This document shows, piece by piece, positions 1 to 64,000 of a stretch of DNA of 64,000 nucleotides. The position numbers were made by a program, and so were the translations under genes. Source of the DNA: Actinomycetota bacterium (GTDB taxonomy: Bacteria > Actinomycetota > CADDZG01 > WHSQ01); the NCBI GenBank assembly GCA_009379915.1, contig WHSV01000006.1, positions 279 through 64,278 on the forward strand. The letters run 5' to 3'. The notes below the pieces were generated by a model. The model was not told the origin of the DNA, did not search any database, and was given only the letters and a program-made list of their open reading frames with translations. Each line of letters begins with the position of its first letter. Position 1 is the stretch's first letter.

Positions 1-700
1 CGAGGCCCCCGACGCGGTCGTGCGACTGGCGTCGGTACTGGCGGCCGAGCTTCCGGTCGCCCGCGACATCGTCGACGTCGCCAACGGCCTGGGAGCCCAG
101 GATCTCGTGATCCGCTCCGTCGCCCGGCCGCGCAACCTGGTCGCGGTGAACATCACGGAGTCACAACTTCACTCCGGCAGAGCGCGGCTGGAGGAGGCAT
201 CCGCAGCTCCTCTCGTCGCCGATGCGACCGCGCTTCCGCTGGCCGACGACAGCGCGGACGGGATCATCAGCATCGAAGCGGCCTTTCACTTCCCCTCTCG
301 GCATAGCTTCTTCGCAGAGGCTCGCCGAGTGCTGAGACCCGGAGGCGTGCTGTCGATGTCCGATGTGTCCGCCGAGCTGACCCGCACGCTTTCTCCGCTG
401 GTGGCTGCCGCAGGGCTGACGAATCTCCGCGTTTGGGGCATCCGGCGGCGCTCGCTGATGACCTCCGCTCAGATCGAGGCAGCCCTCATCTCGGCCGGCT
501 TCGTCAACGTCCGGCTTCATGACGTCAGCCAGCGCGTGTTTCCCCCGGCCATCCGTTTCTTCCGGCAAAGACTGCGAACGGTTCGCGACGAGCCACTCGT
601 CTATCGCTGGGGGTCGAAACTCCTTCTTCGCCAGTGGGAGCTACTCGCGGCACGCGACCAGATGAGGTATCTCCTCGTGAGAGCTCAGGTACCTCCTTAG
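1..700 (+). CDS. class I SAM-dependent methyltransferase (5' end probably outside the window)
   Basis: ORF 20..700, with the frame open back to nt 2. Motif-I-like IVDVANGLGAQD, ADATALPLADDSADGIISIEA and RVLRPGGVLSMSD. Only about 17 aa precede motif I, so the N-terminus is likely cut by the window edge. Confidence 0.7.
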   Translation, partial: EAPDAVVRLASVLAAELPVARDIVDVANGLGAQDLVIRSVARPRNLVAVNITESQLHSGRARLEEASAAPLVADATALPLADDSADGIISIEAAFHFPSRHSFFAEARRVLRPGGVLSMSDVSAELTRTLSPLVAAAGLTNLRVWGIRRRSLMTSAQIEAALISAGFVNVRLHDVSQRVFPPAIRFFRQRLRTVRDEPLVYRWGSKLLLRQWELLAARDQMRYLLVRAQVPP

Positions 701-707
701 GAGGGGG

Positions 708-744
708 CCGGCGGGCGGGGGGCCTGGTCTCCCCCGTCCGCCGG
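708..744 (+). terminator. GC-rich hairpin downstream of the methyltransferase
   Basis: CCGGCGGGCGGGGG (708-721) pairs with CCCCCGTCCGCCGG (731-744) with one G-T wobble. There is no T-tract, so it is terminator-like only. Confidence 0.3.
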
Positions 745-906
745 TCTGGGCAGTGGGCGTGGGGCGCACGACCACTGGTTGGGCTCACCTGGTCGTCAGC
801 CGAGGAGGTTGTTCCCCTGAAGGCTCCGAAACTAGTCATATCGGACTAGTCCGCCAAAAACAAGGCCTCATCACCTAAAGGGGAAGGCAATCATCGGGCC
901 GTGCGA

Positions 907-1888
907 CTAGTGCCGGTGGCCCCGGAACTCGTCTAGTTGTCGCTGGGCCGCCGGGGTCATCCGCCCCTCGGCGTCGCGCACCAGGAAGATCCCCGACATG
1001 CCGAGATCCGAGTGGTTCTGGACGTGGGAGTGATACATCCATGCGCCTGGTCCTACGCGTTCGCCCGCGATGACCTGGAACCCGAGGCGTCCGCGGGCCC
1101 GATCGTCTTGTTGTCGATGATCGGAGACGGATCGTTTGGCGAGCGAAGAGAGCCCGACCGAGTGTCTGCCCAGCGATGGCCGTGAAGGTGGAACGTGTGG
1201 AACTCGTCCCCGTGCGTAATGACGACGAACTCGGCGTGCTGTCCGAGATTCGCTTCGCACAACGGAGTGTTGGGTGCGCGCTTGAACGCAAAGGTCGTAC
1301 CGATCATGACCAGCACACACGGCTCCACATCGGGTACCGGGTCGTTGAGAGCGCGCACGATAAGCGCACCGAACATCCCCGCGTAAATCCCTCTGGTGCC
1401 GTGCTCACCCATGCGGCAGTGGTCGTGGTAGTGCCAGTAACCGGCGGAGCCGGGTTCGACCGAGTCGTCCTCCCGCAACGATTCCGTGTGCGCCTGCCAC
1501 ATGTACGTCCTGTCCCTCCCCGGCCGGACGCAGCTGCGGGTCAGGCGAGTTCCGTCACTCGCCGCGGTGTAGTCAACGCCATGGGCATGAAACGACGCCC
1601 TCTTGGTCGAACGATTCTTCAGAGTGATCGCAATGCACTCTCCCTCGGTCATCTCGATCGTCGGACCGGGAATGGAGGCCTGGCCTCTCTTCAGGCGTAC
1701 GATGCGGTTTTGGTTGATCCTCTGGCGAAGACCGTGACCTCTCTGTCCACCGAGGCGACATCGCAGGCTTGCCGGGCGGGCTGATTGTCGGTCTGGCCGA
1801 TGGTCGGCCGGGACCACGCGAGTGCGCCCGCTATGAGGGCCACCACGACGGTCACTACCGGGATCCACGGCCCGAGGAGTTTCCGCAA
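907..1888 (-). pseudogene. two-domain multicopper oxidase (small-laccase-like) disrupted by two frameshifts
   Basis: Three minus-strand frames join into one roughly 327-aa protein. These are a signal anchor MRKLLGPWIPVVTVVVALIAGALA (1691..1888), a core with WHYHDH and [10 protein letters not shown] copper sites (frame of 1053..2267), and a C-terminus [19 protein letters not shown] (907..1320). The junctions lie near 1722 and near 1088. Confidence 0.75.
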
Positions 1889-1975
1889 CTTTCACGCGAG
1901 TTCTCTCCTTAATCCTGTTCCCCGACCACCTCCCAGGTTCAAGAGCCCGCTCGCGGACGATGCCGAGTTCGAGCG

Positions 1976-2992
1976 TTAATAAAACCAAGCCTGGCGAGTG
2001 AACGCCACGACTCCCAGCGTTGCGATTGGCGCGAAAGCGAGCAAAACCGTCTCGTGCCGCTTTGTATCTCGTCCCGTCCACTCGGCCAGGAACAACACGA
2101 TCGGAAACATCGACAACAGCATCCGAGGAACGCTCAGGTAGATGCTGCTGGTCATGAGGGATGCGAGCAGCACCCCCATGAACCCCGCGTAGCCCCACTC
2201 GCGCTTGACCAGCGCCCACACCACCGACAGCATCCCGAGCGCGACAGCAACGATTTCGACGCGCCATCCGATGACGAAGTTCGTAAGAGCGCCCTCACCG
2301 GCGTCGACTCGGGTTGCTCCCCACGTCGCGCGCAGGGCCTCCAGCGGGCCGGAGAGCTCGCGACCCCAACCCAGCCGTTGGTCCGTGAAGAAGTACAGCG
2401 GATCCCCCTTGACCTGCCAGAGGTAGGCCGCGAACGCGAGCAGCGGAAGCAGCGCCACGACCCCGGCCGCGAGGCCTCTGCGAAGGGTGGCTCCGCTGAA
2501 GTCCCGTTGGCGTACGAACTCCAGCAAGAGACCGACGAGAAGAAAGGCTCCGGCGGCGCGAGCTCCCATCGCGACGGCTGCGCACGCCCCGGACACGAGC
2601 CACCGTTGATGCCGCGCGTAGTAGAACGCCGGAATGGCTCCGGCGAGGAACAGGGACTCGCTGTAGGGAGCCACCAGGAAGACCGCCGAGGGGAAGAACA
2701 ACAAGTAGAGCGAAGCGCGTCGACCCCCGCCTTGCTCCTGCGGTCCGGCCGAGCCCGCCCCGCGGCCTTGCTCCTCCTCGGCCAACCGGTAGAGGTACGC
2801 CACGGCAACCACGCTTGCGGCGGTGGACAACACCATTGCGGCGAGAGCGGGGCCGAGGCCCGTCGCCGACAGAGCACGAATCATCAGGGGCCACAAGGGG
2901 AAGAAGGCGGTCGCGTGCGGATCACTCCGCTCATCCGTGTAGCCGAACTCGGCGATTTCCAGGAAATGCTGAGCGTCCCAGCGCGTCCACAT
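1976..2992 (-). CDS. polytopic membrane glycosyltransferase (PIG-V / GT-C mannosyltransferase-like)
   Basis: ORF 1976..2992 with many TM segments. WTRWDAQHFLEIAEFGY resembles the WD..HY motif of PIG-V-type mannosyltransferases. The real start is probably upstream (see finding at 2993-3205). Confidence 0.55.
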   Translation of the reverse strand: MWTRWDAQHFLEIAEFGYTDERSDPHATAFFPLWPLMIRALSATGLGPALAAMVLSTAASVVAVAYLYRLAEEEQGRGAGSAGPQEQGGGRRASLYLLFFPSAVFLVAPYSESLFLAGAIPAFYYARHQRWLVSGACAAVAMGARAAGAFLLVGLLLEFVRQRDFSGATLRRGLAAGVVALLPLLAFAAYLWQVKGDPLYFFTDQRLGWGRELSGPLEALRATWGATRVDAGEGALTNFVIGWRVEIVAVALGMLSVVWALVKREWGYAGFMGVLLASLMTSSIYLSVPRMLLSMFPIVLFLAEWTGRDTKRHETVLLAFAPIATLGVVAFTRQAWFY

Positions 2993-3202
2993 ATCGAGGA
3001 CGCCGATACCGGATGAGCCATCCGTTGAAGCCAGAAAGGAAGCCGCGAGGTACGCAACTCCCAGATAGACGACGCGCGTGAAGGCGACCAGCTTGAGCGC
3101 CTCGAGCCACGCGATCGGTCGCGAGGATGTCCCCGGAAGAGCGCCCCGAGGGCTCTTGCGGTTAGTCCGCGGGGTGGCGATGGCCTCTGCTCTGCACGCG
3201 CT

Positions 3203-4711
3203 CTACTCCGGCGTCCAACGGACCGTGAGCCGCCGGGCGGCGCGCGCCTCGTCGGGTCGCCGAACCGGAGTCGTCACCGGCGCGCCGTGCAGCAACTCGG
3301 GATGCTCCTCGGCCTCCCCGGCGATCTGATTCAGGGCGTCGGCGAGACCGTCGATCGTCTCTTTCGACTCCGTCTCGGTCGGCTCCACCATCAGAGCCTC
3401 CTCCACCACGAGGGGGAAGTAGACGGTCGGAGGGTGATAGCCGAAGTCGATGAGGCGCTTCGCTACATCCATGGCCCGGACCCCGTGCTGCTTCAGTGGT
3501 TTCGCGCTCGCGACGAACTCGTGCATGCAGATGCCGGGATACTTGGTGGGAAACGAGTCTGCGACGAGCGTTCGCAGATAATTCGCGTTGAGCACCGCCC
3601 GCTCCGCGACTCTGCGAAGGCCCTCCGGTCCGAGCGAACGCAGATACGCATAGGCGCGCACGTTGATGCCGAAGTTTCCGTGGAAGCCGTGGATGCGTCC
3701 GATGGAGTCCGGCCGGTCGTGGTCCCACCCCCACCTCTCTGTGCCCTTGTCGTAAACGAGCACAGGAGCCGGAAGGAAGCGCGCCAGTCGATCGCTCACG
3801 GCGAGGGGGCCCGAGCCCGGTCCCCCGCCACCGTGGGGTGTGGCGAAGGTCTTGTGCAGATTCAGGTGCACGATGTCGAAGCCCATGTCGCCCGGCCGAA
3901 CGATGCCGACGATCGAATTGAAGTTGGCCCCGTCGTAGTAAAGAAGCCCGCCGACCTCGTGTACCGCCGTGGCGATCCGTACGATGTCGCGCTCGAAGAG
4001 GCCGAGTGTGTTGGGATTCGTGAGCATGAGACCTGCGACGTTCTCGTCGAGCACGTCGATCAGGGCCTCGACGTCAACGAGGCCGCGCTCGTCGGAACGA
4101 ACTTCCACGGCCTCGTAGCCGGCAAGCGAAACGCTGGCAGGATTGGTTCCGTGAGCGGAGTCGGGGATGATGACCCGCCTCCTCGCATCACCGTTCGCCT
4201 CGTGCCATGCGCGCATGATCAGGAGTCCCGTCAGCTCGCCCTGCGCGCCGGCGGCGGGTTGCATCGTTATCGCATCCATGCCGGTCGCCTCACACAGCGC
4301 CTCCTCCAGCGTCCCCAGCAACTCGAGTGCACCCTGAACCAGGTCGTCGGGGGCCAACGGATGCAGAGCCGCGAACCCCGGCATGGCGGCCGCTTCCTCG
4401 GCGACCTTCGGGTTGTACTTCATCGAGCAGGAGCCGAGGGGATACGCACCGACGTCGATCGCCCAGTTTCGCTGGCTCAGGCGCGTGTAATGGCGCACCA
4501 GGTCGCGTTCGCTGACCTCCGGTAAGGCCGGAGCCTGAGACCTCCGGAACCTCTCGGGTACCAGCTCGTCGAGCTCGGGGGCATCGACCTTCGCCTCCGG
4601 CAACGACCAGGCTCGCCTGCCCTTGCGGGACAGCTCGAAAACGAGCGGAAATCCTGCGCCGTCCGGGCGGGTGCCGGCCGACTGCTCGAGCGAACCCTGC
4701 GTCCCAGTCAT
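3203..4711 (-). CDS. gcvPB: glycine dehydrogenase (decarboxylating) subunit 2
   Basis: C-terminal 502 aa of ORF 3203..5077 ([25 protein letters not shown]). Start taken at MTGTQGS (ATG 4711), which overlaps the gcvPA stop as ATGA. Confidence 0.93.
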
Positions 4712-6048
4712 CCCGCCAGCTCCTTCTCGAGCGCTTCGGCGAGTCCGACGATGTCCTGTTCGGTCCGCCGTTCGGTGACCGCCACCAGAAGGCAGTCGCT
4801 GAGCTCGGGCCACCACCGACCCAGACTTGGACCGGCGAGATAACCGCGTTCGGCAATCGACCGCTCGAGCTCCCGCGCGTCGCCGGGCGTTCGCAAGACG
4901 ATCTCTTTGAAATGAGGACCCTCGAATGCGATCTCGCAGCCCGGGATCTCGGACAGGCGCTCGGCGGTGAACGCGGTTCGACGAATGCACACCTCGCCCA
5001 GCCGCTGCAGTCCCTGGGGGCCCAGCCAGCCGAGGTAGACCGACGCAAAGATGGCCATGAGCGTCTGGTTGGTACACACGTTAGACGTGGCCCTTGCTCG
5101 CCGGATGTGCTGCTCTCTCGCCTGGAGGGTGAGGACGTAGGCGCGCCGGCCGTCGGCATCGACCGTCTCGCCTGCGATTCGTCCGGGGACCTGGCGCACG
5201 TGATCGAGATGGGTGGCAAACAGCCCCACGTAAGGGCCACCGTATGACTTGGGGTTTCCCAGGGCCTGACCTTCGCCGACCGCGACGTCCGCGCCCAGGG
5301 TTCCCGGTGATTCCAGAACTCCCATCGCGGTCGGATCGGTCACGGCGATCGACAGCGCGCCGGCCTCGTGAGCCACCGACGACGCCGTCTGTAGATCTTC
5401 GAGGCGACCGAAGAAGTTCGGGTAGGCGCACGCGACCGCCGCGGCCCCGGTGGCGTCGACCTTCGACCAGTCGACGATCCCCTCGCCGCCGAAGGGCACG
5501 ACCTCCACGTCTAGATCTAAACCTGAGGTACAGGTTCGCAGCACCTGGACGTAGTGGGGGTGCACCGTCGCCCCCACCAGCACCCTCGAGCGCTTGGTCG
5601 TCCTCATCGACAGCGTCACCGCCTCCACGAGGGCGTTGGCCCCGTCGTAGAGCGATGCGTTGGCAACCTCCATCCCGTAGAGCTCGCAGACGAGGGTCTG
5701 GAACTCGAAGATCGCCTGCAGGACCCCCTGACTGAGCTCGGGCTGATAGGGCGTGTAGGAGGTCGCGAACTCCGCTCGACCGGCGAGCGCCTTTACCACC
5801 GGGGGCAGGTGATGGTCGTAGCTTCCTCCTCCCGCGAAGCAGACCAGCTCGGCGGGCCCCCGCGAGCGCCGGGCGAGCCGCGCCATGTGATCGAGGAGCT
5901 CGACTTCGTCGAGGGCCGGCGGCACGTCGAGTGGGCGGGTCAGTTGCAACGAGGGATCGATTGCTTCGAAGAGGTCGCTCAGAGCGTCCAGTCCGACCGT
6001 GTCCAGCATCGCCCGGTCGTCGTCGTGAGTATGCGGCGCGAAGTCCAA
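4708..6048 (-). CDS. gcvPA: glycine dehydrogenase (decarboxylating) subunit 1
   Basis: ORF 4708..6183 trimmed to the TTG at 6048 ([15 protein letters not shown] is a typical GcvPA N-terminus). A GGGGG Shine-Dalgarno lies 7 nt upstream. The product is 446 aa. Confidence 0.9.
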
Positions 6049-6061
6049 CGGATAGCCCCCA

Positions 6062-6083
6062 GTAGATTTGTCGACTTCTCTAC
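6062..6083. repeat. ATTTGTCGAC-family box (GTAGA-N3-GTCGAC-N3-TCTAC)
   Basis: The sequence gtagatttgtcgacttctctac lies in the 61-nt gcvT-gcvPA spacer, 14 nt upstream of the gcvPA start. Confidence 0.6.
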
Positions 6084-6109
6084 CTGTTGATGTGTTGCCT
6101 TGTCGTCGG

Positions 6110-7183
6110 TCAGGCTCTCTTGATGAAAGGCGGCTTAACGATATCGCCCTCGATCCGCCGACCGCGCGCCTCGATGGCGACACTCTGCCCGACCTCCGGG
6201 GTTAGCTCGCGCGGTCCCAGAGCAAGCCCGATGCCCGTGCCCAGCGTCGGCGAGAAGTTTCCGCTGGTGAGCTCGCCGATCCGCTGCTCGCCGGCGAAGA
6301 CCGGGCAGCCCTGGCGCGGCACTCCCCGGCCGGTGCACGCGATGCCGAACAATCTTCTGGCCGGACCGGTCTCTTTCACCGCGCTGAGTGCCTCTTTCCC
6401 GCGAAAGTCGGGATCCCATTTCACCGCCCATCCAAGCGACGCCTCCAGCGGATTGATGTCGCGCGTCAACTCGTGCCCGTAGAGGGCGTAGCCCATCTCG
6501 AGGCGCAAGGTGTCGCGGGCACCAAGCCCGACGGGGGCGGCCCCCGCATCGAGAATCCGCTCGAGGGCCGGCTCGGCCACGGCGGCGGGTGCGTAGAGCT
6601 CGAAGCCCCGTTCGCCGGTGTAGCCGGTGCGAGCGACCATCCCCTCCTCTCCGAGAACATCGAGCGTCGTGAAGCGGTGGAGCTTGAGGTCCGTCGCTCC
6701 GCTCCCGGGGAAGACCTTGTCGAACACCTCGAAGGATCTCGGGCCCTGAATGGCGAGGATGGCCCAGCGATCCCACTCGTCGGCTACCTCGGTGCCCGAT
6801 GCTTCGATCATCTCGGCAACCGCCGTGACGTTCGCAGCGTTCGGCACCACGAGCCACTCGTGTTCCGCCACGCGGTAGATGAAGATGTCGTCGACGGTGC
6901 CGGCGTCGTCCGTCAGCACGAGCGCATAACTCGCCTGCCCCGGCACGAGGCCCTCGATGTCGGCGGTCACGGCATGCTGCAGCGCGGCGCTGCCCTGCGG
7001 GGAGGTAACCCGAAGCTTCCCGAGGTGGCTGACGTCGAATACCCCGGCGTTGTGTCTCACCGCGTTGTGCTCGGCGACGACGCCGGAGTACTGCAGGGGC
7101 ATATCCCAGCCGCCGAACTCTACGATCCGGGCTCCCAAGCGCTTGTGCGCGTCGAGAAGATGCGTCTCACGCGCCCCGGCCAT
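6110..7183 (-). CDS. gcvT: aminomethyltransferase (glycine cleavage T protein)
   Basis: ORF 6110..7534 trimmed to MAGARETHLLDAHKRLGARIVEFGGWDMPLQY (ATG 7183), a canonical GcvT N-terminus. Confidence 0.93.
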   Translation of the reverse strand: MAGARETHLLDAHKRLGARIVEFGGWDMPLQYSGVVAEHNAVRHNAGVFDVSHLGKLRVTSPQGSAALQHAVTADIEGLVPGQASYALVLTDDAGTVDDIFIYRVAEHEWLVVPNAANVTAVAEMIEASGTEVADEWDRWAILAIQGPRSFEVFDKVFPGSGATDLKLHRFTTLDVLGEEGMVARTGYTGERGFELYAPAAVAEPALERILDAGAAPVGLGARDTLRLEMGYALYGHELTRDINPLEASLGWAVKWDPDFRGKEALSAVKETGPARRLFGIACTGRGVPRQGCPVFAGEQRIGELTSGNFSPTLGTGIGLALGPRELTPEVGQSVAIEARGRRIEGDIVKPPFIKRA

Positions 7184-7188
7184 AGGGC

Positions 7189-7656
7189 TCAACCCGCCAA
7201 TGCGGATCCGAACGAGCGGCGCTCGGCCCAGAGATCGAGGTCGAGCTTCCCGTCCAGCTTCTCGAGCGACGACCCCTGGGACGGCTCCTCCAATCCGTAC
7301 TTGATCAGGAGGTTGAGATAGTCGCGCTGGTACAGGATGCGGCAGCGGACATCCGGATACAGCGAGGTCAGTCGCCTCACCTTGCGGTTCTTCTTCGTCA
7401 CGAGCTTCTGGTTGAGGGTCGTGATCTCTATGTAGAGATCGAACTCCGGCAAGTAGAAATCCGGGGAGAAGCGCTGAGCCGGGTTGCCCTGCCGATCCCA
7501 CTCGATGTCGAAGGTCGTCGGTTCGTAACGCCACTCGATCATGTAGAAGTCGAGCAGGGTCGCGAACTGCCGCTCACTGTTGTGAGCAAACCGAGTCTGC
7601 TCATGGGGAAGGAGCGAAGAAGGGTCGGCCTTAACCGGCGCCCGTTCCTCTGAGAT
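7189..7656 (-). CDS. conserved hypothetical protein, start codon unresolved
   Basis: The 3' part of the 7189..8250 frame has coding-like third-position GC (FSPDFYLPEFDLYIEITT). No ATG/GTG/TTG occurs between the MerR stop and ATG 7542. AAGGAGG sits 7 nt before an ATC at 7656. Confidence 0.5.
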   Translation of the reverse strand: MSEERAPVKADPSSLLPHEQTRFAHNSERQFATLLDFYMIEWRYEPTTFDIEWDRQGNPAQRFSPDFYLPEFDLYIEITTLNQKLVTKKNRKVRRLTSLYPDVRCRILYQRDYLNLLIKYGLEEPSQGSSLEKLDGKLDLDLWAERRSFGSALAG

Positions 7657-7658
7657 GT

Positions 7659-8144
7659 CTAGCCCTCCTTGGCTCGCAGCTCTTCCTCGCGCCCAGGAGA
7701 ACCGTACGTCACGTCCTCTGCGGTGGGTCGGAGTTCTGCCAAAGTTCCATCGAGCTGCTCCTTGACCTTCTCGACCGATACGAGTGATCCGAGCACTCCC
7801 TGTCCCGAGCGGAGAAGGTCTAGGACCTCCGCCTCCGACGTGCACGCGTAGACGCGATCCCCGTCGGTGGCGATGGTCACCTTGGACCAGTCCCCCTCTA
7901 TGTTCTCGCGCACGTACTCGATGGATTGACGAACTTTCTGAAGGCTTGCCCCCGCGTCGATCAGCTCCTTGATGACCTTGAGCTGCAGTAGGTCGTTGAA
8001 GCTGTAGACGCGCTGGGTCCCCGATCCCTCGGCCGACTTGATGGAGGGGGCGACGAGACCAGTGCGGGTCCAGTAGTCGAGCTGGCGATAGGTGATGTCG
8101 ACGATCTTGGTTGCCTGTGGGCCCCCGTACCCCATCTTCTCCAT
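7659..8144 (-). CDS. MerR family transcriptional regulator
   Basis: ORF 7659..8144. ITYRQLDYWTRTGLVAPS...RVYSFNDLLQLKVIKEL is a MerR-type HTH. Its position matches the Rv1830-like gene of the conserved block. Confidence 0.85.
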   Translation of the reverse strand: MEKMGYGGPQATKIVDITYRQLDYWTRTGLVAPSIKSAEGSGTQRVYSFNDLLQLKVIKELIDAGASLQKVRQSIEYVRENIEGDWSKVTIATDGDRVYACTSEAEVLDLLRSGQGVLGSLVSVEKVKEQLDGTLAELRPTAEDVTYGSPGREEELRAKEG

Positions 8145-8208
8145 TGCTGCCTCCCCGGACGACCGGTCGCGATCCTATGAAGTACAACTTGGTAGTTACG
8201 TGCCTGGA

Positions 8209-8237
8209 ACCGTACGCTCCCGCGCGCGGCCTGTCAA
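8209..8237 (-). promoter_or_regulatory. candidate promoter TTGACA-17-TACGGT for the MerR/gcvT operon
   Basis: Minus strand: TTGACA (8237-8232), a 17-nt spacer, then TACGGT (8214-8209). This lies about 65 nt upstream of ATG 8144. Confidence 0.4.
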
Positions 8238-8335
8238 CGACAACCTTCATTGTTGACTGAAGAGTTCAGCCAAGTATCAACGTCAGGGCGCGCGTTAGGA
8301 GACCAAATTCACGCGAACGAGCCGGGAGGAGGGGT

Positions 8336-8815
8336 CTAGGTGTCGCTCGCGAAGTCCTCGGGCTGCACCTGGTCGAGGAACTCCCTGAACTTCTCGACCT
8401 CGGTCTCCTCTTCGTCTTTTAGCTCGATGCCCGCCTGTTCCAGGACCTCTTCGGAGGCGAAGATGGGGGCGTTGATCCTCACCGCGAGGGCGATCGCGTC
8501 GCTCGGCCGGGACGACACCTCGGAGTTTCCGCCGTTCGCGGCCATCCTGATCGTGGCGAAGAAGGTCTGCTCCACCAGGTCGTTGATGATGATCCGTTCG
8601 ACCGCCGTGTTGGTGGTGTTGAGGATGTCGCGTAACAGGTCGTGCGTCATGGGCCGGGGAGTCTGAATTCCCTGGAGGGCGAACGCAATTGCCGTCGCCT
8701 CGACCGCACCTATCCAGATGGGTAGGTAGCGTTCTCCGTCGACCTCCTTCAACAGCACGATCGGTTGGTTCGACGGTAGCTCGACTCGCACGCCGACGAG
8801 CGATAGCTCGATCAT
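8336..8815 (-). CDS. bifunctional nuclease (BFN/DUF151) family protein
   Basis: ORF 8336..8815. PIVLLKEVDGERYLPIWIGAVEATAIAFALQG...RPMTHDLL is the DUF151 signature. The position is Rv1829-like. Confidence 0.85.
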   Translation of the reverse strand: MIELSLVGVRVELPSNQPIVLLKEVDGERYLPIWIGAVEATAIAFALQGIQTPRPMTHDLLRDILNTTNTAVERIIINDLVEQTFFATIRMAANGGNSEVSSRPSDAIALAVRINAPIFASEEVLEQAGIELKDEEETEVEKFREFLDQVQPEDFASDT

Positions 8816-8834
8816 GCGTCCGAAACTAACACCG

Positions 8835-9431
8835 TCACCCGCTTTTCAAACCGAAGAGTTGAGCCACCATCAGACGCGGATCGTTGGCAAGCCGAGCAAG
8901 ATCTCTAACCGCCAGGATGTCCGCCACGTTGCGGTAGAGCCCCTGAAAGTCGAGCCCATAGCCCACGACGAAGACATCGGGAATCTCGAACGCGCTGAAC
9001 TCGAGTGGGACGGGGATGATCCTTCGAGCGGTCTTGTCCAAGAGGGTCACGGCTCGTAGCGAATCGGGCTCGCGCTGCGACAAGGTCTTGCGCAGGTAGT
9101 TGAGGGTTAGTCCTGTGTCCACGATGTCTTCCACGACCACGACATCGCGACCCCGAACGTCCTCATCGAGATCCTTGACGATGCGTACCACTCCGGACTG
9201 CGAGTACGAGGAGATGGACATGAAGTCGACGGCGACGTCGATATCCATGGCTCTGATGAGATCGGCTAGAAACATGGCCGAACCTTTTAGGACCCCCACC
9301 AGCACGGGAGGTTCCTCGTCGGCGAAGAGCCCTGCGAGTTCGGCCCCCAGTTCGTCGATGCGCCGAGCGATCGAGGCGCGATCGATCAACAGCTCGGCTG
9401 GGAGATTCGAGGCGAAGCGGCCGTCGATCAC
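8835..9431 (-). CDS. hpt: hypoxanthine phosphoribosyltransferase
   Basis: ORF 8835..9431. It carries the PRPP-binding loop VVVVEDIVDTGLTL and VLKGSAMFLADL. Confidence 0.9.
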   Translation of the reverse strand: MIDGRFASNLPAELLIDRASIARRIDELGAELAGLFADEEPPVLVGVLKGSAMFLADLIRAMDIDVAVDFMSISSYSQSGVVRIVKDLDEDVRGRDVVVVEDIVDTGLTLNYLRKTLSQREPDSLRAVTLLDKTARRIIPVPLEFSAFEIPDVFVVGYGLDFQGLYRNVADILAVRDLARLANDPRLMVAQLFGLKSG

Positions 9432-9435
9432 CCCG

Positions 9436-10614
9436 TCAGTTGCCTATCCACTGTCCCCATGAAAGGACGGTAGCAAGCCCCTCGACCGCCCAGGAGGGCT
9501 GCGGTTCCTCGATGCGCGAGCGCGTCATCGCGGGCACCCGATCGATGACGCGCTCGCCCGAGGTCACGATGACCGATCCAACGACATCGCGGGGCGCCAA
9601 CGGAAGGTCGTAGGAGCGCGCCGGTTCGAAAGACACTTCGATGGTGTCGGGCAGGGCCAGACCTCGCACGGTCCGAGTTGCGTGGGCCCGGACCGAGCCT
9701 GCGGGATCGAGAACAACCGTGCCCACCTCGGCTCCGCGCTCCAGCAGCACGGAGCGCCGGAGCTTGGCGAAACCGTAGTCGAGGAGGGCGCGGGAATCGG
9801 CGAAGGAGTCGGCCGAGCGGAGGACGACTCCGATGAGCCGGCGCTTGCGACGTACGGCCGCCGACACGAGAGCGTTGCCCGCTCCGAGAGTGTAGCCCGT
9901 CTTGATGCCGACGGCGCCCCTATAACTCTCGAGTAGAAGATTACGGTTCTGGATGGTGACCGTTCCCTCCGGCCCCTCGACGGCCGCCTTCCGCAGGCCC
10001 ACGATCTCCCGCAGGACGGGCTCTTCGAGCAGCTCGCCCGCGATGATCGCCAGGTCGGCAGCCGAGGAGTAGTGACCCGCGGTGTCGAGCCCATGCGGTG
10101 TCACGAAGGCTGTGTGGTCGAGCTCGAGGCGGCGCGCCTGGGCATTCATGCTTGCGACGAAGGCCTCCTGGGAACCCGACACGTGCTCGGCCAGGGCGAT
10201 GGCGGCGTCGTTGGAGGACGACAGGAGCAGCGCCGCCAGAAGGGCTTCGACCGACCAGACCTGGCCGGCCTTCAGATCGAGCCCTCCCCCGCCGGCGATC
10301 GCCGCGGTGTCCGATACCCGGACCTCGTCGCCCAGCACCCCCGCCCGAACCGTCAGCACGGCGGTCATCATCTTGGTGGTGCTGGCGTTGGGCAGCTCGG
10401 CTGCGGCGTTGCGCTGGAACAGGGTGTCGCCGGTATCCGAGATCACGAGACAAGCCTCGCAGCCGACCGTGGGTGGCCGTAGCGTTGGCCGCTTGTCTGC
10501 CTCCCGCGCCTGCGCGACCACCAGGGCCGAGGTGGTGGCGCTCGAAGGTCCCGCCGCCGTCTCGAGGGCAAGCGCCAGGACCAGGATTGCAATGGGTAAG
10601 CGACTTATCGACAA
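9436..10614 (-). CDS. D-alanyl-D-alanine carboxypeptidase (S11 penicillin-binding protein)
   Basis: ORF 9436..10614 with a signal peptide and the motifs SxxK (ASTTKMM), SxN (SSNDAA) and KTG (IKTGYT). Confidence 0.88.
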   Translation of the reverse strand: MSISRLPIAILVLALALETAAGPSSATTSALVVAQAREADKRPTLRPPTVGCEACLVISDTGDTLFQRNAAAELPNASTTKMMTAVLTVRAGVLGDEVRVSDTAAIAGGGGLDLKAGQVWSVEALLAALLLSSSNDAAIALAEHVSGSQEAFVASMNAQARRLELDHTAFVTPHGLDTAGHYSSAADLAIIAGELLEEPVLREIVGLRKAAVEGPEGTVTIQNRNLLLESYRGAVGIKTGYTLGAGNALVSAAVRRKRRLIGVVLRSADSFADSRALLDYGFAKLRRSVLLERGAEVGTVVLDPAGSVRAHATRTVRGLALPDTIEVSFEPARSYDLPLAPRDVVGSVIVTSGERVIDRVPAMTRSRIEEPQPSWAVEGLATVLSWGQWIGN

Positions 10615-10645
10615 ATAGATATACCTACTTGGACAGAAGTTGATC
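10603..10645. repeat. two adjacent ATTTGTCGAC-family boxes
   Basis: The sequence acttatcgacaaatagatatacctacttggacagaagttgatc fills the MerR-stop to dac-start spacer and overlaps the dac TTG start. Confidence 0.55.
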
Positions 10646-11361
10646 TAGAAGAGCTGCTTCATGCTCGTTCGAAGCATGGCATCTCTGATCTGCTGTGAGA
10701 GCCCGATGAGATCCTGGGATGACTGGGCCGCCTTCATCTGGCTCGAGGGGTCCTTCCGGCGGGCCATCGGCGCCACGATCTGCTCGAAGAACGAGGCCTC
10801 GCGATCCGCCCACTGGCGATACATGCGCAGGTGGCGGGGCTCGAGCCCATAGTCGAGCAGCCGGCGGGCGGCCTTCGCCACCGCCAGGTCGTTGCCATCG
10901 TAGAAATCGCCGGCCGCGATCAGCCCGAAGTCCTCGAGCCCCTGCAACTCGTCGTCGGACAGGCCGGAGGCCTCGGACAGGCCGGTGCGGTCGAGTTGGA
11001 CGTCGGTGCTGATCCGGGGGGCCTTGGCAGAGCCGTTGGCCTTCGCCGGCACCGAGGTCGCCGACCCGCCCCCCGCCGGCTCGATCGCCGGGATGGACCC
11101 GCTCGCGTCGGCGTCGGCGAGACGCTCGCGGATGACCCTCAACGGCAAGAACTGCTCCTTTTGCAGCGACAGGATGTATCGGAGCCGGGCGACGTCGGGG
11201 TCGTAGAACTTGCGGTAGCCGGACCCCGTCCGCTCGGGGTTGATCAAGCCCTCGGATTCGAGGAACCTGATCTTCGAGATGCTCACGTCGGGAAAATCGA
11301 CCTTGATGGCCTCCAGTACCTCTCCGATGCTCAGGAAATCGCGCGACCTCGACAGCGGCAT
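10645..11361 (-). CDS. MerR family transcriptional regulator (Rv1828/FtsR-like position)
   Basis: ORF 10645..11361. LSIGEVLEAIKVDFPDVSISKIRFLESEGLINPERTGSGYRKF is a MerR HTH. Confidence 0.85.
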   Translation of the reverse strand: MPLSRSRDFLSIGEVLEAIKVDFPDVSISKIRFLESEGLINPERTGSGYRKFYDPDVARLRYILSLQKEQFLPLRVIRERLADADASGSIPAIEPAGGGSATSVPAKANGSAKAPRISTDVQLDRTGLSEASGLSDDELQGLEDFGLIAAGDFYDGNDLAVAKAARRLLDYGLEPRHLRMYRQWADREASFFEQIVAPMARRKDPSSQMKAAQSSQDLIGLSQQIRDAMLRTSMKQLF

Positions 11362-11829
11362 CTACCCTCCCGAGAGGAAAACGAGCTTGAACTTGCCGAT
11401 CTGAACCTCGTCCCCCGAACGCAGATCGGTGGACTCGACCCGTTCGCGGTTGCTATAGGTCCCGTTGAGGCTTCCGACATCGTGCAGTGAGAACGACTCG
11501 CCCATCCTGCGGATCTCGGCGTGACGCCGGGACACCGTGATGTCGTCGAGGAAGATCTCGCTCTCGGGGTGGCGGCCGATCGACGTCGTGTCGGAGTCGA
11601 TGAAGAACTTGCTCCCGGCGTTGGGGCCGCGCTTGACGATCAGGACTCCCCGTCCACCCTCGAGCTCGTCCGGCGAAATGTGAACCTCTTCCTCCAGATC
11701 CGCCTCTAGCTCACCGGGCATGAACGTGATCGTCGTATCCGAGTTCTTGGCGTCGGCCAACGGCGCGCCACAGGACGAGCAGAAGTTGGCGCCCTCGGGG
11801 TTCTTGTGACCACAGTTCGTGCAGTACAT
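11362..11829 (-). CDS. FHA domain protein with N-terminal zinc ribbon
   Basis: ORF 11362..11829. It starts MYCTNCGHKNPEGANFCSSCG, followed by an FHA core IGRHPESEIFLDDITVSRRHAEI...DVGSLNGTY. Its stop abuts the MerR start. Confidence 0.88.
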   Translation of the reverse strand: MYCTNCGHKNPEGANFCSSCGAPLADAKNSDTTITFMPGELEADLEEEVHISPDELEGGRGVLIVKRGPNAGSKFFIDSDTTSIGRHPESEIFLDDITVSRRHAEIRRMGESFSLHDVGSLNGTYSNRERVESTDLRSGDEVQIGKFKLVFLSGG

Positions 11830-11838
11830 GGGCGTGAA

Positions 11839-11866
11839 GCTATACCGCTACTTTAGGGTTAGTCAA
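11839..11866 (-). promoter_or_regulatory. candidate promoter TTGACT-16-TATAGC (near-leaderless FHA gene)
   Basis: Minus strand: TTGACT (11866-11861), 16 nt, then TATAGC (11844-11839). The ATG at 11829 lies 9 nt downstream. Confidence 0.35.
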
Positions 11867-11873
11867 GCGTGAG

Positions 11874-11890
11874 CCCCCGCCCGGCGGGGG
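11874..11890 (-). terminator. hairpin after gcvH
   Basis: CCCCCGC-ccg-GCGGGGG lies 7 nt after the gcvH stop. There is no U-tract. Confidence 0.3.
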
Positions 11891-11896
11891 TGGGCG

Positions 11897-12274
11897 CTAC
11901 TCCGTCAGCTGGCCGTAGGCCTCGGCGTCCATCAACTCGCCCAGGCCCCCCTCGGCCGGTTCGATGACGACGAGCCACCCCTTGCCGTAGGGATCCGAGT
12001 TGATCAACTCCGGGTTCTGCTCGACCGCGAGGTTCTTCTCCGCCACCCTGCCGGTCACCGGGCTGTAGACGTCCGACACCGATTTCGTCGACTCGACCTC
12101 TCCGAGCGGTTCGCCCGCGGTGACCTCGGAACCGGGTTCCGGCAGGCCGACGAACACCACGTCACCCAACTGGTCCTGCGCGTAGTAGGTGATCCCGACC
12201 ACGATGCGACCCCCATCGTCCTTCGCCCACTCGTGCTCGGCCGTGTACTGCCTGTCATCCGGCAGTTGCGCCAC
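11897..12274 (-). CDS. gcvH: glycine cleavage system H protein
   Basis: ORF 11897..12274. YTAEHEWA and the lipoyl-lysine context GEVESTKSVSDVYSP are present. AAGGAG lies upstream of the GTG start. Confidence 0.93.
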   Translation of the reverse strand: MAQLPDDRQYTAEHEWAKDDGGRIVVGITYYAQDQLGDVVFVGLPEPGSEVTAGEPLGEVESTKSVSDVYSPVTGRVAEKNLAVEQNPELINSDPYGKGWLVVIEPAEGGLGELMDAEAYGQLTE

Positions 12275-12325
12275 CCGGCTCTCCTTTCGCCTCGCTCAAC
12301 GATCTCCTTCGAACCCTCTCCATCA

Positions 12326-12343
12326 ACATGTCGACAAATCGTC
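12326..12343. repeat. ATTTGTCGAC-family box
   Basis: The sequence acatgtcgacaaatcgtc lies about 55 nt upstream of the gcvH start and overlaps the stop of the upstream gene. Confidence 0.6.
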
Positions 12344-14861
12344 AAGCCGACTCGTCGACAGCATTCGCCACGACTCGATCGACGAGGTCAGCGTAGTCCT
12401 CGGCGAGCGCCGCTGCCTCGTGCTGTGACGATGCCTCGGCCCAGATCGTGCACCGGGGCTCGTCCGGGGATGGAATTACGAGGACCCAGCGATCATCCTC
12501 GACGATCTTGACGCCGTCGAGCAGCACCTGCCGGCCGTGCTTGGCCCGCATTGCGACCTCGCGCATGACCGTTCCCTTTTGTTGCCAGGGTGTTCTCACC
12601 GTGCGCCTGACCAGATGGCTGTCGGGCAGGGCCCCGAGCAGGTCGGACAGCGGTTTGCCCGCGGTGACCCTCAGCTCGAGGGCCTTGCAGAAGGTCATCA
12701 TCGCATCGGAGGCCGGCATGAAATGAGGCCAAATCAGCGTCCCCTCGGTGTCCCCCGCGAAATCGACCTCCACGCGCTGCGCCTGAGCCATGAGAGCGGG
12801 GAGACCGGTGGGCGTCCACTGCAGGGGCACGCCGGCGTCTGCGGCCAGCCGCTCCGCCAGAAAAGGCGCCGACACCGGAACTGCGACCGTGCGCGCCCCT
12901 CTCTGCACCTCGTGCTGGAGAAAGGCCAGGAGGGCTTGCCCCTGCGTCACGGGGTTGCCCCGGTCGTCGATGAGGTGCGCTATCTCCCCTCCCGGCTCGA
13001 GGACCACGCCGAGGTCCGAGCCGGACTTTTTCACGTGCTCGCTGACGGTCTCGATCAACCGGTCGATCTCGGCGCTGCCGAGCACCGGCCTGTGCTCGTC
13101 GGTGAACGCGTTGACCGACAGGGCCTGGACCCCCAGACGCCCCAGGACCGATGTCCCCACCCGGGACGCCGCCCCGTAGGCGTAGTCGATCACGACCTTC
13201 AGGTGTGCAGACCTGATGACGTCGAGTTCGACCGACCTGAGGAGCCCCGTCGAGTAACCACCTAGGGCGTGGGCGGGAAACTCCAGCTCTCCGAGCCGCT
13301 GGGCGCCGGGCCTCCGAAAGTCCTCTCGGAAGAAGAGCCTGTCGATCTTTCGCTGTGTGCTCTCGTCGATATCGGCGCCCTCGGAGTCGAACAGCCGTAT
13401 CTGAACGACCTCGGAATCCTCGTTGGATGTTCTGACGCTGATGCCCCCGGCGGCCTGCTCGGTGCCCACGGTGAAGCGGGTGACCGGCAACGCCATCAAC
13501 TCGAGGTCGTGACAGGTGACCCCCGTCGAGGTCAGCCCCGCGATGAGGGCGCGCTTTATCGTGCGCGCGGCCCGGCTGGCGTCCCGGCCCAGCACCACGG
13601 TGCTGTTGCGCGGGAGCATCGTTCCGTAGGCCATGCCAAGGCGCACCGCGACCTGCGGCGTCATCCCGATGTTGACCAGGCCCGATACGCCTCTGGCCCC
13701 GAAGAGGCTGCGACTCGCCCTTCGCTCGCGCACGATGCTCTCGGTAACGATCGCCCCGGCCTCGACCGTGCGCAAAGGGTAAACCTTCACTCCAGGCTTG
13801 ATCAGCGCGCCCGAGCCCACCACGACCTCGTCGCCGAGGACCGCCCCTTCCTCGACCGTCGATCCCCGCCCGAGCGATGAGCCCCGGCCCAAAACGGACC
13901 CGCGCACCTGCGATCCCGGGCCCACGTGCCCCGCTTCCATCACGACTCCGCCCACGACCGACGCCTCGGCCCCCACGATCGCGTGATCGCCGATGACCGC
14001 TCCGCCCTCGATGCGCGCGTTCGGACCCACGCGGCAGTTGTCGCCTATCACCGCAGGTCCGGTGATGACGGCCGAGTCATCGATGTCGACGTCCTCGCCG
14101 ACCCAGACGCCCGGCTCCAGCTCGAACCCCGGCATGTCGACCTCGACCCTGCCCTCGACCGCGTCGAGCTGCGCCTGCAGGTAGGCCTCCGCGTTTCCGA
14201 CGTCGGTCCAGTAGTCGTCGGTGATGAACCCGAATATGGGAAGGCCGTCCGCGAGCATCCGGGGAAAGAGCTCGGAGGAGAAGTCATAGGGGCGGTCGTC
14301 CGGGATGAGGTCGAGCACTTCGGGCTCGAGGACGTAGATGCCGGTGTTGACGGCATCCGAGAAGACCTGTCCCCACGACGGTTTCTCGAGGAAGCGCTCG
14401 ATCCTGCCGTCGGGTGCGGTCATGACGATGCCGAACTCCAGTGGGTCCGGCATCCGCTTCAAGACCAGAGTGGCCGCCGCCTCGCGCTCTTGATGCCACG
14501 CGAGAGCACGACCGAGGTCCAGATCGGTCAACGCGTCCCCGGAGATGACGAGGAAGCGTCCCGTGAGTAGGTCCCGCGCCCCCAGAACCGAACCGGCGGT
14601 TCCAAGTGGCACGTCTTCCGTGGCATAGGCCAGGGAGACGCCCATGTCGGAGCCGTCGTCGAAATAGTTGCGAATTACCGAGGAGAGGAACTGAACCGTG
14701 GCGACGACGTCGGTGATTCCGTTGCGTCGCAGGAGATCCACGATGTGCTCCATCAAGGGCCGGTTCGCCACGGGGAGCATCGGCTTCGGCAGGTTGCTCG
14801 TCAGCGGTCGAAGCCGCGTGCCCTCGCCCCCCGCCATTACCACCGCCTGGAGGTCGCTCAC
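12342..14861 (-). CDS. bifunctional sugar-1-phosphate nucleotidyltransferase / phosphomannomutase
   Basis: ORF 12342..15182 trimmed to the GTG at 14861 (GTGA overlap with the upstream stop). It has an N-terminal MAGGEGTRLRPLT, a left-handed beta-helix repeat region, and a C-terminal phosphohexomutase-like part. Confidence 0.85.
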   Translation of the reverse strand: MSDLQAVVMAGGEGTRLRPLTSNLPKPMLPVANRPLMEHIVDLLRRNGITDVVATVQFLSSVIRNYFDDGSDMGVSLAYATEDVPLGTAGSVLGARDLLTGRFLVISGDALTDLDLGRALAWHQEREAAATLVLKRMPDPLEFGIVMTAPDGRIERFLEKPSWGQVFSDAVNTGIYVLEPEVLDLIPDDRPYDFSSELFPRMLADGLPIFGFITDDYWTDVGNAEAYLQAQLDAVEGRVEVDMPGFELEPGVWVGEDVDIDDSAVITGPAVIGDNCRVGPNARIEGGAVIGDHAIVGAEASVVGGVVMEAGHVGPGSQVRGSVLGRGSSLGRGSTVEEGAVLGDEVVVGSGALIKPGVKVYPLRTVEAGAIVTESIVRERRASRSLFGARGVSGLVNIGMTPQVAVRLGMAYGTMLPRNSTVVLGRDASRAARTIKRALIAGLTSTGVTCHDLELMALPVTRFTVGTEQAAGGISVRTSNEDSEVVQIRLFDSEGADIDESTQRKIDRLFFREDFRRPGAQRLGELEFPAHALGGYSTGLLRSVELDVIRSAHLKVVIDYAYGAASRVGTSVLGRLGVQALSVNAFTDEHRPVLGSAEIDRLIETVSEHVKKSGSDLGVVLEPGGEIAHLIDDRGNPVTQGQALLAFLQHEVQRGARTVAVPVSAPFLAERLAADAGVPLQWTPTGLPALMAQAQRVEVDFAGDTEGTLIWPHFMPASDAMMTFCKALELRVTAGKPLSDLLGALPDSHLVRRTVRTPWQQKGTVMREVAMRAKHGRQVLLDGVKIVEDDRWVLVIPSPDEPRCTIWAEASSQHEAAALAEDYADLVDRVVANAVDESA

Positions 14862-15451
14862 GCTCCCGTCCCCTCCGAGGCTCGCTCCTGCGCGATCGGC
14901 TCCTTGATCCTCGAATAGGCGACGCGCGCGTACATCCCCGCGGACAGGTAGTACAGGACGGCACCGGCCCCGACAAACACCATCCCGACGATCTCGGAGA
15001 AAGACGCCCAACCAAAATCCGTCTCCGACAGGGCGAGCCACGTAAGACCGAAGAACAGAGAGGCGGTCGCCGTTTTGCCGATGAAGTTCACCTGGACCCG
15101 CCCCACTCCGCGGCGCTCGAAGAGGGGCCAGACTCCCAGGAGCACGATGTCCCGAAGAACGATCGCAGCCGCGAGCCACCACGGAAGGGCGTCGACCGCA
15201 ACGAGCGCGAGCGCAAGGGCGATGATGAAGACCCTGTCGGCGAGCGGGTCGAGAAGCTTTCCGGCCTCAGATACCTGGCCGAGGCGACGCGCCAAGTACC
15301 CGTCGAAGAAATCGGTCCACGCGCCCGCTGCGTACAGAATCACGGCCGCTTCCTCGCGACCGGTTACGAACAGGTACAGGAATACGGGAACGGTGGCGAG
15401 CCGAATCACCGAGAGAACGTTCGGAACCGTGAGAACCCGATCGGTCACCAC
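14858..15451 (-). CDS. CDP-alcohol phosphatidyltransferase
   Basis: ORF 14858..15451. The family motif DFFDGYLARRLGQVSEAGKLLDPLADR is present. The position is pgsA-like. Confidence 0.88.
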   Translation of the reverse strand: MVTDRVLTVPNVLSVIRLATVPVFLYLFVTGREEAAVILYAAGAWTDFFDGYLARRLGQVSEAGKLLDPLADRVFIIALALALVAVDALPWWLAAAIVLRDIVLLGVWPLFERRGVGRVQVNFIGKTATASLFFGLTWLALSETDFGWASFSEIVGMVFVGAGAVLYYLSAGMYARVAYSRIKEPIAQERASEGTGA

Positions 15452-15521
15452 GGCTCCCTCCGTAAAGCTCGTCTATCGATGTCCACGCCCTTGGTGCTGG
15501 GATGGCGCCCGTCGTTCGGAG

Positions 15522-15596
15522 TCGGGACGGCCGGATTTGAACCGGCGACCCCTGGTCCCCCAGACCAGTGCGCTAACCAAGCTGCGCCACGTCCCG
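15522..15596 (-). tRNA. tRNA-Pro (anticodon GGG)
   Basis: A hand-folded cloverleaf on the minus strand has acceptor CGGGACG/CGTCCCG, D arm GCGC..GCGC, anticodon stem CTGGT/ACCAG with loop CTGGGGG, and T arm GCCGG-TTCAAAT-CCGGC. The discriminator is A and no CCA is encoded. Confidence 0.9.
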
Positions 15597-15604
15597 AAGC
15601 GGCC

Positions 15605-15634
15605 ATCATAACCGGGGCCTTTCGGCGGGCCCAA
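15605..15634 (-). promoter_or_regulatory. candidate tRNA-Pro promoter TTGGGC-18-TATGAT
   Basis: Minus strand: TTGGGC (15634-15629), 18 nt, then TATGAT (15610-15605). The -10 ends 8 nt before the mature tRNA 5' end. Confidence 0.4.
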
Positions 15635-15640
15635 TCCGAC

Positions 15641-15662
15641 TACTTATCTACAAATCGATAAG
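15641..15662. repeat. ATTTGTCGAC-family box variant (CTTATC-N8-GATAAG)
   Basis: The sequence tacttatctacaaatcgataag lies immediately upstream of the predicted -35 of the tRNA-Pro promoter. Confidence 0.55.
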
Positions 15663-15808
15663 ACTCTTCATTGCCAAGTGGATAAGGGGATGTGTGACCA
15701 AGTGGACGACCGAACCGAGCCGACGAGCGCCGCCATCCTGCAGGACCCGTCCGCAGCCCGCGGAGCGGACCTCCGCCGCCCGCCGGAGAAGACTTGCCTC
15801 AGCTTGAT

Positions 15809-17149
15809 CTAACCCTTACGCTCACGTCTAGCCTTTACGCGCACCTCTATGCGCAGGGGGCTTCCGGGGAACGCCTCGGTTGCCCTCAGGCGATTCTCGA
15901 GGTAGCGCCGGTAGCCGGTGTCGAGCCTGCCGTTGCTGAACACCACCACCGTCGGAGGAGAGGACTGCGCCTGCACCGCATAGAGAATGCGGATGGCGCG
16001 ACCACCGGTCCGCGGGTGGGGCTGCTGAGCCTGGGCATCGCGCACCAGCCGGTTCACGAGCGCGGTGGGAAGGCGACGCCGGTGAGATGCGATGGCCTCG
16101 GCCAACTTTGGAACCAGCTTGTCGATTCCCCTGCCCGTCAGGGCGTTCGTTCTCACGTGCGTCGCCCAGGTCAGGAACCGGAGTTTCTGAAGCACGGCAA
16201 CATCGATCCGCTTGCGGTCGGTCTCCTCAAGGGGGATCTTGTCCCACTTGTTCAGCGCGATGACACAGGCTCGCCCGTGCTCGACGATCTCTTGCGCGAG
16301 GTGCTGATCGTGGGTCGTGACCCCCTCCCCCACGTCGATCACGAGCAGCGCCACATCCACCCGTGCGAGAGTCCGGCGCGAACGGATCAGGCTGAAGTAC
16401 TCGATCGGATCCTTTATCTGAACCTGCCGGCGCATCCCGGCCGTGTCAACGATGCGCAGCTGCCTGCCATCGGGCAACCTCATGTGCGCGTCGACCGGGT
16501 CCCTGGTCGTCCCCGGTATCGAGTCGACGATCGACCGCTCCTGGCCGGTCAGGGCATTGAGGATCGAGGACTTGCCGACGTTGGGCCGTCCAATGATAGC
16601 AACCGCCCCCCACGCATCGTCTGCGTCTCGATCGACTTCGGGCAGGGCGGCGACGAGCGCCTCGAGGAAGTCTCCGGAGCCTCGACCGTGCAACGCCGAC
16701 AGAGGCCGTGGCTCGCCGAGCCCAAGTCTAAAGAAGGCCGCGGCCAGGGGCTCGTCGGCGGGGTCGTCCACCTTGTTGGCTGCCACGACGACCGGCTTCC
16801 TCGACTTGCGCAACAGGTCCGCGACGATGAGATCGTCTTGGTTCGGCCCGACCGACGCGTCCACCACGAGAACGATCGCGTCGGCCGCTTCGATCGCGAC
16901 CTGTGCTTGCTCCGCAACTCGAGCGTTCAACCCGTCTGCACCCGGCTCCAGCCCACCCGTATCGACCACCTCGAAGGAGCGACCGTTCCACTCGGTGGCA
17001 AAGTGTTTCCGATCCCGAGTCACGCCCGGCATGGTCTCGACGATCGCCTCACGGCGTCCGAGAATGCGGTTCACGAGCGACGACTTGCCGACGTTGGGCC
17101 GGCCGACGATCGCAACGACCGGCATCCCGGAACGTGTCTCAGTGTTCAT
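15809..17149 (-). CDS. der: ribosome-biogenesis GTPase Der (EngA)
   Basis: ORF 15809..17149 with two GTPase domains (GRPNVGKSSLVNR and GRPNVGKSSILNA) and a KH-like C-terminus. Confidence 0.93.
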   Translation of the reverse strand: MNTETRSGMPVVAIVGRPNVGKSSLVNRILGRREAIVETMPGVTRDRKHFATEWNGRSFEVVDTGGLEPGADGLNARVAEQAQVAIEAADAIVLVVDASVGPNQDDLIVADLLRKSRKPVVVAANKVDDPADEPLAAAFFRLGLGEPRPLSALHGRGSGDFLEALVAALPEVDRDADDAWGAVAIIGRPNVGKSSILNALTGQERSIVDSIPGTTRDPVDAHMRLPDGRQLRIVDTAGMRRQVQIKDPIEYFSLIRSRRTLARVDVALLVIDVGEGVTTHDQHLAQEIVEHGRACVIALNKWDKIPLEETDRKRIDVAVLQKLRFLTWATHVRTNALTGRGIDKLVPKLAEAIASHRRRLPTALVNRLVRDAQAQQPHPRTGGRAIRILYAVQAQSSPPTVVVFSNGRLDTGYRRYLENRLRATEAFPGSPLRIEVRVKARRERKG

Positions 17150-17798
17150 CGATCACGCGGAGGGCCGCGCTCGCTATCTCGTCGACGATCGTTTCGACGT
17201 CCTTACCCGTGGAATCGACTACCACGGCGTCGTTCGCCTTGACGAAGGGCGAAGCCTTGCGTTCGGCGTCCGCCCGGTCCCGTTTCTCGATGCTTCGCGA
17301 GAGCTCCTTCAGGGATTGCTCGTCGGTTGCCAAACCCATTTGGCGGGCGCGTCGCCGGGCCCGCTCCTCCTTGGAAGCCGTGAGGAAGATCTTGACGTCC
17401 GCTGTTGGAACGACGGCGGAGCCGATGTCTCTCCCCTCCATGACCAGGTTTCCCGCATCCGCCCGAGCGCGCTGCATCGCCGCCATGGCGCGGCGAACCC
17501 CATCTACCGCGGCGACCTTCGACACGGCCGCGGTAACACCCGGCCCCCGTATGAGCTCCGAGACGTCCCGTCCATCCAGTTTGACGACGTCCCCCCGGAG
17601 ATCGATATCGACGGACTCGGTGAGTGCCGTGAGAGCAGCGGCGTTGGCGAGGTCTGTTCCGCTCTCGAGCGCCGCGAGGGCCAGGGCCCGGTACATGGCT
17701 CCGGTATCGAGGTACTCGAATCCGAGGCGGTCTGCGACCGCGCGCGCAATCGTGCTCTTGCCCGCCCCCGCGGGGCCGTCGATCGCGATGACGCTCAC
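17139..17798 (-). CDS. cmk: cytidylate kinase
   Basis: ORF 17139..17867 trimmed to the GTG at 17798 (GTGA overlap with the aroA stop). VIAIDGPAGAGKSTIARAVA is the P-loop. The product is 219 aa. Confidence 0.9.
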   Translation of the reverse strand: MSVIAIDGPAGAGKSTIARAVADRLGFEYLDTGAMYRALALAALESGTDLANAAALTALTESVDIDLRGDVVKLDGRDVSELIRGPGVTAAVSKVAAVDGVRRAMAAMQRARADAGNLVMEGRDIGSAVVPTADVKIFLTASKEERARRRARQMGLATDEQSLKELSRSIEKRDRADAERKASPFVKANDAVVVDSTGKDVETIVDEIASAALRVIDEH

Positions 17799-19111
17799 CC
17801 GTATCTTCCCTGTGCGCGCCCAAGCAGATCGAGAAACTCGGGGAACGAGGTGCTCACGCTGCTCCACCCCTTCACCACGACGGGCTCCTCGGAGCGCAAC
17901 CCCGCCACCGCGAACGACATCGCGGCGCGATGGTCGCCGCGCGCGTCCACCTCGGCACCCTTGAACACCGAGGGCCCCCGAATCCGCATCCCATCCGGCT
18001 CTGGACTGCAGTCAACCCCGAGCTCCCGAAGTCCTGTACACATGACATCGATTCGATCCGACTCCTTCACGCGCAACTCCTGGGCGTTCCGGATGAGCGT
18101 CTCTCCCTCGGCACAGGAGGCCAGCACGGCAACCACCGGAAGTTCGTCGATCAGAGTGGGTATCTCCTCGGCGCCTTCGATGGTCGTTCCGGTGAGCTCC
18201 GAGCCGCGCACGCTCACGTCCCCGAACGGCTCATCGAATCGTTTTCCGGCGACCCGAACGTCGATCTCGGCCCCCATCCTGGACATCACGTCGAGGAGTC
18301 CCGTCCGGCTCGGATTCAGTCCCAGGTTGGTGATCGTGAGATCCGAACCGTCGACGATCGCCGCGGCCACGAGAAGGAACGCGGCCGACGAGATGTCCCC
18401 GGGGACGTCCCAGGTCATCGCCGACAGGGCAGGGGTGGGTTCGAGGCGGATCCGGTTGCTCTCAACGCGAAGCCTCGCTCCCGCGGCGGCGAGCATCCGC
18501 TCGGTGTGGTCCCGGCTCGCGCCCGGCTCGATGAGCGTCGTGGGCCCGGTGGCGTGGAGGCCGGCGAGCAGAACGGCCGTCTTGACCTGCGCGCTCGCAA
18601 TCGGTAGCCGCAGATCGACGCCCGATAGGTCGCCGCCTCGGATGGCGAGCGGAGCCCGGTCGCCGAAAGCACGGCCCTCGATCCGCGCCCCCATCTGCCG
18701 GAGCGGAGCGACCACTCGCAGCATGGGCCGCCGGAGGAGGGTGGCGTCCCCCGTCACCACGGACAGACCCTCGACTCCCGCGCAGAGCCCGAGAATCGTG
18801 CGCATCGTGGTTCCGGAATTGCCCGCATCGAGAACGTGCTCGGGCTCTCTCAAGCCGCCCACTCCCCTACCCTCAACCTCAACCTGATAGTTTGCCTCGT
18901 CGGAGGTGATGGCCGCTCCGAGCAACTCCAGAAGGGATGCGGTCGCGCGGCAGTCCTCACCGAGGTTCGCGTTGGCCACGAGCGACCGTCCGCTCGCGAG
19001 GCTCGAGATCATGAGCGCCCTATGCGTGATGGACTTGTCGCCCGGAACCTCGAGAGTTCCCCGCAGGGGTGACGGGGCGGGCGAGGAACGCCACAGTCGT
19101 CTTATCGACAT
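17795..19111 (-). CDS. aroA: 3-phosphoshikimate 1-carboxyvinyltransferase (EPSP synthase)
   Basis: ORF 17795..19111. It contains LEVPGDKSITHRALM and LGNSGTTMR-type motifs and is 438 aa. Confidence 0.93.
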   Translation of the reverse strand: MSIRRLWRSSPAPSPLRGTLEVPGDKSITHRALMISSLASGRSLVANANLGEDCRATASLLELLGAAITSDEANYQVEVEGRGVGGLREPEHVLDAGNSGTTMRTILGLCAGVEGLSVVTGDATLLRRPMLRVVAPLRQMGARIEGRAFGDRAPLAIRGGDLSGVDLRLPIASAQVKTAVLLAGLHATGPTTLIEPGASRDHTERMLAAAGARLRVESNRIRLEPTPALSAMTWDVPGDISSAAFLLVAAAIVDGSDLTITNLGLNPSRTGLLDVMSRMGAEIDVRVAGKRFDEPFGDVSVRGSELTGTTIEGAEEIPTLIDELPVVAVLASCAEGETLIRNAQELRVKESDRIDVMCTGLRELGVDCSPEPDGMRIRGPSVFKGAEVDARGDHRAAMSFAVAGLRSEEPVVVKGWSSVSTSFPEFLDLLGRAQGRYG

Positions 19112-19133
19112 GGCTCGTTGTCTACTTGTCTAC
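19101..19133. repeat. box variants including the tandem octamer TTGTCTAC x2
   Basis: The sequence is cttatcgacatggctcgttgtctacttgtctac. The TTGTCTAC copies lie at 19118-19125 and 19126-19133, directly upstream of the aroA ATG (19111). Confidence 0.5.
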
Positions 19134-19145
19134 TCATTGCCTTCT

Positions 19146-20255
19146 CTAGATATCTACTTCGCTTCGCTCCACCCTGTAACCCAGGCTCATCAACGCCCCG
19201 ACCAGGGATTCCGCCTTGGCGGGACCGGATACGACGAGCTCCAACCGCCCCTGGCCCCCCTCGGTGGAGTGGACGATGCGAAGGTCCTCGAGGTTGGCTC
19301 CGAGCCGGCCGGCGGCCGTCGTCACCTCCGCGAGCACTCCCGGGCGGTCGGGCACCATCAGGGTAAGGCCAACCGGCTCGCCTCCGAAGTCGGGCTTGGC
19401 GAAGACGTCGAGCCGGGCCCTGCGAGAGCGGTCGAGCCACGACCGCAGCTCGTCCCAGTGCTGGCGCGCGATCATCGAGCTCACCGCCTCGAGGCGGTGA
19501 CCGAGGCCGGCAAGACTCTCGAGTACCGCTTGATGGTTCGATCGAATGATGGCGACCCACAGGTCCGGGTTGCTCGCGGCGATGCGGGTCACATCGCGGA
19601 ACCCGCCGCCCGCGAGACCGAGCAGAGCCTCCCGGTCGCCGGCTGCCAGCGCGACATCCACGAGAGCGCTGGCGGTCAGCTGGGGAAGGTGGCTGAGACG
19701 CGCGACCAGTGCGTCGTGAGTCGACGGATCGAGTGCGACGGGCCGGGCGCCGAGAGAAACAACCACCGATGTCACGGTCGAATATGCCTTCGATGCCGTG
19801 ATGGACGTCGGGGTCACGATCCACCAGGCGTCGTCGAACAGATGCTCGCTCGCCGCGTCGATCCCATGTCGCTCCGACCCCGACATCGGGTGACCGCCGA
19901 CGAAGGCTGCGCCCAGACACCGCTCTCCCGCGGCGACTACCTCCACCTTCGCGCTCCCCACATCGGTCACGATCGCACCGGGGGCCACGTACGAGGCGAT
20001 GCGCTCGAGCACGCCGGGGATGAGATCGACGGGGGTGGCAACCACTACCAGATCCACCCCGCCGGCCGCGTCCTCGAGGGAATCGGCCGCCCCGCCGATC
20101 GCGCCGCACTCGAGCGCGCCGGCCACCGCCTGCGGGTTCACGTCGAAGCCCACGACCCGGTCGACCCCCGCTCGCTTTCTGAGTCCGAGTCCGATCGACC
20201 CTCCGATCAATCCCAGACCGACGATCCCGACGCGGCCGAGCGCCGCGGCGACCAT
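19146..20255 (-). CDS. tyrA: prephenate dehydrogenase with C-terminal ACT-like domain
   Basis: ORF 19146..20423 trimmed to MVAAALGRVGIVGLGLIGGSIG (ATG 20255), which carries a Rossmann GxGxxG motif. Confidence 0.88.
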   Translation of the reverse strand: MVAAALGRVGIVGLGLIGGSIGLGLRKRAGVDRVVGFDVNPQAVAGALECGAIGGAADSLEDAAGGVDLVVVATPVDLIPGVLERIASYVAPGAIVTDVGSAKVEVVAAGERCLGAAFVGGHPMSGSERHGIDAASEHLFDDAWWIVTPTSITASKAYSTVTSVVVSLGARPVALDPSTHDALVARLSHLPQLTASALVDVALAAGDREALLGLAGGGFRDVTRIAASNPDLWVAIIRSNHQAVLESLAGLGHRLEAVSSMIARQHWDELRSWLDRSRRARLDVFAKPDFGGEPVGLTLMVPDRPGVLAEVTTAAGRLGANLEDLRIVHSTEGGQGRLELVVSGPAKAESLVGALMSLGYRVERSEVDI

Positions 20256-20280
20256 CCCTAAGCCTCTACTCGAACGTTCG

Positions 20281-20670
20281 TCATTCGCGAAGATCCGTCC
20301 TGAGTTGCTCGGCACCCTCGAGATAGACGTGGCGCAGGGTCTCGGCCGGTCTTGTCGTGTAGAGATGCATGAGGACCCGGATGCACCGCGGCACCGATCC
20401 CGGCACGTCGATCTCGCGAGCACAGAGGAGGGGTACCGATGACAGCCCGAGCGCCCGGGCGGCGGCGGCCGGAAACTCGGCCGAGAGGTCCGCTGTGGTC
20501 GTGAAGATCATGCTGACGAGATCCTCGGTCGCGATCCCGTTGCGGCCGATCATCTCGGCGAGAAGGCGCTCGGTCGCATCGACGATCGCCCGGCCTTCAT
20601 CGGCCGCTGCCGTGGTCGCCCCCCTCAGGGCCCGTAATCTTTGGTCGGCCACTTGTCTCCTCGTGCTCAA
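20281..20670 (-). CDS. aroH: chorismate mutase (AroH type)
   Basis: ORF 20281..20670. LRALRGATT...MIFTTTADL...VPLLCAREIDVPG is an AroH-class signature. The start may instead be the GTG at 20652. Confidence 0.85.
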   Translation of the reverse strand: MSTRRQVADQRLRALRGATTAAADEGRAIVDATERLLAEMIGRNGIATEDLVSMIFTTTADLSAEFPAAAARALGLSSVPLLCAREIDVPGSVPRCIRVLMHLYTTRPAETLRHVYLEGAEQLRTDLRE

Positions 20671-20674
20671 GTCG

Positions 20675-20694
20675 GCTTGTCGACAAATCTACCT
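20675..20694. repeat. ATTTGTCGAC-family box
   Basis: The sequence gcttgtcgacaaatctacct ends 4 nt upstream of the aroH TTG start. Confidence 0.6.
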
Positions 20695-20720
20695 ATCGAC
20701 CCCTCGTAGTAACGCTAACG

Positions 20721-20750
20721 CGGGGGCTACTGCGCCGCCAGAGGCCCCCG
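20721..20750 (-). terminator. hairpin between rluB and aroH
   Basis: CGGGGGC (20721-20727) pairs with GCCCCCG (20744-20750) around a 16-nt loop. There is no U-tract. Confidence 0.3.
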
Positions 20751-20768
20751 ACCTCAAATCACCTTGTG

Positions 20769-20784
20769 GTCTTGTCGACAAGTA
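20769..20784. repeat. box with the perfect 12-bp palindrome CTTGTCGACAAG
   Basis: The sequence is gtcttgtcgacaagta, with the palindrome at 20771-20782, about 10 nt after the rluB stop. Confidence 0.6.
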
Positions 20785-20791
20785 CACTCGT

Positions 20792-21535
20792 CTACAACCC
20801 GGCGGCCCGGTAAAGCGCCCGCACCTCGTCCGGCTTCAGCCGGCGATAGGTCGCGGGCTTCAGCCGGCCAAGCATAAGCGGGCCTATGGCGGTTCGGACG
20901 AGGTGCCTGACGGGGTGACCCACCGCCTCCAGCATGCGCCTGAGCTGGCGATTGCGGCCCTCGGCCAAGGAGATCTCGATCAGGGTCCCCCCGGGAGTAC
21001 GCTCCACGAGGCGAGCCCGCGCCGGGGCCGTCATGCCGCCGTCGAGCTCCACGCCTCGGGCGATCTGGCGCACGGTCTTGTCCTTCACGCTTCCCTCGAC
21101 CTCCGCGAGGTAGGTCTTGTGCACGCCGAAGCGGGGATGGGTCAGCCTCAGCGCCAGGTCTCCGTCGTTGGTCAGGAGAAGAGCCCCCCCGCTGTCCAGG
21201 TCGAGCCGGCCGACGGGATAGACGCGGGTATCCACGTCGTCGAGCAGGTCGATCACCGTTTCCCTGCCGGCCTCGTCGCTCGCTGTGGTTACCACCCCGA
21301 CCGGCTTGTTCATCAGGTAGTAGACGAGATCGGTGGACAGAGGCACACGCGAACCATCAACCTCTACTAGATCCTTTGACGGATCGATCCGCCGGCCCAG
21401 CTCGACCCGCTTGCCGTTCACCCGGATCCGTCCCCTGACGATCATCTCCTCGATCGTTCTGCGGGAGGCAACGCCGGCTCTGGCCAGCACCTTTTGGATC
21501 CGCTCCCCCTCGGGGGCGGACTCCTTGCGGTTCAT
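20792..21535 (-). CDS. rluB: 23S rRNA pseudouridine synthase (RluB/RsuA family)
   Basis: ORF 20792..22357 trimmed to MNRKESAPEGERIQKVLARAGVASRR (S4 domain) with the catalytic GRLDLDSGGALLLTNDG. The start forms an ATGA overlap with the scpB stop. Confidence 0.9.
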   Translation of the reverse strand: MNRKESAPEGERIQKVLARAGVASRRTIEEMIVRGRIRVNGKRVELGRRIDPSKDLVEVDGSRVPLSTDLVYYLMNKPVGVVTTASDEAGRETVIDLLDDVDTRVYPVGRLDLDSGGALLLTNDGDLALRLTHPRFGVHKTYLAEVEGSVKDKTVRQIARGVELDGGMTAPARARLVERTPGGTLIEISLAEGRNRQLRRMLEAVGHPVRHLVRTAIGPLMLGRLKPATYRRLKPDEVRALYRAAGL

Positions 21536-22095
21536 GCGTTCGGGGAGAGCTTGGCCTCCATGTCTCCGACCTCCTCCGCGCTGGGCATGAACTCCACCAG
21601 CGGAGGCAGGTCGTCGACCGATTTCAGGCCCATACGCTCGAGAAACTCGTCGCTGACGGCGAACAGGACCGGGGCTCCCGGAGTGGAATCGTGGCCCGAC
21701 TCCCTGATCAGCCCACGCTGAAGCAGTGTCTTGACGACCCCGTCGGAGTCCACACCCCGAACCTCGGTGATCTGCGTACGCGACAGCGGACCCCTGTAGG
21801 CGATGACGGCCAGGACCTCCAGCGCCGCACCCGTGAGGCGGGAGTGGGAGTGACGCAGCACGAATCGCTCGAGCCAGGGGGCGCACTCCGGACTGGTGTA
21901 GAGACGCCAGCCCCCGGCCGTCTCGCGCAGCAGGAACCCACGGTCGTCGTCCTCGTAGTCGTTGGCCAGCTCCGCAAGCAGTCCCTCGACCTCGGCGCTG
22001 GGCCTCTCGAGGACCTCTCCGACGACGCGCGCCGGCACCGGCTCGTCGGCCAGCAACAGGATCGACTCGATGATCTTGCGCTCGGGAACGATCAC
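21532..22095 (-). CDS. scpB: segregation and condensation protein B
   Basis: The 21532..23259 frame was trimmed to the GTG at 22095 (AAAGGAGG lies 7 nt upstream, GTGA overlap with scpA). IIESILLLADEPV...LEVLAVIAYRGPLSRTQITEVRGV is present. Confidence 0.9.
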   Translation of the reverse strand: MIVPERKIIESILLLADEPVPARVVGEVLERPSAEVEGLLAELANDYEDDDRGFLLRETAGGWRLYTSPECAPWLERFVLRHSHSRLTGAALEVLAVIAYRGPLSRTQITEVRGVDSDGVVKTLLQRGLIRESGHDSTPGAPVLFAVSDEFLERMGLKSVDDLPPLVEFMPSAEEVGDMEAKLSPNA

Positions 22096-22886
22096 GATTG
22101 AGCCTCCTTTTGTAGGTCGGTGGTGTACTCCTCTGCCCCCTCGACCACGTCTTCGGCCGCCACCTCGTCCGTCCACAGGGCCCGGATCTCCCCAAAGCGG
22201 TCGTCTTGCGAGAGCTCGATCGCCCCCGCCTTGAACAGTTCGAGTAGGGCGAGGAAGCGGACCACGACTTCGATCCGTTCCCGGGTGGCGGCGCAGAGAT
22301 CGGCGAACGCCACCGGACCACCGATTTGAAGCGCGGCCGAGATGTCGCCGATGGCATCCTTCACGGACGCGGTGATGGGCGTCACGTGCGAGGTGTCGAG
22401 TACGACTTGAGGCTTGGGGGCCAGCGCGAGGGCGGCCGCCGATGCCAGGTCGGCCGGCGATACCTTCGCCAGGAGGTCTGGAGCCAGACGAACGAACTGC
22501 GGCTCGAGCCCCGCCGTCCGCGCGAAGTAAACGGCGCCCTTCTCCAAGCCCACCGCGATGCTGGCCCCCGCCTCTCTCAGAGTCGACAGCTCGACCAGAC
22601 GGGCCAGGAGCAGGTCGCGCTCCTCGAGCAGCTGGCTGTCGGCGTCGTCGAGGGACTGCGCCGGTAAGAGCCGGGCCGATTTGAGCTCGAGCAGCGTCGC
22701 CGCCACCACCAGGAACCCGGTTGCGGATTCGAGATCGAGGTCCTCGAGCTCCCCCACGACCCCCAGGTACTCCTCGGTGATCGTGGAGATGGAGACCTCG
22801 TAGATGTCGACCCGCTGGCGCGTTATGAGGTGCAGGAGCAGGTCTATCGGGCCCTCGAACACCTCCAACTTGACCTCGTACGCCAT
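22092..22886 (-). CDS. scpA: segregation and condensation protein A
   Basis: ORF 22092..22886. LEVFEGPIDLLLHLI is the ScpA kleisin N-terminus. Confidence 0.9.
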   Translation of the reverse strand: MAYEVKLEVFEGPIDLLLHLITRQRVDIYEVSISTITEEYLGVVGELEDLDLESATGFLVVAATLLELKSARLLPAQSLDDADSQLLEERDLLLARLVELSTLREAGASIAVGLEKGAVYFARTAGLEPQFVRLAPDLLAKVSPADLASAAALALAPKPQVVLDTSHVTPITASVKDAIGDISAALQIGGPVAFADLCAATRERIEVVVRFLALLELFKAGAIELSQDDRFGEIRALWTDEVAAEDVVEGAEEYTTDLQKEAQS

Positions 22887-22922
22887 TCAGCTTTCGGTCC
22901 TCTCGCCGTCTCTTCCGTAGAG

Positions 22923-22955
22923 ACATGTCGACAAATGTACTTGTAGACAAATCTG
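22923..22955. repeat. two tandem ATTTGTCGAC-family boxes
   Basis: The sequence is acatgtcgacaaatgtacttgtagacaaatctg. GTCGACAAAT lies at 22927-22936 and GTAGACAAAT at 22943-22952 (16-nt phase), about 40 nt upstream of the scpA ATG. Confidence 0.6.
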
Positions 22956-23056
22956 CCCCGCCGGGTCGTCCTCCGGGGAAGCCAGCGACGAGCCTATAGC
23001 GGCGCCGCCCAGAGACCCCGCTTTTCGGGCCATCGTCAGTCGGGCGATCCGCGGGT

Positions 23057-24067
23057 TCAGGGTCGGTGTCCGAGCCCCACCCTCGATCGGACGTCGACCA
23101 TCGTGGACTCCGCGACCTCGCAGGCGCGCCGGGCCCCCGCGTCCAGCAGGCGCTCGAGCTCGGCGCGGTCACCGACGAGATCCTCGTAGCGCTTCTTGAT
23201 CGGCCTGAGGTGCTGGACCAGTGCATCGGCCAGTGCCTGCTTGAACTCGGCGTAGCCACCGGATCGATAGGTCGCCTCGAGCTCTGACACGGGGGTCCCC
23301 TCCACGGCGGAGAAAATGGTCAGCAGGTTGGTGAGGGCCGGCTTGTCCTCCCCCGCGGTGACCTCGCGCCCGGAGTCGGTCACCGCCGACCTGACCTTCT
23401 TGGCGATCGACTCGGGGGCCTCGGCGAGGGAGATCGACGCATTGGGCCTCGTCTCCGATTTGCTCATCTTCTGGGTGGGGTCATCGAGGGCCATGATTCG
23501 GGCCCCGTCGGACGAGATCAGGGGCTCCGGGATCACGAACGTCCTGCCGAACGACTTGTTGAAACGACCCCCGAGGTCCCTCATCAGCTCGACGTGCTGC
23601 CGCTGGTCCTCCCCGACCGGCACCACGTGGGCCAGGTAGAGGAGCACATCTGCCGCCTGGAGCACGGGGTAGGTGAACAGCCCCGCGCGGACCGACTCGG
23701 TGTCGCCCTTCGACTTCTCCTTGAACTGGACCATGCGGCGCAGCTCTCCCATGCGGGCGATACAGGTCAGGATCCACGCCAGCTCCGCATGCTGACCGAC
23801 CTGGGACTGACGAAAGAGCACGCTACGGTCCGGATCGATGCCGCAGGCGATGAGCATGGCTCCCATGTTGAGGGTCTCCTCGCTCAGCTGCTCGGGGTCC
23901 CACGGCAGGGTCATGGCGTGCAGATCCACGAGGCAGTAGAACGACTCGTACTCGTGCTGGAGGTCGACCCAGCGCCGGATCGCGCCGATGTAGTTGCCCA
24001 GGTGGGGCTCACCGGTGGGCTTGATACCGCTGAAGATGCGTCTCTGAGAGCCCTGAATAACGTTCAT
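23057..24067 (-). CDS. trpS: tryptophan--tRNA ligase
   Basis: ORF 23057..24067. It has a HIGH-type motif (GEPHLGNYIGA) and KMSKS. Confidence 0.93.
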   Translation of the reverse strand: MNVIQGSQRRIFSGIKPTGEPHLGNYIGAIRRWVDLQHEYESFYCLVDLHAMTLPWDPEQLSEETLNMGAMLIACGIDPDRSVLFRQSQVGQHAELAWILTCIARMGELRRMVQFKEKSKGDTESVRAGLFTYPVLQAADVLLYLAHVVPVGEDQRQHVELMRDLGGRFNKSFGRTFVIPEPLISSDGARIMALDDPTQKMSKSETRPNASISLAEAPESIAKKVRSAVTDSGREVTAGEDKPALTNLLTIFSAVEGTPVSELEATYRSGGYAEFKQALADALVQHLRPIKKRYEDLVGDRAELERLLDAGARRACEVAESTMVDVRSRVGLGHRP

Positions 24068-24116
24068 TCCTAGGTTTAGACTTCCTGTCCGCCACCCGAA
24101 CCGTGCTGGCGGGCTC

Positions 24117-24122
24117 TACAAT
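24117..24122 (+). promoter_or_regulatory. -10 hexamer TACAAT, 8 nt before the ATG (leaderless-type)
   Basis: The context is ctcTACAATaccgggccATG. No Shine-Dalgarno is present. Confidence 0.4.
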
Positions 24123-24130
24123 ACCGGGCC

Positions 24131-24799
24131 ATGCAATCTCCCCTGGAACTCCTGCGCGACGAGCAGGTCGCCTTCGTGATGCTCGTGATCTCGCTCGCGC
24201 TCTCTCTGTCCCTGCACGAGTTCGCACATGCCTTCGTCGCGGACCTCCAGGGCGACCGCCTGCCCCGGGCCATGGGTCGTGTGACGCTCAACCCGGTTCG
24301 TCACCTGGACCCACTCGGCACGCTGCTGATCCTTCTCGTAGGGTTCGGCTGGGCCAAGCCGGTCGAGTTCCGGCCCTCGGCGCTGCGATCCCGGCACTTC
24401 GGAGCGGCCCTGGTCGCGCTCGCGGGTCCCTCGATGAACCTGCTGTTGGCCGTCGTCGGGCTAGTGGGGCTGAGGCTGACGACCTCCGATGCGTTCATCA
24501 GCGAGGGCATCGTGTTCATCGATCAAGAGGGCCTGATGGGGCAGATAGCGATCTTTTGGGTCTTCTTTTCCACCATCAACATCCTTCTCGCGGTCTTCAA
24601 TCTCATCCCGCTTCCGCCCCTGGACGGCTCCCGGCTTCTGACCATCTTTCTCCCGCCCAACCGGCAGAACATCATCTACTTCCTCGACAAGTACGGCTTC
24701 TTCATCCTCCTCGGCCTGCTCCTCTTCGGTGGCTTCACCTTCCTCGAGCCGATCATCCTCGCCGTCCGCAGGCTGATCTTCGACCTGGTTCTTACTTAA
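24131..24799 (+). CDS. site-2 protease (peptidase M50) family membrane metalloprotease
   Basis: ORF 24131..24799. It has HEFAHAF (HExxH), multiple TM segments, and NLIPLPPLDGS. Confidence 0.85.
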   Translation: MQSPLELLRDEQVAFVMLVISLALSLSLHEFAHAFVADLQGDRLPRAMGRVTLNPVRHLDPLGTLLILLVGFGWAKPVEFRPSALRSRHFGAALVALAGPSMNLLLAVVGLVGLRLTTSDAFISEGIVFIDQEGLMGQIAIFWVFFSTINILLAVFNLIPLPPLDGSRLLTIFLPPNRQNIIYFLDKYGFFILLGLLLFGGFTFLEPIILAVRRLIFDLVLT

Positions 24800-25087
24800 G
24801 GCTCCACTAGAGTGTTAGGGTTGTCGGCATGGAGCTTCCCTCGGCCGGGCTGCATGCGAGAAGGTGGGGTCCCCTAGTTGGCGGCTGCGCCGCGAGATGC
24901 CGTCCCCGACTCCACCCGCACGCTCCAGAGGCGACCCCGGCCGCACCCCGCGGCCGTCCCCGGCAGGCGCGCGCCGTCCACCCGGTTCCGCCGCTCTTCG
25001 GTTTGCTCCTCCCGACCGGCGCCGGGGCAGCAGAGGGCCCTGCTTCCCGGGGTCGATCCGCGGAAGATCGACTAGGTGTGGACCATT

Positions 25088-25116
25088 CATCGACTTGTCC
25101 ATATGGCTACAAATGG
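25088..25116. repeat. box-like cluster around the palindrome CCATATGG
   Basis: The sequence catcgacttgtccatatggctacaaatgg contains TTGTCCATA and, on the other strand, ATTTGTAGCC. Confidence 0.45.
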
Positions 25117-25190
25117 CTTTGTGCCTCCCGTTTGCGGTTGGTTCTCCCTGCTCACAGGGCGAGTCCACTAGTCGCTTCGACCACATGGCG

Positions 25191-25238
25191 TCTTGTCGCC
25201 AAGTAGATATCTCGCCTAATCCAACTGTAGACATGTCG
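25191..25238. repeat. box-like cluster
   Basis: The sequence tcttgtcgccaagtagatatctcgcctaatccaactgtagacatgtcg contains TCTTGTCGCCAAGTAGA and TGTAGACATGTCG. Confidence 0.45.
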
Positions 25239-25566
25239 TTACCGCTCCAGACCTCATGCCCGCCTCGGCCTCGGCGCCGCCCCTCGAATGAGCTCGGGAC
25301 CCCGGGGGGCCATTGCCGGACCGGCGCGGCATGACGGCCCCAGCGGCGACGCCGACCCACGTCCCCGCGCTGCGGTTCTCGGCGCCCGCCGTCGCCGGGG
25401 TGACCCGGGCTCGCCAGTCGAGGTTCCCGGTGCTCGGGCGCACGTCCCCCGGCGGGAGCCAGAGGAACCACCATAAGTCTCGACTTTAGCCTTATACTTC
25501 ACTCCACGCTCGGTCCGCCCTTTGCGCGGGTCGCTCAGGAGCGACGGGCCTCGCGATCCCGGGAAC

Positions 25567-25600
25567 CAAAAGGGGGCCGACCACCACGCCGGCCCCCTTT
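25567..25600 (-). terminator. intrinsic terminator of the parA-like/RHH operon
   Basis: On the minus strand, GGGGGCCGG-cgtggtg-GTCGGCCCCC is followed by TTTTGG, 14 nt after the stop at 25614. Confidence 0.6.
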
Positions 25601-25613
25601 CGATCGAGGTCGT

Positions 25614-25991
25614 TCAGTCGTTCAACTTCCGAAGCAGGACCGAGTCCTCCCCGCGCGCGCCGAAGTCCTCGAGGACATATGCCACGGCCGCCCTCACGAT
25701 CCGGCCGCGGTCCGCGGAGAGGCCGTAGGCGGCCCTCAGCTCGAGCCTGGTCCGCTCTATCGCCATGAGATCGTCGGGCGTGCAATAGAACGTGATCTTC
25801 TCCTCGTGCTTGGGCGCCTTGGGCTTGGGAGCCGTCTCCGGCGCCGCTTCGGACACCGGCGTGGCGACTTGTAGCTTTGTCGACTTGGCGTCTTGCATAC
25901 TTGTCTCTGAACTGGGACGTGTTTCTCTGGGTCGGTCCGAGGTCTTTCGGAAGAGCTCCTCAGCTCCGGGCAAACTGGCTCGACGAGACAC
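25614..25991 (-). CDS. small protein with a disordered N-terminus and putative ribbon-helix-helix C-terminal domain
   Basis: ORF 25614..25991. The GTG start is preceded by AAGGAGG at 9 nt, inside the parA 3' end. KITFYCTPDDLMAIERTRLELRAAYG..RGRIVRAAVAYVLED reads as strand-helix-helix. Confidence 0.6.
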   Translation of the reverse strand: MSRRASLPGAEELFRKTSDRPRETRPSSETSMQDAKSTKLQVATPVSEAAPETAPKPKAPKHEEKITFYCTPDDLMAIERTRLELRAAYGLSADRGRIVRAAVAYVLEDFGARGEDSVLLRKLND

Positions 25992-26880
25992 GCTCCATCA
26001 CCTCCTTGGCGAGTTTTCTATAGGCGGCCGCCCCATGAGAGCTCGGGGCGTACGACAGGATCGGCTGCCCCGCAACCGGGGCCTCCGCGAATCGAATGGT
26101 CTTGCGCACGACGGTGTCGAACAGCTTGTCTCCAAAGGCGTCCTCGACCGTGCTGAGGACCTCCTTGCTGTGGAGCGTGCGGCGGTCGAACATCGTCGCT
26201 ATGATTCCATCAACGTGAAGTCGAGGGTTAAGGCGCTCCTGCACGACCCCTATCGAGTGCATGAGCTGCGCCATCCCTCTCAGGGCGTAGTACTCGCACT
26301 CGAGCGGGATGATGACCCCGTCGGCCGCGGTCAGGGAGTTCACCGTCAGCAGGCCCAGCGACGGCATGCAGTCGATGAAGATGAAGTCGTAGCGCGACCT
26401 CAGCGGAGCGAGCACCCGCAAGAGCGACTGTTCCCTCGCCACCTCGCCGGAGAGCATGAGCTCGGCGGCCGAGAGGTCGATGTTCGAGGGCAGCAGATCC
26501 AGGTCCTCGATCTGCGTGTGAATAATTGCGTCATCGGTCTCGGCATCTCGATCCAGGAGGCAGTTGTAGATGGTGACCTCGAGCTCGTCCGGCTGGTAGC
26601 CGAGCCCGATCGCGCAGCCTCCCTGAGGATCGAAGTCGACCAGGAGCACCTTCTGGCCCAGGTCAGCAAGCCCCGCCCCCAGGTTGATGGCCGAGGTCGT
26701 CTTGCCCACCCCCCCCTTCTGGTTGGCGAGGGCGATGATGCGAGCGGTGCGTGCCGGATCATCGTCTGCGATCAGGTCGAGGCCCGGTGGGGTCGGCCGT
26801 GGCTCCTCCGGCGACTCTGCACCCCGAGGCTCCTGAGCCCCGAGCACCTGAGTGGTTCCGTACCGGTGTGACTCCTCCAT
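25960..26880 (-). CDS. ParA/Soj-family ATPase (Rv1708/PldP-like position)
   Basis: ORF 25960..26880. It has the deviant Walker A NQKGGVGKTTSAINL, DFDPQGG, and IIPLECEYYALRG. Confidence 0.9.
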   Translation of the reverse strand: MEESHRYGTTQVLGAQEPRGAESPEEPRPTPPGLDLIADDDPARTARIIALANQKGGVGKTTSAINLGAGLADLGQKVLLVDFDPQGGCAIGLGYQPDELEVTIYNCLLDRDAETDDAIIHTQIEDLDLLPSNIDLSAAELMLSGEVAREQSLLRVLAPLRSRYDFIFIDCMPSLGLLTVNSLTAADGVIIPLECEYYALRGMAQLMHSIGVVQERLNPRLHVDGIIATMFDRRTLHSKEVLSTVEDAFGDKLFDTVVRKTIRFAEAPVAGQPILSYAPSSHGAAAYRKLAKEVMERVSSSQFARS

Positions 26881-26904
26881 CCAGCCTCCCTGGGGTCGTC
26901 ATAG

Positions 26905-26922
26905 ATACTTGTCGACAAATCA
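26905..26922. repeat. ATTTGTCGAC-family box
   Basis: The sequence atacttgtcgacaaatca lies 25 nt upstream of the parA-like ATG and downstream of the candidate promoter. Confidence 0.6.
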
Positions 26923-26938
26923 CCTTGTGGGCCGCCGG

Positions 26939-26967
26939 AGCGTATCCCGAAAAGACCCTCCCTACAA
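26939..26967 (-). promoter_or_regulatory. candidate promoter TTGTAG-17-TACGCT
   Basis: Minus strand: TTGTAG (26967-26962), 17 nt, then TACGCT (26944-26939). Confidence 0.3.
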
Positions 26968-27000
26968 GACCCAACTTCAGCAACATGAGCCACAGAGGAC

Positions 27001-27026
27001 CCGCGGGAGGCGTGAAAGGCCCGCGG
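27001..27026 (-). terminator. hairpin after deoB
   Basis: CCGCGGG (27001-27007) pairs with CCCGCGG (27020-27026). There is no U-tract. Confidence 0.3.
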
Positions 27027-27037
27027 CTGGAACCGAG

Positions 27038-28228
27038 CTAGTCGCCTCGGCGCGTCAACTCGGAGGCGAAGGATCGACCCGGAAGTGCGCTGGCGACCTC
27101 GAGCAGATCGACGACCGTGGCTCCGAGATCGGTGAACGAGGACCTCTCCCCCACGTCGACTCCGGGCTCCACGGACGAGCCCGCCGCCAGGACGAAGACC
27201 TTCTCGCGCGAGTGGTCCGTCGAGGGCGTGGTGGGGTCGTTCCCGTGGTCGGCCGTGAGGATCAGCACGTCATCCGCTCCCAGCGCGTCCAGCAGCTCGG
27301 GGAGCCTCCGGTCGAAGGCCTCCAGGGCCTCCGCATACCCGGAGGGGTCGTTCCGATGCCCGTAGGCCTGATCGAAATCCACCAGATTGGCGAAGATCAG
27401 CCCCCGCCCGGTTGCTCTCAGCTCCTCGATCGAGGCCGTGATGCCCTCATCGTTGGAGTGCGTGGGATGGGTGTGCGTGAAGCCCCGCTCGGCGAAGATG
27501 TCGTAGATCTTGCCCACCGAGCGGACCTCGAGGCCGGCCGCCTTGATCTCGTCCAGCACGGTGTCGCTCGGCGGCGGCACGGCGTAGTCATGCCGGTCCG
27601 CGGTCCGCTCGAACCCGTCCGGGGGACCCCGGAAAGGCCTCGCGATCACCCTGCCGACCTCGTGCTCCCCCGTCAGAAGCTCTCTGGCAATGGAACACAG
27701 CTCGTAGAGACGTTCCAGCGGGATGACGTCGACGTGGGCGGCGATCTGCCACACGCTGTCGCCCGAGGTGTAGACGATCGGCCTGCCGGTCCTCATGTGC
27801 TCCTCGCCGAGGTCCTTGATGATCTCGGTGCCCGACGCCGCATAGTTCCCCAGGATCTCGACCCCCGCCCTCCGCTCGAAGGCCTCGACCAGCTCGTCTG
27901 GAAAGCCCTCGGGGTAGAGCGGGAAGGGCTTGTCGAGCACGATTCCGGCGATCTCCCAGTGACCCGTCGTGGTGTCCTTGCCCGGCGAGGTCTCGACCAT
28001 CGAGCCATATGCGCCGCGGGGCCTCTCGGCGGGGGCCACGCCCTCGATCGCGACGATGTTGCCGAGCCCCAGCGACGCCATGTTCGGCAGCGACAGCCCG
28101 CCCACGGCTCTGGCGATGTTGGGCAACGTGGCGGAGCCGTCGTCGTCGAAGGCGGCGGCATCGGGGGCATCGCCGATGCCCGCCGAATCCAGCACGATGA
28201 GACAGACGGCGCGAGCCCCAGTGGTCAT
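27038..28228 (-). CDS. deoB: phosphopentomutase
   Basis: ORF 27038..28228. It contains [16 protein letters not shown]..., ADHGNDPT and [16 protein letters not shown]. Confidence 0.92.
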
Positions 28229-28234
28229 AGGTCG

Positions 28235-28240
28235 ATTGTA
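28235..28240 (-). promoter_or_regulatory. -10 hexamer TACAAT, 6 nt before the deoB ATG (leaderless)
   Basis: The minus strand reads cccTACAATcgacctATG. No Shine-Dalgarno is present. Confidence 0.45.
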
Positions 28241-28599
28241 GGGAAGCCCGGACGAGCCGGGACGCAGGGTTTCGACTTCCCGGGGCTCCGTGCGGAAACG
28301 GGTTGCGAGCCGACCAAACCGGCATCAACGAACTGGTATCGGCCCGACTCGGTGGGTCGGATCCGGCGAGTATCTGGAACGAAACCCGGTGTGGCTAGTT
28401 CCGTCACCAACAGGGTGCGTCACATGCGACACCGAGGGTCATCCCTGAAGGAGAACCGAACGCGAGATTCCGATAGGCGGGCCTCGAAAAGTTCCGCGCC
28501 ATCATCACTGGCCCGTCGGTGCCGCTTTTTGGTCTTGTGGGCCCCGAAGAGCCGGCGCAATGGCAGGCTCGACGACTTCCGACCCCGATTTCTAGAGCG

Positions 28600-28950
28600 T
28601 CAGGAGCTCAGCTGAGCGCAGGACACGCACAGGCTCGCCGTCGGCCTGGCCTCGAGGCGTTCGATGGGGATCTCTCGTCCACAGCGCTCGCACTTTCCAT
28701 AGGTTCCCTCGTCCATCCGCTTGAGCGCGCCACTGATCTCGGCGTGCCGGTGCTGGATCTGTTCGATGACGGACAGCATCTCGGATCGCTCCATGGTGGC
28801 CTGGGCGGAGTCGGCGAAACCCTCGTCGGTGGAGACCTCGACCGCCTCATCGGGATTGGCGGTGGCCCCGTGCTCCCCCAGCTGGCGCTCGACCGACTTC
28901 AGCTCCTCGATGAGCTGGGTGCGAATCATCTGTAGTTTGTCTTGCTCCAT
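28600..28950 (-). CDS. DksA/TraR family C4-type zinc finger protein
   Basis: ORF 28600..29013. CERCGREIPIERLEARPTASLCVSC is the zinc finger. Start taken at MEQDKLQ (ATG 28950). A TTG at 29013 (TTGA overlap with the xerD stop) is an alternative. Confidence 0.8.
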   Translation of the reverse strand: MEQDKLQMIRTQLIEELKSVERQLGEHGATANPDEAVEVSTDEGFADSAQATMERSEMLSVIEQIQHRHAEISGALKRMDEGTYGKCERCGREIPIERLEARPTASLCVSCAQLSS

Positions 28951-29009
28951 CAATCCCCCAAGGGTCCTTGGATCGTCGGTGGTGTCGCCCGCGCCGGCTC
29001 TGCTCCGGT

Positions 29010-29972
29010 TCAACTTCTGGCACGGGGGTGAGAGGTCAGATACACCTCTCTCAGCCGGCTGTCGCTCACCAGGGTATACACCTGCGTGGTGGCGAGACTT
29101 GCGTGGCCGAGCAGTTCCTGCACCACTCTTATATCTGCTCCAGCGTCCAACATGTGCGTCGCGAACGAGTGGCGCAGGGTGTGTGGTGACACCTTATCGC
29201 CCAAAGCCGCACGCCGAGCATAGGCCTTCAAGATCTTCCAGCACCCCTGCCGGCTGAGACGGCCTCCCCGGGCGTTCAGGAACAGGGCGCTCCGCCCGCC
29301 CGCCCCCCGTGCGCGCGTCACGAGGACCGGCCTGGACTGCGTCGTGTAGGCACCGACCGCCATCTTCGCCATGCTCCCCAGGGGCACCCGGCGGGACTTG
29401 CTCCCTTTGCCCGCCCGCACCAGCACAGCCGAAGCGTCGAGGTCCACGTCGTCGACGTCGAGCCCCACGAGCTCGCTGATGCGGAGCCCCGCGCCGTAGA
29501 GGGTTTCGAGGATGGCTCGGTCGCGCCGACCGAGCAGGTCCTCGGCGGGGCCCCCGAGCAGAGACTCGACCTCGTCGAGCCGAATGGCCTTGGGCAGGGA
29601 CTTGGGTTGCTTGGGACTCCCGATCCTCCCGGTCGGATCTGCGTCGAGGTAGTCCTCGCGGACCAGGAACTTGTAGAGCGAGCGGAGGGCGACGAGCATC
29701 CGAGCCACCGAAGACGGGGCCAGCGCCTTGGACGCCGGCGGCCGACCCTCCCTCAGGCCTGCCAGGAAGTCGGTCACGTCGTCGCCGACCGCGTTCGCCG
29801 GATCCAACCCGGCTCGGCGGCAGTATTCCAGCCACGTCTCGAGATCGCGCCTGTAGGCGGACACGGTGTTCGGCGCAAGACCTCGCTCGGTAGAGATGTA
29901 GGTAAGGAACTCGCTTACGAGACGGCGAAAGGTAGCCGTCGAGTCCGGGTCGGGATGAGACGGCGGGCTCAC
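29010..29972 (-). CDS. xerD: tyrosine site-specific recombinase XerD/XerC
   Basis: ORF 29010..30263 trimmed to the GTG at 29972 (GTGA overlap with the ald stop). It contains RAILETLYGAGLRISEL and HTLRHSFATHMLDAGADIRVVQELLGHASLATTQVY. Confidence 0.9.
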   Translation of the reverse strand: MSPPSHPDPDSTATFRRLVSEFLTYISTERGLAPNTVSAYRRDLETWLEYCRRAGLDPANAVGDDVTDFLAGLREGRPPASKALAPSSVARMLVALRSLYKFLVREDYLDADPTGRIGSPKQPKSLPKAIRLDEVESLLGGPAEDLLGRRDRAILETLYGAGLRISELVGLDVDDVDLDASAVLVRAGKGSKSRRVPLGSMAKMAVGAYTTQSRPVLVTRARGAGGRSALFLNARGGRLSRQGCWKILKAYARRAALGDKVSPHTLRHSFATHMLDAGADIRVVQELLGHASLATTQVYTLVSDSRLREVYLTSHPRARS

Positions 29973-31081
29973 AACAATTTTTCGATGGGTGTGAACTCGA
30001 GGCCATGGGCCTGGCACACGGGCTCGTAGGTGCACGAGCCGGCGTAGCTGTTGACTCCCTGTGCCAGCGCGGGGTCGGTGGTCACGGCCTCTCTCAGTCC
30101 CTTCTCCGCGAGCGTGAGTGCGTAAGGCAACGTCAGGTTGGTCAGCGCATAGGTCGAAGTGTGGGGAACGGCTCCCGGCATGTTCCCGACGCAGTAGTGA
30201 ACGACATCGTGGACCACGTAGGTCGGATCCGAGTGCGTCGTCATCTTCGAGGTCTCGAAGCATCCACCCTGATCGATCGAGATGTCGACGATCACCGCTC
30301 CCGGCTTCATCCCCTTGATGATCTCCTCGGTCACGACCTTCGGAGCCAGAGCGCCGGGCACCAGCACGGCGCCGATCACGAGGTCCGCCTGCGTCGCGAT
30401 CTCCTCGACCACGAGCCGGTTCGACATCAGCGTCAGGATGCGCCCCTTGTGGATGCGGTCGACCTCTCGCAGCTTGGCGATGTTCGTGTCGAGGATGATG
30501 ACCTCGGCCTCCATTCCCTGCGCGATCCAGGCCGCGTTCATCCCGGACATGCCCGCGCCGATGACGACGACCTTGGCAGGAGCGACACCGGACACCCCGC
30601 CCATGAGGATGCCCCGGCCCCCGTTCTCGCGCTCGAGGAAGTGGGCGCCCACCTGCGGCGCCATGCGTCCGGCCACCTCGCTCATGGGGGCGAGCAGGGG
30701 CAGCGACCCGTCCGGGTACTCGACCGTCTCGTAGGCGACGCCCGTCGCCTTCGATTCGAGCAGAGCGGTCGTCACCTTGTCGGACGCGGCGAGGTGCAGG
30801 TAGGTGAACAGGATCAGACCGTCGCGCAGCCGGTGGAACTCTTCCTCGATTGGCTCCTTCACCTTGAGGACCATGTCGGCCTCGGCGAAGACGACGTCCG
30901 CGTTCGGCACGATTACCGCACCGGCGCGCTCGAACTCGGAATCAAAGATGCTCGAGCCCCGGCCCGCGTCCTTCTCGATGATGACCTCGTGGTTGTGGAC
31001 GACGAACTCACGCACGCCGGCGGGCGTGATCGCGACGCGATACTCGTTGTCCTTTAGCTCGCGGGGTACTCCAATCTTCAT
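29969..31081 (-). CDS. ald: alanine dehydrogenase
   Basis: ORF 29969..31081. It starts MKIGVPRELKDNEYRVAITP and has VVVIGAGMSGMNAA. Confidence 0.93.
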   Translation of the reverse strand: MKIGVPRELKDNEYRVAITPAGVREFVVHNHEVIIEKDAGRGSSIFDSEFERAGAVIVPNADVVFAEADMVLKVKEPIEEEFHRLRDGLILFTYLHLAASDKVTTALLESKATGVAYETVEYPDGSLPLLAPMSEVAGRMAPQVGAHFLERENGGRGILMGGVSGVAPAKVVVIGAGMSGMNAAWIAQGMEAEVIILDTNIAKLREVDRIHKGRILTLMSNRLVVEEIATQADLVIGAVLVPGALAPKVVTEEIIKGMKPGAVIVDISIDQGGCFETSKMTTHSDPTYVVHDVVHYCVGNMPGAVPHTSTYALTNLTLPYALTLAEKGLREAVTTDPALAQGVNSYAGSCTYEPVCQAHGLEFTPIEKLL

Positions 31082-31110
31082 GAACCAAACCCCCCTTGGT
31101 TTGTTGGTTC
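31082..31110 (-). terminator. hairpin between pyrG and ald
   Basis: On the minus strand, GAACC-aac-AAACC-aagggg-GGTTT-GGTTC ends 1 nt before the ald ATG. The G-rich Shine-Dalgarno sits in the loop. Confidence 0.35.
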
Positions 31111-31115
31111 AGAGA

Positions 31116-32864
<1,749 letters not shown>

Positions 32865-32973
32865 TCATACCTGGTGACGACCCCCGACCCTCCAAAGGGC
32901 GACATCGCTTTCGATGCGGCCTCGGTGTGGGGGAAGTCAGCCCAAAGTAGCACGCGCGCGCCTTGGGGCGCGT

Positions 32974-33813
32974 CTATTTGCGGCCGATTCGGTCCACTGC
33001 CTTCAGCCACGGCGTCGTATCGATGACCCGGGAGAACGAGACCTTCTCGGAAACGACGTTGAGCGCGCCGATCACGAGCACCGCTAGCAGCCGAAAGGGC
33101 TCGTCGAGCGAGTAGGCGAGACCCAGGCCGACGACCGCTCCGATCGGGTTCGCGCCGGCGTCTCCGAGCATGGCCCCCTCTCTCAAGTCGACCGCCGTCA
33201 CGGCCACGAGAGCCCCCACGACCCCCGCCGTCCCGACGGCGAAACCGGCGGGCCCGAAGACCATGAGGGGAACGAAAAAGAGGAAAGCCACCTTGAGGGC
33301 GCGTCCGGGGGCCCGGTCGAGCAGGTTGAAGAGATTTGCCGTCAGCCCAACGAGGAGGAACACCTCGACCTTGTGGCCGAGGCCGTCCGCGGGTATTGCC
33401 GCTACCGCTCCGGCGAGGCCACCCGCGATGATCTTGACGAGACCTCCCGTCAACGCGCCCCCACCCATCGAGGTCATGTGTCCTCGGAAGCCCCGGGCCT
33501 GCTCGTCGCCCCTGCGGTCGTCGAAGAGCCCGGCGGCGAACATCAGGGTCACCACGACGATGACCAGCGTGGTCCCGACGCGCCCGACCGGCGCCCCCTC
33601 GGTCACCGAAATCGAAAACACGAGAGCGAAACTCCCGGCGATGCTCCCGAACAACACCCCGAAACCGAGCACGACCGGCACCTCACGCTGGTTGACGTTG
33701 ATCCTGACGAGAGATCTAGGAGCCGACGCGAGCGCGACCCGGACGGCGAGCAATGAGGCGACGAACCCCGCCACAAACGGGGCCACCACCCAGGCACCGA
33801 CGTCGTCGGTCAC
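32974..33813 (-). CDS. polyprenyl-phosphate sugar-phosphate transferase-like membrane protein (MraY/WecA GT4 family-like)
   Basis: ORF 32974..33813. It has about 9 TM segments plus GLFDDRRG, ANLFNLLDRAPG and MLGDAGANPIG, which echo MraY/WecA motifs. The DGxDG motif is not intact. Confidence 0.55.
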   Translation of the reverse strand: MTDDVGAWVVAPFVAGFVASLLAVRVALASAPRSLVRINVNQREVPVVLGFGVLFGSIAGSFALVFSISVTEGAPVGRVGTTLVIVVVTLMFAAGLFDDRRGDEQARGFRGHMTSMGGGALTGGLVKIIAGGLAGAVAAIPADGLGHKVEVFLLVGLTANLFNLLDRAPGRALKVAFLFFVPLMVFGPAGFAVGTAGVVGALVAVTAVDLREGAMLGDAGANPIGAVVGLGLAYSLDEPFRLLAVLVIGALNVVSEKVSFSRVIDTTPWLKAVDRIGRK

Positions 33814-36053
33814 GCCGGCACCTCCTTCCGGGCGGGCGGTGGGCCGGTTAGGGGAGGCGCGTCCATGGACAGGTGCACCAGCAGCGCCATGGGGACCAGG
33901 AAGGACAGGATCACCGCCGGTATGACGATGCCCGAGTCGTTGACGGCGAATCCCGTGACGGCGAGCACCAGGCCCCCGATCAAACCGGCCCTGAGCTTGG
34001 GATAGTCGAACGCGAACTGCTGCCAGCGTCCGCTCGGACGGCGTAGCAGAAAGACCATCGCCAAGAGAGCCGGCGGCACGAAGTAGGTCCAGATCGCCGA
34101 CGTGAACACGCGAAGGTTCGCCGTGGCTTTTCGCTCGATGGTGTCGAACAGAGCTCCGAACCCTCTGTCACGCGTGTCCTCGTAGAGCCGCGCGAGATGG
34201 GTCTGCGACTCGGCCGGCAGCGCGAGGTCGACAATGAGGAAGAGGCCCAGGACCACCACGCCGGCCACGCCGGCGACGACGGCCGTCCGCAGCCTCGGCT
34301 TCCGGCCGCTCAGCAGCACGAGGGTTATGCCCAGCGCGGGAACGAGGGCCAGGACTCCACCGACGTCGCTCCCGAACGCGGGAGCACCGTCAATGACGAT
34401 CGTCACGAGAAGTAGCGCGACGATGAGCGGCATCGTGAAGGGCCTGTCGCTGAAGCGGTAGGCGATGAGCGCCCCGGTCAATAGTGCCGTCACCCCGAAC
34501 ACGGCGAAGACGATATTGCCCGCACCGACGAACCGCCCCGCGACGATGGGCGAATAGCCGAACACCGTATTGAGCTGCAACATGCTTCCCGTCACGAGGT
34601 CGAGCGCGACGACCAACCACGTGAAGGCAACCAGCGCCAGAAGCCGGTCCAACGAATTCCTGAAGACTGTAGACGCGGTCAACACAAGCGCCGCCATGAT
34701 TGCGACCAGCAGCGCACCAAACGCGGCCCCACCCAAGGCGTGTCCGTCGACCACACCTGCGAGATAGGTCGACACCGGAAACGCAACCACGGCGAGACCG
34801 CACATCTGGAGCGTCCGCGCGGCGGTGGAACCCACCCCCTCGCGCCGCTCGCGCCGGACGAGCAACAGCAGCAAGAGGACGTAGACCATCACCTGGAACA
34901 AGACGAAGATCGCGCTCATCGGTCCTTTGACCTCGTCGATGAAGACGGACTCGTCGTCGAGCGCCGTCATCGTGGCGACCGGTGGGTCGCTCGACGGATG
35001 GGACACGATTGCCCGGCCGTTCATCACCGGGGGCCTGTCGATGCCGAGGTGCCCGAGGATCGTCGGAGCGACATCGGGGAGCGTCACCAGGCTCCGACGA
35101 CGGGTCGAGGCCGATTCGAGCGCCGTCCCCGCCTCGAAGTCGCTCCCCACCGCGACCGCCACACCGAGATGCGCCTCGTCGGCCCACGATGGCGAGGTCG
35201 GCGACACGACCAGCAACAGGTCGTCGGGCTCCATGCGGTCACGGAGATCGCCGAGCAGGTCATCGGATGCCATCAGCGCCTCCCGCTGCGACGAGACGAG
35301 GTCGCCGGTTATCTCGTCGCGGCCCAACGCCATGACCCACTGATCGAAGCGCGTCAAATCTCCCTGGTCGACGAACGCCACCCCGCAGTCCTCGGCCCCG
35401 AAGAAGGCGTCGAGCGCGTCGGACAACCGCTCGGGGTCGGTCCGCACGCCATAGGGAGCCGCGTCGTCGGCGGCGAGCAGGCCGTCGCCCGTGGCGGCCG
35501 CGTCGACCACCCCCTCGGGGCTCATCGCCGACAAGAGGGTCCACCGTCCGAAGCCGATGGGTGCGGGCGCCGGTCTGCCCAGATCCCCGTTGCCGATCGC
35601 ATAAACGGGGGCCTCGAGAGCGCCGCTCAACGCGCCGGGCCGAGCGCCGTAACCGTCGTCCTCAGCAATCCGCTCGATCTCCTCGACTCCTGCAACCCGC
35701 ACATCCGATATCCCAGGTGGACGCCCTGCGGGATTTGAGGTCTCGTACACGACCGGACCCCCCGTCGTCACTCCCCCGTCGACCCGCGCGCCGGCACCCA
35801 TGGTCACGAACCCCGACGCCAGCGACGTACGGGATGCGTTCGTACGAACGGACATCGAGCCCCACGCACCATCCTCGACCGCCTGGACGATATTCGGCGG
35901 CTCGAAGCGTTGGATGTCCGACCACAGGACACCCGGCAGCGCCAACACGACGCTGCGGGAGCAGTTCTCCTGGGCCTGGACCGGAGCCGCGGTCACCAGC
36001 GCCAAAGCGGATGCCGCGACGAAGGTCCGCGCGACCCTCAGCGTGCGTGCCAT
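33810..36053 (-). CDS. large membrane protein: exported alkaline-phosphatase-superfamily-like domain plus polytopic C-terminal domain
   Basis: ORF 33810..36053. It has a signal peptide (AAPVQAQ), a soluble domain of about 370 aa ending in LPDVAPTILGHLGI, then about 10 TM helices. Confidence 0.6.
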   Translation of the reverse strand: MARTLRVARTFVAASALALVTAAPVQAQENCSRSVVLALPGVLWSDIQRFEPPNIVQAVEDGAWGSMSVRTNASRTSLASGFVTMGAGARVDGGVTTGGPVVYETSNPAGRPPGISDVRVAGVEEIERIAEDDGYGARPGALSGALEAPVYAIGNGDLGRPAPAPIGFGRWTLLSAMSPEGVVDAAATGDGLLAADDAAPYGVRTDPERLSDALDAFFGAEDCGVAFVDQGDLTRFDQWVMALGRDEITGDLVSSQREALMASDDLLGDLRDRMEPDDLLLVVSPTSPSWADEAHLGVAVAVGSDFEAGTALESASTRRRSLVTLPDVAPTILGHLGIDRPPVMNGRAIVSHPSSDPPVATMTALDDESVFIDEVKGPMSAIFVLFQVMVYVLLLLLLVRRERREGVGSTAARTLQMCGLAVVAFPVSTYLAGVVDGHALGGAAFGALLVAIMAALVLTASTVFRNSLDRLLALVAFTWLVVALDLVTGSMLQLNTVFGYSPIVAGRFVGAGNIVFAVFGVTALLTGALIAYRFSDRPFTMPLIVALLLVTIVIDGAPAFGSDVGGVLALVPALGITLVLLSGRKPRLRTAVVAGVAGVVVLGLFLIVDLALPAESQTHLARLYEDTRDRGFGALFDTIERKATANLRVFTSAIWTYFVPPALLAMVFLLRRPSGRWQQFAFDYPKLRAGLIGGLVLAVTGFAVNDSGIVIPAVILSFLVPMALLVHLSMDAPPLTGPPPARKEVPA

Positions 36054-37135
36054 TCGTACGCTCCGCTCAGGCGAGTCAGCATCTGGCTCGTCGAGAATCG
36101 CCTGCGGAGATCGACGAGCGCTTGCTCCGCGTATCGAGTTGCCATCTCGGACGAGCTCAACACGTCGCTCAGGGCCGCAGCGAGGGCCTCGGCGTCACCC
36201 TTTGGCACGAGCCGTCCGGAGGATCGATCTCCGATCAACTCCGGCATGCCCCCGACTTCGGTCGACACCACGGGGACGCCGAGGAGAACCGCTTCCTGAG
36301 CGGCAAGAGGGACTCCCTCCCAGTTCGACGACAGGCTGAAGACGTCCGCGGCGTGGATCCAGTCCGCGATGTCGTTTCGCCAGCCGAGCCACCGCACGCG
36401 GTCGCCGAGGCCCATTGCCAGCGACATCGTCTTCAGCCTCTGCTCGTCCGGACCCTGGCCGAGCACGATCAATACGACGTTTGCGGGGAGCCGCGCGAGC
36501 GCGCTGAGCATGACGTTCAGGGCCTTCTGCGCAGAGAGCCGCGACACGGTGACGATAAGTCTTGCATCGTCGGGCACGTCCGCCTCGGCACGAATCTGCG
36601 CGGGGGTCCTCTTCAGACGCGGAGCGTCGCCGATTCCGAGGTAGAGAATCTCGACCTTCCCCGCAGACTTGGGTGACCGCCCGCGCAGGTGTCTCGCGAT
36701 CTCTTCCGAGACCGCGAAGGTGTGCTGGGTGAGGCGCACGGATAAGGGCTCGGCCCATTTGTATGCAGCGGCTTTCACTCGCCCCGAGACGTCCGGGAGC
36801 ACGAGGTTGTGGACCGTTTGCAAGGTGGGGACCTCCAGCGGGCGCGCTGCCAGCGCCGCGTCGATCCCCGCCCGCAGCCCGTGCGCGTGGACGACGTCGT
36901 AGCCGCCCTGTCGGAGATAGCTGCGCAGTCTCCGCACGATCCGTGAGTGACCACGCGGGCCATCGGGGATATCGAGGGGAATGACGGCTTTGGGCATGGG
37001 CACGGGAAGGTCTCTCGGTCCGGCGACGTCGATCGTGAGATCGTCGCCGTCCAGGGCCTCCGTGATCTGGGCGACGTGTCTTGCTATCCCACCTGCGGAG
37101 CGGCCGAGGACCTGGAGGACGTTCAACCGGCTCAC
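36038..37135 (-). CDS. glycosyltransferase family 4 (GT-B fold)
   Basis: ORF 36038..37135. SNWEGVPLAAQEAVLLGVPVVSTEVGGMPELI is an EX7E-type motif. The start forms a GTGA overlap with the murJ stop. Confidence 0.85.
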   Translation of the reverse strand: MSRLNVLQVLGRSAGGIARHVAQITEALDGDDLTIDVAGPRDLPVPMPKAVIPLDIPDGPRGHSRIVRRLRSYLRQGGYDVVHAHGLRAGIDAALAARPLEVPTLQTVHNLVLPDVSGRVKAAAYKWAEPLSVRLTQHTFAVSEEIARHLRGRSPKSAGKVEILYLGIGDAPRLKRTPAQIRAEADVPDDARLIVTVSRLSAQKALNVMLSALARLPANVVLIVLGQGPDEQRLKTMSLAMGLGDRVRWLGWRNDIADWIHAADVFSLSSNWEGVPLAAQEAVLLGVPVVSTEVGGMPELIGDRSSGRLVPKGDAEALAAALSDVLSSSEMATRYAEQALVDLRRRFSTSQMLTRLSGAYEWHAR

Positions 37136-38751
37136 CTCGATTCGCTCCGCCCGACGAGGGCGATGAACCGCCGCAACTCAGGTGCGCCGGTCATCACCAT
37201 GACCACGACGTAGGCACCAAGGCCCGCTCCCGCGGCGACCAGGAAATTCACCAGGGTCTCGAGTTTCGTGGACGCCGGCAGCGCGATGGTTACAGCCCCC
37301 GCAATCGCCAGCGAGAGGAGGGACGCGCCAAACGACCGGCCGACGCTGACCTTCAGATCCCTGGTTGCAACGGTGCCGAGACGCCGGGACAGGAGATGCA
37401 ACAGGACCACGGCCGCGACCGCAAAGGCGGCCGAGTGTGCGAGGGCCAGCGTCGGGACAGACCAGTCGCCGTCCACCGTGGTGAACAGAGCCACCCCGAG
37501 AGCGCTCGAGATGACGACGGCTCCCCCGTTGACGAGCGCCGGTGTCTTTGTATCGCTCAAGGCGTAGTAGGCCCGCGTCACGACGAGGAAGGTCGAGTAG
37601 GTGGGCAGGCCGATCACGAAGGCCGCCAGAACGCGGGCGACCAGTTCGGCCCCCGATTCGGTCATCACTCCGTATTCGAGGGTCAAGTTAGAGATCGCGC
37701 TCGCTCCGGCGAGCATGACGGCCGCGGTGGGCAAAAGGATAAAGGCAAGCATGCGGAGACCATCGCGGAGACGGATCAGGAGCTCCTCGGGCTCGCCGCG
37801 CGCAGCACTCTCCGACATCGCGGGAAAGAGAACGTGGAAGATCGCCACCGCGAAGAGCGCGTGCGGCATGTAGAAGAACGTGAACGCCCACTGGTAGGCG
37901 GCAACCCCGCCCTCGACTGAGTTGGCGAGCAGCAGGACGACGATCAGGCCGGCTTGATACCCCCCCGCATAACCGAGCGCCCACACCCCGAGATGTGCGG
38001 CCTTTCGCACCGCGGGGTGCCGCGGCGCCCATTTGAAGCGGAAATGCCAGCCGAGCGACCTCAACTGAGGAATCAGGCACACGGTCATGGCCACCACACC
38101 GAGAGTCGTCCCGAGTCCCAGAACCAGCGTCTGCAACGTGGTTATGCCGTCCACGGTGGGAGGATCGTTCCCGCGCAGCGTGGCATAGAGCACGTAGACG
38201 CCGATGACGACGAGGTTGTTGAAGATCGGGGCGATGGCGGCGATGGCAAACTTCCGGTGGGCGTGCAGCGCCCCCGTCATGATCATGCCGGCGCCGTAGA
38301 ACACGATCTGCGGCGCGAACAACCGCATGAAAGAGGCCCCCAGCGAGATCTCCTGCGCGCGCAGATCGGCGTCTGCCACTCCCAGGGTTAGGAGACGCAT
38401 TAGTGGTTCCCCCAGTAGCGCGACGAGCAGGGCAATCGCGACGAGGCCAACGACCGCGACCGTCGTGAGCGCGTTGGCTGCCTGCCAGCCCTCATCCTGT
38501 CGGCCTTTGACCAGATAATCCACGAAGGTCGGCACGAATACCGATGTGAGCACCCCCGCAGCGACGAGCTCGAAGACCACGTTGGGGGCGGTGTTGGCGG
38601 TCTGATAGGTGTTGGCCAAGAAGGTCGTTCCCATGGCGGCGGCGACAACCATGACGCGGACGAAGCCGGTGATGCGTGACAGCGCGGTCGCCACCGTGAT
38701 GATCGCGGCGCCGCGCGCAAGGGAGCCCTGAGGCTCTGCTAGAGACGCCAT
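37132..38751 (-). CDS. murJ: lipid II flippase MurJ (MviN)
   Basis: ORF 37132..38751. It has 14 or so TM segments and an N-terminus ITVATALSRITGFVRVMVVAAAMG, typical of MurJ. Confidence 0.88.
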   Translation of the reverse strand: MASLAEPQGSLARGAAIITVATALSRITGFVRVMVVAAAMGTTFLANTYQTANTAPNVVFELVAAGVLTSVFVPTFVDYLVKGRQDEGWQAANALTTVAVVGLVAIALLVALLGEPLMRLLTLGVADADLRAQEISLGASFMRLFAPQIVFYGAGMIMTGALHAHRKFAIAAIAPIFNNLVVIGVYVLYATLRGNDPPTVDGITTLQTLVLGLGTTLGVVAMTVCLIPQLRSLGWHFRFKWAPRHPAVRKAAHLGVWALGYAGGYQAGLIVVLLLANSVEGGVAAYQWAFTFFYMPHALFAVAIFHVLFPAMSESAARGEPEELLIRLRDGLRMLAFILLPTAAVMLAGASAISNLTLEYGVMTESGAELVARVLAAFVIGLPTYSTFLVVTRAYYALSDTKTPALVNGGAVVISSALGVALFTTVDGDWSVPTLALAHSAAFAVAAVVLLHLLSRRLGTVATRDLKVSVGRSFGASLLSLAIAGAVTIALPASTKLETLVNFLVAAGAGLGAYVVVMVMTGAPELRRFIALVGRSESR

Positions 38752-38794
38752 GGCGCTTCCGTCGGTGACCGGTTATTCAATGAGTCACCGCCAA

Positions 38795-39748
38795 CTAGTC
38801 GAGCGGCGGAAGGTCGGGCAACGGGCGCGTCCCGTCGTCCGTCCCGAAATGCCCCGCCGGATTGGATGGAGGTTCGCTGAGCACGAGCACGAGGGCCACG
38901 TGACCGAGCGCGCTTTCGCCGGTGTCCACCGTCGAGACCGTCTCGTTTATCTCGGCGTCCTCACGGACGGCGGTGGCCATGTTCCATTGACTGGACGATG
39001 ACTCTGTCACGACGACGTCTGTTTCCCCTGCCGTTAGCCCGGCGCTTAGTCGTCTGATGAACGCGGTCACGTTGAACGGCTGTGTCGTGGCGTTTCCACC
39101 CGCGATGACAAAGGACGAATCGTCTGGCACCACCTCGCCCTCGTCACTGTTGCGCGCCACCGAGATAAAGTCCTCTTCCTCGAGCAAGCGCAAGAGCTCA
39201 GAGTAGGCGACCTGAGAGGAACCCTCTCCCGATTCTGTCGGCCCACCGCCGTCCAGAGCGAGCGAGGCAGCGCCTTCTCCCATCGCTCCGGCCGCATCCA
39301 TCAGCACGTCGGACGGCTTCTGCTCGACAGACTCGACGATCGTAGCTAGTTGGTCCGCTTCGGGCCCACTTTCGAGCGCAAACTTCGCTCCCAGGGTTAT
39401 CTGCGTGACGATAGTCGCGCCCGCATCTTCGAGGGCGCCGATCGAACCGTCGACGACTCCGTCGTCCGCGCCGTCGACGGCGAAAACGACCACGTCTCTG
39501 CCGTTCAGCCGCCCATCGATCGCCCACGGTTCCGCCGCCTGCGCCCACTCGGCGAACGCATCGTTCTGAGCTCGCAACTGATCAATTTGCTCACGTTGCT
39601 CTCTGACCTCGGCGTTGACGGACTCGATGCGGTTCTCCAGGTCCCGCGCGAGGGGGTCGCCCACGAATCCCGCCCCCAACATGATCCCGACCGTCAAGGC
39701 GAGAAAAATCGAGATGATCGTGACGACCAGGTAGCGAAAGTCGATCAT
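38795..39748 (-). CDS. mctB: copper transporter MctB-like protein (DUF3186)
   Basis: ORF 38795..40201 trimmed to MIDFRYLVVTIISIFLALTVGIMLG (ATG 39748, ATGA overlap with the steA stop). The position is Rv1698-like. Confidence 0.75.
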   Translation of the reverse strand: MIDFRYLVVTIISIFLALTVGIMLGAGFVGDPLARDLENRIESVNAEVREQREQIDQLRAQNDAFAEWAQAAEPWAIDGRLNGRDVVVFAVDGADDGVVDGSIGALEDAGATIVTQITLGAKFALESGPEADQLATIVESVEQKPSDVLMDAAGAMGEGAASLALDGGGPTESGEGSSQVAYSELLRLLEEEDFISVARNSDEGEVVPDDSSFVIAGGNATTQPFNVTAFIRRLSAGLTAGETDVVVTESSSSQWNMATAVREDAEINETVSTVDTGESALGHVALVLVLSEPPSNPAGHFGTDDGTRPLPDLPPLD

Positions 39749-40944
39749 CCGAAGATCGCCGTTCGGATCGAGTCCCAGGTCAGCGAAAGCTGTGTCCACA
39801 ACAAAGACAGCTGTCCTCGGAAGACGTCGGAGAACACGATGACCATGCTGATAGCGAGCAGAGCCGAGAACACGAGAAGTCCGAGGTCTCGCCCGCGCAC
39901 GCGCCCGTGATAGAGCCGGCTGAGGCCCTTGGCGTCGACCAGAATCGGTCCGACTCTGAGACGAGTCAGAAAGGTCGAGGCCATCCCCTTGCGACCTTTG
40001 TCTCGAAACTCGATCAGGTTGGCGTGGGTACCCACGGCGACGATCAGCTCGGCCCCCCTTTCGTAGGCAAGCAACATTCCGATGTCCTCCGACGTCCCGG
40101 TCGCCTCGAACACCACGCAGGACAGCCCCAACGCATCGAGTCGCTCGGATCCCGGAGCGTAACCATCCGCGTATGCGTGCACCACCAGCTCGGCGCCGCA
40201 CGTGAGGGCCTCGGTCGTCACCGAGTCCATGTCGCCGATGATCATGTCGGGTTTCAGTCCGACATCGATCAGCGCATCCGCTCCTCCGTCGACTCCAATA
40301 AGCAACGGCTTGACCTCACGAATGTAGGAGCGCAACGCATGGAGGTCGTCCTTATAGTCGTAACCGCGCACGACCACCAGGACATGACGCCCGTGAAAGT
40401 CGGTGCGGACCTCGGGCAATCGCGCTGCCTCGAGCAGCACGTCGCGCTCGTCCTCGATGTATTCGATCGTGTTCTGTGCGAAGCGCTCGAGCTCTACCGC
40501 GATCCCCTGCTTGGCCTCATCGAGCGACTCCTCGACGCTCTCCAGCTCGAGCCGGGTTCCACGCGTTATCTCGACGTGTTCATTGCCTTCTCTGCGGAAC
40601 ACCCGATCGCCGTCTACGGCTATCTCGGTGCCGTCGATGAGGAGCATGATCTCCTTGCCCACGTCGTCGATCACGGGAATCCCTGCCGAGCACAGAAGAA
40701 GGGGGCCCAGGTTCGGGTAGCGCCCCGTTGTCGACTTCGAAGCGTTGATCACCGCGGTTGCGCGCCGCTCTATCAGCCCCTCGGCCGAAATGCGGTCCAT
40801 GTCCTCGTGGTCGACGACCGCTATCTCACCGGGATTCAAGCGGGTGGTGAGATCCTTGGTTCGATGATCGACCCGCGCGACGCCCAGCAGCGCACCCGGC
40901 ACGTCGGGGAGGTGCTGACGCCTCCTCTTTCCGAGGATATTCAT
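39745..40944 (-). CDS. steA: putative cytokinetic ring protein SteA
   Basis: ORF 39745..40944. The position is Rv1697-like, with a thiamine-pyrophosphokinase-like core and a C-terminal TM segment. The start forms an ATGA overlap with the recN stop. Confidence 0.8.
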   Translation of the reverse strand: MNILGKRRRQHLPDVPGALLGVARVDHRTKDLTTRLNPGEIAVVDHEDMDRISAEGLIERRATAVINASKSTTGRYPNLGPLLLCSAGIPVIDDVGKEIMLLIDGTEIAVDGDRVFRREGNEHVEITRGTRLELESVEESLDEAKQGIAVELERFAQNTIEYIEDERDVLLEAARLPEVRTDFHGRHVLVVVRGYDYKDDLHALRSYIREVKPLLIGVDGGADALIDVGLKPDMIIGDMDSVTTEALTCGAELVVHAYADGYAPGSERLDALGLSCVVFEATGTSEDIGMLLAYERGAELIVAVGTHANLIEFRDKGRKGMASTFLTRLRVGPILVDAKGLSRLYHGRVRGRDLGLLVFSALLAISMVIVFSDVFRGQLSLLWTQLSLTWDSIRTAIFG

Positions 40945-42668
40945 CGAGCGCTCGCGGTCTCGAGCAGCTCCTTGGCGTGCTCCCGCGCCCTCTGACTCTC
41001 CGGCATTCCGGCGAGCATGCGCGACAACTCGTCGACCCTCTCGGCTCCCTCGACGCGCGCGACCAGGGCGATGGAACGCGCATCGGCAGACTCCTTCAGG
41101 ACGCGGTAGTGGTAATCGGCAAAGGCGGCGACCTGAGGGAGGTGCGTGACGAGCAGCACCTGGGCCCCCGTGGCGCGCGCCAGATCCGCCAGCGCCCGTC
41201 CCACGGACTGAGCCGCCAGCCCGGCAACACCGGCATCGACCTCGTCGAAGATCATCGTGCGCGCAGAGCCCTCGGTCTCTCCCTCTCGCGACGTCAACAG
41301 GTGCAGCGCCAGCGCGATCCGCGACAGCTCCCCTCCCGACGCCACCTTCGCAACCGGACGGGCCATCTCGCCGGGGTTGGCCGCGACCCGAAACTCGACG
41401 GACTCCATACCGCCCTCGAACAACTCTCGCTGAGTCAGTGCCACCTCGAACCGAGCTCCCGAGAGCGCGAGTTCGCCCAGAGTCTCCTCCATGGCTTTCT
41501 CGAGACGAGGGGCCGCCACCTTCCGCAGGGTTCCGAGCTCCCGCGCGAGATGCCCGGCCCGCGCCATCAGGCTCTCGTGTTCGGCGCGCAGTGCTCCGAG
41601 CGATGACTCCGCGTTCTCCAGCTCGTCGATCCGGGCCCTCGCGCGCTCCAGATATCCCAGAACCCCGGCCTCCGGTCCCCTCGGTTCGGAATCCTGCGGC
41701 ACCCGGTCCTCGCCGTACTTTCGCGTCATCCGTGCGATGACATCGAGGCGAGCCCTCGTCTCCTCGAGCGTCTGAGGATCCGGTGCCACCATGCTGCGGG
41801 TCAGATCGCTCGCGATGTCCGCTATCTCGAGCGAGGCCGCCTCGAGCCGCCGGGTCACTTCCTCGAGGGCCGGGTCCCTCTGGGACGCCGCCGAGACATC
41901 CCGGTGCGCCGAGTCGATCGTCTCGGCAGCACCGCGCTCCCCATTCAGCGCATCGATCGCTCGCCCCAGCGCCAGGGCGATCGACTCTGCGTGTTCGAGG
42001 CGGTCCGCGTCCTTCGTCAGCCGGTCGAACTCCCCCTCCTGTAGCTCGGACTTCTCGATCTCGGAGATCTCGTAGCGCAGAAGATCGAGCTCGCGCTCCC
42101 GCTGTCGCTCGTTCGACAGCAGTGTGTCCATTTCACCGTGGACCCGGCTTGCCGCTCGAACCGTCCCGGTGAGCTCGGCTGCGAGAGCAGTGGATCCGGC
42201 AAAGGCGTCGAGCAAAGCCCGCTGCCGGGAGGGGGCGGCGACGCCCTGTGCTTCGTTCTGGCCCGCTATCTCGACGAGCTGTTCGCCGACCGCTCCGAGC
42301 GCTGCGACGGTGACCAGACGGCCGTTGATGCGCGCCCGGCCCCCTTTCCCGTCGGCTGTGATGCTGCGGGTCAGGACGACCTCGGCCTCCGACTCGGCCA
42401 TCCCGGCCTCGATGATTCCGTGGGCGCTGAGCACCTCGAGGGCTGCGTGACCCGGGGGCACGACGAAGCGCCCCTCGACGAGCGCTTCGGCCGCTCCCTC
42501 CCGGACCAGGGCGCGATCGGACCGGCCGCCCACCAACAGCCCGAGGGCGGCCACGATCAGGGTCTTTCCGGCCCCGGTTTCTCCCGTGAGGGCGCTACAG
42601 CCGCCACGCAGCTCCAGCTCGGCGCGCTCAATCACGCCGAGGCCCTCGACAACAAGCTCTCTCAGCAT
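40941..42668 (-). CDS. recN: DNA repair protein RecN
   Basis: ORF 40941..42668. It has Walker A LTGETGAGKT, long coiled coils, and a C-terminal FDEVDAGV. Confidence 0.93.
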   Translation of the reverse strand: MLRELVVEGLGVIERAELELRGGCSALTGETGAGKTLIVAALGLLVGGRSDRALVREGAAEALVEGRFVVPPGHAALEVLSAHGIIEAGMAESEAEVVLTRSITADGKGGRARINGRLVTVAALGAVGEQLVEIAGQNEAQGVAAPSRQRALLDAFAGSTALAAELTGTVRAASRVHGEMDTLLSNERQRERELDLLRYEISEIEKSELQEGEFDRLTKDADRLEHAESIALALGRAIDALNGERGAAETIDSAHRDVSAASQRDPALEEVTRRLEAASLEIADIASDLTRSMVAPDPQTLEETRARLDVIARMTRKYGEDRVPQDSEPRGPEAGVLGYLERARARIDELENAESSLGALRAEHESLMARAGHLARELGTLRKVAAPRLEKAMEETLGELALSGARFEVALTQRELFEGGMESVEFRVAANPGEMARPVAKVASGGELSRIALALHLLTSREGETEGSARTMIFDEVDAGVAGLAAQSVGRALADLARATGAQVLLVTHLPQVAAFADYHYRVLKESADARSIALVARVEGAERVDELSRMLAGMPESQRAREHAKELLETASAR

Positions 42669-42727
42669 CCGTGAGGAATCCTAAGGGTGAGCGGGGGCGA
42701 AAGGCGGTGTCTCGTGACCATCACGGA

Positions 42728-42741
42728 ATCTCGACAAATTC
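42728..42741. repeat. ATTTGTCGAC-family box variant
   Basis: The sequence atctcgacaaattc lies about 60 nt upstream of the recN ATG. Confidence 0.45.
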
Positions 42742-42806
42742 TCCCAGAAGGCGTTCCCATGACCCAGGGGCTCGCTCAGCGAGCTTGGAGGTCATAAGAA
42801 GCAGCC

Positions 42807-43601
42807 TCAGGATCGCAGGTCGAGCTTCTGCCGGAGTCTTTCGAGGAAGTCGGGGCCCGACAGTTTCACCAGCTCGAGAGGGCGCTGGTGGCGCCGGGCG
42901 GTGACGACGTCGCCGGGTTGCAGCTTCCGGCCGAGCCTCCCGTCCAACGACAGGACCGCCACCGGCGCCGCCTCGTCGACTCGAATCGTCACCTCGTCGT
43001 CGGGGGCCAGGACGACCGGCCGGGAGAACACCATGTGAGGGCTCACCGGCACGATGACGAGCGCGGCGGCGCGCGGAGAGATGATCGGACCCCCGGCGCT
43101 CAGCGCGTAGGCGGTGGAGCCCGTCGGGGTCGCGACGATCACGCCGTCGGCGTTGAAGGACGCGAGTCGCTCTCCGCTGACGCTGACCTCGAGGCGAACG
43201 AGCCTGTATCTCGCCGACCGCTCGACCAGCACCTCGTTGAGCCCGACGAGATGAGCTTCCCGACCGTCGCTCGTAACTTGGCAGTCGAGCATCATCCGCT
43301 CCTCGAGGCGATAGTCGCCGTCGAGCACTCGTTTGAGCGCGCTCAGCTCCTCGCCGGCTTCCACCTCGGTCAGATAGCCGAGTGAGCCGAAGTTGACGCC
43401 CAGCAACGGGGCGTCCGCTGCGTGGGCCGCGTGGGCCGCGTGAAGCATGGTGCCGTCGCCGCCGAGGGCCAGGACGAGGTCGGGTGAGTCGTCGTCGACG
43501 CTGATGCCCCGTCCCACGAGCGTCTCCTCGATCTCGTCTCGCATGCGCGCGGCCTCCGGCTTGCTTGGATGCACGACGAAGGCGACCTTGCTTATCTCCA
43601 C
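42807..43601 (-). CDS. nadK: NAD(+) kinase
   Basis: ORF 42807..43601. It contains LVLALGGDGTML and ATPTGSTAYALSAGGP. Confidence 0.9.
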   Translation of the reverse strand: MEISKVAFVVHPSKPEAARMRDEIEETLVGRGISVDDDSPDLVLALGGDGTMLHAAHAAHAADAPLLGVNFGSLGYLTEVEAGEELSALKRVLDGDYRLEERMMLDCQVTSDGREAHLVGLNEVLVERSARYRLVRLEVSVSGERLASFNADGVIVATPTGSTAYALSAGGPIISPRAAALVIVPVSPHMVFSRPVVLAPDDEVTIRVDEAAPVAVLSLDGRLGRKLQPGDVVTARRHQRPLELVKLSGPDFLERLRQKLDLRS

Positions 43602-43616
43602 ATGACTCCCATCCGG

Positions 43617-44402
43617 CTACTCCACCCCGGCAACCGCTCGGGCGGCCGCTCCCCTATTGTGAGGCCCGCCGCGGTTGAGGTGAACGAAAAACTCACGGTT
43701 GCCGGCCGGGCCGGGCAGGTCGGAGGCGGTGGCGTCCACCAGCCCCAGACCCCGGGACTCGGCCGCATCGACCACGCCCAGAACCGACTCGAGCCACAGG
43801 GCCGGGTTGCTCACTACTCCACCCTTACCGACCGCGTCCCTTCCGACCTCGAACTGCGGCTTGACCATCAGCAAAAGGTCACCCCGTCGGTCCATCACGT
43901 CCGCCAGAGCCGACAGAACCAGCGTCAACGAGATGAACGAGAGATCGGCGACGACTCCCTGAGGTCGCCGCGGAAGGTCGGCGGCGGCGAGCGACCTCAC
44001 GTTCGTACGTTCCAGCACGGTCACGCGCTCGTCGTTGCGAATCCGCCAGTCGAGTTGTCCGTAACCGACATCGACGGCAATGACGGACGCTGCCCCAGCC
44101 TGCAGAAGGCAATCGGTGAATCCACCAGTAGAGGCTCCGGCGTCGAGCCACGCCCGGCCGGCCACGTCGACGTTCAGCCGGTCGAGCGCGCCTGCGAGCT
44201 TGTCGCCCCCGCGCGAGACGAACCGCCGCGGGCGGTCGCTGATCGTCAGTGAGTCCTCCGGAGACACCATGGTCGCGGCGCGCGTGGCCGGCATTCCCCT
44301 CACCACAACGTGCCCCTCCTCTATGGCGCGCCGTGCGGCGGAACGAGACTCTGCGAGACCGCGCCTTACGAGCTCAGCGTCGAGACGAAGGGTTTTCGCC
44401 AA
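43617..44402 (-). CDS. tlyA: TlyA family rRNA (cytidine-2'-O)-methyltransferase
   Basis: ORF 43617..44402. It has an S4-like N-terminus RLDAELVRRGLAESR and an FtsJ-type motif LDAGASTGGFTDCLL. Confidence 0.9.
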   Translation of the reverse strand: MAKTLRLDAELVRRGLAESRSAARRAIEEGHVVVRGMPATRAATMVSPEDSLTISDRPRRFVSRGGDKLAGALDRLNVDVAGRAWLDAGASTGGFTDCLLQAGAASVIAVDVGYGQLDWRIRNDERVTVLERTNVRSLAAADLPRRPQGVVADLSFISLTLVLSALADVMDRRGDLLLMVKPQFEVGRDAVGKGGVVSNPALWLESVLGVVDAAESRGLGLVDATASDLPGPAGNREFFVHLNRGGPHNRGAAARAVAGVE

Positions 44403-44571
44403 CGTCGCGCTCGAGCTCGTGGCTCAGTTCGTCGTAGAGGTTCTCGAGCACCTCGAGTCGTCCGGCGTCGCCCATGGGCGCCGCGTCCTCCAGTGCCTGG
44501 CGGGTCCGGTCCTGCAAAGCCACGGGGTCGGGAGCCTCCGAGGTCGTGACGCGCTCGTTGTTGTCGTCCAT
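44374..44571 (-). CDS. small acidic hypothetical protein
   Basis: ORF 44374..44571 (65 aa). Its position upstream of tlyA matches a small conserved gene in the mycobacterial block. I recognise no motif. Confidence 0.4.
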   Translation of the reverse strand: MDDNNERVTTSEAPDPVALQDRTRQALEDAAPMGDAGRLEVLENLYDELSHELERDVGENPSSRR

Positions 44572-44580
44572 GGGTGGTGA

Positions 44581-44982
44581 TTATCCCTCGCCGTCGGGCC
44601 GCTCGGTCGTCTTCTTGGCCGTTTTCTTGTTCGTCTTCTTCGGGGTCTTCTTGCGAGTCTTCTTGTGCGTCTTCTTGGCGGTAGTGGGTGCGACCGGCCG
44701 GTACTCGAGCCGCGCGACCCGCCGTTCCAGTCGCTCTATGTCGCGCTTCGAAGCGAGTCCGAGAGATTCGGTCTGATTGCGGATCTCACTTCGGATGAGG
44801 TTCAGGATCTCGTCCCGGTTCTGCTTGCTGCGCTCCATGAGGTCCCGAACCGCCTGGGCCGCCTGGCCCCCCGGGAGGTCACCGGATTTGATCAGGTCGC
44901 GCACGATGGCCTCGGCACGGTTACGGGTCAGCTCGACCACTCCGGATGTGAACAGGGCCACACGCCTGATCTCGTCTCTCAC
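44581..44982 (-). CDS. phasin-like protein with lysine-rich (KKTx)6 tail
   Basis: The 44581..45345 frame was trimmed to the GTG at 44982 (AGGAGG lies 7 nt upstream). The helical LTRNRAEAIVRDLIKSG...RDIERLERRVARLE is followed by KKTHKKTRKKTPKKTNKKTAKKT. Confidence 0.65.
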   Translation of the reverse strand: MRDEIRRVALFTSGVVELTRNRAEAIVRDLIKSGDLPGGQAAQAVRDLMERSKQNRDEILNLIRSEIRNQTESLGLASKRDIERLERRVARLEYRPVAPTTAKKTHKKTRKKTPKKTNKKTAKKTTERPDGEG

Positions 44983-45020
44983 CCCACGGCCTCCTGTGTC
45001 GGTTGAACTCGCCTGAAACC

Positions 45021-45026
45021 TATACT
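45021..45026 (+). promoter_or_regulatory. -10 hexamer TATACT, 7 nt before the GTG (leaderless-type)
   Basis: The context is aaccTATACTcgcatccGTG. No Shine-Dalgarno is present. Confidence 0.4.
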
Positions 45027-45033
45027 CGCATCC

Positions 45034-45783
45034 GTGGTCTCGCTGATTCCGATATCGGACGAAAACCCCACGCGACGAACGCCCATAGTCACACTGGTGC
45101 TGATCGCGATGAACATCGGGACGTTTTTCTTCATCCAGCCGAATCCACCGCTGCTCGGCGCCGGGACACCGCCTCAGGAGGAGCGGTTCATTTACGACAC
45201 CGCCCCCGCTCCCTGTCAGTTCGAGGACGAGTGCCCCCGTGCGGTGCAGGGCGTGACCGGACCCATAGAGATACCCGAACGCACCCTTGGTGAGTTCGTC
45301 TTGTCGCTCGTGTACTCGGCCTTCCTCCACGGGAACCTGGTACACATCGGCGGCAACATGCTCTTCCTATGGGTCTTCGGGAACAACGTCGAGGATTTCC
45401 TGGGCCACTTCAAGTACGTGATCTTCTATCTGCTCGGCGCGATCGGTTCCGGGTTCGCACAGGTGTTCACCAATCTCGGCTCGGCGATACCCGCCATCGG
45501 GGCATCCGGCGCGGTCGCCGCGATTCTCGGGGCCTACTTCGTGTTGTATCCAAGAGCCAGGGTCAACGTGCTCGTGCCGATCATCTTTATCTGGACGATC
45601 CTGCAACTGAGCGCATTCGTAGTGCTCGGCCTGTGGTTCCTCTTCCAGTTCCTCCTTCCCCAACCGGGCGTCGCGTGGCAGGCGCACGCGGGCGGCTTCA
45701 TCATCGGCGCGCTCGTCATCCTCCTGTTCGGAGGCAGGCCACATCCGAGAAGGCCGGTGTGGCAGACGGAGTGGCGCTACTAG
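45034..45783 (+). CDS. rhomboid family intramembrane serine protease
   Basis: ORF 45034..45783. It contains HGNLVHIGGNMLFLWVFG and the catalytic GASGAVAAILGAY. Confidence 0.88.
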   Translation: MVSLIPISDENPTRRTPIVTLVLIAMNIGTFFFIQPNPPLLGAGTPPQEERFIYDTAPAPCQFEDECPRAVQGVTGPIEIPERTLGEFVLSLVYSAFLHGNLVHIGGNMLFLWVFGNNVEDFLGHFKYVIFYLLGAIGSGFAQVFTNLGSAIPAIGASGAVAAILGAYFVLYPRARVNVLVPIIFIWTILQLSAFVVLGLWFLFQFLLPQPGVAWQAHAGGFIIGALVILLFGGRPHPRRPVWQTEWRY

Positions 45784-46601
45784 ACCTCGGTCAGTAAGTC
45801 CGGTAGGTCCGCGAGCCGTTCGAGCACGATGTCGGGTCTGGGTTCCACCTGGTCGATCTCGGCTCGAGCCGTCACGCCCGACAGCACGAGGATCGTGGCC
45901 CATCCCATGACCCGGCCTCCCTCGAGATCCGTGTTCGGCCTGTCCCCGGCGATCGCGATCTTCGACGCTCCTCCGAGGTGGCGCGCGGCAACCCGCATCA
46001 TCGCCTCGTGCGGCTTGCCCATCACGCGTGCCCGGCCGCCCGACGCCACCTCGATGGCCGCAACCAGCGAGCCCGCGCCGGGCCAGAGACCGTCGGGGGC
46101 CGGGAAGGAGGCGTCCGCGTTCGCCGCGACGAGCCGGGCGCCGTCCTGCACCGCGAACGAGGCTCGCTTGAGCGATTCGTAGGTAAAGTCTGGGTCGAAG
46201 CCCACGACGACGTAGTCGGCCGTGCGAGACGAGGGATCGTCGTCCACGACCACGTCGATCGAATCGAAAGCCTCGCGGAGTCCTTCACCGCCGACGACGA
46301 TCGCGCTCCGTCCCGCAGCGCCCTCCTCGGCCAGCAGTTCGGCCATGACCACCGCCGAGGTCACAAGATCGTCGCGCTCGACCGAGACACCCATCGAGCC
46401 CAGCTTCTCGATGTACCGGCCGATGGTGGGGTTCGCGTTGTTGGTGCAGAACACGACGTGAACACCGAGTTCTCTCAGTCGCTCGATTGCCTCCGGAGAA
46501 CCCTCGATGGGCTCTGGACCCCTGTAGATGACGCCGTCGAGGTCGCAGACGAGGCCCTCGAGACCCGCCAGGGCTTCGACGTTGCCGGCGACGAGACTCA
46601 T
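45780..46601 (-). CDS. HAD-superfamily hydrolase (NagD-like)
   Basis: ORF 45780..47192 trimmed to MSLVAGN... with LVCDLDGVIY (DxDG) and GDRPNTDLEGG. The start forms an ATGA overlap with the upstream stop. The position is Rv1692-like. Confidence 0.85.
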   Translation of the reverse strand: MSLVAGNVEALAGLEGLVCDLDGVIYRGPEPIEGSPEAIERLRELGVHVVFCTNNANPTIGRYIEKLGSMGVSVERDDLVTSAVVMAELLAEEGAAGRSAIVVGGEGLREAFDSIDVVVDDDPSSRTADYVVVGFDPDFTYESLKRASFAVQDGARLVAANADASFPAPDGLWPGAGSLVAAIEVASGGRARVMGKPHEAMMRVAARHLGGASKIAIAGDRPNTDLEGGRVMGWATILVLSGVTARAEIDQVEPRPDIVLERLADLPDLLTEV

Positions 46602-48739
46602 GGGTCCCATCTCAGGATGCACAGATCCGCCCTCGCTCCCCCGAGTAACGTGTTGATCCGATCGACGGTCGTGATGGCCCCCCCGATGAGTGCCGGCACG
46701 CCGGATTCGTTGCGGACCTGCTCGCTGAGCACCGTCAGGTAGTAAGAGTCGAGATGCGGGGTAAAGCGAGGAGTCGTGAATCCCGCGGTTATCTCGACCA
46801 GAGCGCAGCCCTGCTCCCGCAACTCGGCCACGAGAGCGAGCGCGTCGTTCACCCTGGTTCCCCCGCGTTGCCAGTCGTCGGCACAGATCGAAGCCCCCAC
46901 CGGACCTCCGAACTCCGCGCGCACCACGGCGAAGACCTCGAGGGGGAAACGCATCCGTCCCTCGATGTCCCCTCCTAACTCGTCCGTCCTCGAGTTCGTT
47001 AGCGGCGAGAGAAATCCGCCCAGCAGGTAGCCCCGCGCCATCTCGACCAGGACCGCGTCGAAGCCCGCCCGGCCCGCATTGCGGGCGGCAGTCGCGAAGT
47101 CCTCGAGAATCTCGGCGCGGGTTCGGTCGTCGAGCGCAACGGGGGTGGCGTTGCGTCCATAGGCGATCGGAGACGCCGCGAGCAACGGCCACGAGTCCGA
47201 GTCGAGCGGGCGATCGAGGCCCGTGGACCTCGGTTTTGTCGCCCCGCGCGCTCCGGCGTGGTTGAGCCGCACCCCGGCGCGCCCACCGCGATCCAACAGC
47301 ACCTTGAAGCTCTCGACCTGGGCATCGTCGTAGAGACCCGCATCCCCTGGAGATATGCGTCCCCGAGCCGAGACCGCGACCTCATCGGTCAGCACCAGGC
47401 CGGCCGAGGCGCCCAAAGCCGAGGCGAGCATCTCCCGGTCGGATCCCGCGATGACTCCGTCGAGTGACGATCCGGCGGCCACGGGCGACAGCACCACCCT
47501 GTTGTCGAGCCGAACTCCCCCGAGGTCGAATGCTACGAGCGCCGGCGGCGGGGCGACGACCGCGCGGGCGCTCCCTCCTGAGCCTGCGGCGAACTTGCGA
47601 TCGACGTCCTGGATCAGGAACGGATCGCGTTGTCTCAGGTTTCCGTAGTCGATCCGGCCGCTGCGGGTCAGGAGGTGGAAGACGAATTGCTCGGGCTCGA
47701 GTTCCTGGTAGCGGCTCGTCGACTCGAAGTAGCTCTGCGACTGCTGAGCCGCCTCCTGGAATCGCTCGACGATGGGTTTGCGCTCCATCTGATAATCGGC
47801 AAGAGCGGTCCGGGCCGCCTCCGGGTCTCCTCCCGCGGCATCCCGTTCCTCGAACGCCTTGGCGAGCGAGATGGCGTCCTCCATCGCCAGCTTCGTCCCC
47901 GACCCGATCGAGAAGTGAGCGGTGTGCGCGGAGTCACCGAGCAGCGCGATGGGGACCAGACCCGGCGGCGTGTCGATCCACGTCTTCGTCTTGAGCGTCG
48001 GAAAGCTGATCCATTTGGACTGGTTGCTCATCAACGCGCTGCCGCGGAGATCCCCGGCGAAGAGGGTCTCGCAGTAGGCGATGCTCTCGGCTTCGGAGGC
48101 CTCGTGCAGTCCCGCGTTGCGCCAAGTCTCCTCGCTGCATTCGACGATGAACGTGCTGGTCGTTCCATCGAAGGGATAGGCGTGCACCTGGAACAGCCCA
48201 TCGTCGTTCGCATGGAAGATGAATGTGAAACTGTCAAGCGGAAGCGTCGTCCCGAACCAGATGTAACGGGCGCGGCCTTCCCGGACGCGCGGCTTGAAGA
48301 CCTCCGCTCGCGCCTCGCGCGTCGCGCTGTAGATGCCGTCGGCTGCGATCACCAGGTCGTGGTCCAAGTTCTCTGCGACGACCTCGGTCTCGAAGCGAAC
48401 GTCCACTCCGACCTCCGTGCACCGGTTCGTAAGGATGTCGAGCAGCTTGCGCCTCGAGATGCCCGAGAAAACCTGGCCCCCGGCACGCACCAGCGAATCC
48501 TTGTAACGAATGTCGATCGCGTCCCAGATGACGAAATGGTCGGTGATGTCGACGTAGCTCTTGTAGTCGGCTTCCCGGAAAGACGTCAGCGTCCGGTCCG
48601 AGAACACGACTCCCCAGCCGTAGGTCGCGCCGCGCGGATTCCTCTCGAACACAACCACCTCGAGCTCGGGAGACGATCGCTTCAGCAGGAGGCTCGCGTA
48701 CAGGCCCCCCGGCCCTCCCCCGATGGTTGCGATCCTCAC
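46598..48739 (-). CDS. fused FAD-dependent aromatic monooxygenase / old-yellow-enzyme flavin reductase (aryl-CoA hydroxylase type)
   Basis: ORF 46598..48814 trimmed to the GTG at 48739 (GTGA overlap). N-terminal part: IATIGGGPGGLYASL, DGIYSATR, LLGDSAHTAHFSIGSGTKLAMEDA. C-terminal part: GFDAVLVEMARGYLLGGFLSPLTNSRTDELGG. Confidence 0.8.
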   Translation of the reverse strand: MRIATIGGGPGGLYASLLLKRSSPELEVVVFERNPRGATYGWGVVFSDRTLTSFREADYKSYVDITDHFVIWDAIDIRYKDSLVRAGGQVFSGISRRKLLDILTNRCTEVGVDVRFETEVVAENLDHDLVIAADGIYSATREARAEVFKPRVREGRARYIWFGTTLPLDSFTFIFHANDDGLFQVHAYPFDGTTSTFIVECSEETWRNAGLHEASEAESIAYCETLFAGDLRGSALMSNQSKWISFPTLKTKTWIDTPPGLVPIALLGDSAHTAHFSIGSGTKLAMEDAISLAKAFEERDAAGGDPEAARTALADYQMERKPIVERFQEAAQQSQSYFESTSRYQELEPEQFVFHLLTRSGRIDYGNLRQRDPFLIQDVDRKFAAGSGGSARAVVAPPPALVAFDLGGVRLDNRVVLSPVAAGSSLDGVIAGSDREMLASALGASAGLVLTDEVAVSARGRISPGDAGLYDDAQVESFKVLLDRGGRAGVRLNHAGARGATKPRSTGLDRPLDSDSWPLLAASPIAYGRNATPVALDDRTRAEILEDFATAARNAGRAGFDAVLVEMARGYLLGGFLSPLTNSRTDELGGDIEGRMRFPLEVFAVVRAEFGGPVGASICADDWQRGGTRVNDALALVAELREQGCALVEITAGFTTPRFTPHLDSYYLTVLSEQVRNESGVPALIGGAITTVDRINTLLGGARADLCILRWDP

Positions 48740-49560
48740 GAGCTCATCACGGTTGCGAGCCGGTCGTGCTGCTCGAGCTCCGCGACCGCGGGGAGGAGCA
48801 CGAGGTGATCGCACCCCGCCTCTGCATAACCGCGCACGAACTGGGCGATGCTCTGCGGGGTGGTCAGGAGACCCTCGGTGATCTTGGCCGCGAAGGGCCC
48901 GGTGAAGGCGTAGTAGTCCCTCATGTAGGAGCGACCGCGCTCGATCGTCGCATCGTCACCGAGCGCGAAGTAAGCCTGTGCCCAAAGCTTCGGCTTGCCC
49001 GGCCGGCCGGCTTCGATCCAAGCGGTCGTTGCGCGGTCCGCCGCACGCTGGAACGATCGCGGCGGTCCCCCACCGTGGACGTAACCATCCGCGTAGCGAG
49101 CCGCTCGCATCAAGGAGATATCGCTGCCTCCCCCGACCAGGAGGTGGGGGCCGCGCTCCAGCTCCTCGAAGCCGTCGCGAAGATCTGCAAGCTGCTCGTC
49201 GAGTCGGTGGCCGCGGCCCTCGTGGCGCTCGCCGAGCGCGTCGTAGTCGTCCGGGCGCGCCCCCACTGCAAGTCCGAGAGTCAGGCGGCCCCGCGAGATC
49301 CCCTGGATGGTGGCGGCCTCGCGGACGAAGATCGGCGTCCTTCTCAGGGGGCCGATCACCACCATCGTCACCAGGTCGATCCGGGTCGTGGTCGCGGCCA
49401 CCGCCGCCAGGAGGGACATCGGCTCGTGGCTGTCGTGGCGCATGCGGTCCACGACTCCGAGGCTGGCGAACGGACTCCCCTCTGCTCGCCGGGCCCAATC
49501 GAGCAACAGGCGCGCGTCGGTTCCCGGAACCGAGTTCGGGAGTCCTATCCCAACGTGCAA
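48736..49560 (-). CDS. luciferase-like (LLM class) oxidoreductase
   Basis: ORF 48736..49560. It has an LLM-type TIM-barrel pattern (VGIGLPNS..., LTLGLAVGARPDDY). GGAGGG lies 7 nt upstream of the TTG start. Confidence 0.75.
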   Translation of the reverse strand: MHVGIGLPNSVPGTDARLLLDWARRAEGSPFASLGVVDRMRHDSHEPMSLLAAVAATTTRIDLVTMVVIGPLRRTPIFVREAATIQGISRGRLTLGLAVGARPDDYDALGERHEGRGHRLDEQLADLRDGFEELERGPHLLVGGGSDISLMRAARYADGYVHGGGPPRSFQRAADRATTAWIEAGRPGKPKLWAQAYFALGDDATIERGRSYMRDYYAFTGPFAAKITEGLLTTPQSIAQFVRGYAEAGCDHLVLLPAVAELEQHDRLATVMSS

Positions 49561-49610
49561 GTCCCAACCCTCCCTGTACGTGCCTGCCTGGAGCCAAAAC
49601 CTACGTCAAG

Positions 49611-49616
49611 TACGCT
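49611..49616 (+). promoter_or_regulatory. -10 hexamer TACGCT, 7 nt before the GTG (leaderless-type)
   Basis: The context is aagTACGCTcagtgacGTG. Confidence 0.35.
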
Positions 49617-49623
49617 CAGTGAC

Positions 49624-50097
49624 GTGAGCGAACACGAGACACCCGCATCGATCCGCATCCAGCGACGCATTGAGTGGAGCGATACCGACGCGTCCGGTCA
49701 CTGGCACAACACGGCGGCCTTTCGAATGATCGAATGGGCCGAAACTGCCCTCTTCGAACGGCTCGGGTTCCTCGACGACGTCTACGGGCACCTTCCGCGC
49801 GTTCACATCTCGATCGACTTCACCGAATCGCTCGATCACCGTGACCTGGTCGACGTCAGACTCGCGATCGTCGACGTAGGCCGGACCTCGATCACCTACG
49901 ATTTCTCGATCGAACGAGACGGCCGGGAGTGCGTCAGAGCCAAGGTCGTGACCGCACTCCGAACACCCGACGACGCGAGCCGTGAATGGCCCGACGAGTA
50001 CAAGCGACTTCTTGTGACCGCCGGGCCACAGGCACCCGAGCTGCTTGTTGTCCCCGAACAGCCGGCCGAGGAACCGTTGAGGAGAGTCCGAACTTGA
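49624..50097 (+). CDS. acyl-CoA thioesterase (hotdog fold, 4HBT/YbgC-like)
   Basis: This is the 3' part of the 48727..50097 frame. It contains IRIQRRIEWSDTDASGHWHNTAAFRMIEWAE... and is 157 aa. Confidence 0.75.
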   Translation: MSEHETPASIRIQRRIEWSDTDASGHWHNTAAFRMIEWAETALFERLGFLDDVYGHLPRVHISIDFTESLDHRDLVDVRLAIVDVGRTSITYDFSIERDGRECVRAKVVTALRTPDDASREWPDEYKRLLVTAGPQAPELLVVPEQPAEEPLRRVRT

Positions 50098-51266
50098 GCG
50101 TCGACCCCGTCGACTTCCTGGGCATCGACCGGCTCCTCACCAACGAGGAGCGAATGATCCGCGACACGGCTCGCAAGTTCGTGCGGGACAGGATCCTGCC
50201 GGGCATCGAGAAATGGTTCGAGGCCGGCGAGTTCCCGCTCGAGATTGCCCCGGAGATCGGCGAACTCGGCCTTCTCGGTATGCACCTCGAGGGCTACGGG
50301 TGCGCGGGCACGAACGCGACCAGCTACGGGCTCGCATGTCTCGAACTGGAGGCGGGCGACAGCGGCTTCAGGAGCTTCGTATCGGTTCAGGGATCGCTTG
50401 TGATGTTCCCGATCCACGCCTATGGCTCCGACGAGCAGAAACAACAATGGCTCCCGCGCATGGCGGCGGGCGAGGCGATCGGCTGCTTCGGGCTCACGGA
50501 ACCCGACCGCGGAAGCGATCCCGCGAACATGCGGACCACCGCGAGGCGAGACGGCGACGACTGGATCCTCAACGGAAACAAGATGTGGATCACGAACGGG
50601 AGCATCGCCGACGTCGCGATCGTGTGGGCGCAGACCGACGAGGGCGTCCGCGGCTTCCTGGTTCCCAAGGGGACGAAGGGTTTCACCACGCGCGACATCC
50701 ATCGCAAGCTGAGTCTGCGGGCCAGCGTGACGAGCGAGCTGATCTTCGACGACGCCCGGCTACCGGGCGATGCGCTCCTGCCGGGGGTTCAGGGGATGAG
50801 GGGCCCTCTCTCGTGTCTCACCGAGGCTCGCTTCGGAATCATCTTCGGAGCCATGGGCGCGGCGAGAGCCTGCTACGAGTGCGCTCTCGAGTACTCGAAG
50901 ACGCGCGAACAGTTCGGGCAGCCCATTGGCGCCTTTCAGCTGACCCAGGAGAAGCTCGTCAACATGCTGCTCGAGCTCAACAAGGGCTCGCTTCTCGCGC
51001 TCCATCTCGGACGGATCAAAGACGAGGGCCTGATAACGCCGCAGCACGTCAGCCTCGGGAAGCTCAACAACGTGCGCGAGGCTCTTGCGATCGCTCGGGA
51101 GGCGCGCACGATCCTCGGCGCAAACGGCATAACGCTCGAGTATCCGGTCATCAGGCATTCGAACAATCTCGAGAGCGTGCTCACCTACGAGGGGACGAGC
51201 GAGATTCACACGCTCATCCTGGGCCAGGCGATAACAGGTCTCCCGGCCTTCGGAGGTAACGCTTGA
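50094..51266 (+). CDS. acyl-CoA dehydrogenase (glutaryl-CoA dehydrogenase-like)
   Basis: ORF 49986..51266 trimmed to the TTG at 50094 (TTGA overlap). It contains GCFGLTEPDRGSDPANM and YEGTSEIHTLILG. Confidence 0.88.
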   Translation: MSVDPVDFLGIDRLLTNEERMIRDTARKFVRDRILPGIEKWFEAGEFPLEIAPEIGELGLLGMHLEGYGCAGTNATSYGLACLELEAGDSGFRSFVSVQGSLVMFPIHAYGSDEQKQQWLPRMAAGEAIGCFGLTEPDRGSDPANMRTTARRDGDDWILNGNKMWITNGSIADVAIVWAQTDEGVRGFLVPKGTKGFTTRDIHRKLSLRASVTSELIFDDARLPGDALLPGVQGMRGPLSCLTEARFGIIFGAMGAARACYECALEYSKTREQFGQPIGAFQLTQEKLVNMLLELNKGSLLALHLGRIKDEGLITPQHVSLGKLNNVREALAIAREARTILGANGITLEYPVIRHSNNLESVLTYEGTSEIHTLILGQAITGLPAFGGNA

Positions 51267-52093
51267 GCCCCTTCCGGGCGTCGGCGCCCTTCACCGAGAA
51301 CTGGAAGCACTTCGACTTCGCCCTCGACGACAGCGGCATCGCAACGGTCACCTTCACGCGCCCCGACAAACTGAACGCGCTGACCTTCGACAGTTACGCC
51401 GATCTCAGGGATCTTCTCGCCGAACTTCCGAATCGCGACGACGTGAAGGTGCTCGTCATAACGGGGACGGGGCGCGGGTTCTCCTCGGGTGGCGACGTCA
51501 ACGAGATCATCGGGGCCCTGCTCGAGCTTGACTCGCGCGCATTGCTCGACTTCACGCGCATGACCGGCCAGGTCGTGCAGAGGATGCGGGAACTGCCCCT
51601 GCCGATCATCGCGGCGATCAACGGGATCGCCGCCGGTGCCGGCTCGGTCATCGCTCTGGCCGCCGACCTGCGCATTCTCGCTCGCTCGGCCTCGTACTCG
51701 TTCCTGTTCACGAAGGTCGGCCTCGCGGGTGCGGACATGGGCTCCGCGTATCTCCTTCCGCGGCTGGTCGGCCTTGGGCGGGCGACCGAACTGTTGCTGC
51801 TCGGCGACAAGGTAGACGCCGACGCGGCCGAACGAATCGGGATCGCGAATCGGGTGGTCGAAGACGAGGATCTTCCCTCGGTGACGAGCGAGCTGGCTCG
51901 GCGACTCGCGAGCGGACCGACCTTCGCTTACGGAGCGACGAAAATGCTGTTGACTCGGGAGCTCGACATGGATCTGGGAGGCTCGCTCGAGCTCGAGGCC
52001 ATGACGCAGGCGCTGCTGATGACGGCTGAGGACCACAAGGAGTTCTACGCCGCGTTTAAGGAGGGACGGAACCCGGTATGGACGGGTCGATAG
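51263..52093 (+). CDS. enoyl-CoA hydratase/isomerase family protein
   Basis: ORF 51263..52093. It contains ITGTGRGFSSGGDV and AAINGIAAGAGSVIALAAD. The start forms a TTGA overlap. Confidence 0.88.
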   Translation: MSPFRASAPFTENWKHFDFALDDSGIATVTFTRPDKLNALTFDSYADLRDLLAELPNRDDVKVLVITGTGRGFSSGGDVNEIIGALLELDSRALLDFTRMTGQVVQRMRELPLPIIAAINGIAAGAGSVIALAADLRILARSASYSFLFTKVGLAGADMGSAYLLPRLVGLGRATELLLLGDKVDADAAERIGIANRVVEDEDLPSVTSELARRLASGPTFAYGATKMLLTRELDMDLGGSLELEAMTQALLMTAEDHKEFYAAFKEGRNPVWTGR

Positions 52094-52124
52094 GCGGATC
52101 GCTCCCTCATCCTCAAAGGACGCC

Positions 52125-52574
52125 ATGACCTCTGCTCACAAGCTCATAAATCCATCGACGCTCGCTCCTCCGCTCGGTTTCAGTCACGCCGCCGTCGCGG
52201 CCGAGGGCAAGACGGTCTACCTCGGGGGCCAGACGGCTCACGGGCCGACGGGAATCCTGCAGGGAGGCGACATCGTCGAGCAGTTCGACGCCGCCGCGGC
52301 AAACGTCGTGACCGCGCTGAAGGGGGTTGGGGGGCAACCGGAAGACCTCGTCTCGATGCAGATCTTCGTGACCGACGCCGACGCCTACAGGGGGGGCACG
52401 CACGAGCTGCGTGACGTCTACCGCAAGCACTTCGGCCGTCACTACCCCGCTCTGGCCCTGTTCGAGGTCGTCGGCCTCTACGACCCCGACGCCTACGTCG
52501 AGCTGATGTGCATAGCTGTGATCCCGGACACGAAACCCGACTACGAACCCCTGCCGCTGAACGGCAACCCCTGA
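52125..52574 (+). CDS. RidA family protein (enamine/imine deaminase-like)
   Basis: ORF 52125..52574, with a YjgF/RidA-like pattern (GFSHAAVA...VYLGGQTA..., PALALFEV). Confidence 0.8.
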   Translation: MTSAHKLINPSTLAPPLGFSHAAVAAEGKTVYLGGQTAHGPTGILQGGDIVEQFDAAAANVVTALKGVGGQPEDLVSMQIFVTDADAYRGGTHELRDVYRKHFGRHYPALALFEVVGLYDPDAYVELMCIAVIPDTKPDYEPLPLNGNP

Positions 52575-52619
52575 GCGAGCGTTCTCGGCCAACTTTCGCG
52601 TGCCGTGTTCGCTATGCGA

Positions 52620-53582
52620 TCAATTCGATACAAACAACGGCTCAATGCCAAGTGCGCAGCGGATCTGGTCCAGCACGTATTCCGGTCGTTCCACGAGGTC
52701 GAACCAGCTAAACCTCAACACCGTCCATCCCTTGAGGTTTAAGAAGTTATCGCGTTCGGCGTCCTTGACCCGTGCCCGCCGTCCTGCATGCCAGCGCGTG
52801 CCGTCGACCTCGATGACCACTCGCTGCTCAGGATACACAAAGTCGACGCGTGCCACGAGATTGCCATCCTCGCGGAATCGGTGTTGAGCGAGAGCCACCG
52901 GGAGTCTCCCCGAACGGAGAAGTCGTACGAGCTTGGTTTCGAGAATCGTCGTTGGAACCATCGCTCCATCTCCCCGGACCTCGAGGAGGCGGCGGAGGGC
53001 AGCCGTGCCCGGTTTTCCTCTGACACCGAGCTGATCCAGACGCCATCTGAGCCGAGGCAGCCGGACCTTGTGAGTGCAAAGAGCGTCGTCAAGAGCGATC
53101 TCAAGAGTTTCCTCATCAACGACCGCGGCGAGATCCAGCAGAGTCCTGGCCGGGGCCGTAACGGGGATGCCGCGGATGACCTCCACATCGCAGATCGGCA
53201 TTTCGCCGACGAAATGCACCAGATAACCTCGAGCAGATCCCATACGCCGAGTTGCAAGGAACTCCAGGCGGTCCTTTGGGCACCCCGTGAAGCCATGGTG
53301 GGCGGCGGCCGATCGATGTGACAGCCATACGTTTCCGGGGTTTCTCAAGCACCCGGCCAGAGCCTGCATCTCCCATGTGATGGGAGCGGAAGTCGATCTC
53401 AAGACCCCTGGAAGGAAGCGTTCCAATCGCCCCGAGGCTACGAGTCTCTGGATTCTTGAGTCCGTGAATCCAATCTTTCGAAGTTGATTCCTCGTTGCCA
53501 GTCCGTAGTTGCTTGCCAGTAGATGAGCGAACTGACTCTCTTGGCGTTCTTTGAATGGATTTGATCGCATAGCGATCAGCAT
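52620..53582 (-). CDS. DUF559 endonuclease-domain protein with AbiEi-like N-terminal domain
   Basis: ORF 52620..53582. N-terminus: LATRNQLRKIGFTDSRIQRLVASGRLERFLPGV. C-terminus: VVIEVDGTRWHAGRRARVKDAERDNFLNLKGWTVLRF. Confidence 0.8.
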   Translation of the reverse strand: MLIAMRSNPFKERQESQFAHLLASNYGLATRNQLRKIGFTDSRIQRLVASGRLERFLPGVLRSTSAPITWEMQALAGCLRNPGNVWLSHRSAAAHHGFTGCPKDRLEFLATRRMGSARGYLVHFVGEMPICDVEVIRGIPVTAPARTLLDLAAVVDEETLEIALDDALCTHKVRLPRLRWRLDQLGVRGKPGTAALRRLLEVRGDGAMVPTTILETKLVRLLRSGRLPVALAQHRFREDGNLVARVDFVYPEQRVVIEVDGTRWHAGRRARVKDAERDNFLNLKGWTVLRFSWFDLVERPEYVLDQIRCALGIEPLFVSN

Positions 53583-53604
53583 GCGCGAAGGAACGAGCTT
53601 GGGC

Positions 53605-53620
53605 TGTGACGTGGGTCACA
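53605..53620. promoter_or_regulatory. CRP/GlxR-type palindrome TGTGA-N6-TCACA
   Basis: TGTGACGTGGGTCACA lies 23 nt upstream of the DUF559 ATG and 41 nt after the ACAD stop. Confidence 0.45.
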
Positions 53621-53660
53621 CCCTCGCCACATTCTGCAGAATTGGCTGCGGGTCCGAGGG

Positions 53661-54800
<1,140 letters not shown>

Positions 54801-54806
54801 CGGCAC

Positions 54807-54812
54807 AGATTA
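54807..54812 (-). promoter_or_regulatory. -10 hexamer TAATCT, 6 nt before ATG 54800 (leaderless-type)
   Basis: The minus strand reads gacgTAATCTgtgccgATG. Confidence 0.35.
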
Positions 54813-54899
54813 CGTCCCATGGACCGGGCCCAACTGTCCCTTCCACCGACGTACTACCCTGAACCAATCGAGCCGACGATCCTCCAAAGGGGTGGGGCC

Positions 54900-56258
54900 A
54901 TGCCGGATTCGCCGTTCTGGAACAAGCGCCACGAAACCATGCCGCGCGACGAACTCGAGGCGCTGCAGGTCCACAAGCTCCGCCATCTCGTCGAATGGGC
55001 AAACGAACGAGTCCCTTATCATGCGAAGCGCCTCTCCGACGCCGGCGTCACGGCGGATTCCATCCAATCGCTCGACGATCTCCGGCGGCTCCCCTTCATG
55101 ACCCGCGAGGAATGGATGCGCTCCCAGGTGGAGCATCCGCCTTTCGGCCCCATCCTCGCCGCACCTGAAAACGACGCCATTCGCTACCACATGACCTCCG
55201 GCACGACCGGTCGCACTCCGATCCGGGTGCTCGACTCCATGAAGGACTGGGAGTGGATCGCCGAGATGTGGTGCTACGGCTTCTGGGGGTTCGGTGTCCG
55301 GCCCTCGGACACCGTTTTCTTTGCCTTCAGCTACGGAACCTTCGTCGGTTTCTGGGGAGCTCACTACGCGTGCGAGAAGATCGGCTGCCTCGTTCTCCCC
55401 GGCGGGAACATGACCACCGAGGCCCGCGTCAAGCAGATCGTCGATATGAAGGCGACGGTGGTGTGCTCGACGCCGACCTACGCCCTGCGAATGGCGCAGG
55501 AGGCGCACAAGCTCGGGATCGACCTCGCGAACGGACCCGTAAAGCGACTCATCCTCTCCGGCGAGCCCGCCGGCTCGATTCCTGCGACCAAGAAACTCAT
55601 CGAGGATCAGTGGGGAGCGGTCGCGGGTGACACCGCGGGCATGACCGAACTCGGAACCATCATGGTGTTCGAGTGCTCCGAGCAGCCGGGCGGCACCCAC
55701 ATAATCGAGCCCCACTTCATCGAGGAGGTCGTCGATCCCGTCTCCGCCGAACCGGTCGGCTACGGCGAACAGGGCGAGCGAGTCGTGACCTCGTTCGGGC
55801 GAGGCTTCATCCCCGTGCTCCGCTATCGCACGCGCGACCTCGTCGTCAAGGTCCCGGCCGACCGGTGTTCCTGTGGACGCACGCTGGACATCTACGAGGG
55901 CGGGATCGTCGGCCGGGTCGACGACATGAAGCTGGTGCGCGGGACGAACGTCTACCCGCGCGCGGTCGAGGCGATCGTGCGGGAGTTCACCGAGGTCGAC
56001 GAGTTCCAGATCCACCTCTACACCGCCGAGGGAATCCGCGACGAGATCGAGGTGCTCGTCGAGATCCCCGACGCCGATGCGGACGCAAATTCCATCCTCG
56101 AGAAGATCGGCTCGGAGCTGTCGGAGGCCCACGAGGGTCTGCGCTTTGGCGTGCGAAAGGTCGACAACGACTCGCTGCCGCGCTTCGAGCTGAAGGCCAA
56201 GCGTCTGAACGACGAGCGCGAAGTGGTCGGTGGTGCCGGCGAGAGAAAGAAGGCCTAG
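54900..56258 (+). CDS. phenylacetate--CoA ligase family (PaaK-like) aryl-CoA ligase
   Basis: The 53760..56258 frame was trimmed to MPDSPFWNKRHETMPRDELEALQ (ATG 54900). It contains YHMTSGTTGRTP. Confidence 0.85.
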   Translation: MPDSPFWNKRHETMPRDELEALQVHKLRHLVEWANERVPYHAKRLSDAGVTADSIQSLDDLRRLPFMTREEWMRSQVEHPPFGPILAAPENDAIRYHMTSGTTGRTPIRVLDSMKDWEWIAEMWCYGFWGFGVRPSDTVFFAFSYGTFVGFWGAHYACEKIGCLVLPGGNMTTEARVKQIVDMKATVVCSTPTYALRMAQEAHKLGIDLANGPVKRLILSGEPAGSIPATKKLIEDQWGAVAGDTAGMTELGTIMVFECSEQPGGTHIIEPHFIEEVVDPVSAEPVGYGEQGERVVTSFGRGFIPVLRYRTRDLVVKVPADRCSCGRTLDIYEGGIVGRVDDMKLVRGTNVYPRAVEAIVREFTEVDEFQIHLYTAEGIRDEIEVLVEIPDADADANSILEKIGSELSEAHEGLRFGVRKVDNDSLPRFELKAKRLNDEREVVGGAGERKKA

Positions 56259-56474
56259 ATGCCCAAAACGTGGATCGATCCACCCAAGGTTCTGAACGAT
56301 GCCGAACTCAAGCTGGTCGACGTCTACAACACTCTGGTTAAGACGCTCGACGAATCGGGCGACGATCTCGAGCCGTTCGAGCGACGCAACGCGCTGAAGG
56401 CGGTCGCGGCGCTGTGGCAGGTCATGAACGGGCTCGACCTCGATCCCGGCCATCTCTACGACATCGGCGCATGA
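56259..56474 (+). CDS. small hypothetical protein coupled to the CoA ligase
   Basis: ORF 56259..56474 (71 aa). The ATG directly follows the ligase TAG, and the stop overlaps the next start as ATGA. I recognise no motif. Confidence 0.5.
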   Translation: MPKTWIDPPKVLNDAELKLVDVYNTLVKTLDESGDDLEPFERRNALKAVAALWQVMNGLDLDPGHLYDIGA

Positions 56475-57196
56475 CGCTGTCGCACGAGCGGTATCTCGAG
56501 GCCATCGAGAAGGAATCAGCGGCTCTGGCCGCCTCGGCGCGAGGGAATCTCGAGGTGGACGTGCCGTCCTGTCCCGACTGGTCCATGCAAGACCTGGTCG
56601 GTCACATCGGACGGGTGCAGCGATTCTGGGGCGAGATGGCCGAGCGTGCCTTCGAAGATCCGTCCGACACTCAGAATCACAGTCCGCCCGAGGATGTCGA
56701 CGTGGTCGAGTGGTTCGAGGAGTCGACCAGGAACCTACTGAGCGCTCTCGACGGCAGCGACCTCGACCGCCCGATGTGGTCGTGGTCGCGCGTCAAGACC
56801 GTCTCGTTCGTCCCCCGTCGCATGGCTCAGGAGACGGCGGTGCACCGCTGGGATGCACAAAACGCCATCGGCGATCCCGCAGACATCGACGGCGACCTGG
56901 CGGTCGACGGGATCGACGAGCTTTTGTTCGTGTTCTTGGCAGTGGAGGCCCCCCTAAAGGAGCCGCCGGGATCGAGCGTCCACATCCACACCACCGACGC
57001 GGACGGTGAGTGGTTGGCGGTGCTCGACGAGGAGCCGGTAATCACCCGAGAGCATGCCAAGGGCGACGTGGCGCTACGGGGGCCCTCCTCCGACGTTCTG
57101 CTCTACCTTTGGGGACGCGTGGAGCCATCGTCGCTGGAGATTCACGGCGATCTGGCGACGCTCGATCACTTTCGCTCGATCTTCGACCTCGAGTGA
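56471..57196 (+). CDS. mycothiol-dependent maleylpyruvate isomerase family (DinB-fold) protein
   Basis: ORF 56414..57196 trimmed to [13 protein letters not shown] (ATG 56471). [19 protein letters not shown] is typical of the TIGR03083-like family. Confidence 0.7.
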
Positions 57197-58830
57197 CCTC
57201 GGTGCCATCTCCCATCGAACTTCCCGCCTGGCGTGAACTACAGGCTCACTTCGGACGTCTGAAAAACACTCATCTGCGCACGCTCTTCGCCGAGGATCCC
57301 CGGCGGGCCGAGACGATGACGGTTGATGCGGAGGGGATGCGACTCGATTACTCCAAGAACCGGATGACCGCCGAGACCATGACGCTCCTCCTGCGCCTCG
57401 CCGAGGAAGCGGGGCTGAGGGAACGCATCGAGGCGATGTTCTCGGGCGATCGCATCAACGTCACCGAGGACCGGCCGGTGCTCCACGTCGCGCTTCGGGC
57501 CCCACGAGATGCGGTCATCGAGGTCGAGGGAGACAACGTCGTTCCGTGGGTGCACGAGGTGCTCGATCGGATGGCGTCGTTCAGCGACCGGCTGCGCTCA
57601 GGCGATTGGAGGGGGCACACCGGCCGGCCGATACGCAACGTCGTCAGCATCGGCATCGGAGGATCCGACCTCGGCCCGCAGATGGCGTACGAGACCCTGC
57701 TCCACTACAGCGAACGCTCCCTGACCTTTCGCTTCGTCTCGAACATCGACGGGACCGACTTTGCAGAGGCGACACGCGGCCTCGACCCCGCCGAGACGCT
57801 GTTCATCGTGTCGTCGAAGTCGTTCACGACACTCGAGACGCTGACCAATGCACGAACCGCCCGGCGCTGGCTGATCGAAGGTCTCGGGGGTGACGAGTCG
57901 GCCGTGGCGAAGCACTTCGTGGCCATCTCGACGAACGAGAAGCTCGTCGCGGACTTCGGGATCGACACGATCAACATGTTCGGGTTCTGGGACTGGGTCG
58001 GAGGTCGCTACTCCGTCGACTCCGCGATCGGACTCTCGTTGATGACCGCCATCGGGTCGGATCGGTTCCGTGCCTTCCTCGACGGCTTTCACGCAATCGA
58101 CGAGCACTTTCGGTCGGCCCCCTTCGAATCCAACCTCCCGGTTCTTCTCGGCTTGATCGGGATTTGGTACGACAACTTCTTCGAGGCCGAGAGCGTTGCG
58201 ATCCTCCCCTACGACCAGTACCTCCACCGGTTCCCCGCGTACCTCCAACAGCTCGACATGGAGAGCAACGGGAAATCCGTCGACCTGAGCGGACGACCCG
58301 TCGAGTGGCAAACCGGACCCACCGTATGGGGCGAGCCGGGGACCAACGGCCAGCATGCCTTCTACCAGTTGCTCCATCAAGGCACGAAGCTCGTTCCGGC
58401 CGACTTCATCGGCTTCTGCCGGAGCCTCAACCCCCTCGGCGAGCACCACGACCTGCTGATGGCCAACTTCTTCGCCCAGACCGAGGCACTGGCCTTCGGG
58501 CGCACGGAGGACGAGGTTCGCGCCGAGGGTGGAGATGAACGACAGATCCCTCATCGCACCTTCGAGGGCAACCGACCGACGAACACCATCCTGCTCGACG
58601 AGCTGACGCCCTACTCAGTCGGCTCGCTCATCGCCCTGTACGAGCACAAGGTTTTTACTCAGGGCGCGATCTGGAACATCAATTCGTTCGACCAGTGGGG
58701 CGTCGAGCTCGGCAAGGTCCTCGCTCAGCGCATCGCCCCGGAACTGACGAGCGTGGAGGCGTCAAGCCTCGAACACGACGGCTCCACCAGCAATCTGATC
58801 CGCCATTACAAAGCCCGCAGAAAAGCCTGA
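57193..58830 (+). CDS. pgi: glucose-6-phosphate isomerase
   Basis: ORF 57010..58830 trimmed to the GTG at 57193 (GTGA overlap). It contains [23 protein letters not shown] and [14 protein letters not shown]. Confidence 0.93.
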
Positions 58831-58832
58831 GG

Positions 58833-59606
58833 TCAGGCCGGCGTCAGGGCCAGTGCTCGGGCCGGGCTGCCGGAGCCATCCACGACCTTCAGAGGAGCGG
58901 CGACCAGCAGCGCTCCCGTCGCCGGCAGTTGCGCCAGGTTAGCGAGTTGGGTGAGCCCGAACTTTCCCGCCCCGTGCATGAAGTGGTGACATGGAAACGC
59001 AGGGTCGAAACTGTGGGCGATGCCCGCATCGGTGCCCACGGTTTCGACACCGAGCCCCACGAAGGGAGATTCCTCGGCGAGCCAGCGCGCGCACTCGACG
59101 TCGGGACCCGGCGTGTGGGGGCCGGTCTCGTTCGCGTTCAGGAACGCGGCCTGGTCGGACGCCCGGGCGTCCCAGCCGGTGCGCACCAACAACCACCCGC
59201 CCTGGGGGAACGGTCCGTGCTCGTTCTCGAACTCCTTCAGATGGTCGACCGTCAGCAGGAAGTCCGGGTCGGCCTCCGCCTCCGCGCTCTTGTCGATCAC
59301 TATCGCGGGGCCGATCAGTTTCGTCGCGTCGATGGACGCGAGGTCGTCGGAGTCCCTCCCGGTGACCCAGTGGATCGGCGCGTCGAAGTGGGTTCCGACG
59401 TGTTCGCCCACCTCGATCTTGTTCCAGTACCAACCCGGCCCCCGGTTGTCGTAACGGCTCAGCTCCTCCATCTTGAATCCGGGCGTGTTCACGAAAGGCT
59501 CGGGCAGTTGGATGATCGGAGTCGATTCGGACAAAGGCTGGGTCAGATCCACGACCCGCACCGACCCCGAAACGAGCGATTCAAACAGACCATCAAGAGC
59601 GGCCAT
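58833..59606 (-). CDS. cyclase family protein (kynurenine formamidase-like)
   Basis: ORF 58833..60173 trimmed to MAALDGL (ATG 59606, with TAAGGAGG upstream). It contains GTHFDAPIHW and GVETVGTD. Confidence 0.85.
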   Translation of the reverse strand: MAALDGLFESLVSGSVRVVDLTQPLSESTPIIQLPEPFVNTPGFKMEELSRYDNRGPGWYWNKIEVGEHVGTHFDAPIHWVTGRDSDDLASIDATKLIGPAIVIDKSAEAEADPDFLLTVDHLKEFENEHGPFPQGGWLLVRTGWDARASDQAAFLNANETGPHTPGPDVECARWLAEESPFVGLGVETVGTDAGIAHSFDPAFPCHHFMHGAGKFGLTQLANLAQLPATGALLVAAPLKVVDGSGSPARALALTPA

Positions 59607-59617
59607 CGTGTTCCTCC

Positions 59618-60187
59618 TTAGGCTCGGTCCACGCGGAGAGCACGCGCGAACTCGAAGCGGTTCTCCAGCAACTCGAGATCCATGTGAAAACCCGCCGGTC
59701 CGACCGCCTCGACCTTCGCCACGAGGCTGTGGAGCTCCATAGACGCGCCGGCGGATCGAACCGCAGAGGTGAAGTCGTCCAGCGCCGCGTAAGTCTTGGC
59801 GTTCGCTATTCCGGCTCCCCGAGCGATCGCCGCCAGGTCCGAGCCCGTAGAGGTTGCGGTCGGAAAGCCGCCGACGCTCAGGAGCGACTCGTTGTCGAAC
59901 ACGATGTGGGTGAGATTTCCGGGCGCGTAGCGTGCCAGCGTCGTCAGCCCTCCCAGGTTCATCAACACCGAACCGTCGCCGTCGATAACCACCACCCGAC
60001 GTTCGGGCTGCGCCAGCGCGATTCCAAGACCGACCGACGAGGCGAGCCCCATCGCGTGCTCGAGGTAGAAGAAGTTGGCCCTGTGGCCGATCGAGTACAA
60101 CTCGGCTGCGACGGCTCCCATGATCGTCACGACCGCGCAGTCGCGGAGGTCGTCGTAGATGGCTTCGAGACACTCGATGCGCTTCAC
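59618..60187 (-). CDS. thiamine-diphosphate enzyme, beta subunit (sulfopyruvate/phosphonopyruvate decarboxylase-like)
   Basis: ORF 59618..60613 trimmed to the GTG at 60187 (GTGA overlap). The TPP-binding VVIDGDGSVLMNLGGLTT...FDNES is present. Confidence 0.8.
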   Translation of the reverse strand: MKRIECLEAIYDDLRDCAVVTIMGAVAAELYSIGHRANFFYLEHAMGLASSVGLGIALAQPERRVVVIDGDGSVLMNLGGLTTLARYAPGNLTHIVFDNESLLSVGGFPTATSTGSDLAAIARGAGIANAKTYAALDDFTSAVRSAGASMELHSLVAKVEAVGPAGFHMDLELLENRFEFARALRVDRA

Positions 60188-60699
60188 TGCTTCTCCCACA
60201 TGAGGTCGCGTGTGAGCAACAGTGCGACCGGCGATAGTGACGCCTGCGCGAGTGTCATCGCCTCGGCGATCTGGTGGGAAACGGCCTCCTGATCCCTGAG
60301 CTCGGAGTGAACGATCCTCAACGCATCGAGAACGTGACGCGTGTAACGGCCACCTTCCGTCTGCCACGGATCCGGTTCGCCGAGATGACCGCGGTCGCTG
60401 ACCAGCATGAGCAGCGGGATCTTGTAGAGAAGCGCACAGGACACGATGCCGTTGATGGACTGGAGGAAGCCGTGGTTCTGCATGAGCATCGCAGAGCGAA
60501 CCCCTGCGAAGTGAGCACCAGTGGAGATCCCGACTCCTTCCTCCTCCTTCGCGAGGCGAACGAGAGTCATCGCCGGATCGTCGTCCGCCATCCGAATCAG
60601 GTGAACGAGCCAAGTCTCCGGCAGCGCCGAGATCACTCCGACGTCAGCCGCTTTGAGCGCGTCGTAGATGACCTTTGAACTGGCCTCAGAGACCGGCAA
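60184..60699 (-). CDS. thiamine-diphosphate enzyme, alpha subunit (ComD-like)
   Basis: ORF 60184..60699, with a pyrimidine-binding-domain pattern ([16 protein letters not shown]...MQNHG). Confidence 0.8.
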
Positions 60700-60739
60700 C
60701 CCGACTCCCCCCTTCTGCCCGCTCGCTCCTGGGCGGGTC

Positions 60740-60770
60740 TTGACAAGAAACTATGCTCCGGGCGTACGGT
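60740..60770 (+). promoter_or_regulatory. candidate promoter TTGACA-19-TACGGT with flanking inverted repeat CTTGAC/GTCAAG
   Basis: TTGACA lies at 60740-60745 and TACGGT at 60765-60770. The 19-nt spacer is longer than optimal. Confidence 0.3.
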
Positions 60771-60810
60771 CAAGCTCAGTAGTATCCGCCGCGCGAGAAT
60801 AGGGGGCATC

Positions 60811-62196
60811 ATGCCGCGCACCGATGTCGTCAAGGTGATTCTTCCGGAGTCCGAGATCCCGACGGCGTGGTACAACATCCTGCCCGACCTACCGGGCGAA
60901 CCTCTGCCCCCGCTTCACCCGGGAACGGGTGAGCCCGTGGGCCCTGCCGATCTCGCCCCTCTCTTTCCGGAAGCGCTCATCATGCAGGAGGTCTCGAGCG
61001 AGCGCTGGATAGACATTCCGGGCGAAGTGATCGACATCTTCAAGACTTGGCGCCCGTCGCCCCTGTATCGCGCCCACCGCCTCGAGAGGGCTCTGGGACT
61101 GACGCCGGGCAAGCAACGCATCTACTACAAGTGGGAGGGCGTGTCGCCCGGCGGGTCGCACAAGCCCAACACCGCCGTACCGCAGGCGTTCTTCAACAAG
61201 CAGGCCGGAACCCGCAAGCTGACAACCGAGACCGGCGCCGGGCAGTGGGGTTCGTCGCTCGCCTACGCGTGCGCCCTGTTCGACCTCCAGTGCGAGGTCT
61301 TCATGGTCAAGGTCAGCTACGAGCAGAAGCCGGGCCGGCGCACTCTCATGGAGACGTGGGGCGCGACGGTTCACGCTTCACCGTCCGACAGGACCGAGTC
61401 GGGTCGCAAGATCCTCGCCGACCACCCCGATTCGACGGGATCGCTCGGGATCGCCATCTCGGAGGCCGTCGAGATCGCTGCGCAGAGCGACGACACCCAT
61501 TACTCGTTGGGCAGCGTGCTGAACCACGTTTGCACGCACCAGACGATCGTCGGGCTCGAAGCGAAGAAGCAGATGGACGCTTTCGAGGACACGCCCGACG
61601 TCGTCGTGGGCTGCGTCGGAGGGGGGTCGAATTACGCGGGTCTCTCGTACCCTTATGCCGCGGACGTGCTTGCCGGCGAGGCGAACACGCGCTTCCTCGC
61701 CGTGGAGCCCGACGCCTGCCCGACTCTGACGCGCGGCACCTACGCTTACGATTTCGGCGACACCGCGGGCATGACGCCGTTGATGCCGATGTACACGCTC
61801 GGTCACGACTTCGTCCCGGCCCCCGTCCACGCGGGCGGGCTCCGATACCACGGCGACGCGCCGAGTCTCAGCGGCCTGGTGAAGGCCGGCCTCTACGAGG
61901 CGCGGGCCTACCCTCAGGTCCCGGTGTTCGAGGCGGCGGTCATGTTCGCCCGCTCCGAGGGATGGCTGCCCGGCCCCGAGCCCGCGCACGCACTCAAGGG
62001 TGCGATCGACGAGGCCCTCGCGGCGCGCGCGGCCGACGAGGAGCGAGTCGTGTTGTTCAACCTCTGCGGCCACGGCCACTTCGACATCAGCGCCTACGAG
62101 GCCTTCCTCGGCGGCGAGCTCGAGGACCTGCAGCTGAGCGACGAGGACCTGGCCGCCTCGCTGGCGACCCTGCCCCCACAGCCGGCGAACGCCTGA
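60811..62196 (+). CDS. TrpB-like pyridoxal-phosphate enzyme (tryptophan synthase beta type 2)
   Basis: ORF 60811..62196. It contains [31 protein letters not shown] and [10 protein letters not shown]. Confidence 0.9.
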
Positions 62197-62206
62197 GCAA
62201 CGAGCC

Positions 62207-62278
62207 GGTCGGTGCGGTCGGTGCGGTCGGTGCGGTCGGTGCGGTCGGTGCGGTCGGTGCGGTCGGTGCGGTCGGTGC
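62207..62278. repeat. tandem repeat (GGTCGGTGC) x8
   Basis: Eight perfect head-to-tail 9-mers counted directly, followed by CTACCAC. Confidence 0.95.
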
Positions 62279-62365
62279 CTACCACTACGACCAGTACGAC
62301 CGGCGAATTTCCACGAGACACCTATCTCGAGCGTTGAGCGAGGGCAGCTCTAACCCGGGCCCGCG

Positions 62366-62410
62366 GGTCGGTGCGGTCGGTGCGGTCGGTGCGGTCGGTG
62401 CGGTCGGTGC
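62366..62410. repeat. tandem repeat (GGTCGGTGC) x5
   Basis: Five perfect 9-mers, followed by CTACCAG. Confidence 0.95.
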
Positions 62411-62519
62411 CTACCAGCGCGACCACACCGACCAGTCGATTCTCGGACGGACATATATCTCATCGAAGTCGCCCGGCGTCTTGGCAGCCCCTGTCGGATG
62501 AGGACCTCGGCCGCTCGCT

Positions 62520-62525
62520 TATCAT
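62520..62525 (+). promoter_or_regulatory. -10 hexamer TATCAT, 9 nt before the ATG
   Basis: The context is cgctTATCATgcgggctcaATG. Confidence 0.35.
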
Positions 62526-62534
62526 GCGGGCTCA

Positions 62535-63782
62535 ATGCCTGAGCTCCTACCTTTTCGCGGGATGCGATTCGCCGACTCCGACCGTCTCAAGGATCTCGTG
62601 TGCCCGCCCTACGACGTCATCTCACCAGCCGAGCAAAAGCGGCTGCACGAGCGCAACCCTGCGAACGCCGTCCACCTCGAGCTGTCCCAGGCTCACGAGG
62701 ACCGGGACGTGCGGAACCGAGAGGTCGCCGGGGTCTGGCGACGTTGGATCGAGGAGGGCATCGTCGTCCAGGAGTCGACCGAATCCTTCTACGTCTACAG
62801 GCAGGATTTCGTGTCACAGGACGGCCGTCGCTGCCGGGTTGCGGGAGTGATCGGGGCGCTGAAGCTCGGCCCCTACGGGGAGGCGTCCGGGGTGCTGCCC
62901 CACGAGCGGACGATGCCCGGGCCGATCGAGGAACGCCTCTCGCTGATGAAGGCATTGCCGGTGAACATCTCGCCGATCTATTCGATCTACAGGGGCGGTG
63001 GTGGCCTGACGCCGTACCTGGACGAACTCGAGAACCGCCCGACCGCCGCGCGCTTCGCAGACGAGCACGGCACGCTCCACCGCCTGTGGATCATCTCGGC
63101 CCCCGCCGAGCGCGACATGATCTCGGAGGCGTTGAGACCGGGCCCCCTCGTCATCGCAGACGGACACCACCGCTACGAGACGGCCCTGGCCTACGCGCAA
63201 TCCGTGGGAGGAGAGGGCGATCACCAGTCGGTCATGTGTTTCTGCGTCGACGCCGACGCCGAGGACCTCGTCGTGTTCCCCTATCACCGGGTGCTGAAGA
63301 CGAGCGTCGATCCCCGAGAGATCGAGCGACGGATGGCCGAGAGGTGGCCCGTCAAGCCCATCGACAACGGGACCAGTAGTTCGGCCGCGCTGAGCCACTC
63401 GAGCGCGGACCACCCCTTCCTCTTGCACTCGAGGGAGGGTGAAACTCTTGTCGAAGTCGGCGACTCCACCGTGGTCGAGCAGGTCGGGACAAGAGCCAGG
63501 GCATGGCGGGATCTCGACGTCGTCGCTCTCCACGAGGCCGTTCTCCCCCTGGTGCTCCCCGAGGGTGTGGACGATCTGCGCTTCTCGAAGGACCCGGACG
63601 AGATACTCAGTCTGGTGGAAGACGGGGGCTGGACGGCAGGAGTCCTGTTACGGGCGTTGCACCCCGCTCAGGTGGTCGAGGTGGCCAGGTCGGGCGAGCG
63701 GATGCCGCAGAAGGCGAGCTACTTCTGGCCGAAAGCCCTAACCGGGTTGGTCTTCAGGACTCTGACTCGCCTCCCGGGCTGA
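62535..63782 (+). CDS. DUF1015 family protein
   Basis: ORF 62535..63782. It starts MPELLPFRGMRFADS...LVCPPYDVIS and contains IADGHHRYETAL. Confidence 0.85.
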   Translation: MPELLPFRGMRFADSDRLKDLVCPPYDVISPAEQKRLHERNPANAVHLELSQAHEDRDVRNREVAGVWRRWIEEGIVVQESTESFYVYRQDFVSQDGRRCRVAGVIGALKLGPYGEASGVLPHERTMPGPIEERLSLMKALPVNISPIYSIYRGGGGLTPYLDELENRPTAARFADEHGTLHRLWIISAPAERDMISEALRPGPLVIADGHHRYETALAYAQSVGGEGDHQSVMCFCVDADAEDLVVFPYHRVLKTSVDPREIERRMAERWPVKPIDNGTSSSAALSHSSADHPFLLHSREGETLVEVGDSTVVEQVGTRARAWRDLDVVALHEAVLPLVLPEGVDDLRFSKDPDEILSLVEDGGWTAGVLLRALHPAQVVEVARSGERMPQKASYFWPKALTGLVFRTLTRLPG

Positions 63783-63966
63783 CCTCTGCGAGCCGGGGCG
63801 GCTCGCACGACCGGCACGGACTCAATCCCTCTGCCGCCGCCTGCTGGACGGTGATCGTCACCGCTTCCTCCTTGCCATCGAGGATCCTGCAGCCGGCTCG
63901 GTGATAGACGGTGGGCCCCTGCGACGACCTGTTCGGCACCCGCCGCGCTGCCGCCGGGTGAGGCAC
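63754..63966 (-). CDS. small protein with C-terminal cysteine motif (YH..GC...PC..C.P, Ada-like metal-binding pattern)
   Basis: ORF 63754..63966 has high third-position GC and contains VYHRAGCRIL...GLSPCRSCEP. It overlaps the DUF1015 3' end by 29 nt. Confidence 0.35.
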   Translation of the reverse strand: MPHPAAARRVPNRSSQGPTVYHRAGCRILDGKEEAVTITVQQAAAEGLSPCRSCEPPRLAEVSPGGESES

Positions 63967-64000
63967 TCATCCGGCTCAGGTTGCGCCCCAGCAACGTGGC

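Follow-up and report, generated by a model that had tools for sequence, protein, structure and literature searches.

KAYTTGTC iteron arrays around a parA2-like gene pair in an actinobacterial chromosome, and a ParA2-linked small protein as their putative binder

An AT-rich box recurs in the spacers of a 64 kb window (the whole stretch of DNA, which was analysed together with syntenic relatives), raising the question of what kind of element it is and which protein reads it. The analysis described below supports a real, non-random, spacer-restricted and dyad-containing motif of the protein-binding type, and we lean towards reading it as cis-acting arrays of an 8-bp iteron, KAYTTGTC, with a small ParA2-linked protein as the putative binder.

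The 8-bp unit and its distribution

The earlier note, made from the letters alone, had estimated that an exact 8-mer seen at least 7 times should occur by chance less than once, and the computed values agree: CGACAAAT is found 7 times in the 64 kb window against 0.95 expected, and none of 100 shuffles reached 7. Matches with mismatches are also in excess, with 30 matches to TTGTCGACA allowing one mismatch (12.2 expected) and 19 matches to KAYTTGTCGACAAR allowing two (1.08 expected). The most over-represented 10-mer is TTGTCGACAA; all eight of its sites with up to one mismatch are intergenic (10605, which coincides with the doubtful dac start, 12328, 20677, 20772, 22925, 22941, 25193 and 26909), in a window with only 6.0 kb of spacer DNA. 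The strong sites are non-coding, with the sole exception of one conserved intragenic array.

Each box consists of two KAYTTGTC units in inverted orientation, the unit comprising a conserved TTGTC core and a 3-nt A/T-rich spacer. Units keep strictly to an 8-bp register, whether they are direct, inverted or everted, giving array forms such as ><, <><, >>>, <<< and >.<, and in each of the four orientation classes their spacings are almost exclusively 8, 16, 24, 32 and 40 bp. At 8 bp, 24 pairs are +-, 7 are -+, 5 are ++ and 13 are --, while 5.6 pairs are expected over all spacings. The window contains 26 units with an in-register partner, compared with 0.36 in shuffles. The dyads described earlier are present and their two halves are equally conserved, but the basic repeat is the 8-bp unit rather than a palindrome of 10-14 bp. 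The 16-nt phase of the boxes and the tendency of the ATTT side to point away from the gene both hold.

The box does recur in several spacers, although unevenly. All 26 in-register units lie between 10.6 and 26.9 kb, most window spacers are devoid of arrays and the five large spacers at 43-64 kb contain no in-register units; the largest arrays are located upstream of, within and just downstream of the parA2/small gene pair (Table 1). Box membership was assigned by PWM with a threshold of 9 bits. The positions listed previously are all correct, including the cluster at 25864-25907 inside the small gene; those at 6062-6083 and 19101-19133 are weaker sites (10-14 bits), and 42728-42741 is a single weak unit rather than a confirmed member.

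Table 1. Arrays, single units and the parA2/small gene pair (identity: unit columns vs flanks)
Feature	Position	Strand	Remarks	Identity	Relatives
Weak two-unit site GATTTGTC GACTTCTC, gcvT/gcvPA spacer	6065..6080	+	PWM 12.9 bits; orientation opposite to remaining sites
Four-unit array, ftsR/dac spacer	10602..10633	-	Overlaps only available dac start codon		L004, L005, L006, incl. GATTTGTC x3 direct repeat
Box + weak unit 12349-12356	12325..12340	-	51 nt upstream of gcvH (gcvH-garA-ftsR operon)	0.79 vs 0.46
Three-unit array	15641..15664	-	Centre ~50 nt upstream of inferred tRNA-Pro transcription start
Four in-register units GTCTTATC GACATGGC TCGTTGTC TACTTGTC	19099..19130	-	Overlaps/abuts aroA start (ATG 19111)	0.82 vs 0.68	Direct-repeat versions in L004 and L005 (GACAAGTA GACAAGTG)
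Array at chorismate mutase start: CACTTGTC .. .. GGCTTGTC GACAAATC TACCTATC	20650..20697	-		0.60 vs 0.43
Box + weak third unit, rluB/chorismate mutase spacer	20769..20792	-			L002-L006, L132, L136
Four-unit array, two boxes 16 bp apart	22922..22953	-	PWM 22.7 and 24.4 bits; 36-67 nt upstream of scpA	0.64 vs 0.34	All relatives
Second array of small gene/M50 gap: GACTTGTC catatggc TACAAATG GCTTTGTG	25092..25123	.	Inverted pair split by one unit length		Same split in L003, L002, L006
~10-unit array, 8-bp register	25158..25237	.	Gap between convergent 3' ends of small gene and M50 peptidase gene
Small gene, 125 aa	25614..25991	-	GTG start; 32-nt overlap with parA2 end
Intragenic array, four to five units	25866..25905	-	Within small gene; + strand: GACTTGTA GCTTTGTC GACTTGGC gtcttgca TACTTGTC
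parA2/pldP-like Walker ATPase, 306 aa	25960..26880	-	Pfam AAA_31, CbiA, ParA
Three-unit array TACTTGTC GACAAATC ACCTTGTG (+ strand reading)	26906..26929	-	PWM 28.5 bits, strongest box in window; 26 nt upstream of parA2-like start codon	0.94 vs 0.75	L002, L003, L006, L131, L132; matching box in distant L137, 44 nt upstream of parA2
Lone weak unit, recN upstream region; not a confirmed member	42728..42741	-	Below 9-bit threshold; no in-register partner found

This geometry bears on the binders proposed previously. That DnaA would regulate cell-cycle genes through these boxes, as variants of its own box, is highly improbable: TTGTCGACA is one mismatch from TTGTCCACA, and scpAB, parA2 and recN are among the neighbours, but the mismatch falls at a position conserved in DnaA boxes, the window contains no canonical TTGTCCACA, no origin genes and no GC-skew switch, and equally conserved dyad halves with units every 8 bp are unlike the arrangement of 9-mer DnaA boxes. 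The comparison with parS was close in spirit, although canonical ParB parS is absent from the window. Regarding the MerR proteins, also put forward as binders, the one of 238 aa is FtsR (NCBIfam equivalog); the published FtsR site, AACCCTAAAGTAAAGGTTGAGGGTA (PMC6683498), is unrelated to the unit, and a reading as FtsR sites was not supported.

Conservation in related loci

Seven related loci from uncultured Actinomycetota carry arrays in the corresponding orthologous spacers, although the flanks diverge. The units are conserved under selection: unit columns exceed flanks in all five array-bearing spacers compared (Table 1), whereas isolated chance units do not. Relatives whose small proteins are only ~50-68% identical keep TGTCGACA-type boxes at the same places (many in L131 and L132, one in L137 and one in the rluB/CM spacer of L136), and L134 carries ATATCGATAT variants in the rluB/CM spacer. 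The gap between the small gene and the M50 peptidase gene has no conserved ORF, even in the closest relative, and the only conserved block in its alignment is a unit-rich stretch of ~150 bp.

The intragenic array encodes a linker island of the small protein, ...KSTKLQVA, which is absent from family members of other clades. Its codons AAG TCG ACA AAG CTA CAA, which include rare ones (ACA 4.8%, CTA 2.5%, CAA 17%), are shared without change by 7 loci whose protein identity falls as low as 67%; for the given peptide, such a string of codons has a probability of 6e-5. Since synonymous sites are held with rare codons, the array counts in favour of the small-protein explanation.

Another possibility is that the units are core promoter parts read by RNA polymerase instead of a separate protein, either as -10-like hexamers (TAGATT/TAGACA) at unit junctions or as A/T-rich UP-like elements. 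TAnnnT-like hexamers (TAGATT) do arise at junctions, the sites have a high A/T content, precede start codons by 0-60 nt and keep a consistent orientation relative to the gene, and at aroA a TAGACA 7 nt from the ATG fits a leaderless geometry. However, the second hexamer position is A in only 10 of 30 sites, the distance to the scpA start codon ranges from 24 to 39 nt among orthologues, and arrays are found in non-promoter DNA while most spacers go without them. In six aligned relatives the tRNA-Pro spacer retains the box and an invariant -10 (TATGAT) 33 nt downstream of it, separated by non-conserved sequence. No sigma-70-type promoter match was found in 10-27 kb. The promoter reading is unlikely and was not supported.

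The parA2/small gene pair and the candidate binder

The parA2-like ATPase has a deviant Walker A motif (KGGVGKT) and lacks a helix-turn-helix domain, and the synteny xerD-...-parA2-small gene-...-scpAB is kept in L131-L137. Its 125-aa partner shows, in alignments, a conserved N-terminal peptide, MSRRASLPGAEELFR, a variable, disordered linker and a C-terminal strand-helix-helix domain, whose strand carries invariant, alternating K, T and Y and which has a conserved DRGRxxR at helix 2. Homologues (1379 in one search, at least 7817 in another) form a family so far without a name, widespread in Actinomycetota and always adjoining parA2. This family extends far more widely than the arrays.

The C-terminal domain is probably an RHH fold (AF2 model of residues 58-125, pLDDT 95.8). 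Its best structural neighbour is the RHH domain of pCXC100 ParB (TM 0.51-0.56, not significant; all Foldseek E-values are above 1). Sequence searches yielded no Pfam, NCBIfam or PDB match beyond weak ones to RHH_3, the most recurrent, and RHH_1. The gene pair has the look of a partition/regulator module of plasmid style that has become part of an actinobacterial chromosome; against this, no plasmid homologue of the small protein was found. Named as a possible binder in the earlier note, this protein is now the best candidate, its RHH fold being probable.

A different possibility is that the arrays are operators of a lineage-specific global factor encoded outside the window, the proximity of the parA2/small gene pair being coincidental. 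Such a factor could be a GntR/FadR-type helix-turn-helix regulator, with operators resembling ATACTTGTnnACAAGTAT: dyads of 14-18 bp that closely precede genes make up the strongest sites, and the gnt operator of B. subtilis, which we take to be ATACTTGTATACAAGTAT, differs from ATACTTGTCGACAAGTAT in the two central bases only. Furthermore, the Streptomyces locus has the gene pair and no detectable unit array, which loosens the protein-site link, and a Mycobacteriales MAG gave only a marginal unit signal; the putative DNA-contact residues of the small protein are invariant, so the same sites would be expected in these loci, contrary to the scan. Against such a factor, a fixed HTH dimer site does not fit with arrays of direct or everted repeats, with split pairs or with an 8-bp register kept strictly whatever the orientation, some arrays lie within a gene or between the ends of convergent genes, positions at which a promoter would not be expected, and the sites cluster in 17 kb instead of occupying all spacers. 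No GntR gene was found among the ORFs scanned against Pfam, a set comprising all except seven ORFs at 56.2-64 kb and a handful of short ORFs (0.9-1.9 kb; 44.4 kb). The GntR-type operator envisaged earlier was not supported, and an outside factor in general seems less likely than the small protein. Should the units prove to occur at hundreds of promoters across the genome, a global regulator with its gene elsewhere would become as likely.

The small protein, whose gene directly follows parA2 and overlaps it translationally, is our somewhat favoured binder, on the grounds of architecture, proximity and co-occurrence; the array architecture matches that published for RHH centromere/operator sites. 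Its RHH-like domain would dimerise, with one dimer per unit and cooperative binding of adjacent dimers, a proposal that would explain why units work in either orientation but need the 8-bp register. The outcome would be coated DNA stretches of 2 to ~10 units. With most arrays positioned 0-60 nt before a start codon, coating may be expected to repress or tune the downstream operons; repression itself is a guess, since this distance varies across that range. The candidates are parA2 with the small gene, whose three-unit array would be a putative autoregulatory operator, scpAB, chorismate mutase-tyrA, aroA, gcvH-garA-ftsR, dac and tRNA-Pro. The dense cluster around and inside the gene pair could form a nucleoprotein landmark resembling a partition complex, and the basic, disordered and conserved N-terminal peptide may contact ParA2 and stimulate its ATPase. 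Such a scheme would follow the logic of type Ib partition on plasmids, as in ParF/ParG/parH-OF of TP228 and in delta/omega of pSM19035, here fixed in a chromosome.

Comparison with known partition and operator systems

In the type Ib ParF-ParG-parH/OF system of TP228, the ATPase gene is directly preceded by an array that serves as operator, and larger arrays lie close by (PMC3130281). The window shows the same layout, the operator role being putative here, together with a Walker ParA that lacks an HTH and precedes a small protein made up of a flexible N-tail and a domain of RHH type (probable here), sites in which a short core and an A/T-rich spacer give an 8-bp register, and mixed direct and inverted orientations. 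It differs in being chromosomal, in its core (TTGTC instead of ACTC) and in having arrays over at least 17 kb before about ten unrelated housekeeping operons, one array being inside the gene of the putative binder. In contrast with ParG, to which it has no detectable sequence similarity, the small protein carries one more helix at its C-terminus, and its linker, at ~45 aa, is longer.

MetJ offers a parallel in the 8-bp register of its tandem met boxes, read by RHH dimers as proposed here, in its strand motif, K-I-T-V, which resembles K-I-T-F/V of the small protein, and in the dyad cores, GACGTC and GTCGAC. However, MetJ regulates metabolism in dependence on a co-repressor and lacks both a ParA partner and an N-terminal tail, and no homology between the two proteins was detected.

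In delta/omega and in KorB/IncC of RK2, a ParA partner with many promoter sites on the replicon combines centromere function and transcriptional control; the candidate ParA partner proposed here would likewise have many sites, spread over several promoters. The units of omega are 7 bp long and KorB is an HTH protein of the ParB family that uses 13-bp palindromes, both being plasmid-borne, whereas here the units are 8 bp and the targets chromosomal housekeeping genes. Omega binds unspaced short repeats in either orientation (PMC3074162).

Finally, ParA2 has been reported in all actinobacteria (PMC4255298), and PldP has been described as an orphan ParA-like ATPase with a still unidentified partner (bioRxiv 10.1101/2025.07.02.662783). 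The window ATPase is the syntenic counterpart of PldP/ParA2 of Corynebacterium and Streptomyces, with 57% identity to the Streptomyces protein; unlike the orphan PldP, it is accompanied by a conserved downstream gene and candidate cis sites.

An 8-bp unit in strict register

The recurrent intergenic box described in the earlier note is far more frequent in the window than chance predicts. CGACAAAT is present in 7 copies against 0.95 expected, TTGTCGACA yields 30 matches with up to one mismatch against 12.2 expected, and the extended pattern KAYTTGTCGACAAR yields 19 matches with up to two mismatches against 1.08 expected. The top over-represented 10-mer of the window is TTGTCGACAA, for which the literature returned cloning primers only. 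Spacers comprise 6.0 kb of the 64 kb and contain all eight sites that differ from it at no more than one position. With gene calls made by a self-trained codon model and then checked against Pfam, the genes had been named correctly (gcvPA, dac, gcvH, aroA, chorismate mutase, scpA, the ParA-like gene, recN and tRNA-Pro), and all the coordinates of the boxes hold. The sites differ in strength, with 6062-6083 and 19101-19133 being weaker and 42728-42741 corresponding to a single weak unit.

The palindrome is a genuine recurrent motif, but it is not the basic repeat. When half-sites were scored separately, the repeated element proved to be an 8-bp unit, K-A-Y-T-T-G-T-C, and the box an inverted pair of such units. 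Aligned in gene orientation, many boxes are preceded, at a distance of 16 bp, by another and weaker copy, and direct repeats are seen in others. In the window and five relatives, units are spaced almost only by 8, 16, 24, 32 or 40 bp in every orientation class; at 8 bp, 24 inverted, 7 everted, and 5 and 13 direct pairs were counted, with 5.6 expected for all spacings together. Beyond the >< box, the arrays take the forms <><, >>>, <<< and >.<, the last lacking a unit in the middle. Partners in register were found for 26 units of the window, compared with 0.36 in shuffled sequences (shuffle maximum, 4), and all 26 are located between 10.6 and 26.9 kb. No in-register units were found in the five large spacers of 43-64 kb.

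The DnaA-box and GntR-type resemblances suggested in the earlier note are not supported by this description. A DnaA box cluster is excluded, as the window contains no canonical 9-mer TTGTCCACA/TTATNCACA box and no skew switch, and the units are dyadic in an 8-bp register. Canonical parS of the type Ia ParABS systems is excluded as well: no 16-bp TGTTTCACGTGAAACA palindrome occurs in the window within three mismatches, and no ParB-type gene with a helix-turn-helix was found among the annotated window ORFs. A GntR/FadR operator, a single fixed inverted repeat bound by one helix-turn-helix dimer and usually adjacent to its regulator gene, does not fit the variable orientation and direct 8-bp repeats; furthermore, a Pfam scan covering the window ORFs, except for seven at 56.2-64 kb and some short ones at 0.9-1.9 and 44.4 kb, revealed no GntR gene. 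The published 25-bp inverted repeat of the MerR protein FtsR, AACCCTAAAGTAAAGGTTGAGGGTA, is unrelated to KAYTTGTC (PMC6683498), and FtsR and the second MerR protein were therefore rejected as binders. Separately, AGGGTTAG/CTAACCCT is over-represented, with five copies (9103, 11855, 15809, 38384 and 53657), one of them in the spacer upstream of garA-ftsR, and resembles the published FtsR half-site AACCCTAA (PMC6683498).

Other features were recorded elsewhere in the window. The 338-bp spacer that precedes the gene at 62535 contains the 9-bp tandem repeat CGGTCGGTG, in 8.1 copies at 62206-62278 and 5.0 copies at 62366-62410, all 100% identical. The 12-bp tandem repeat CGTCTTCTTGGG (5.9 copies, 76% matches, 44608-44678) is located in the 462-bp spacer 44572-45033. 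A DUF559/REase-like gene (52620-53243), alone on the minus strand in a stretch of lower GC (0.616), may be an inserted element.

The parA2 gene pair and its arrays

The densest arrays surround one gene pair, composed of parA2 and a small gene directly downstream.

Arrays around the parA2 gene pair (coordinates of the window)
Feature	Position	Location and content
Three-unit array	26906-26929	26 nt upstream of the ParA-like gene
Four- to five-unit array	25866-25905	Inside the small downstream gene; encodes the KSTKLQVA island in an otherwise variable linker
Unit-packed block, ~150 bp	25092-25123 and 25158-25237	Gap between convergent gene ends; sole conserved block there

The parA2 gene extends over 25960-26880. 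Its product has 306 amino acids, a Walker A motif KGGVGKT and, as its only Pfam domains, those of the P-loop ParA/MinD type; it lacks an N-terminal helix-turn-helix domain. The window ATPase shares 57% identity with the Streptomyces protein encoded at the syntenic position, between ald/xerD and scpA, and is on that account considered the ParA2/PldP orthologue. For SCO1771, presumably the name of the Streptomyces neighbour gene, a guess from gene order, no literature match was obtained.

The small gene (25614-25991) starts with a GTG at 25991, overlapping the parA2 stop by 32 nt. It lies directly 3' of parA2 in all further region-spanning loci examined (L002, L003, L006 and L131-L137), which include Streptomyces (L133), L134 from a lineage of low GC content (47%), and Frankiales-like MAGs, and the overlap amounts to 4-32 nt in L131, L132, L133, L134, L136 and L137. 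The family is very large, with 1379 matches in one search and at least 7817 when a different seed was used; clustering at 50% identity gave 409 clusters. All members are annotated as hypothetical or mis-named after ParA. Two unusual members were noted: P0122, a 1514-aa multidomain protein with the C-terminal domain duplicated at its end, and P0261 (303 aa), in which this domain is fused behind a ParA fragment, possibly through gene-call read-through.

The small protein begins with a near-invariant, basic peptide, MSRRASLPGAEELFR, followed by a variable, low-confidence linker and a C-terminal domain, HDEKITFYCT..DL..LE..RL.LR...G..ADRGRIVRAALAYVLEDF. The strand of this domain has alternating K, T and Y residues, and DRGRxxR is invariant in 72 diverse members. 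The AF2 model of the domain consists of an extended strand and two helices (pLDDT 95.8); the N-terminal half of the protein is modelled with low confidence. Sequence searches of Pfam, NCBIfam and PDB returned no match to the protein, with all RHH_3 and RHH_1 Pfam matches being sub-threshold. Foldseek found nothing significant with its structure, and hhalign comparisons with CopG, ParG and omega gave nothing usable. The best TM-score neighbour of the C-terminal domain is the ribbon-helix-helix (RHH) domain of ParB, the centromere-binding protein of pCXC100 (TM 0.51-0.56; E above 1). Given the strand-helix-helix model and this neighbour, together with the absence of a significant match, an RHH fold is regarded as probable.

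The codons of the intragenic array, AAG TCG ACA AAG CTA CAA, are identical in seven loci and include rare ones (ACA 4.8%, CTA 2.5%, CAA 17%); the probability of this string given the peptide is 6e-5. The KSTKLQVA island is absent from family members of other clades. It appears that DNA rather than peptide is under conservation here, and that the gene for the likely binder itself carries a candidate binding array, spelled with rare codons. Within the convergent gap (24800-25613, about 800 bp, 69% GC), no ORF is conserved, the closest relative included, and Rfam gave no match; outside the unit arrays the gap is poorly conserved. A terminator-like hairpin is found 3' of the small gene (about 25560-25590). 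On the other side of the pair, the leader between the parA2 box and the start codon (26881-26905, ATGACGACCCCAGGGAGGCTGG) is near-identical in L002, L003 and L006, and opens a 46-codon out-of-frame ORF from an ATG at 26902.

Neither the intragenic array nor those downstream of the pair occupy promoter positions. The main alternative explanation for the arrays is that they are read by a different, unseen transcription factor; this would fit the dyads, but neither the direct-repeat arrays, nor those away from promoters, nor the clustering.

Conservation across relatives

The window belongs to an uncultured lineage of Actinomycetota. Arrays are found at the same spacers as in the window in five relatives from the genome collection (ScpA 79-94% identical) and in the more distant L131 and L132 (small protein about 67% identical). 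In five array-bearing upstream regions, column identity was higher in units than in flanks (0.94/0.75, 0.64/0.34, 0.60/0.43, 0.82/0.68 and 0.79/0.46, respectively), while isolated chance units showed no conservation.

At tRNA-Pro, the upstream box is conserved together with an invariant TATGAT, but the intervening 33 nt are not. This hexamer precedes the 5' end of the mature tRNA by 8 nt and is invariant in six relatives (window 15597-15640 and its equivalents in L002-L006); as the -35 region is unconserved, a -10-only promoter is suggested. A core-promoter role of the units is contradicted by this alignment, by their variable spacing and by the fact that most spacers have no units. The distance from array to start codon varies between 0 and 60 nt, and a sigma-70 promoter scan of 10-27 kb found no sites.

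The same unit model, applied to the window and the syntenic block of relatives, gives a strong 8-bp register signal for L131 and L132. A weak but positive signal is obtained for L134, with ATATCGATAT variants, three of them in the orthologous rluB/CM spacer, and for two loci with single boxes: L137, where the box lies 44 nt upstream of the parA2 gene, and L136, where it lies in the rluB/CM spacer. The signal is marginal in L135, and none was detected in the Streptomyces locus.

In a metagenome-wide scan for GATTTGTCGACAARTA, nearly all of the matches listed (at least 120) are chance single matches in unrelated genomes; among them, the same lineage appears only in L035, L077, L083 and L094, in all four as the parA2-upstream orthologue. 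Two unrelated high-GC metagenome contigs, L081 (2982-3035) and L012 (1690-1773), have three similar boxes each, adjoining small winged-helix or phage-like genes, which indicates that similar palindromes serve other regulators elsewhere.

A possible ParA2 partner and comparison with plasmid partition systems

ParA2/PldP is the second ParA-like ATPase of essentially all Actinomycetota, including Streptomyces, Corynebacterium and Mycobacterium, and affects division-site placement. It is still regarded as an orphan ATPase, with neither partner nor cargo known; of the PldP partner, a preprint states that it "has yet to be identified" (bioRxiv 10.1101/2025.07.02.662783). By analogy with plasmid partition systems, a mechanism is proposed in which dimers of the small protein would coat the unit arrays cooperatively, and this coating could repress or tune the operons behind them. 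At the gene pair, the dense cluster would build up into a nucleoprotein landmark, with ParA2 contacted via the N-terminal peptide. A bolder reading, on the doubtful side, is that the small protein is the long-missing partner of ParA2/PldP and the iteron arrays its chromosomal "centromere". On the contrary side, the small-protein family is much wider than the unit arrays, and the absence of arrays in Streptomyces needs explaining, because the putative contact residues are invariant.

If the partner reading were true, a second, type Ib-like positioning system would be fixed beside scpAB and xerD. It would mark out a particular part of the chromosome for positioning by ParA2 or for selection of the division site, and would co-regulate neighbouring cell-cycle and housekeeping operons at the same time. 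Its site set would have expanded to a dispersed 17-36 kb cluster in this deep-branching lineage. Should binding hold, a type Ib partition/regulator design would be in chromosomal, housekeeping use, a starting point for the PldP field. The interest lies mainly in making the PldP-partner question directly testable, the objects on offer being a conserved, unnamed gene overlapping parA2, an 8-bp unit with array rules, and the target spacers.

Iteron arrays of RHH partition proteins are already well known on plasmids; no description of a chromosomal, order-spanning version with ParA2/PldP was found in the searchable literature. The ParB target of the actinobacterial plasmid pCXC100 consists of nine 9-bp repeats without spacers. 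Published RHH centromere/operator sites are characterised by short units of mixed orientation in a strict short register, and the parFG array doubles as operator and centromere (PMC3130281). Furthermore, type Ib binders have in common a flexible N-tail, through which the partner ATPase is activated (PMC3074162). A tblastn search of 72,556 plasmids returned no homologue of the small protein.

The window locus resembles the type Ib systems, such as ParF/ParG of TP228, in having a small Walker ParA without an N-terminal helix-turn-helix. In type Ib operons, a small centromere-binding protein is encoded directly downstream, the place taken in the window by the candidate small gene that overlaps parA2. 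Short-repeat arrays lie beside the type Ib operon, one of them over the promoter, and in the window they are found upstream, inside and downstream of the pair. The two differ in genomic setting: type Ib systems belong to plasmids or low-copy extrachromosomal replicons, whereas the gene pair lies among chromosomal housekeeping genes conserved across orders.

Follow-up and report, generated by a model that had tools for sequence, protein, structure and literature searches.

The 814-bp gap at 24800-25613 of the window (the whole 64,000-nucleotide stretch of DNA analysed) is real and non-coding, and separates an M50 protease gene from a small gene 3′ of a ParA gene. We read this island as a non-coding spacer, with the AT-rich core as its functional part. 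Two inverted arrays of 8-bp units make up the core, each unit being a GTCGAC-like palindromic hexamer (variants GTCTAC and GTAGAC) plus WW. Arrays of this kind are conserved, phased and regionally clustered, and one is embedded in the coding sequence of the small gene. Judging from sequence, we give roughly even odds (probability about 0.5) that the core is a docking site for a small protein within a chromosomal type-Ib-like/SegAB-like multi-site centromere/operator system.

The island and its bordering genes comprise the following features, with the strand given where one is assigned.

24131..24799, + strand: M50-family metalloprotease gene, an ORF with Pfam Peptidase_M50 (PF02163, E 5e-17); left border of the island
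24797..24825: left conserved box, from alignment and conservation profile, with CCACTAGAGTGTTAG at 24804-24818
24830..25075: left arm, non-coding and unconserved, 74-81% GC in the window genome only
25078..25125: array B, about six phased 8-bp units, inverted relative to array C
25126..25159: spacer between arrays B and C, of variable sequence and near-constant length in alignments
25160..25243: array C, about ten phased 8-bp units, array score 26.1
25250..25470: right arm, non-coding and unconserved
25474..25497: right conserved box, ATAAGTCTCGACTTTAGCCTTATAC, from alignment and conservation profile
25569..25600, - strand: small-gene intrinsic terminator, whose 11-bp stem pairs perfectly (25569-25579 / 25590-25600), with a T-run on the - strand
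25614..25991, - strand: small protein gene, 125 aa, candidate box-binding and ParA-partner protein
25960..26880, - strand: ParA-superfamily ATPase gene (Pfam AAA_31 E 2e-62, CbiA 9e-22)

The ORFs confirm the gene ends given by the first-pass annotation, at 24799 for the M50 gene (+) and 25614 for the small gene (-). The M50 gene stands alone on the + strand in this neighbourhood, and the island adjoins its 3′ end. The gap lacks a coding signal, since GC differs between codon phases by 0.03-0.23 in it versus 0.35-0.63 in the flanking genes. The earlier judgement that the ORFs of the gap do not code is borne out by the absence of codon periodicity and of protein homologues, and the 219-aa gene (ORF219) that one annotation pipeline calls inside the island is spurious. 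The gap is also unusual for a convergent pair, as had been remarked, for the same two genes lie only 25-110 bp apart in other relatives.

GC content in the window genome (left arm 74-81%, core 53-57%, right arm 78-83%) follows the profile of GC-rich arms around an AT-rich core that was described at first pass, but the high arm GC is not general: arms of relatives have 60-77% GC, and the very high values are restricted to the window genome. Sequence in the arms changes at a rate no lower than that of saturated synonymous sites and allows no alignment; the right arm is unalignable even against L082, a relative whose four-fold sites in ParA and the small gene are 82-87% identical to those of the window. 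Both arms are unconstrained filler. A hairpin reported at 25052, GTCGATC-N7-GATCGAC, is present in the window but in 0 of the 8 homologous islands. The reported CACGTCCCC repeats do occur, at 25358 (given as 25359) and 25441, yet at chance level and in the window only, and the similar copies, CGTCCCC at 24901 and 24955 (given as 24956), have 0-1 counterparts per homologous island; of composition-matched shuffles, 28% contain some 7-mer at least four times. These repeats, like the 7-bp hairpin and the GC-richness of the arms, are lineage-specific noise. Missed at first pass were the edge boxes, which are conserved, and the actual repeat unit.

An island of 577-866 bp occupies the same syntenic position in nine related metagenomic genomes, and just four pieces of it are conserved, amid saturated surroundings: the left box, the AT-rich core of about 160 bp, the right box and the terminator. 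Conservation in relatives, which had been proposed as a check, is thus found for these pieces. A core profile built from the nine genomes gives matches at E 1e-18 to 1e-39, and also matches itself in reverse orientation. In relatives the left box reads CTCAAGT-N3-ACTTGAG-TGTTA, a 7-bp hairpin immediately 3′ of the M50 stop codon; it may be a 3′-end hairpin, and its nhmmer profile finds matches in the close clade only. The right box resembles the sequence at 11850-11863, 21-34 nt upstream of an FHA (GarA-like) gene, and may be a - strand promoter element. The terminator, placed at 25567-25600 and called a good one at first pass, is indeed a perfect inverted repeat and is kept in all relatives. 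A consensus promoter/terminator scan of the island returned no match, missing this real terminator because its loop is 10 nt.

Across relatives the island ranges in length from 0 to 1.7 kb. Six of them (L006, L009, L010, L012, L017 and L019, with gaps of 25-50 bp) have no island and keep every other array, so the island is dispensable for the system. The larger islands of L011 and L013 contain 7-8 array sites and no real ORF.

Among the units of array B are ACCATTCA TCGACTTG TCCATATG GCTACAAA TGGCTTTG; its 4-unit array score is 28.6 against a shuffle maximum of 21.3, and it is conserved in 9 genomes. Those of array C include TCCACTAG TCGCTTCG ACCACATG GCGTCTTG TCGCCAAG TAGATATC. The two palindromes that the first-pass annotation had picked out in the core, CCATATGG at 25099 and TAGATATC at 25204, are both there. 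Taken together, 79 units give the consensus T C G A C W W G, or WGTCGACW when re-registered, and in generic form the tandem box array is (TGTCGACA)n. Autocorrelation in the cores reaches z = 9.9, 8.5 and 6.6 at lags 8, 16 and 24, and in the other arrays z = 8.8 and 9.4 at lags 8 and 16. Counting sites with up to one mismatch, TTGTCGACAA is observed 8 times versus 1.3 expected. Units of the island are more degenerate than those of the parA and scpA leaders. Tandem Repeats Finder did not detect the arrays because their units are too degenerate, and a full-text literature search for TTGTCGACAA found cloning primers only. Restriction-site avoidance of GTCGAC was considered and dropped, the hexamer being common throughout (80 sites), as was a sigma-70-type promoter, for which the -35/-10 spacing proved inconsistent on inspection.

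Core-type arrays occur at 10-11 further places between 6.05 and 26.93 kb. In all, 12 array clusters score 24-31 (shuffle maximum 21.3) and all lie within 6051-26931; the best array score elsewhere in the 64 kb is 11, and the remaining 43 kb hold nothing comparable. The unit model was trained on the sites it scores, and the independent part of this result is the absence of arrays elsewhere. The arrays outside the island are as follows.

26892..26944, - strand: parA leader array, best site GATTTGTCGACAAGT, site score 26.8
25856..25911: array within the linker-coding part of the small gene, from site and array scans
22912..22959: array upstream of scpA, syntenic in relatives
20648..20802: two arrays between rluB and the chorismate mutase (CM) gene, syntenic in relatives
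19097..19160: array between the genes for prephenate dehydrogenase and EPSP synthase
15631..15706: tRNA-Pro upstream array
12315..12362: gcvH upstream array
10592..10643: upstream array of the gene for D-Ala-D-Ala carboxypeptidase
6051..6102: array downstream of gcvT, the outermost one

The arrays are thus confined to a contiguous 21-kb block that begins at parA, and the next 37 kb contain none despite many intergenic gaps. Two 20-kb loci show the same one-sided distribution, again with the parA promoter as its starting point. In all relatives (60-97% amino acid identity) the arrays of the parA leader, the small gene, the scpA upstream region and the rluB-CM gap are syntenic. The parA leader array lies between a conserved -10-like TACGCT (26939-26944 on the + strand) and the Shine-Dalgarno sequence GGGAGG (26885-26890), and an alignment of 23 parA upstream regions places an array between a conserved TAnnnT and the parA Shine-Dalgarno sequence in 23 loci. 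The embedded array encodes KSTKLQVA as AAG TCG ACA AAG CTA CAA GTC, with rare A-ending codons that are near-invariant (ACA in 24 of 26 loci, CTA in 26 of 26, CAA in 25 of 26) in genomes with a GC3 of about 85%. By its codons this array appears to be under constraint at the DNA level, held by near-invariant rare codons, and the locus is a clean example of a DNA site fixed within a coding region in this way. A centromere-like or other protein-loading site, which the first-pass annotation listed as a candidate, is now favoured on a different basis, because arrays of the same family are found in the parA leader, in the small gene and at nine other sites.

The ParA protein has 306 aa, with AAA_31 over residues 47-222 and no other domain, so it has no N-terminal HTH; its NCBIfam matches are of the ParA/RepA/MinD type and below equivalog cut-offs. 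The small ORF overlaps the 3′ end of the ParA gene (25960) by 32 nt on the same strand, an arrangement kept in all relatives. Its product begins with an invariant N-terminal peptide, MSRRASLPGAEELFRRT, continues as a disordered linker and ends in a C-terminal EKITFYCT-helix-GxS-helix. By analogy, such a conserved N-terminal peptide with a disordered tail is typical of ParA partners. The 1379 homologues of the protein all lack both a name and a Pfam domain. The first-pass annotation had called this an RHH gene; the ORF stands, and searches of Pfam, NCBIfam, PDB sequences and Foldseek came back empty for the fold. Specifically, no match was found for the family against Pfam (25 members), NCBIfam or PDB-sequence profiles, nor by Foldseek against the PDB with both AF2 monomer models. 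The two models have an extended EKITFYCT, a helix at 72-89, a GxS turn and a helix at 95-107, at a pLDDT of 62-64. Comparison by hhalign with approximate sequences of ParG, CopG and omega detected no similarity. The RHH fold is a candidate assignment.

The locus is chromosomal, with the housekeeping genes xerD, scpAB, trpS, aroA and der, on contigs of up to 2.4 Mb, and tblastn of 72,556 plasmids found no homologue. By sequence it has the marks of a type Ib system, namely a small Walker-type ParA, a small candidate partner gene downstream that its overlap marks as co-transcribed, and phased arrays that include the parA leader.

On the docking-site reading, each hexamer would dock a single dimer of a small DNA-binding protein, with cooperative binding between adjacent dimers along the array. 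The binding protein would most likely be the 125-aa product of the gene ending at the right border of the island, which would be translationally coupled to the ParA-like ATPase. An RHH-like protein is proposed because the array design matches the met-boxes of MetJ and parH of ParG. On the parA leader array the small protein would exert autoregulation; it would also occupy the array within its own gene and the nine other arrays over the 21 kb downstream of the operon, and its conserved N-terminal peptide would link the array sites to ParA. Neither the edge boxes nor the near-constant length of the island is explained by this reading.

The strongest competitor, which we regard as possible if doubtful, is a plain transcriptional regulon: the boxes would be repressor operators, for the small protein or another factor, with ParA uninvolved, and the island arrays would regulate unannotated transcripts starting in or near the island. 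Most arrays do lie in leaders or just upstream of starts (parA, scpA, CM, gcvH and the carboxypeptidase gene), mostly of unrelated housekeeping operons, a pattern as compatible with a plain repressor as with a centromere. The tandem 8-bp design is exactly that used by MetJ-type repressors. The right box, resembling the FHA-gene upstream sequence, could be a promoter reading into the island, and relatives that lack the island retain the rest of the system. Yet the genes beside the arrays are functionally unrelated, covering segregation, aromatic amino acids, glycine cleavage, a tRNA and the cell wall, and the restriction to one block starting at parA also speaks against a regulon. The tRNA-Pro array is upstream of the promoter and outside the leader, and inspection found no conserved -10-like element at the island arrays. 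Finally, the small gene is coupled to ParA, and its product has the peptide and tail expected of a ParA partner.

That the island is what remains of a lost gene or an old insertion, without present function, is improbable. This would suit the fast-evolving, unalignable arms, the variable length of the island among relatives and the 219-aa gene call, but not the conservation of core, edge boxes and terminator amid saturation. The decayed gene among the first-pass candidates is likewise unsupported: ORFs of the island have no Pfam or NCBIfam match, and ORF219, the sole ORF tested by tblastn, has no match in relatives. This targeted search replaced tblastx of the island against all loci, which was swamped by low-complexity GC-rich matches. 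Stops occur in all six frames in 5 of 8 related cores (L005, L004, L084, L086 and L089), and no core frame is open in every genome; the larger L011 and L013 islands have array sites in place of a real ORF.

That the island encodes one or two ncRNAs, with the core as their functional part, was also suggested at first pass and is now very unlikely. A conserved AT-rich core is what an RNA gene typically looks like in a GC-rich genome, the position between convergent genes makes transcription by read-through probable, and the palindromic units could form small hairpins. Against this, Rfam gives no match at the gathering threshold at the island (over the whole window, only a tRNA elsewhere), and the E-value scan of 24600-25800 gives chance-level matches only (E > 1). 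The fold of the whole island has z = -0.8 and -1.3 on the two strands, not below shuffles. Covariation in an alignment of relatives, another proposed check, is absent from the core: RNAalifold yields -0.4 and -0.5 kcal/mol and no consensus structure on either strand. The units occur in both orientations, within a coding region and upstream of a promoter, and strict 8-bp phasing of palindromic hexamers is a property of double-stranded DNA.

We give even less credence to the core as a DnaA-box cluster of the datA, DARS or secondary-origin type. The DnaA-box-like elements noted at first pass are there as one-mismatch matches; they are units of the 8-bp-phased array family. TTGTCGACA is one position off the actinobacterial DnaA box TTGTCCACA, and one-mismatch boxes number 23 against 7.5 expected. 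In the array domain, however, most of these matches, and all the palindromic ones read on both strands, are TTGTCGACA palindromes, the enrichment there comes mainly from the palindrome TTGTCGACAA, and a perfect box is absent from the 64 kb. Tandem 8-bp phasing and hexamer palindromy are foreign to DnaA boxes; neither dnaA nor dnaN is among the window genes scanned against Pfam (a subset), and the island has no GC-skew switch or divergent gene orientation. A replication origin anywhere in the window was dropped as well, the skew being uniform and the strand switch at 49 kb flanked by fatty-acid genes.

A miniature mobile element, with the left and right boxes as terminal inverted repeats, is the least probable reading: the boxes form an imperfect inverted repeat (28 nt, 71% complementarity) and some relatives lack the island, but it holds the same syntenic position in 9 diverged genomes, its core is single-copy in the window and loci beyond the shared box units, there is no transposase gene, an unsystematic inspection noticed no target-site duplication at the borders, and the interior is built of the host's own array units.

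The docking-site reading can be set beside known systems. Plasmids have partition systems of ParA plus a ribbon-helix-helix protein, archaeal chromosomes have one in SegAB, and bacterial chromosomes are thought to use HTH-type ParB with parS. Close in layout is ParF-ParG-parH/OF of TP228 (PMC3130281), which, like the present locus, has the gene of a small partner with a flexible N-terminal tail behind that of a small Walker ParA. The ParG sites are arrays in which 4-bp boxes alternate with 4-bp spacers, direct or inverted, and serve as operator and centromere; binding is cooperative and single boxes are insufficient (PMC3130281). Both systems have degenerate short-box arrays with an 8-bp period in direct and inverted orientation, and an array at the operon promoter plus a separate longer array, which in TP228 act as operator and centromere. 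TP228 is a plasmid system, whereas the locus here is chromosomal; its box is ACTC rather than the palindromic GTCGAC; it has one locus instead of at least 12 arrays over 21 kb; the longer array here is downstream of the operon; and sequence comparison detects no similarity between the small protein and ParG.

MetJ binds tandem 8-bp palindromes, one dimer per box, through the ribbon KKITVSIP (PMC3413123). The boxes here are likewise tandem 8-bp palindromes (lags 8, 16 and 24), and a K-I-T motif is common to KKITVSIP and the EKITFYCT of the small protein. The MetJ box is AGACGTCT in place of WGTCGACW, MetJ is a metabolic repressor with a co-repressor and unlinked to ParA, and the small protein has no MetJ-family match in Pfam or NCBIfam. 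ParB of pCXC100 from Leifsonia, an actinobacterial type Ib system, has an RHH fold without a DNA-binding motif recognisable by sequence, and its centromere consists of unspaced, weakly conserved short repeats that are cooperatively bound (PMC3074162). An actinobacterial host, a protein (here the candidate partner) whose sequence reveals no DNA-binding motif, and a run of unspaced, short, weakly conserved repeats are shared with the present locus; 9-bp non-palindromic direct repeats, a plasmid location and a single centromere are not.

SegB sites are palindromic (TCTAGA-S-TCTAGA) and clustered around segAB (PMC8682754; bioRxiv 10.1101/2025.02.07.637068). SegA-SegB resembles the present locus in pairing a chromosomal ParA-type ATPase with a small partner, which in SegB binds DNA site-specifically and here is a candidate to do so, and in having sites at the operon's own promoter with the major cluster in the sector around the operon. 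It differs in being archaeal, with sites mostly within genes, genome-wide scatter and no 8-bp tandem arrays.

The genes pldP and Rv1708 we take to sit in the xerD...scpA-scpB neighbourhood, as does the ParA-like gene here; the likeness drawn is one of neighbourhood, and this lineage differs in having a conserved small gene coupled to the ATPase. PldP/Rv1708 is a second, 'orphan' ParA-like ATPase that Actinobacteria have near scpAB, and its partner and cargo are still unknown, the partner protein of PldP being still unidentified (bioRxiv 10.1101/2025.07.02.662783). We suggest, tentatively, that the locus is a bacterial counterpart of SegAB: a PldP/Rv1708-type 'orphan' ParA with a dedicated RHH-like partner, in uncultured Actinomycetota. 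That partner would be the 125-aa RHH-like protein, of an unnamed family of about 1400 members, and would cover the 12 or more arrays of met-box-like 8-bp palindromes that lie in a 21-kb domain beside scpAB. The island and the site in the partner's coding sequence would then be parts of a multi-site centromere or organising centre, and the system might load or position SMC-ScpAB. The locus offers three candidates, a partner protein family, a defined DNA motif and a map of sites, which make the partner question testable on synthetic material although the organisms are uncultured.

The 814-bp island at 24800-25613 is best described as filler DNA round a conserved array of putative protein-binding boxes, part of the neighbouring ParA/small-protein system. 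We show that the conserved cis-element is made of 8-bp-phased palindromic boxes, that it is part of a regional array family starting at the parA promoter, and that one array sits within the coding sequence of the partner gene, where rare codons hold it. The source genome is a high-GC, metagenome-derived Actinomycetota genome; across the locus the window is identical to a 12.5-kb Logan contig of run SRR10173838. The M50 and 125-aa ORFs are convergent, with the 814 bp between them.

Genes at the island
24131-24799, + strand, M50 protease ORF, the only + strand gene here
25614-25991, - strand, small ORF of 125 aa, overlapping the 3′ end of the ParA-superfamily gene
25960-26880, ParA-superfamily gene

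The outline drawn in the first-pass annotation holds: GC-rich arms (74-83% GC) flank an AT-rich core (53-57% GC) in the composition profile, a terminator lies in the gap (perfect 11-bp inverted repeat, 25569-25600), and the island is non-coding, with a codon-phase GC difference of just 0.03-0.23 versus 0.35-0.63 in the genes on either side. In its public Logan annotation the contig carries a 219-aa gene call at 24815-25474 (- strand). This ORF shows no codon periodicity, belongs to no Pfam or NCBIfam family and has no match in relatives by tblastn; across the core, every reading frame is closed in at least one genome (five of eight related cores have stops in all six), so the call is spurious.

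Related Actinomycetota loci were collected by scanning genomes with the M50 protein as query (18 loci) and metagenomes with the small protein (13 loci); two 20-kb loci, L095 and L096, were added afterwards. The order trpS, M50, small gene, ParA is kept throughout. The gap between the M50 and small genes is 25-110 bp in nine loci, 350-1730 bp in others, 760-866 bp in the clade nearest the window and 577 bp in locus L089. In an alignment of nine islands, conservation is limited to the terminator and three further segments.

Conserved segments in the nine-island alignment
24797-24825, left box, immediately after the M50 stop
about 25080-25245, AT-rich core
25474-25497, right box

The arms behave like unconstrained DNA. 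They cannot be aligned among the nine islands, even against locus L082, despite 82-87% identity at 4-fold sites of the ParA and small genes. Against locus L005, 4-fold-site identity is saturated in M50 (0.44) and 0.67-0.78 in scpA, trpS, the small gene, parA and deoB, so the segment of M50 and island arms is locally hyperdivergent or recombined. Arms of relatives are 60-77% GC; very GC-rich arms are therefore peculiar to the window's genome. The 7-bp hairpin and the CACGTCCCC repeats remarked on earlier do exist but occur in the window only; some 7-mer occurs at least four times in 28% of shuffles matched for composition.

The core profile matches its own reverse orientation, and it has weak matches in further intergenic stretches of the window as well as in syntenic places in relatives. 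The palindrome ACTTGTCGACAAAT is common to these regions, and TTGTCGACAA with at most one mismatch is observed 8 times (1.3 expected). Matches in position-weight scans are spaced 8 or 16 bp; printed in an 8-nt register, the regions resolve into arrays of 5-10 successive units. The unit consensus (n=79) is T(.77) C(.67) G(.58) A(.63) C(.72) W W G/A; moved by two bases, this reads as the palindromic hexamer GTCGAC, with GTCTAC and GTAGAC as variants, and then WW. Autocorrelation peaks at lags 8, 16 and 24 in the cores of nine genomes (z = 9.9, 8.5 and 6.6) and at lags 8 and 16 in the remaining arrays of the window (z = 8.8 and 9.4). The units are too degenerate for Tandem Repeats Finder to detect the arrays. 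Bare GTCGAC is common everywhere (80 sites), so specificity must come from the AT flanks and the tandem phasing. The island core consists of two mutually inverted arrays whose spacer is nearly constant in length.

Arrays of the island core
25078-25125, array B, about 6 units
25160-25243, array C, about 10 units

In the relatives L011 (4615-6245) and L013 (4640-6380) the gap between the M50 and small genes measures 1.6-1.7 kb and contains no credible ORF. The 7 box sites of L013 fall into three clusters separated by about 600-700 bp; L011 has about 8 sites, less evenly grouped.

The array scan scored four phased units in succession. Its unit model was trained on the same sites, so only absence elsewhere is independent evidence. 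Twelve clusters score 24-31 (local-shuffle maximum, 21.3).

Arrays found by the scan
start 6051, downstream of gcvT
starts 10592, 12315 and 15631
starts 19097, 20648, 20751 and 22912
starts 25078 and 25160, in the island
25856-25911, inside the small gene (- strand)
start 26892, parA leader

Outside these clusters the top score in 64 kb is 11, though 27-64 kb is rich in intergenic gaps, and the remaining 43 kb of the window has no array. The genes between the parA promoter and gcvT form a 21-kb co-oriented block (6051-26931), and many of its intergenic gaps contain arrays; these are syntenic in every relative, island-free ones included. In L095 and L096 the arrays again start at the parA promoter and run on its downstream side; the 9 kb upstream of parA has a single weak site in L095 (score 16.5) and none in L096. 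Across 23 sequences upstream of parA, the array is preceded by a conserved TAnnnT hexamer and followed by the Shine-Dalgarno; as judged from sequence, this placement at the leader start is operator-like. The genes beside the arrays have no common function (parA, scpA, chorismate mutase, EPSP synthase, tRNA-Pro, gcvH and a carboxypeptidase). The in-gene array encodes an invariant peptide, KSTKLQVA (codons AAG TCG ACA AAG CTA CAA GTC), amid an otherwise variable linker. Its rare A-ending codons are kept (ACA in 24/26 loci, CTA in 26/26, CAA in 25/26) at a GC3 near 85%, direct evidence that selection acts on the nucleotide sequence itself.

The candidate binder is the small protein, from a family of about 1400 unnamed members of 118-128 aa, all from Actinomycetota metagenomes and without a Pfam domain. 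The family alignment shows an invariant N-terminal peptide, MSRRASLPGAEELFRRT (window 25942-25991), a variable, low-confidence linker and a C-terminal EKITFYCT - helix - G-x-S - helix. This last pattern looks like a ribbon-helix-helix protein, a predicted fold, and its K-I-T motif recalls the MetJ ribbon, KKITVSIP (PMC3413123). AF2 monomer models have the two helices and lack the ribbon, as expected of a monomer. Foldseek and PDB profile searches gave no support for the fold, and hhalign found no match to ParG, CopG or omega sequences. Missing similarity is weak counter-evidence, since pCXC100 ParB is a ribbon-helix-helix protein without a DNA-binding motif detectable by sequence (PMC3074162).

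We propose that one small-protein dimer would bind each hexamer, adjacent dimers cooperating. Filling of the parA-leader array would autoregulate the operon, and the N-terminal peptide would touch ParA, making coated arrays ParA cargo or landmarks. The island is the biggest array block outside genes and leaders, and of the ideas first offered for it a protein-loading site for ParA and the small protein comes nearest.

A serious rival is a pure repressor regulon with the arrays as operators. A strict reading of the island as the centromere is weakened because six island-free relatives retain every other array and because island units are more degenerate than leader units.

The ncRNA suggestion is not supported: the one Rfam hit is tRNA-Pro at 15.5 kb, matches within the island being at chance level, the island folds no better than dinucleotide shuffles (z = -0.8 and -1.3 on the two strands), and RNAalifold gives the conserved core virtually no consensus structure (-0.4 and -0.5 kcal/mol). 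Nor is a decayed gene supported, translated similarity being absent and the long L011 and L013 islands also lacking a real ORF. As for DnaA-like boxes, the 64 kb hold no perfect one, one-mismatch matches within the array domain are mostly the TTGTCGACA palindrome, and origin features are absent. A mobile element is unlikely, there being one syntenic copy and no further ones in the window or the related loci. The array domain's nearest approaches to DnaA boxes, TTATCCACT and CGTCCACT, lie in the array upstream of tRNA-Pro (15631-15710), 24 bp or three units apart; this array is upstream of the likely TATGAT promoter of the tRNA, not in a leader.

The phased-array model accounts for neither the edge boxes nor the roughly constant length of the island. 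The right box resembles ACTTTAGGGTTAGT (11850-11863), 21-34 nt upstream of an FHA/zinc-ribbon (GarA-like) gene, and may be a promoter element; ACTTTAGGGTTAGT, which resembles both edge boxes, may be a lineage-specific one. Elsewhere, 48815-49985 is a 1.17-kb stretch without a confidently called gene, between an FMN/FAD oxidoreductase gene and an acyl-CoA dehydrogenase gene, where gene orientation turns from - to + with no GC-skew switch.

Neither the motif nor the protein family nor the 21-kb array domain appears to have been described before; a full-text search for the motif returned cloning primers only. For PldP, an orphan ParA, the partner is still reported as unknown (bioRxiv 10.1101/2025.07.02.662783). 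In layout, and in layout only, MSRRASLPGAEELFRRT plus disordered linker is similar to the tails by which ParG, omega and ParB stimulate ParA. Adjacent ParG dimers bind cooperatively on ACTC boxes with 4-bp spacers (PMC3130281), as MetJ dimers do on tandem met-boxes (PMC3413123). A chromosomal precedent for the proposed ParA/small-protein mechanism is archaeal SegAB, whose palindromic sites lie at its own promoter and in a major cluster round the operon (PMC8682754; bioRxiv 10.1101/2025.02.07.637068).

Follow-up and report, generated by a model that had tools for sequence, protein, structure and literature searches.

A gene coupled to the ParA2/PldP-type ATPase of Actinomycetota and a palindromic box at their shared promoter: a candidate partner for an "orphan" ParA

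ParA-type ATPases and their small partners

In the type Ib partition system of plasmid TP228 (ParF-ParG-parH), the gene for a small ParA lacking a helix-turn-helix (HTH) domain is followed by that for a small protein, ParG, in which a flexible N-terminal tail with a basic motif stimulates its ATPase and the C-terminal part has a strand-helix-helix order (PMC7308502); the tail of SegB acts likewise (PMC7308502, PMC8682754). ParG has two places of action: an operator in front of the operon that encodes it, and an array made up of short repeated sub-sites (PMC7308502). The locus described here shares both the gene order and the protein layout, its partner sites being candidate ones. It differs in that the pair is chromosomal, in that the partner lacks a detectable sequence relation to ParG, and in that its target would be a 14-bp palindrome dispersed over 16 kb, whereas TP228 parH is one compact centromere. 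Sulfolobus, too, has a ParA-type ATPase on its chromosome, SegA, with a small partner: SegB is a site-specific ribbon-helix-helix (RHH) protein that stimulates the ATPase through an unstructured N-terminus and of which multiple dimers build higher-order DNA complexes (PMC8682754). SegAB, however, belongs to another domain of life, and sequence and profile searches of the PDB with the partner studied here recovered nothing relevant.

The sites of omega from plasmid pSM19035 lie in several promoters and double as operators and centromeres. Unlike the direct 9-nt or 7-nt repeats of the pCXC100 and pSM19035 delta-omega systems, the sites described below are palindromes and half-sites, and they are chromosomal. 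With the canonical ParA-ParB-parS systems the locus shares a Soj-like ATPase; however, Pfam and NCBIfam searches find neither a ParB/Srx nor an HTH domain in the partner, and no parS (TGTTTCACGTGAAACA) occurs within 3 mismatches in the 64,000-nucleotide stretch of DNA analyzed (hereinafter the window), which sets the locus apart from the canonical ParB/parS class.

The ATPase is of the same kind as PldP of Corynebacterium glutamicum, Rv1708/MSMEG_3743 of mycobacteria and ParA2 (SCO1772) of Streptomyces, with which it shares the neighborhood xerD...parA2...scpA-scpB-rluB-cmk-der. ParA2 has been described as present in all actinobacteria (PMC4255298); ParA2/PldP/Rv1708 affects division-site placement and is called an "orphan" in the literature, its partner and cargo not being known. 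Nevertheless, the gene of the ATPase is directly followed by a partner gene in the window and also in Streptomyces, Frankiales, Pseudonocardiales and Nanopelagicales. In Mycobacterium and Corynebacterium we take scpA to be the gene directly after it. This conserved, coupled gene, whose product is laid out like a ParA adaptor, is a concrete candidate partner for the "orphan" ParA2, and the question is directly testable in Streptomyces, an organism with routine genetics and imaging that carries it as the SCO1771-type gene.

The parA2 gene and its coupled partner gene

The two genes and their signals lie in the window as follows:
26939-26967, minus strand: promoter-like pair of the parA2-partner operon (TTGTAG 26967-26962, 17-nt spacer, TACGCT 26944-26939), read from the sequence
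26890-26885, minus strand: Shine-Dalgarno motif GGGAGG of parA, ahead of the ATG at 26880
25960-26880, minus strand: parA2/PldP-type ParA/Soj ATPase gene (306 aa, ATG at 26880)
26007-26001, minus strand: Shine-Dalgarno motif AAGGAGG of the partner gene, within the parA codons (A)KEV and 9 nt ahead of the GTG
25614-25991, minus strand: partner gene (125 aa, GTG start, 32-nt overlap with parA)
25564-25605, minus strand: intrinsic terminator hairpin immediately past the stop codon of the partner gene (RNA folding energy –36.3 kcal/mol, z = –4.1)

The product of parA2 has a deviant Walker A motif, NQKGGVGKTT, which conforms to KGGxGK[ST] with the signature lysine, and it matches both profile models (Pfam AAA_31, 1.9e-62; CbiA, 8.6e-22) and ParA/Soj structures in the PDB (1.3e-66 to 1e-51, residues 46-297); it is thus a Soj-like member of the ParA/MinD (deviant Walker A) ATPases. 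A 45-aa N-terminal extension lies outside every Pfam and PDB match, and no HTH domain was detected with either resource. The gene order in the window (xerD, dksA-like, deoB, parA, partner, a gene-free island, M50, trpS, scpA, scpB) is the same in two relatives (L001 and L002), and Streptomyces has the order ald, parA2, partner, scpA, scpB, rluB. By synteny, then, this is the positional ortholog of ParA2/PldP/Rv1708, namely the second parA-like gene between xerD/ald and scpA-scpB-rluB; its place near xerD and scpAB bears out the Rv1708/PldP-like position assigned to it in a preliminary description of this DNA. The candidate promoter named there is likewise found at 26967-26939; a simple sigma-70 scan gives it no score, because its –10 element is of the high-GC type.

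The same description had taken the two genes to be translationally coupled, and the 32-nt overlap, the AAGGAGG inside the 3′ end of parA and the GTG start agree with this. The Shine-Dalgarno arrangement is the same in L001, and the overlap of 32 nt recurs in L001 and L002 and is implied for most of the clade's loci by tblastn coordinates, with a range of 16–32 nt across loci. A check for co-occurrence, as that description had proposed, showed the partner gene directly after the ParA gene by scpAB in all 79 of the 79 species-level genomes having upstream DNA, to which the count was confined, and the same adjacency in five Streptomyces loci.

High-GC genomes hold many spurious open reading frames, and the 125-aa frame might be a chance one overlapping the 3′ end of parA in such a genome. 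We regard this as vanishingly improbable, and conservation refutes it: the gene has thousands of homologs with the same start, its amino acids are strongly conserved alongside synonymous variation, its Shine-Dalgarno motif and overlap are conserved, its GC3 is 0.78 and it has a confident domain model. Searches recovered 1,379 homologs at E≤0.01, all beginning (M/V)SRRASLPG; the family forms 433 clusters at 50% identity and at least 7,989 at 90% identity, whose members are all named "hypothetical" or misnamed. Despite these thousands of members, it has no name and no Pfam or NCBIfam model, and neither database gave a domain match for the partner. Literature searches for SCO1771, SCO1770, a ParA2 partner and ParH/HaaA recovered no description of it. 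As judged from homologs and gene order, the parA2-partner pair is a very widespread actinobacterial module and no local oddity.

One terminator follows the partner gene, and 4 relatives have a hairpin in this position too, with stems that differ in sequence. A centromere-protein-type gene directly downstream of an HTH-less small ParA is the type Ib layout; however, the pair lies among chromosomal housekeeping genes and not on a plasmid or mobile replicon, and since tblastn against 72,556 plasmids recovered no partner homolog, nothing connects it directly with the type Ib systems of plasmids.

Three parts of the partner protein

The partner consists of a short conserved peptide, a linker and a C-terminal domain, of which the first and last are encoded at:
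25941-25991, minus strand: N-terminal peptide MSRRASLPGAEELFRKT (17 residues, basic/hydrophobic)
25617-25808, minus strand: C-terminal strand-helix-helix-helix domain (residues ~62-125)

Across 56 diverse members the N-terminal peptide, RRxSLPGAxELFR, is nearly invariant (P8 and F14 in all; R4, L7, A10, E12, L13 and R15 in ≥90%). The N-termini of ParB proteins carry a basic-x-LG(R/K)GLxAL(I/L) peptide, which RRxSLPGAxELF appears to recall. The 17 residues are the likely contact with ParA2 and may act as an ATPase-stimulating tail. The disordered linker, which varies in length and gives proteins of about 100 to 300 aa, would join this peptide to the DNA-binding module.

An AlphaFold2 monomer of residues 57-125 (pLDDT 94.4, pTM 0.76) has a high-confidence extended segment at 62-71 (HEEKITFYCT) followed by helices at 72-89, 95-116 and 118-124, and thereby agrees with the strand-helix-helix order that had been read in the C-terminal 50 residues. 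The strand alternates polar and hydrophobic residues (hydrophobic at 66, 68 and 70), so that the model has the RHH order of elements, an alternating strand and two helices over ~45 residues. The residues invariant in the family, K65, T67, Y69, D94, R95 and R100, sit at RHH-type DNA-contact positions. This domain of ~65 residues most likely dimerizes as an RHH-like DNA-binding module.

The further step of the preliminary description, which likened the protein to RHH centromere-binding proteins, was not borne out by any significant match. Pfam RHH models hit 3 of the 56 members (RHH_3 in 2, best E 0.079; RHH_1 in 1, E 0.031) and NCBIfam RHH models none. Against approximate RHH sequences, hhalign placed strand and helices in register without significance (P 0.09–0.1), and 6 of 14 such sequences reached p<0.05 in hmmsearch when compared with shuffled versions of themselves. 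The full-length model, half of which is a disordered chain, gave no Foldseek match for that reason. With the domain, the best meaningful PDB match, ranking second, was 3no7_A, the RHH protein ParB of pCXC100 from Leifsonia, itself of the Actinomycetota (TM 0.51/0.57, rmsd 3.2 Å over 53 columns, with a non-significant E of 3.4); unlike it, the partner has a longer helix 1 and a third helix. Against BFVD the best matches were unnamed proteins of 60–68 aa (E 0.32, probability 0.94, TM 0.69), with a CopG-named one at rank 24. All Foldseek E-values exceed 0.3, for models that are monomers, in which the ribbon cannot form. As no profile or fold search was significant, membership of the RHH superfamily is plausible but unproven.

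The palindromic box and its candidate binders

Boxes and related sites were located in the window at:
26907-26928, minus strand: operator-like element (half-site ACAAG 26928-26924 and 14-bp box ATTTGTCGACAAGT 26920-26907)
25867-25886, minus strand: box-like DNA AAGTCGACAAAGCTACAAGT inside the partner gene (codons 36-42, K-S-T-K-L-Q-V)
25085-25235, minus strand: conserved core of the gene-free island, with the box ACTTGGCGACAAGA at 25204-25191 and further ACAAG/CTTGT half-sites
22923-22936 and 22939-22952, minus strand: two boxes 16 bp apart, 39–59 nt upstream of scpA (22092-22886)
20675-20688 and 20770-20783, minus strand: two boxes upstream of the chorismate mutase (aroH) cluster
19124, minus strand: box ahead of aroA
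15642, minus strand: box ahead of a tRNA gene
12326, minus strand: box ahead of gcvH-FHA-MerR, conserved in close relatives
10603, minus strand: box ahead of a D-Ala-D-Ala carboxypeptidase gene, conserved in close relatives

In this lineage, the palindrome ACTTGTCGACAAGT is found at the promoter of the pair itself and across a 16-kb zone downstream of it. At the promoter, the 14-mer ACTTGTCGACAAAT matches exactly at 26907-26920 on the plus strand; a box had previously been drawn at 26905-26922, and its place between the promoter and the parA start stands while both of its limits lay 2 nt too far out. The operator-like element is predicted to fall at about +4 to +22 of the parA2 transcript. The core of the box (≤1 mismatch) precedes parA in 64 of 66 non-redundant relatives at 1.4–2.0 bits per position, the consensus of the whole element being aCaaGg.GAcTTGTCGACAAGT. 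In 56/66 relatives a –10-like TANNNT begins 22–26 nt ahead of the first base of the box, and over the 66 a Shine-Dalgarno-like motif most often begins 18–20 nt after the box, as fits the autoregulatory operator that had been suggested. Searches of Rfam gave no match in the parA leader or in the island.

The box-like repeats that had been noted in the 5′ region of the partner gene and in the adjacent island are both real. Within the gene, at 25867-25886, the synonymous positions are frozen on rare codons: ACA encodes T38 in 43/45 sequences, against 0–3 of about 51 at other conserved threonine codons; CTA encodes L40 in 36/45, against 0–2 of about 51 at eight other leucine codons; and CAA encodes Q41 in 42/45. 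This site is thus under selection at the nucleotide level. In the island, alignment of the relatives shows conservation of the 25085-25235 block, which holds the box at 25191-25204, and of nothing else, and boxes are roughly 20-fold enriched in the islands of relatives.

Over the window as a whole, 1.3 occurrences of the 10-bp core with ≤1 mismatch are expected and 8 are present (0/100 shuffles reached 8); for the 14-mer with ≤3 mismatches 2.1 are expected, and there are 20 strand matches, which make up 12 distinct sites. Eleven of these 12 fall within 16.3 kb (simulation p about 1e-4), in a one-sided zone of ~16 kb that starts exactly at the promoter of the partner operon and includes scpAB; the zone boxes beyond those of aroH together span 10603-19137. 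Of the relatives, 30/57 have a box within the 250 nt preceding scpA (median distance 36 nt), and 23/41 have one ahead of the CM_1 gene. Boxes and half-sites are spaced 8 and 16 bp apart. RHH arrays are reported with 9-nt repeats for pCXC100 ParB (PMC3074162) and with tetramer boxes and spacers for ParG (PMC7308502), a range within which these spacings fall.

As an explanation of the whole, to which we give a probability of about one in two, ParA2 works with a coupled three-part adaptor that sits on the boxes. The partner is the leading candidate for the box binder, and the palindrome would be its most likely DNA target in this lineage. The box at about +13 of the operon's own promoter would mediate autorepression, and further targets would be the site inside the partner gene, the island past the terminator, and scpAB and other operons over the 16 kb downstream. 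Partner dimers on the boxes may tune transcription of parA2 and scpAB and, when bound there, may give nucleoid-bound ParA2-ATP specific anchor points, in the manner of ParG, omega, pCXC100 ParB and archaeal SegB. Against this stands the observation that boxes also precede unrelated operons (gcvH, dacB, a tRNA and the aro genes), one of which encodes a MerR-family regulator.

That observation favors the main rival for the box, a separate local transcription factor that co-regulates parA2, scpAB, aro, gcvH-FHA-MerR and dacB; the partner would still serve ParA2, its C-terminal domain binding non-specific DNA, SMC-ScpAB or a divisome component. The MerR-family protein encoded at 10645-11361 would be one candidate binder, the boxes before its operon and other unrelated ones being conserved in close relatives, and mycobacterial Rv1708 is reported to interact with ScpA and ParB (PMC10482377). 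Such a factor would also suit a partner family that is far more widespread than the box and whose invariant strand residues are unchanged where the box vanishes. We hold this to be rather unlikely, as by far the best-conserved box is that of the parA2-partner promoter (64/66; scpA has 30/57 and aroH 23/41), as selection at synonymous sites keeps a box-like element inside the partner gene, and as the sites cluster beside this gene from its own promoter onward. Classical MerR-type operators lie between –35 and –10, whereas the parA2 box is downstream of the –10. A metagenome scan with the MerR-family protein found the neighboring boxes conserved, a result that does not discriminate between the candidate binders.

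A further alternative is that the partner is an autoregulatory RHH-type repressor and nothing else, or an adaptor that does not bind DNA, so that the boxes form an ordinary regulon with no centromere-like role and ParA2 acts independently of them. The operator geometry at the parA2 promoter would suit it, as would the position of almost all boxes near promoters, 7–60 nt ahead of start codons. However, neither a conserved peptide on a disordered tether nor a translation strictly coupled to that of a ParA ATPase is easily explained for a plain repressor; the sites inside the gene and in the island lie away from promoters, and strongly one-sided clustering over 16 kb is unusual for a regulon. We accordingly consider this alternative improbable.

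The distribution of the box across lineages bears on the adaptor reading from another side. Among loci with enough upstream DNA whose partner strand reads K[IV]TFYCT (with one KVTYYCT variant), all have the box except L002 and L059, whose best matches carry 2 and 3 mismatches; loci with KITVY[CLV]S all lack it. In Streptomyces, Planktophila and other KITVY[CLV]S lineages, neither the box nor another palindrome occurs before parA2 at ≤1 mismatch, and the equivalent 5′-UTR position in Streptomyces has a TATCGATAA or TATCTAGAAG element, once per locus only. This covariation of box and strand motif rests on few independent transitions, and lineages that have the box do not differ from those that lack it in the putative DNA-facing K65, T67 and Y69; if these invariant residues simply read out the DNA, the same box would be expected in Streptomyces, where it is not found.

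Should the partner bind the boxes, plasmid type Ib systems and archaeal SegAB would have a counterpart on a bacterial chromosome; the box zone offers a ready DNA substrate for this lineage. On a wider and tentative view, most Actinomycetota might have a second chromosomal positioning system without ParB, formed by ParA2 and an RHH-like adaptor, so that PldP/ParA2 would not have been an orphan by ancestry; in the deep-branching lineage studied here, the adaptor might mark, by 14-bp palindromes, the ~16-kb zone from its own promoter across scpAB and so couple locus position, or condensin expression and loading, to ParA2 dynamics and cell division.

The box also differs by one base from the DnaA consensus TTGTCCACA. 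We set aside its identity as a DnaA box because a palindrome points to a dimeric binder; the window has no exact DnaA box, and its excess of DnaA boxes with 1 mismatch consists almost entirely of the palindrome and related sites.

A second ParA with an overlapping, widespread partner gene

The ParA-type ATPase of the window (hereinafter ParA2) is, by its sequence, a standard Soj-type ParA: it matches the Pfam AAA_31 model (1.9e-62), retains the deviant Walker A motif KGGVGKT, and has ParA/Soj proteins as its closest solved structures (1e-66 to 1e-51, residues 46-297); residues 1-45 fall outside all Pfam and structure matches, and no HTH domain was detected. The window gene order is xerD, dksA-like, deoB, parA, partner, gene-free island, M50 protease, trpS, scpA, scpB, rluB, aroH, and the order around parA is repeated on two long contigs of relatives, while five Streptomyces genomes show ald, parA2, small gene, scpA, scpB, rluB. 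This arrangement matches the neighborhood of the actinobacterial second ParA, as the preliminary description had proposed in placing the gene at a PldP/Rv1708-like position near scpAB. The literature names that protein ParA2 (SCO1772), PldP or Rv1708, states that it occurs in all actinobacteria and terms it an orphan (PMC4255298; PMC10482377). The locus, with parA and the other genes under discussion on the minus strand, reads:

25960-26880, minus strand: ParA-like ORF (306 aa)
26007-26001, minus strand: Shine-Dalgarno sequence AAGGAGG, 9 nt 5′ of the partner GTG and made of parA codons for (A)KEV
25614-25991, minus strand: partner ORF (125 aa, GTG start), overlapping parA by 32 nt
25564-25605, minus strand: hairpin terminator at the end of the partner gene (−36.3 kcal/mol, z = −4.1)
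Beside the island, strand opposite to parA: M50 protease gene

The overlap, the GTG start and its AAGGAGG agree with what had been described earlier, and sequence comparisons show a genuine gene with a wide distribution. We recovered 1,379 relatives at E≤0.01, aligned over 100% of the window protein's length; an exhaustive search gave 433 clusters at 50% identity and a profile search at least 7,989 significant clusters, the named entries among the matches listed being all from Streptomyces, and members from Frankiales, Pseudonocardiales and Nanopelagicales came to light in a third search. The pairing holds in the five Streptomyces and in all 79 species-level genomes that have upstream DNA, where parA ends at or just inside the partner start; no partner homologues were found on 72,556 plasmids. 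We found no Pfam or NCBIfam model for the partner and no mention of SCO1771, its Streptomyces counterpart, in the searchable literature; this family of thousands of proteins without a model is new. Its members are named "hypothetical protein" or mislabeled from the ParA neighbor. Several carry the UniRef label "Cobyrinic acid a,c-diamide synthase", the name of the adjacent ParA-type gene and therefore an annotation carry-over.

Among individual database proteins, P0258 (303 aa) joins the C-terminal part of ParA in frame to the partner, and P0124 (Streptomyces sp. NPDC093094, 1514 aa, named "SAV_2336 N-terminal domain-related") bears the partner C-terminal domain at residues 1341-1409, either as a fusion or as an assembly/annotation artefact. 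In one long-read MAG (L010/P0118) both parA and partner look frameshifted.

Three-part layout of the partner and its relation to RHH proteins

Alignments A1-A3 show that partner residues 1-17 read MSRRASLPGAEELFR(K/R)T; even in 56 members sharing only about 40% identity, P8 and F14 never vary, and at least 90% of members retain R4, L7, A10, E12, L13 and R15. A low-complexity linker follows, predicted to be disordered (pLDDT about 50) and of such variable length that the proteins range from about 100 to 300 aa. The C-terminal part (residues about 59-125) contains invariant H62, K65, T67, Y69, D94, R95 and R100, and AlphaFold2, given a diverse alignment of residues 57-125 (pLDDT 94.4, pTM 0.76), models an extended segment with confidence and then helices at 72-89, 95-116 and 118-124. 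The EKITFYCT stretch alternates between polar (K, T, Y, T) and hydrophobic (I, F, C) residues, the pattern of the DNA-reading ribbon of ribbon-helix-helix (RHH) proteins, a ribbon that forms only in the dimer.

The earlier assignment of this domain to the RHH fold stands as to its strand-helix-helix topology; significant similarity to RHH proteins did not emerge from Pfam, PDB, hhalign or Foldseek. At E≤10, Pfam returned RHH_3 for two and RHH_1 for one of the 56 members (E 0.03-0.08), and PDB profile searches gave no relevant match. Comparison by hhalign with CopG or a hand-made RHH alignment kept the strand and helices in register with P about 0.1, and 6 of 14 approximate RHH sequences beat 95% of their own shuffles. 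Foldseek against PDB yielded no significant match, its second-ranked entry being pCXC100 ParB, an RHH protein from an actinobacterial plasmid (TM 0.51/0.57, rmsd 3.2 Å, E 3.4), and the BFVD matches were unnamed small proteins (probability 0.94, TM 0.69, E 0.3). The modeled topology fits RHH; homology is unsupported by these searches, and we lean slightly towards an RHH fold.

A conserved short peptide on a flexible tether before a small dimeric DNA-binding domain is the layout of ParG (PMC7308502) and SegB (PMC8682754), whose N-terminal tails stimulate the cognate ATPases. A ParA ATPase with a small adaptor bearing such a tail is a known kind of system; the novelty is that, in most actinobacterial lineages, the "orphan" ParA2 comes with such a partner.

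A palindromic box at the parA2 promoter and across a 16-kb zone

Upstream of parA we observed the following elements:

26967-26962, minus strand: TTGTAG, followed by a 17-nt spacer
26944-26939, minus strand: TACGCT, followed after 10 nt by an ACAAG half-site
26920-26907, minus strand: 14-mer box ATTTGTCGACAAGT, 3 nt after ACAAG and 16 nt before GGGAGG
4 nt before the parA ATG, minus strand: GGGAGG (sequence reading)

The box thus lies between the promoter-like pair and the parA start, as first proposed, with its span narrowed from 26905-26922 to 26907-26920. Its core TTGTCGACAA is present with at most one mismatch 5′ of parA in 64 of 66 non-redundant relatives, with 1.4-2.0 bits per position and the consensus aCaaGg.GAc-TTGTCGACAA-GT, in which a perfect palindrome of 14 bp, ACTTGTCGACAAGT, is joined by an additional ACAAG half-site lying 16 bp upstream of its equivalent half. 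A −10-like TANNNT begins 22-26 nt upstream of it in 56/66 loci and a Shine-Dalgarno-like motif most often starts 18-20 nt downstream, so that the box would cover approximately +13 to +22 of the transcript, which is where a repressor would sit. We regard it as a conserved operator-like element.

The core occurs eight times in the window with at most one mismatch (1.3 expected) and the 14-mer at 12 distinct sites with at most three (about 2 expected). Eleven of the 12 lie between 10.6 and 26.9 kb (clustering p about 1e-4) and the remaining, weak one at 6.07 kb, with no site in the 37 kb past the parA promoter. Box density in relatives is about 0.03 per kb, the chance level, in the 4.5 kb upstream of that promoter and rises to about 0.3 per kb over the 6 kb downstream. 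Sites before other genes are:

5′ of scpA: a pair of boxes, 16 bp apart
5′ of aroH: two boxes
19124-19137: 5′ of aroA
15642-15655: 5′ of a tRNA gene
12326-12339: 5′ of the gcvH-FHA-MerR operon, kept in close metagenomic relatives
10603-10616: 5′ of dacB (D-Ala-D-Ala carboxypeptidase), kept in close metagenomic relatives

Among relatives, a box lies within 250 nt 5′ of scpA in 30/57 (median 36 nt) and 5′ of the chorismate mutase gene in 23/41, against 1/50 for xerD and none for trpS (0/60), deoB (0/40), dksA-like (0/46) and ald (0/49). The tie of the partner, in the window lineage, to a conserved palindrome zone including scpAB is also new.

The box-like repeats reported in the partner gene and the island were recovered too. 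The only linker stretch conserved in the clade, K-S-T-K-L-Q-V-A, is encoded by AAGTCGACAAAGCTACAAGT (25886-25867, minus strand), which keeps the right half-site GACAA intact and, 8 bp later, has a second ACAAG. ACA encodes T38 in 43/45 sequences (but the other conserved Thr residues in 3, 1 and 0 of about 51), CTA encodes L40 in 36/45 (0-2 at eight other Leu positions) and CAA encodes Q41 in 42/45. These are rare codons in partner genes of the clade, and their fixation reflects selection on the nucleotide sequence. The 800-bp island is mostly unconserved even among close relatives, save for a core of ~150 bp (about 25085-25235) holding a one-mismatch box together with more ACAAG/CTTGT half-sites; the islands of relatives show an about 20-fold enrichment of boxes, and no Rfam family matched the island. 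A −10-like TACAGT starts 25 nt upstream of the island box (25215-25235, minus strand), with the geometry of the parA promoter, suggesting a promoter that reads into the island in the direction of the convergent M50 gene and might give rise to a small or antisense RNA.

Another short palindrome, AGATATCT or TAGATATCTA, adjoins several boxes (about 25205-25214, 19140-19150 and 10617-10625) and may be an additional sub-site. In three distant relatives (L068, L071, L078), TTGTGGAC follows the box 5′ of parA by 6 nt; this element nearly matches the actinobacterial DnaA box in reverse complement, and the window has no exact DnaA box. Window positions 7659-12274 encode gcvH, FHA/zinc-ribbon, MerR-family, carboxypeptidase, phosphoribosyltransferase and bifunctional-nuclease-domain proteins, a cluster that resembles the mycobacterial Rv1826-Rv1830 region.

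The candidate box-binding protein and a proposed mechanism

Whether the partner itself binds the box we place at even odds (about 0.5). In favor, the best-conserved site is the partner's own promoter, where the zone begins; another lies inside the partner gene, with more right after it; and sub-sites are spaced by 8 and 16 bp. Strand motif and box also co-vary: nearly all K[IV]TFYCT loci with a readable motif and enough upstream DNA carry the box, even those as distant as about 40% identity (exceptions, loci L002 and L059), whereas it is absent from all KITVY[CLV]S loci (Streptomyces, Planktophila and one Mycobacteriales MAG). Against this, the covariation reflects few independent events, the invariant outward-facing residues are the same with and without the box, and unrelated operons carry boxes, one encoding a MerR-family regulator. 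Moreover, the Streptomyces UTR has at the equivalent position a single TATCGATAA or TATCTAGAAG element, no repeats of which were found in Streptomyces loci.

The sequence features above are observed, whereas every protein-protein and protein-DNA step of the following mechanism is inferred. ParA2-ATP dimers would bind the nucleoid, given their family and the finding that DNA weakly stimulates the PldP ATPase (bioRxiv 10.1101/2025.07.02.662783). Translational coupling would yield partner and ParA2 in a fixed ratio; the partner would dimerize via its C-terminal domain and occupy the palindromes, repressing the operon at its own promoter and modulating transcription at scpAB and other sites. The tethered N-terminal peptides of the partner would engage ParA2 and set off ATP hydrolysis, rendering the box zone a ParA2-responsive chromosomal landmark. 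The observation behind the preliminary description is confirmed and its interpretation partly supported.

In five Streptomyces species, about 230 nt 5′ of the parA2 start are near-invariant (alignment A8; loci L148:1690-1900, L149-L151, L083); this block matched no Rfam family and may represent either a structured leader or densely packed regulatory sequence. It holds TTGCTG, an 18-nt spacer, TAGAGT and then CGC(C/G)CAAC, a promoter-like element shared with Ca. Planktophila (L075, L076, L080). In both groups the ParA2 N-terminus (V/L)-N-x-S-T-F is encoded by ...TCGACATTT... (L148:1874-1900; L075, about 5132-5160), so that a TCGACA core is again present at the very start of parA2.
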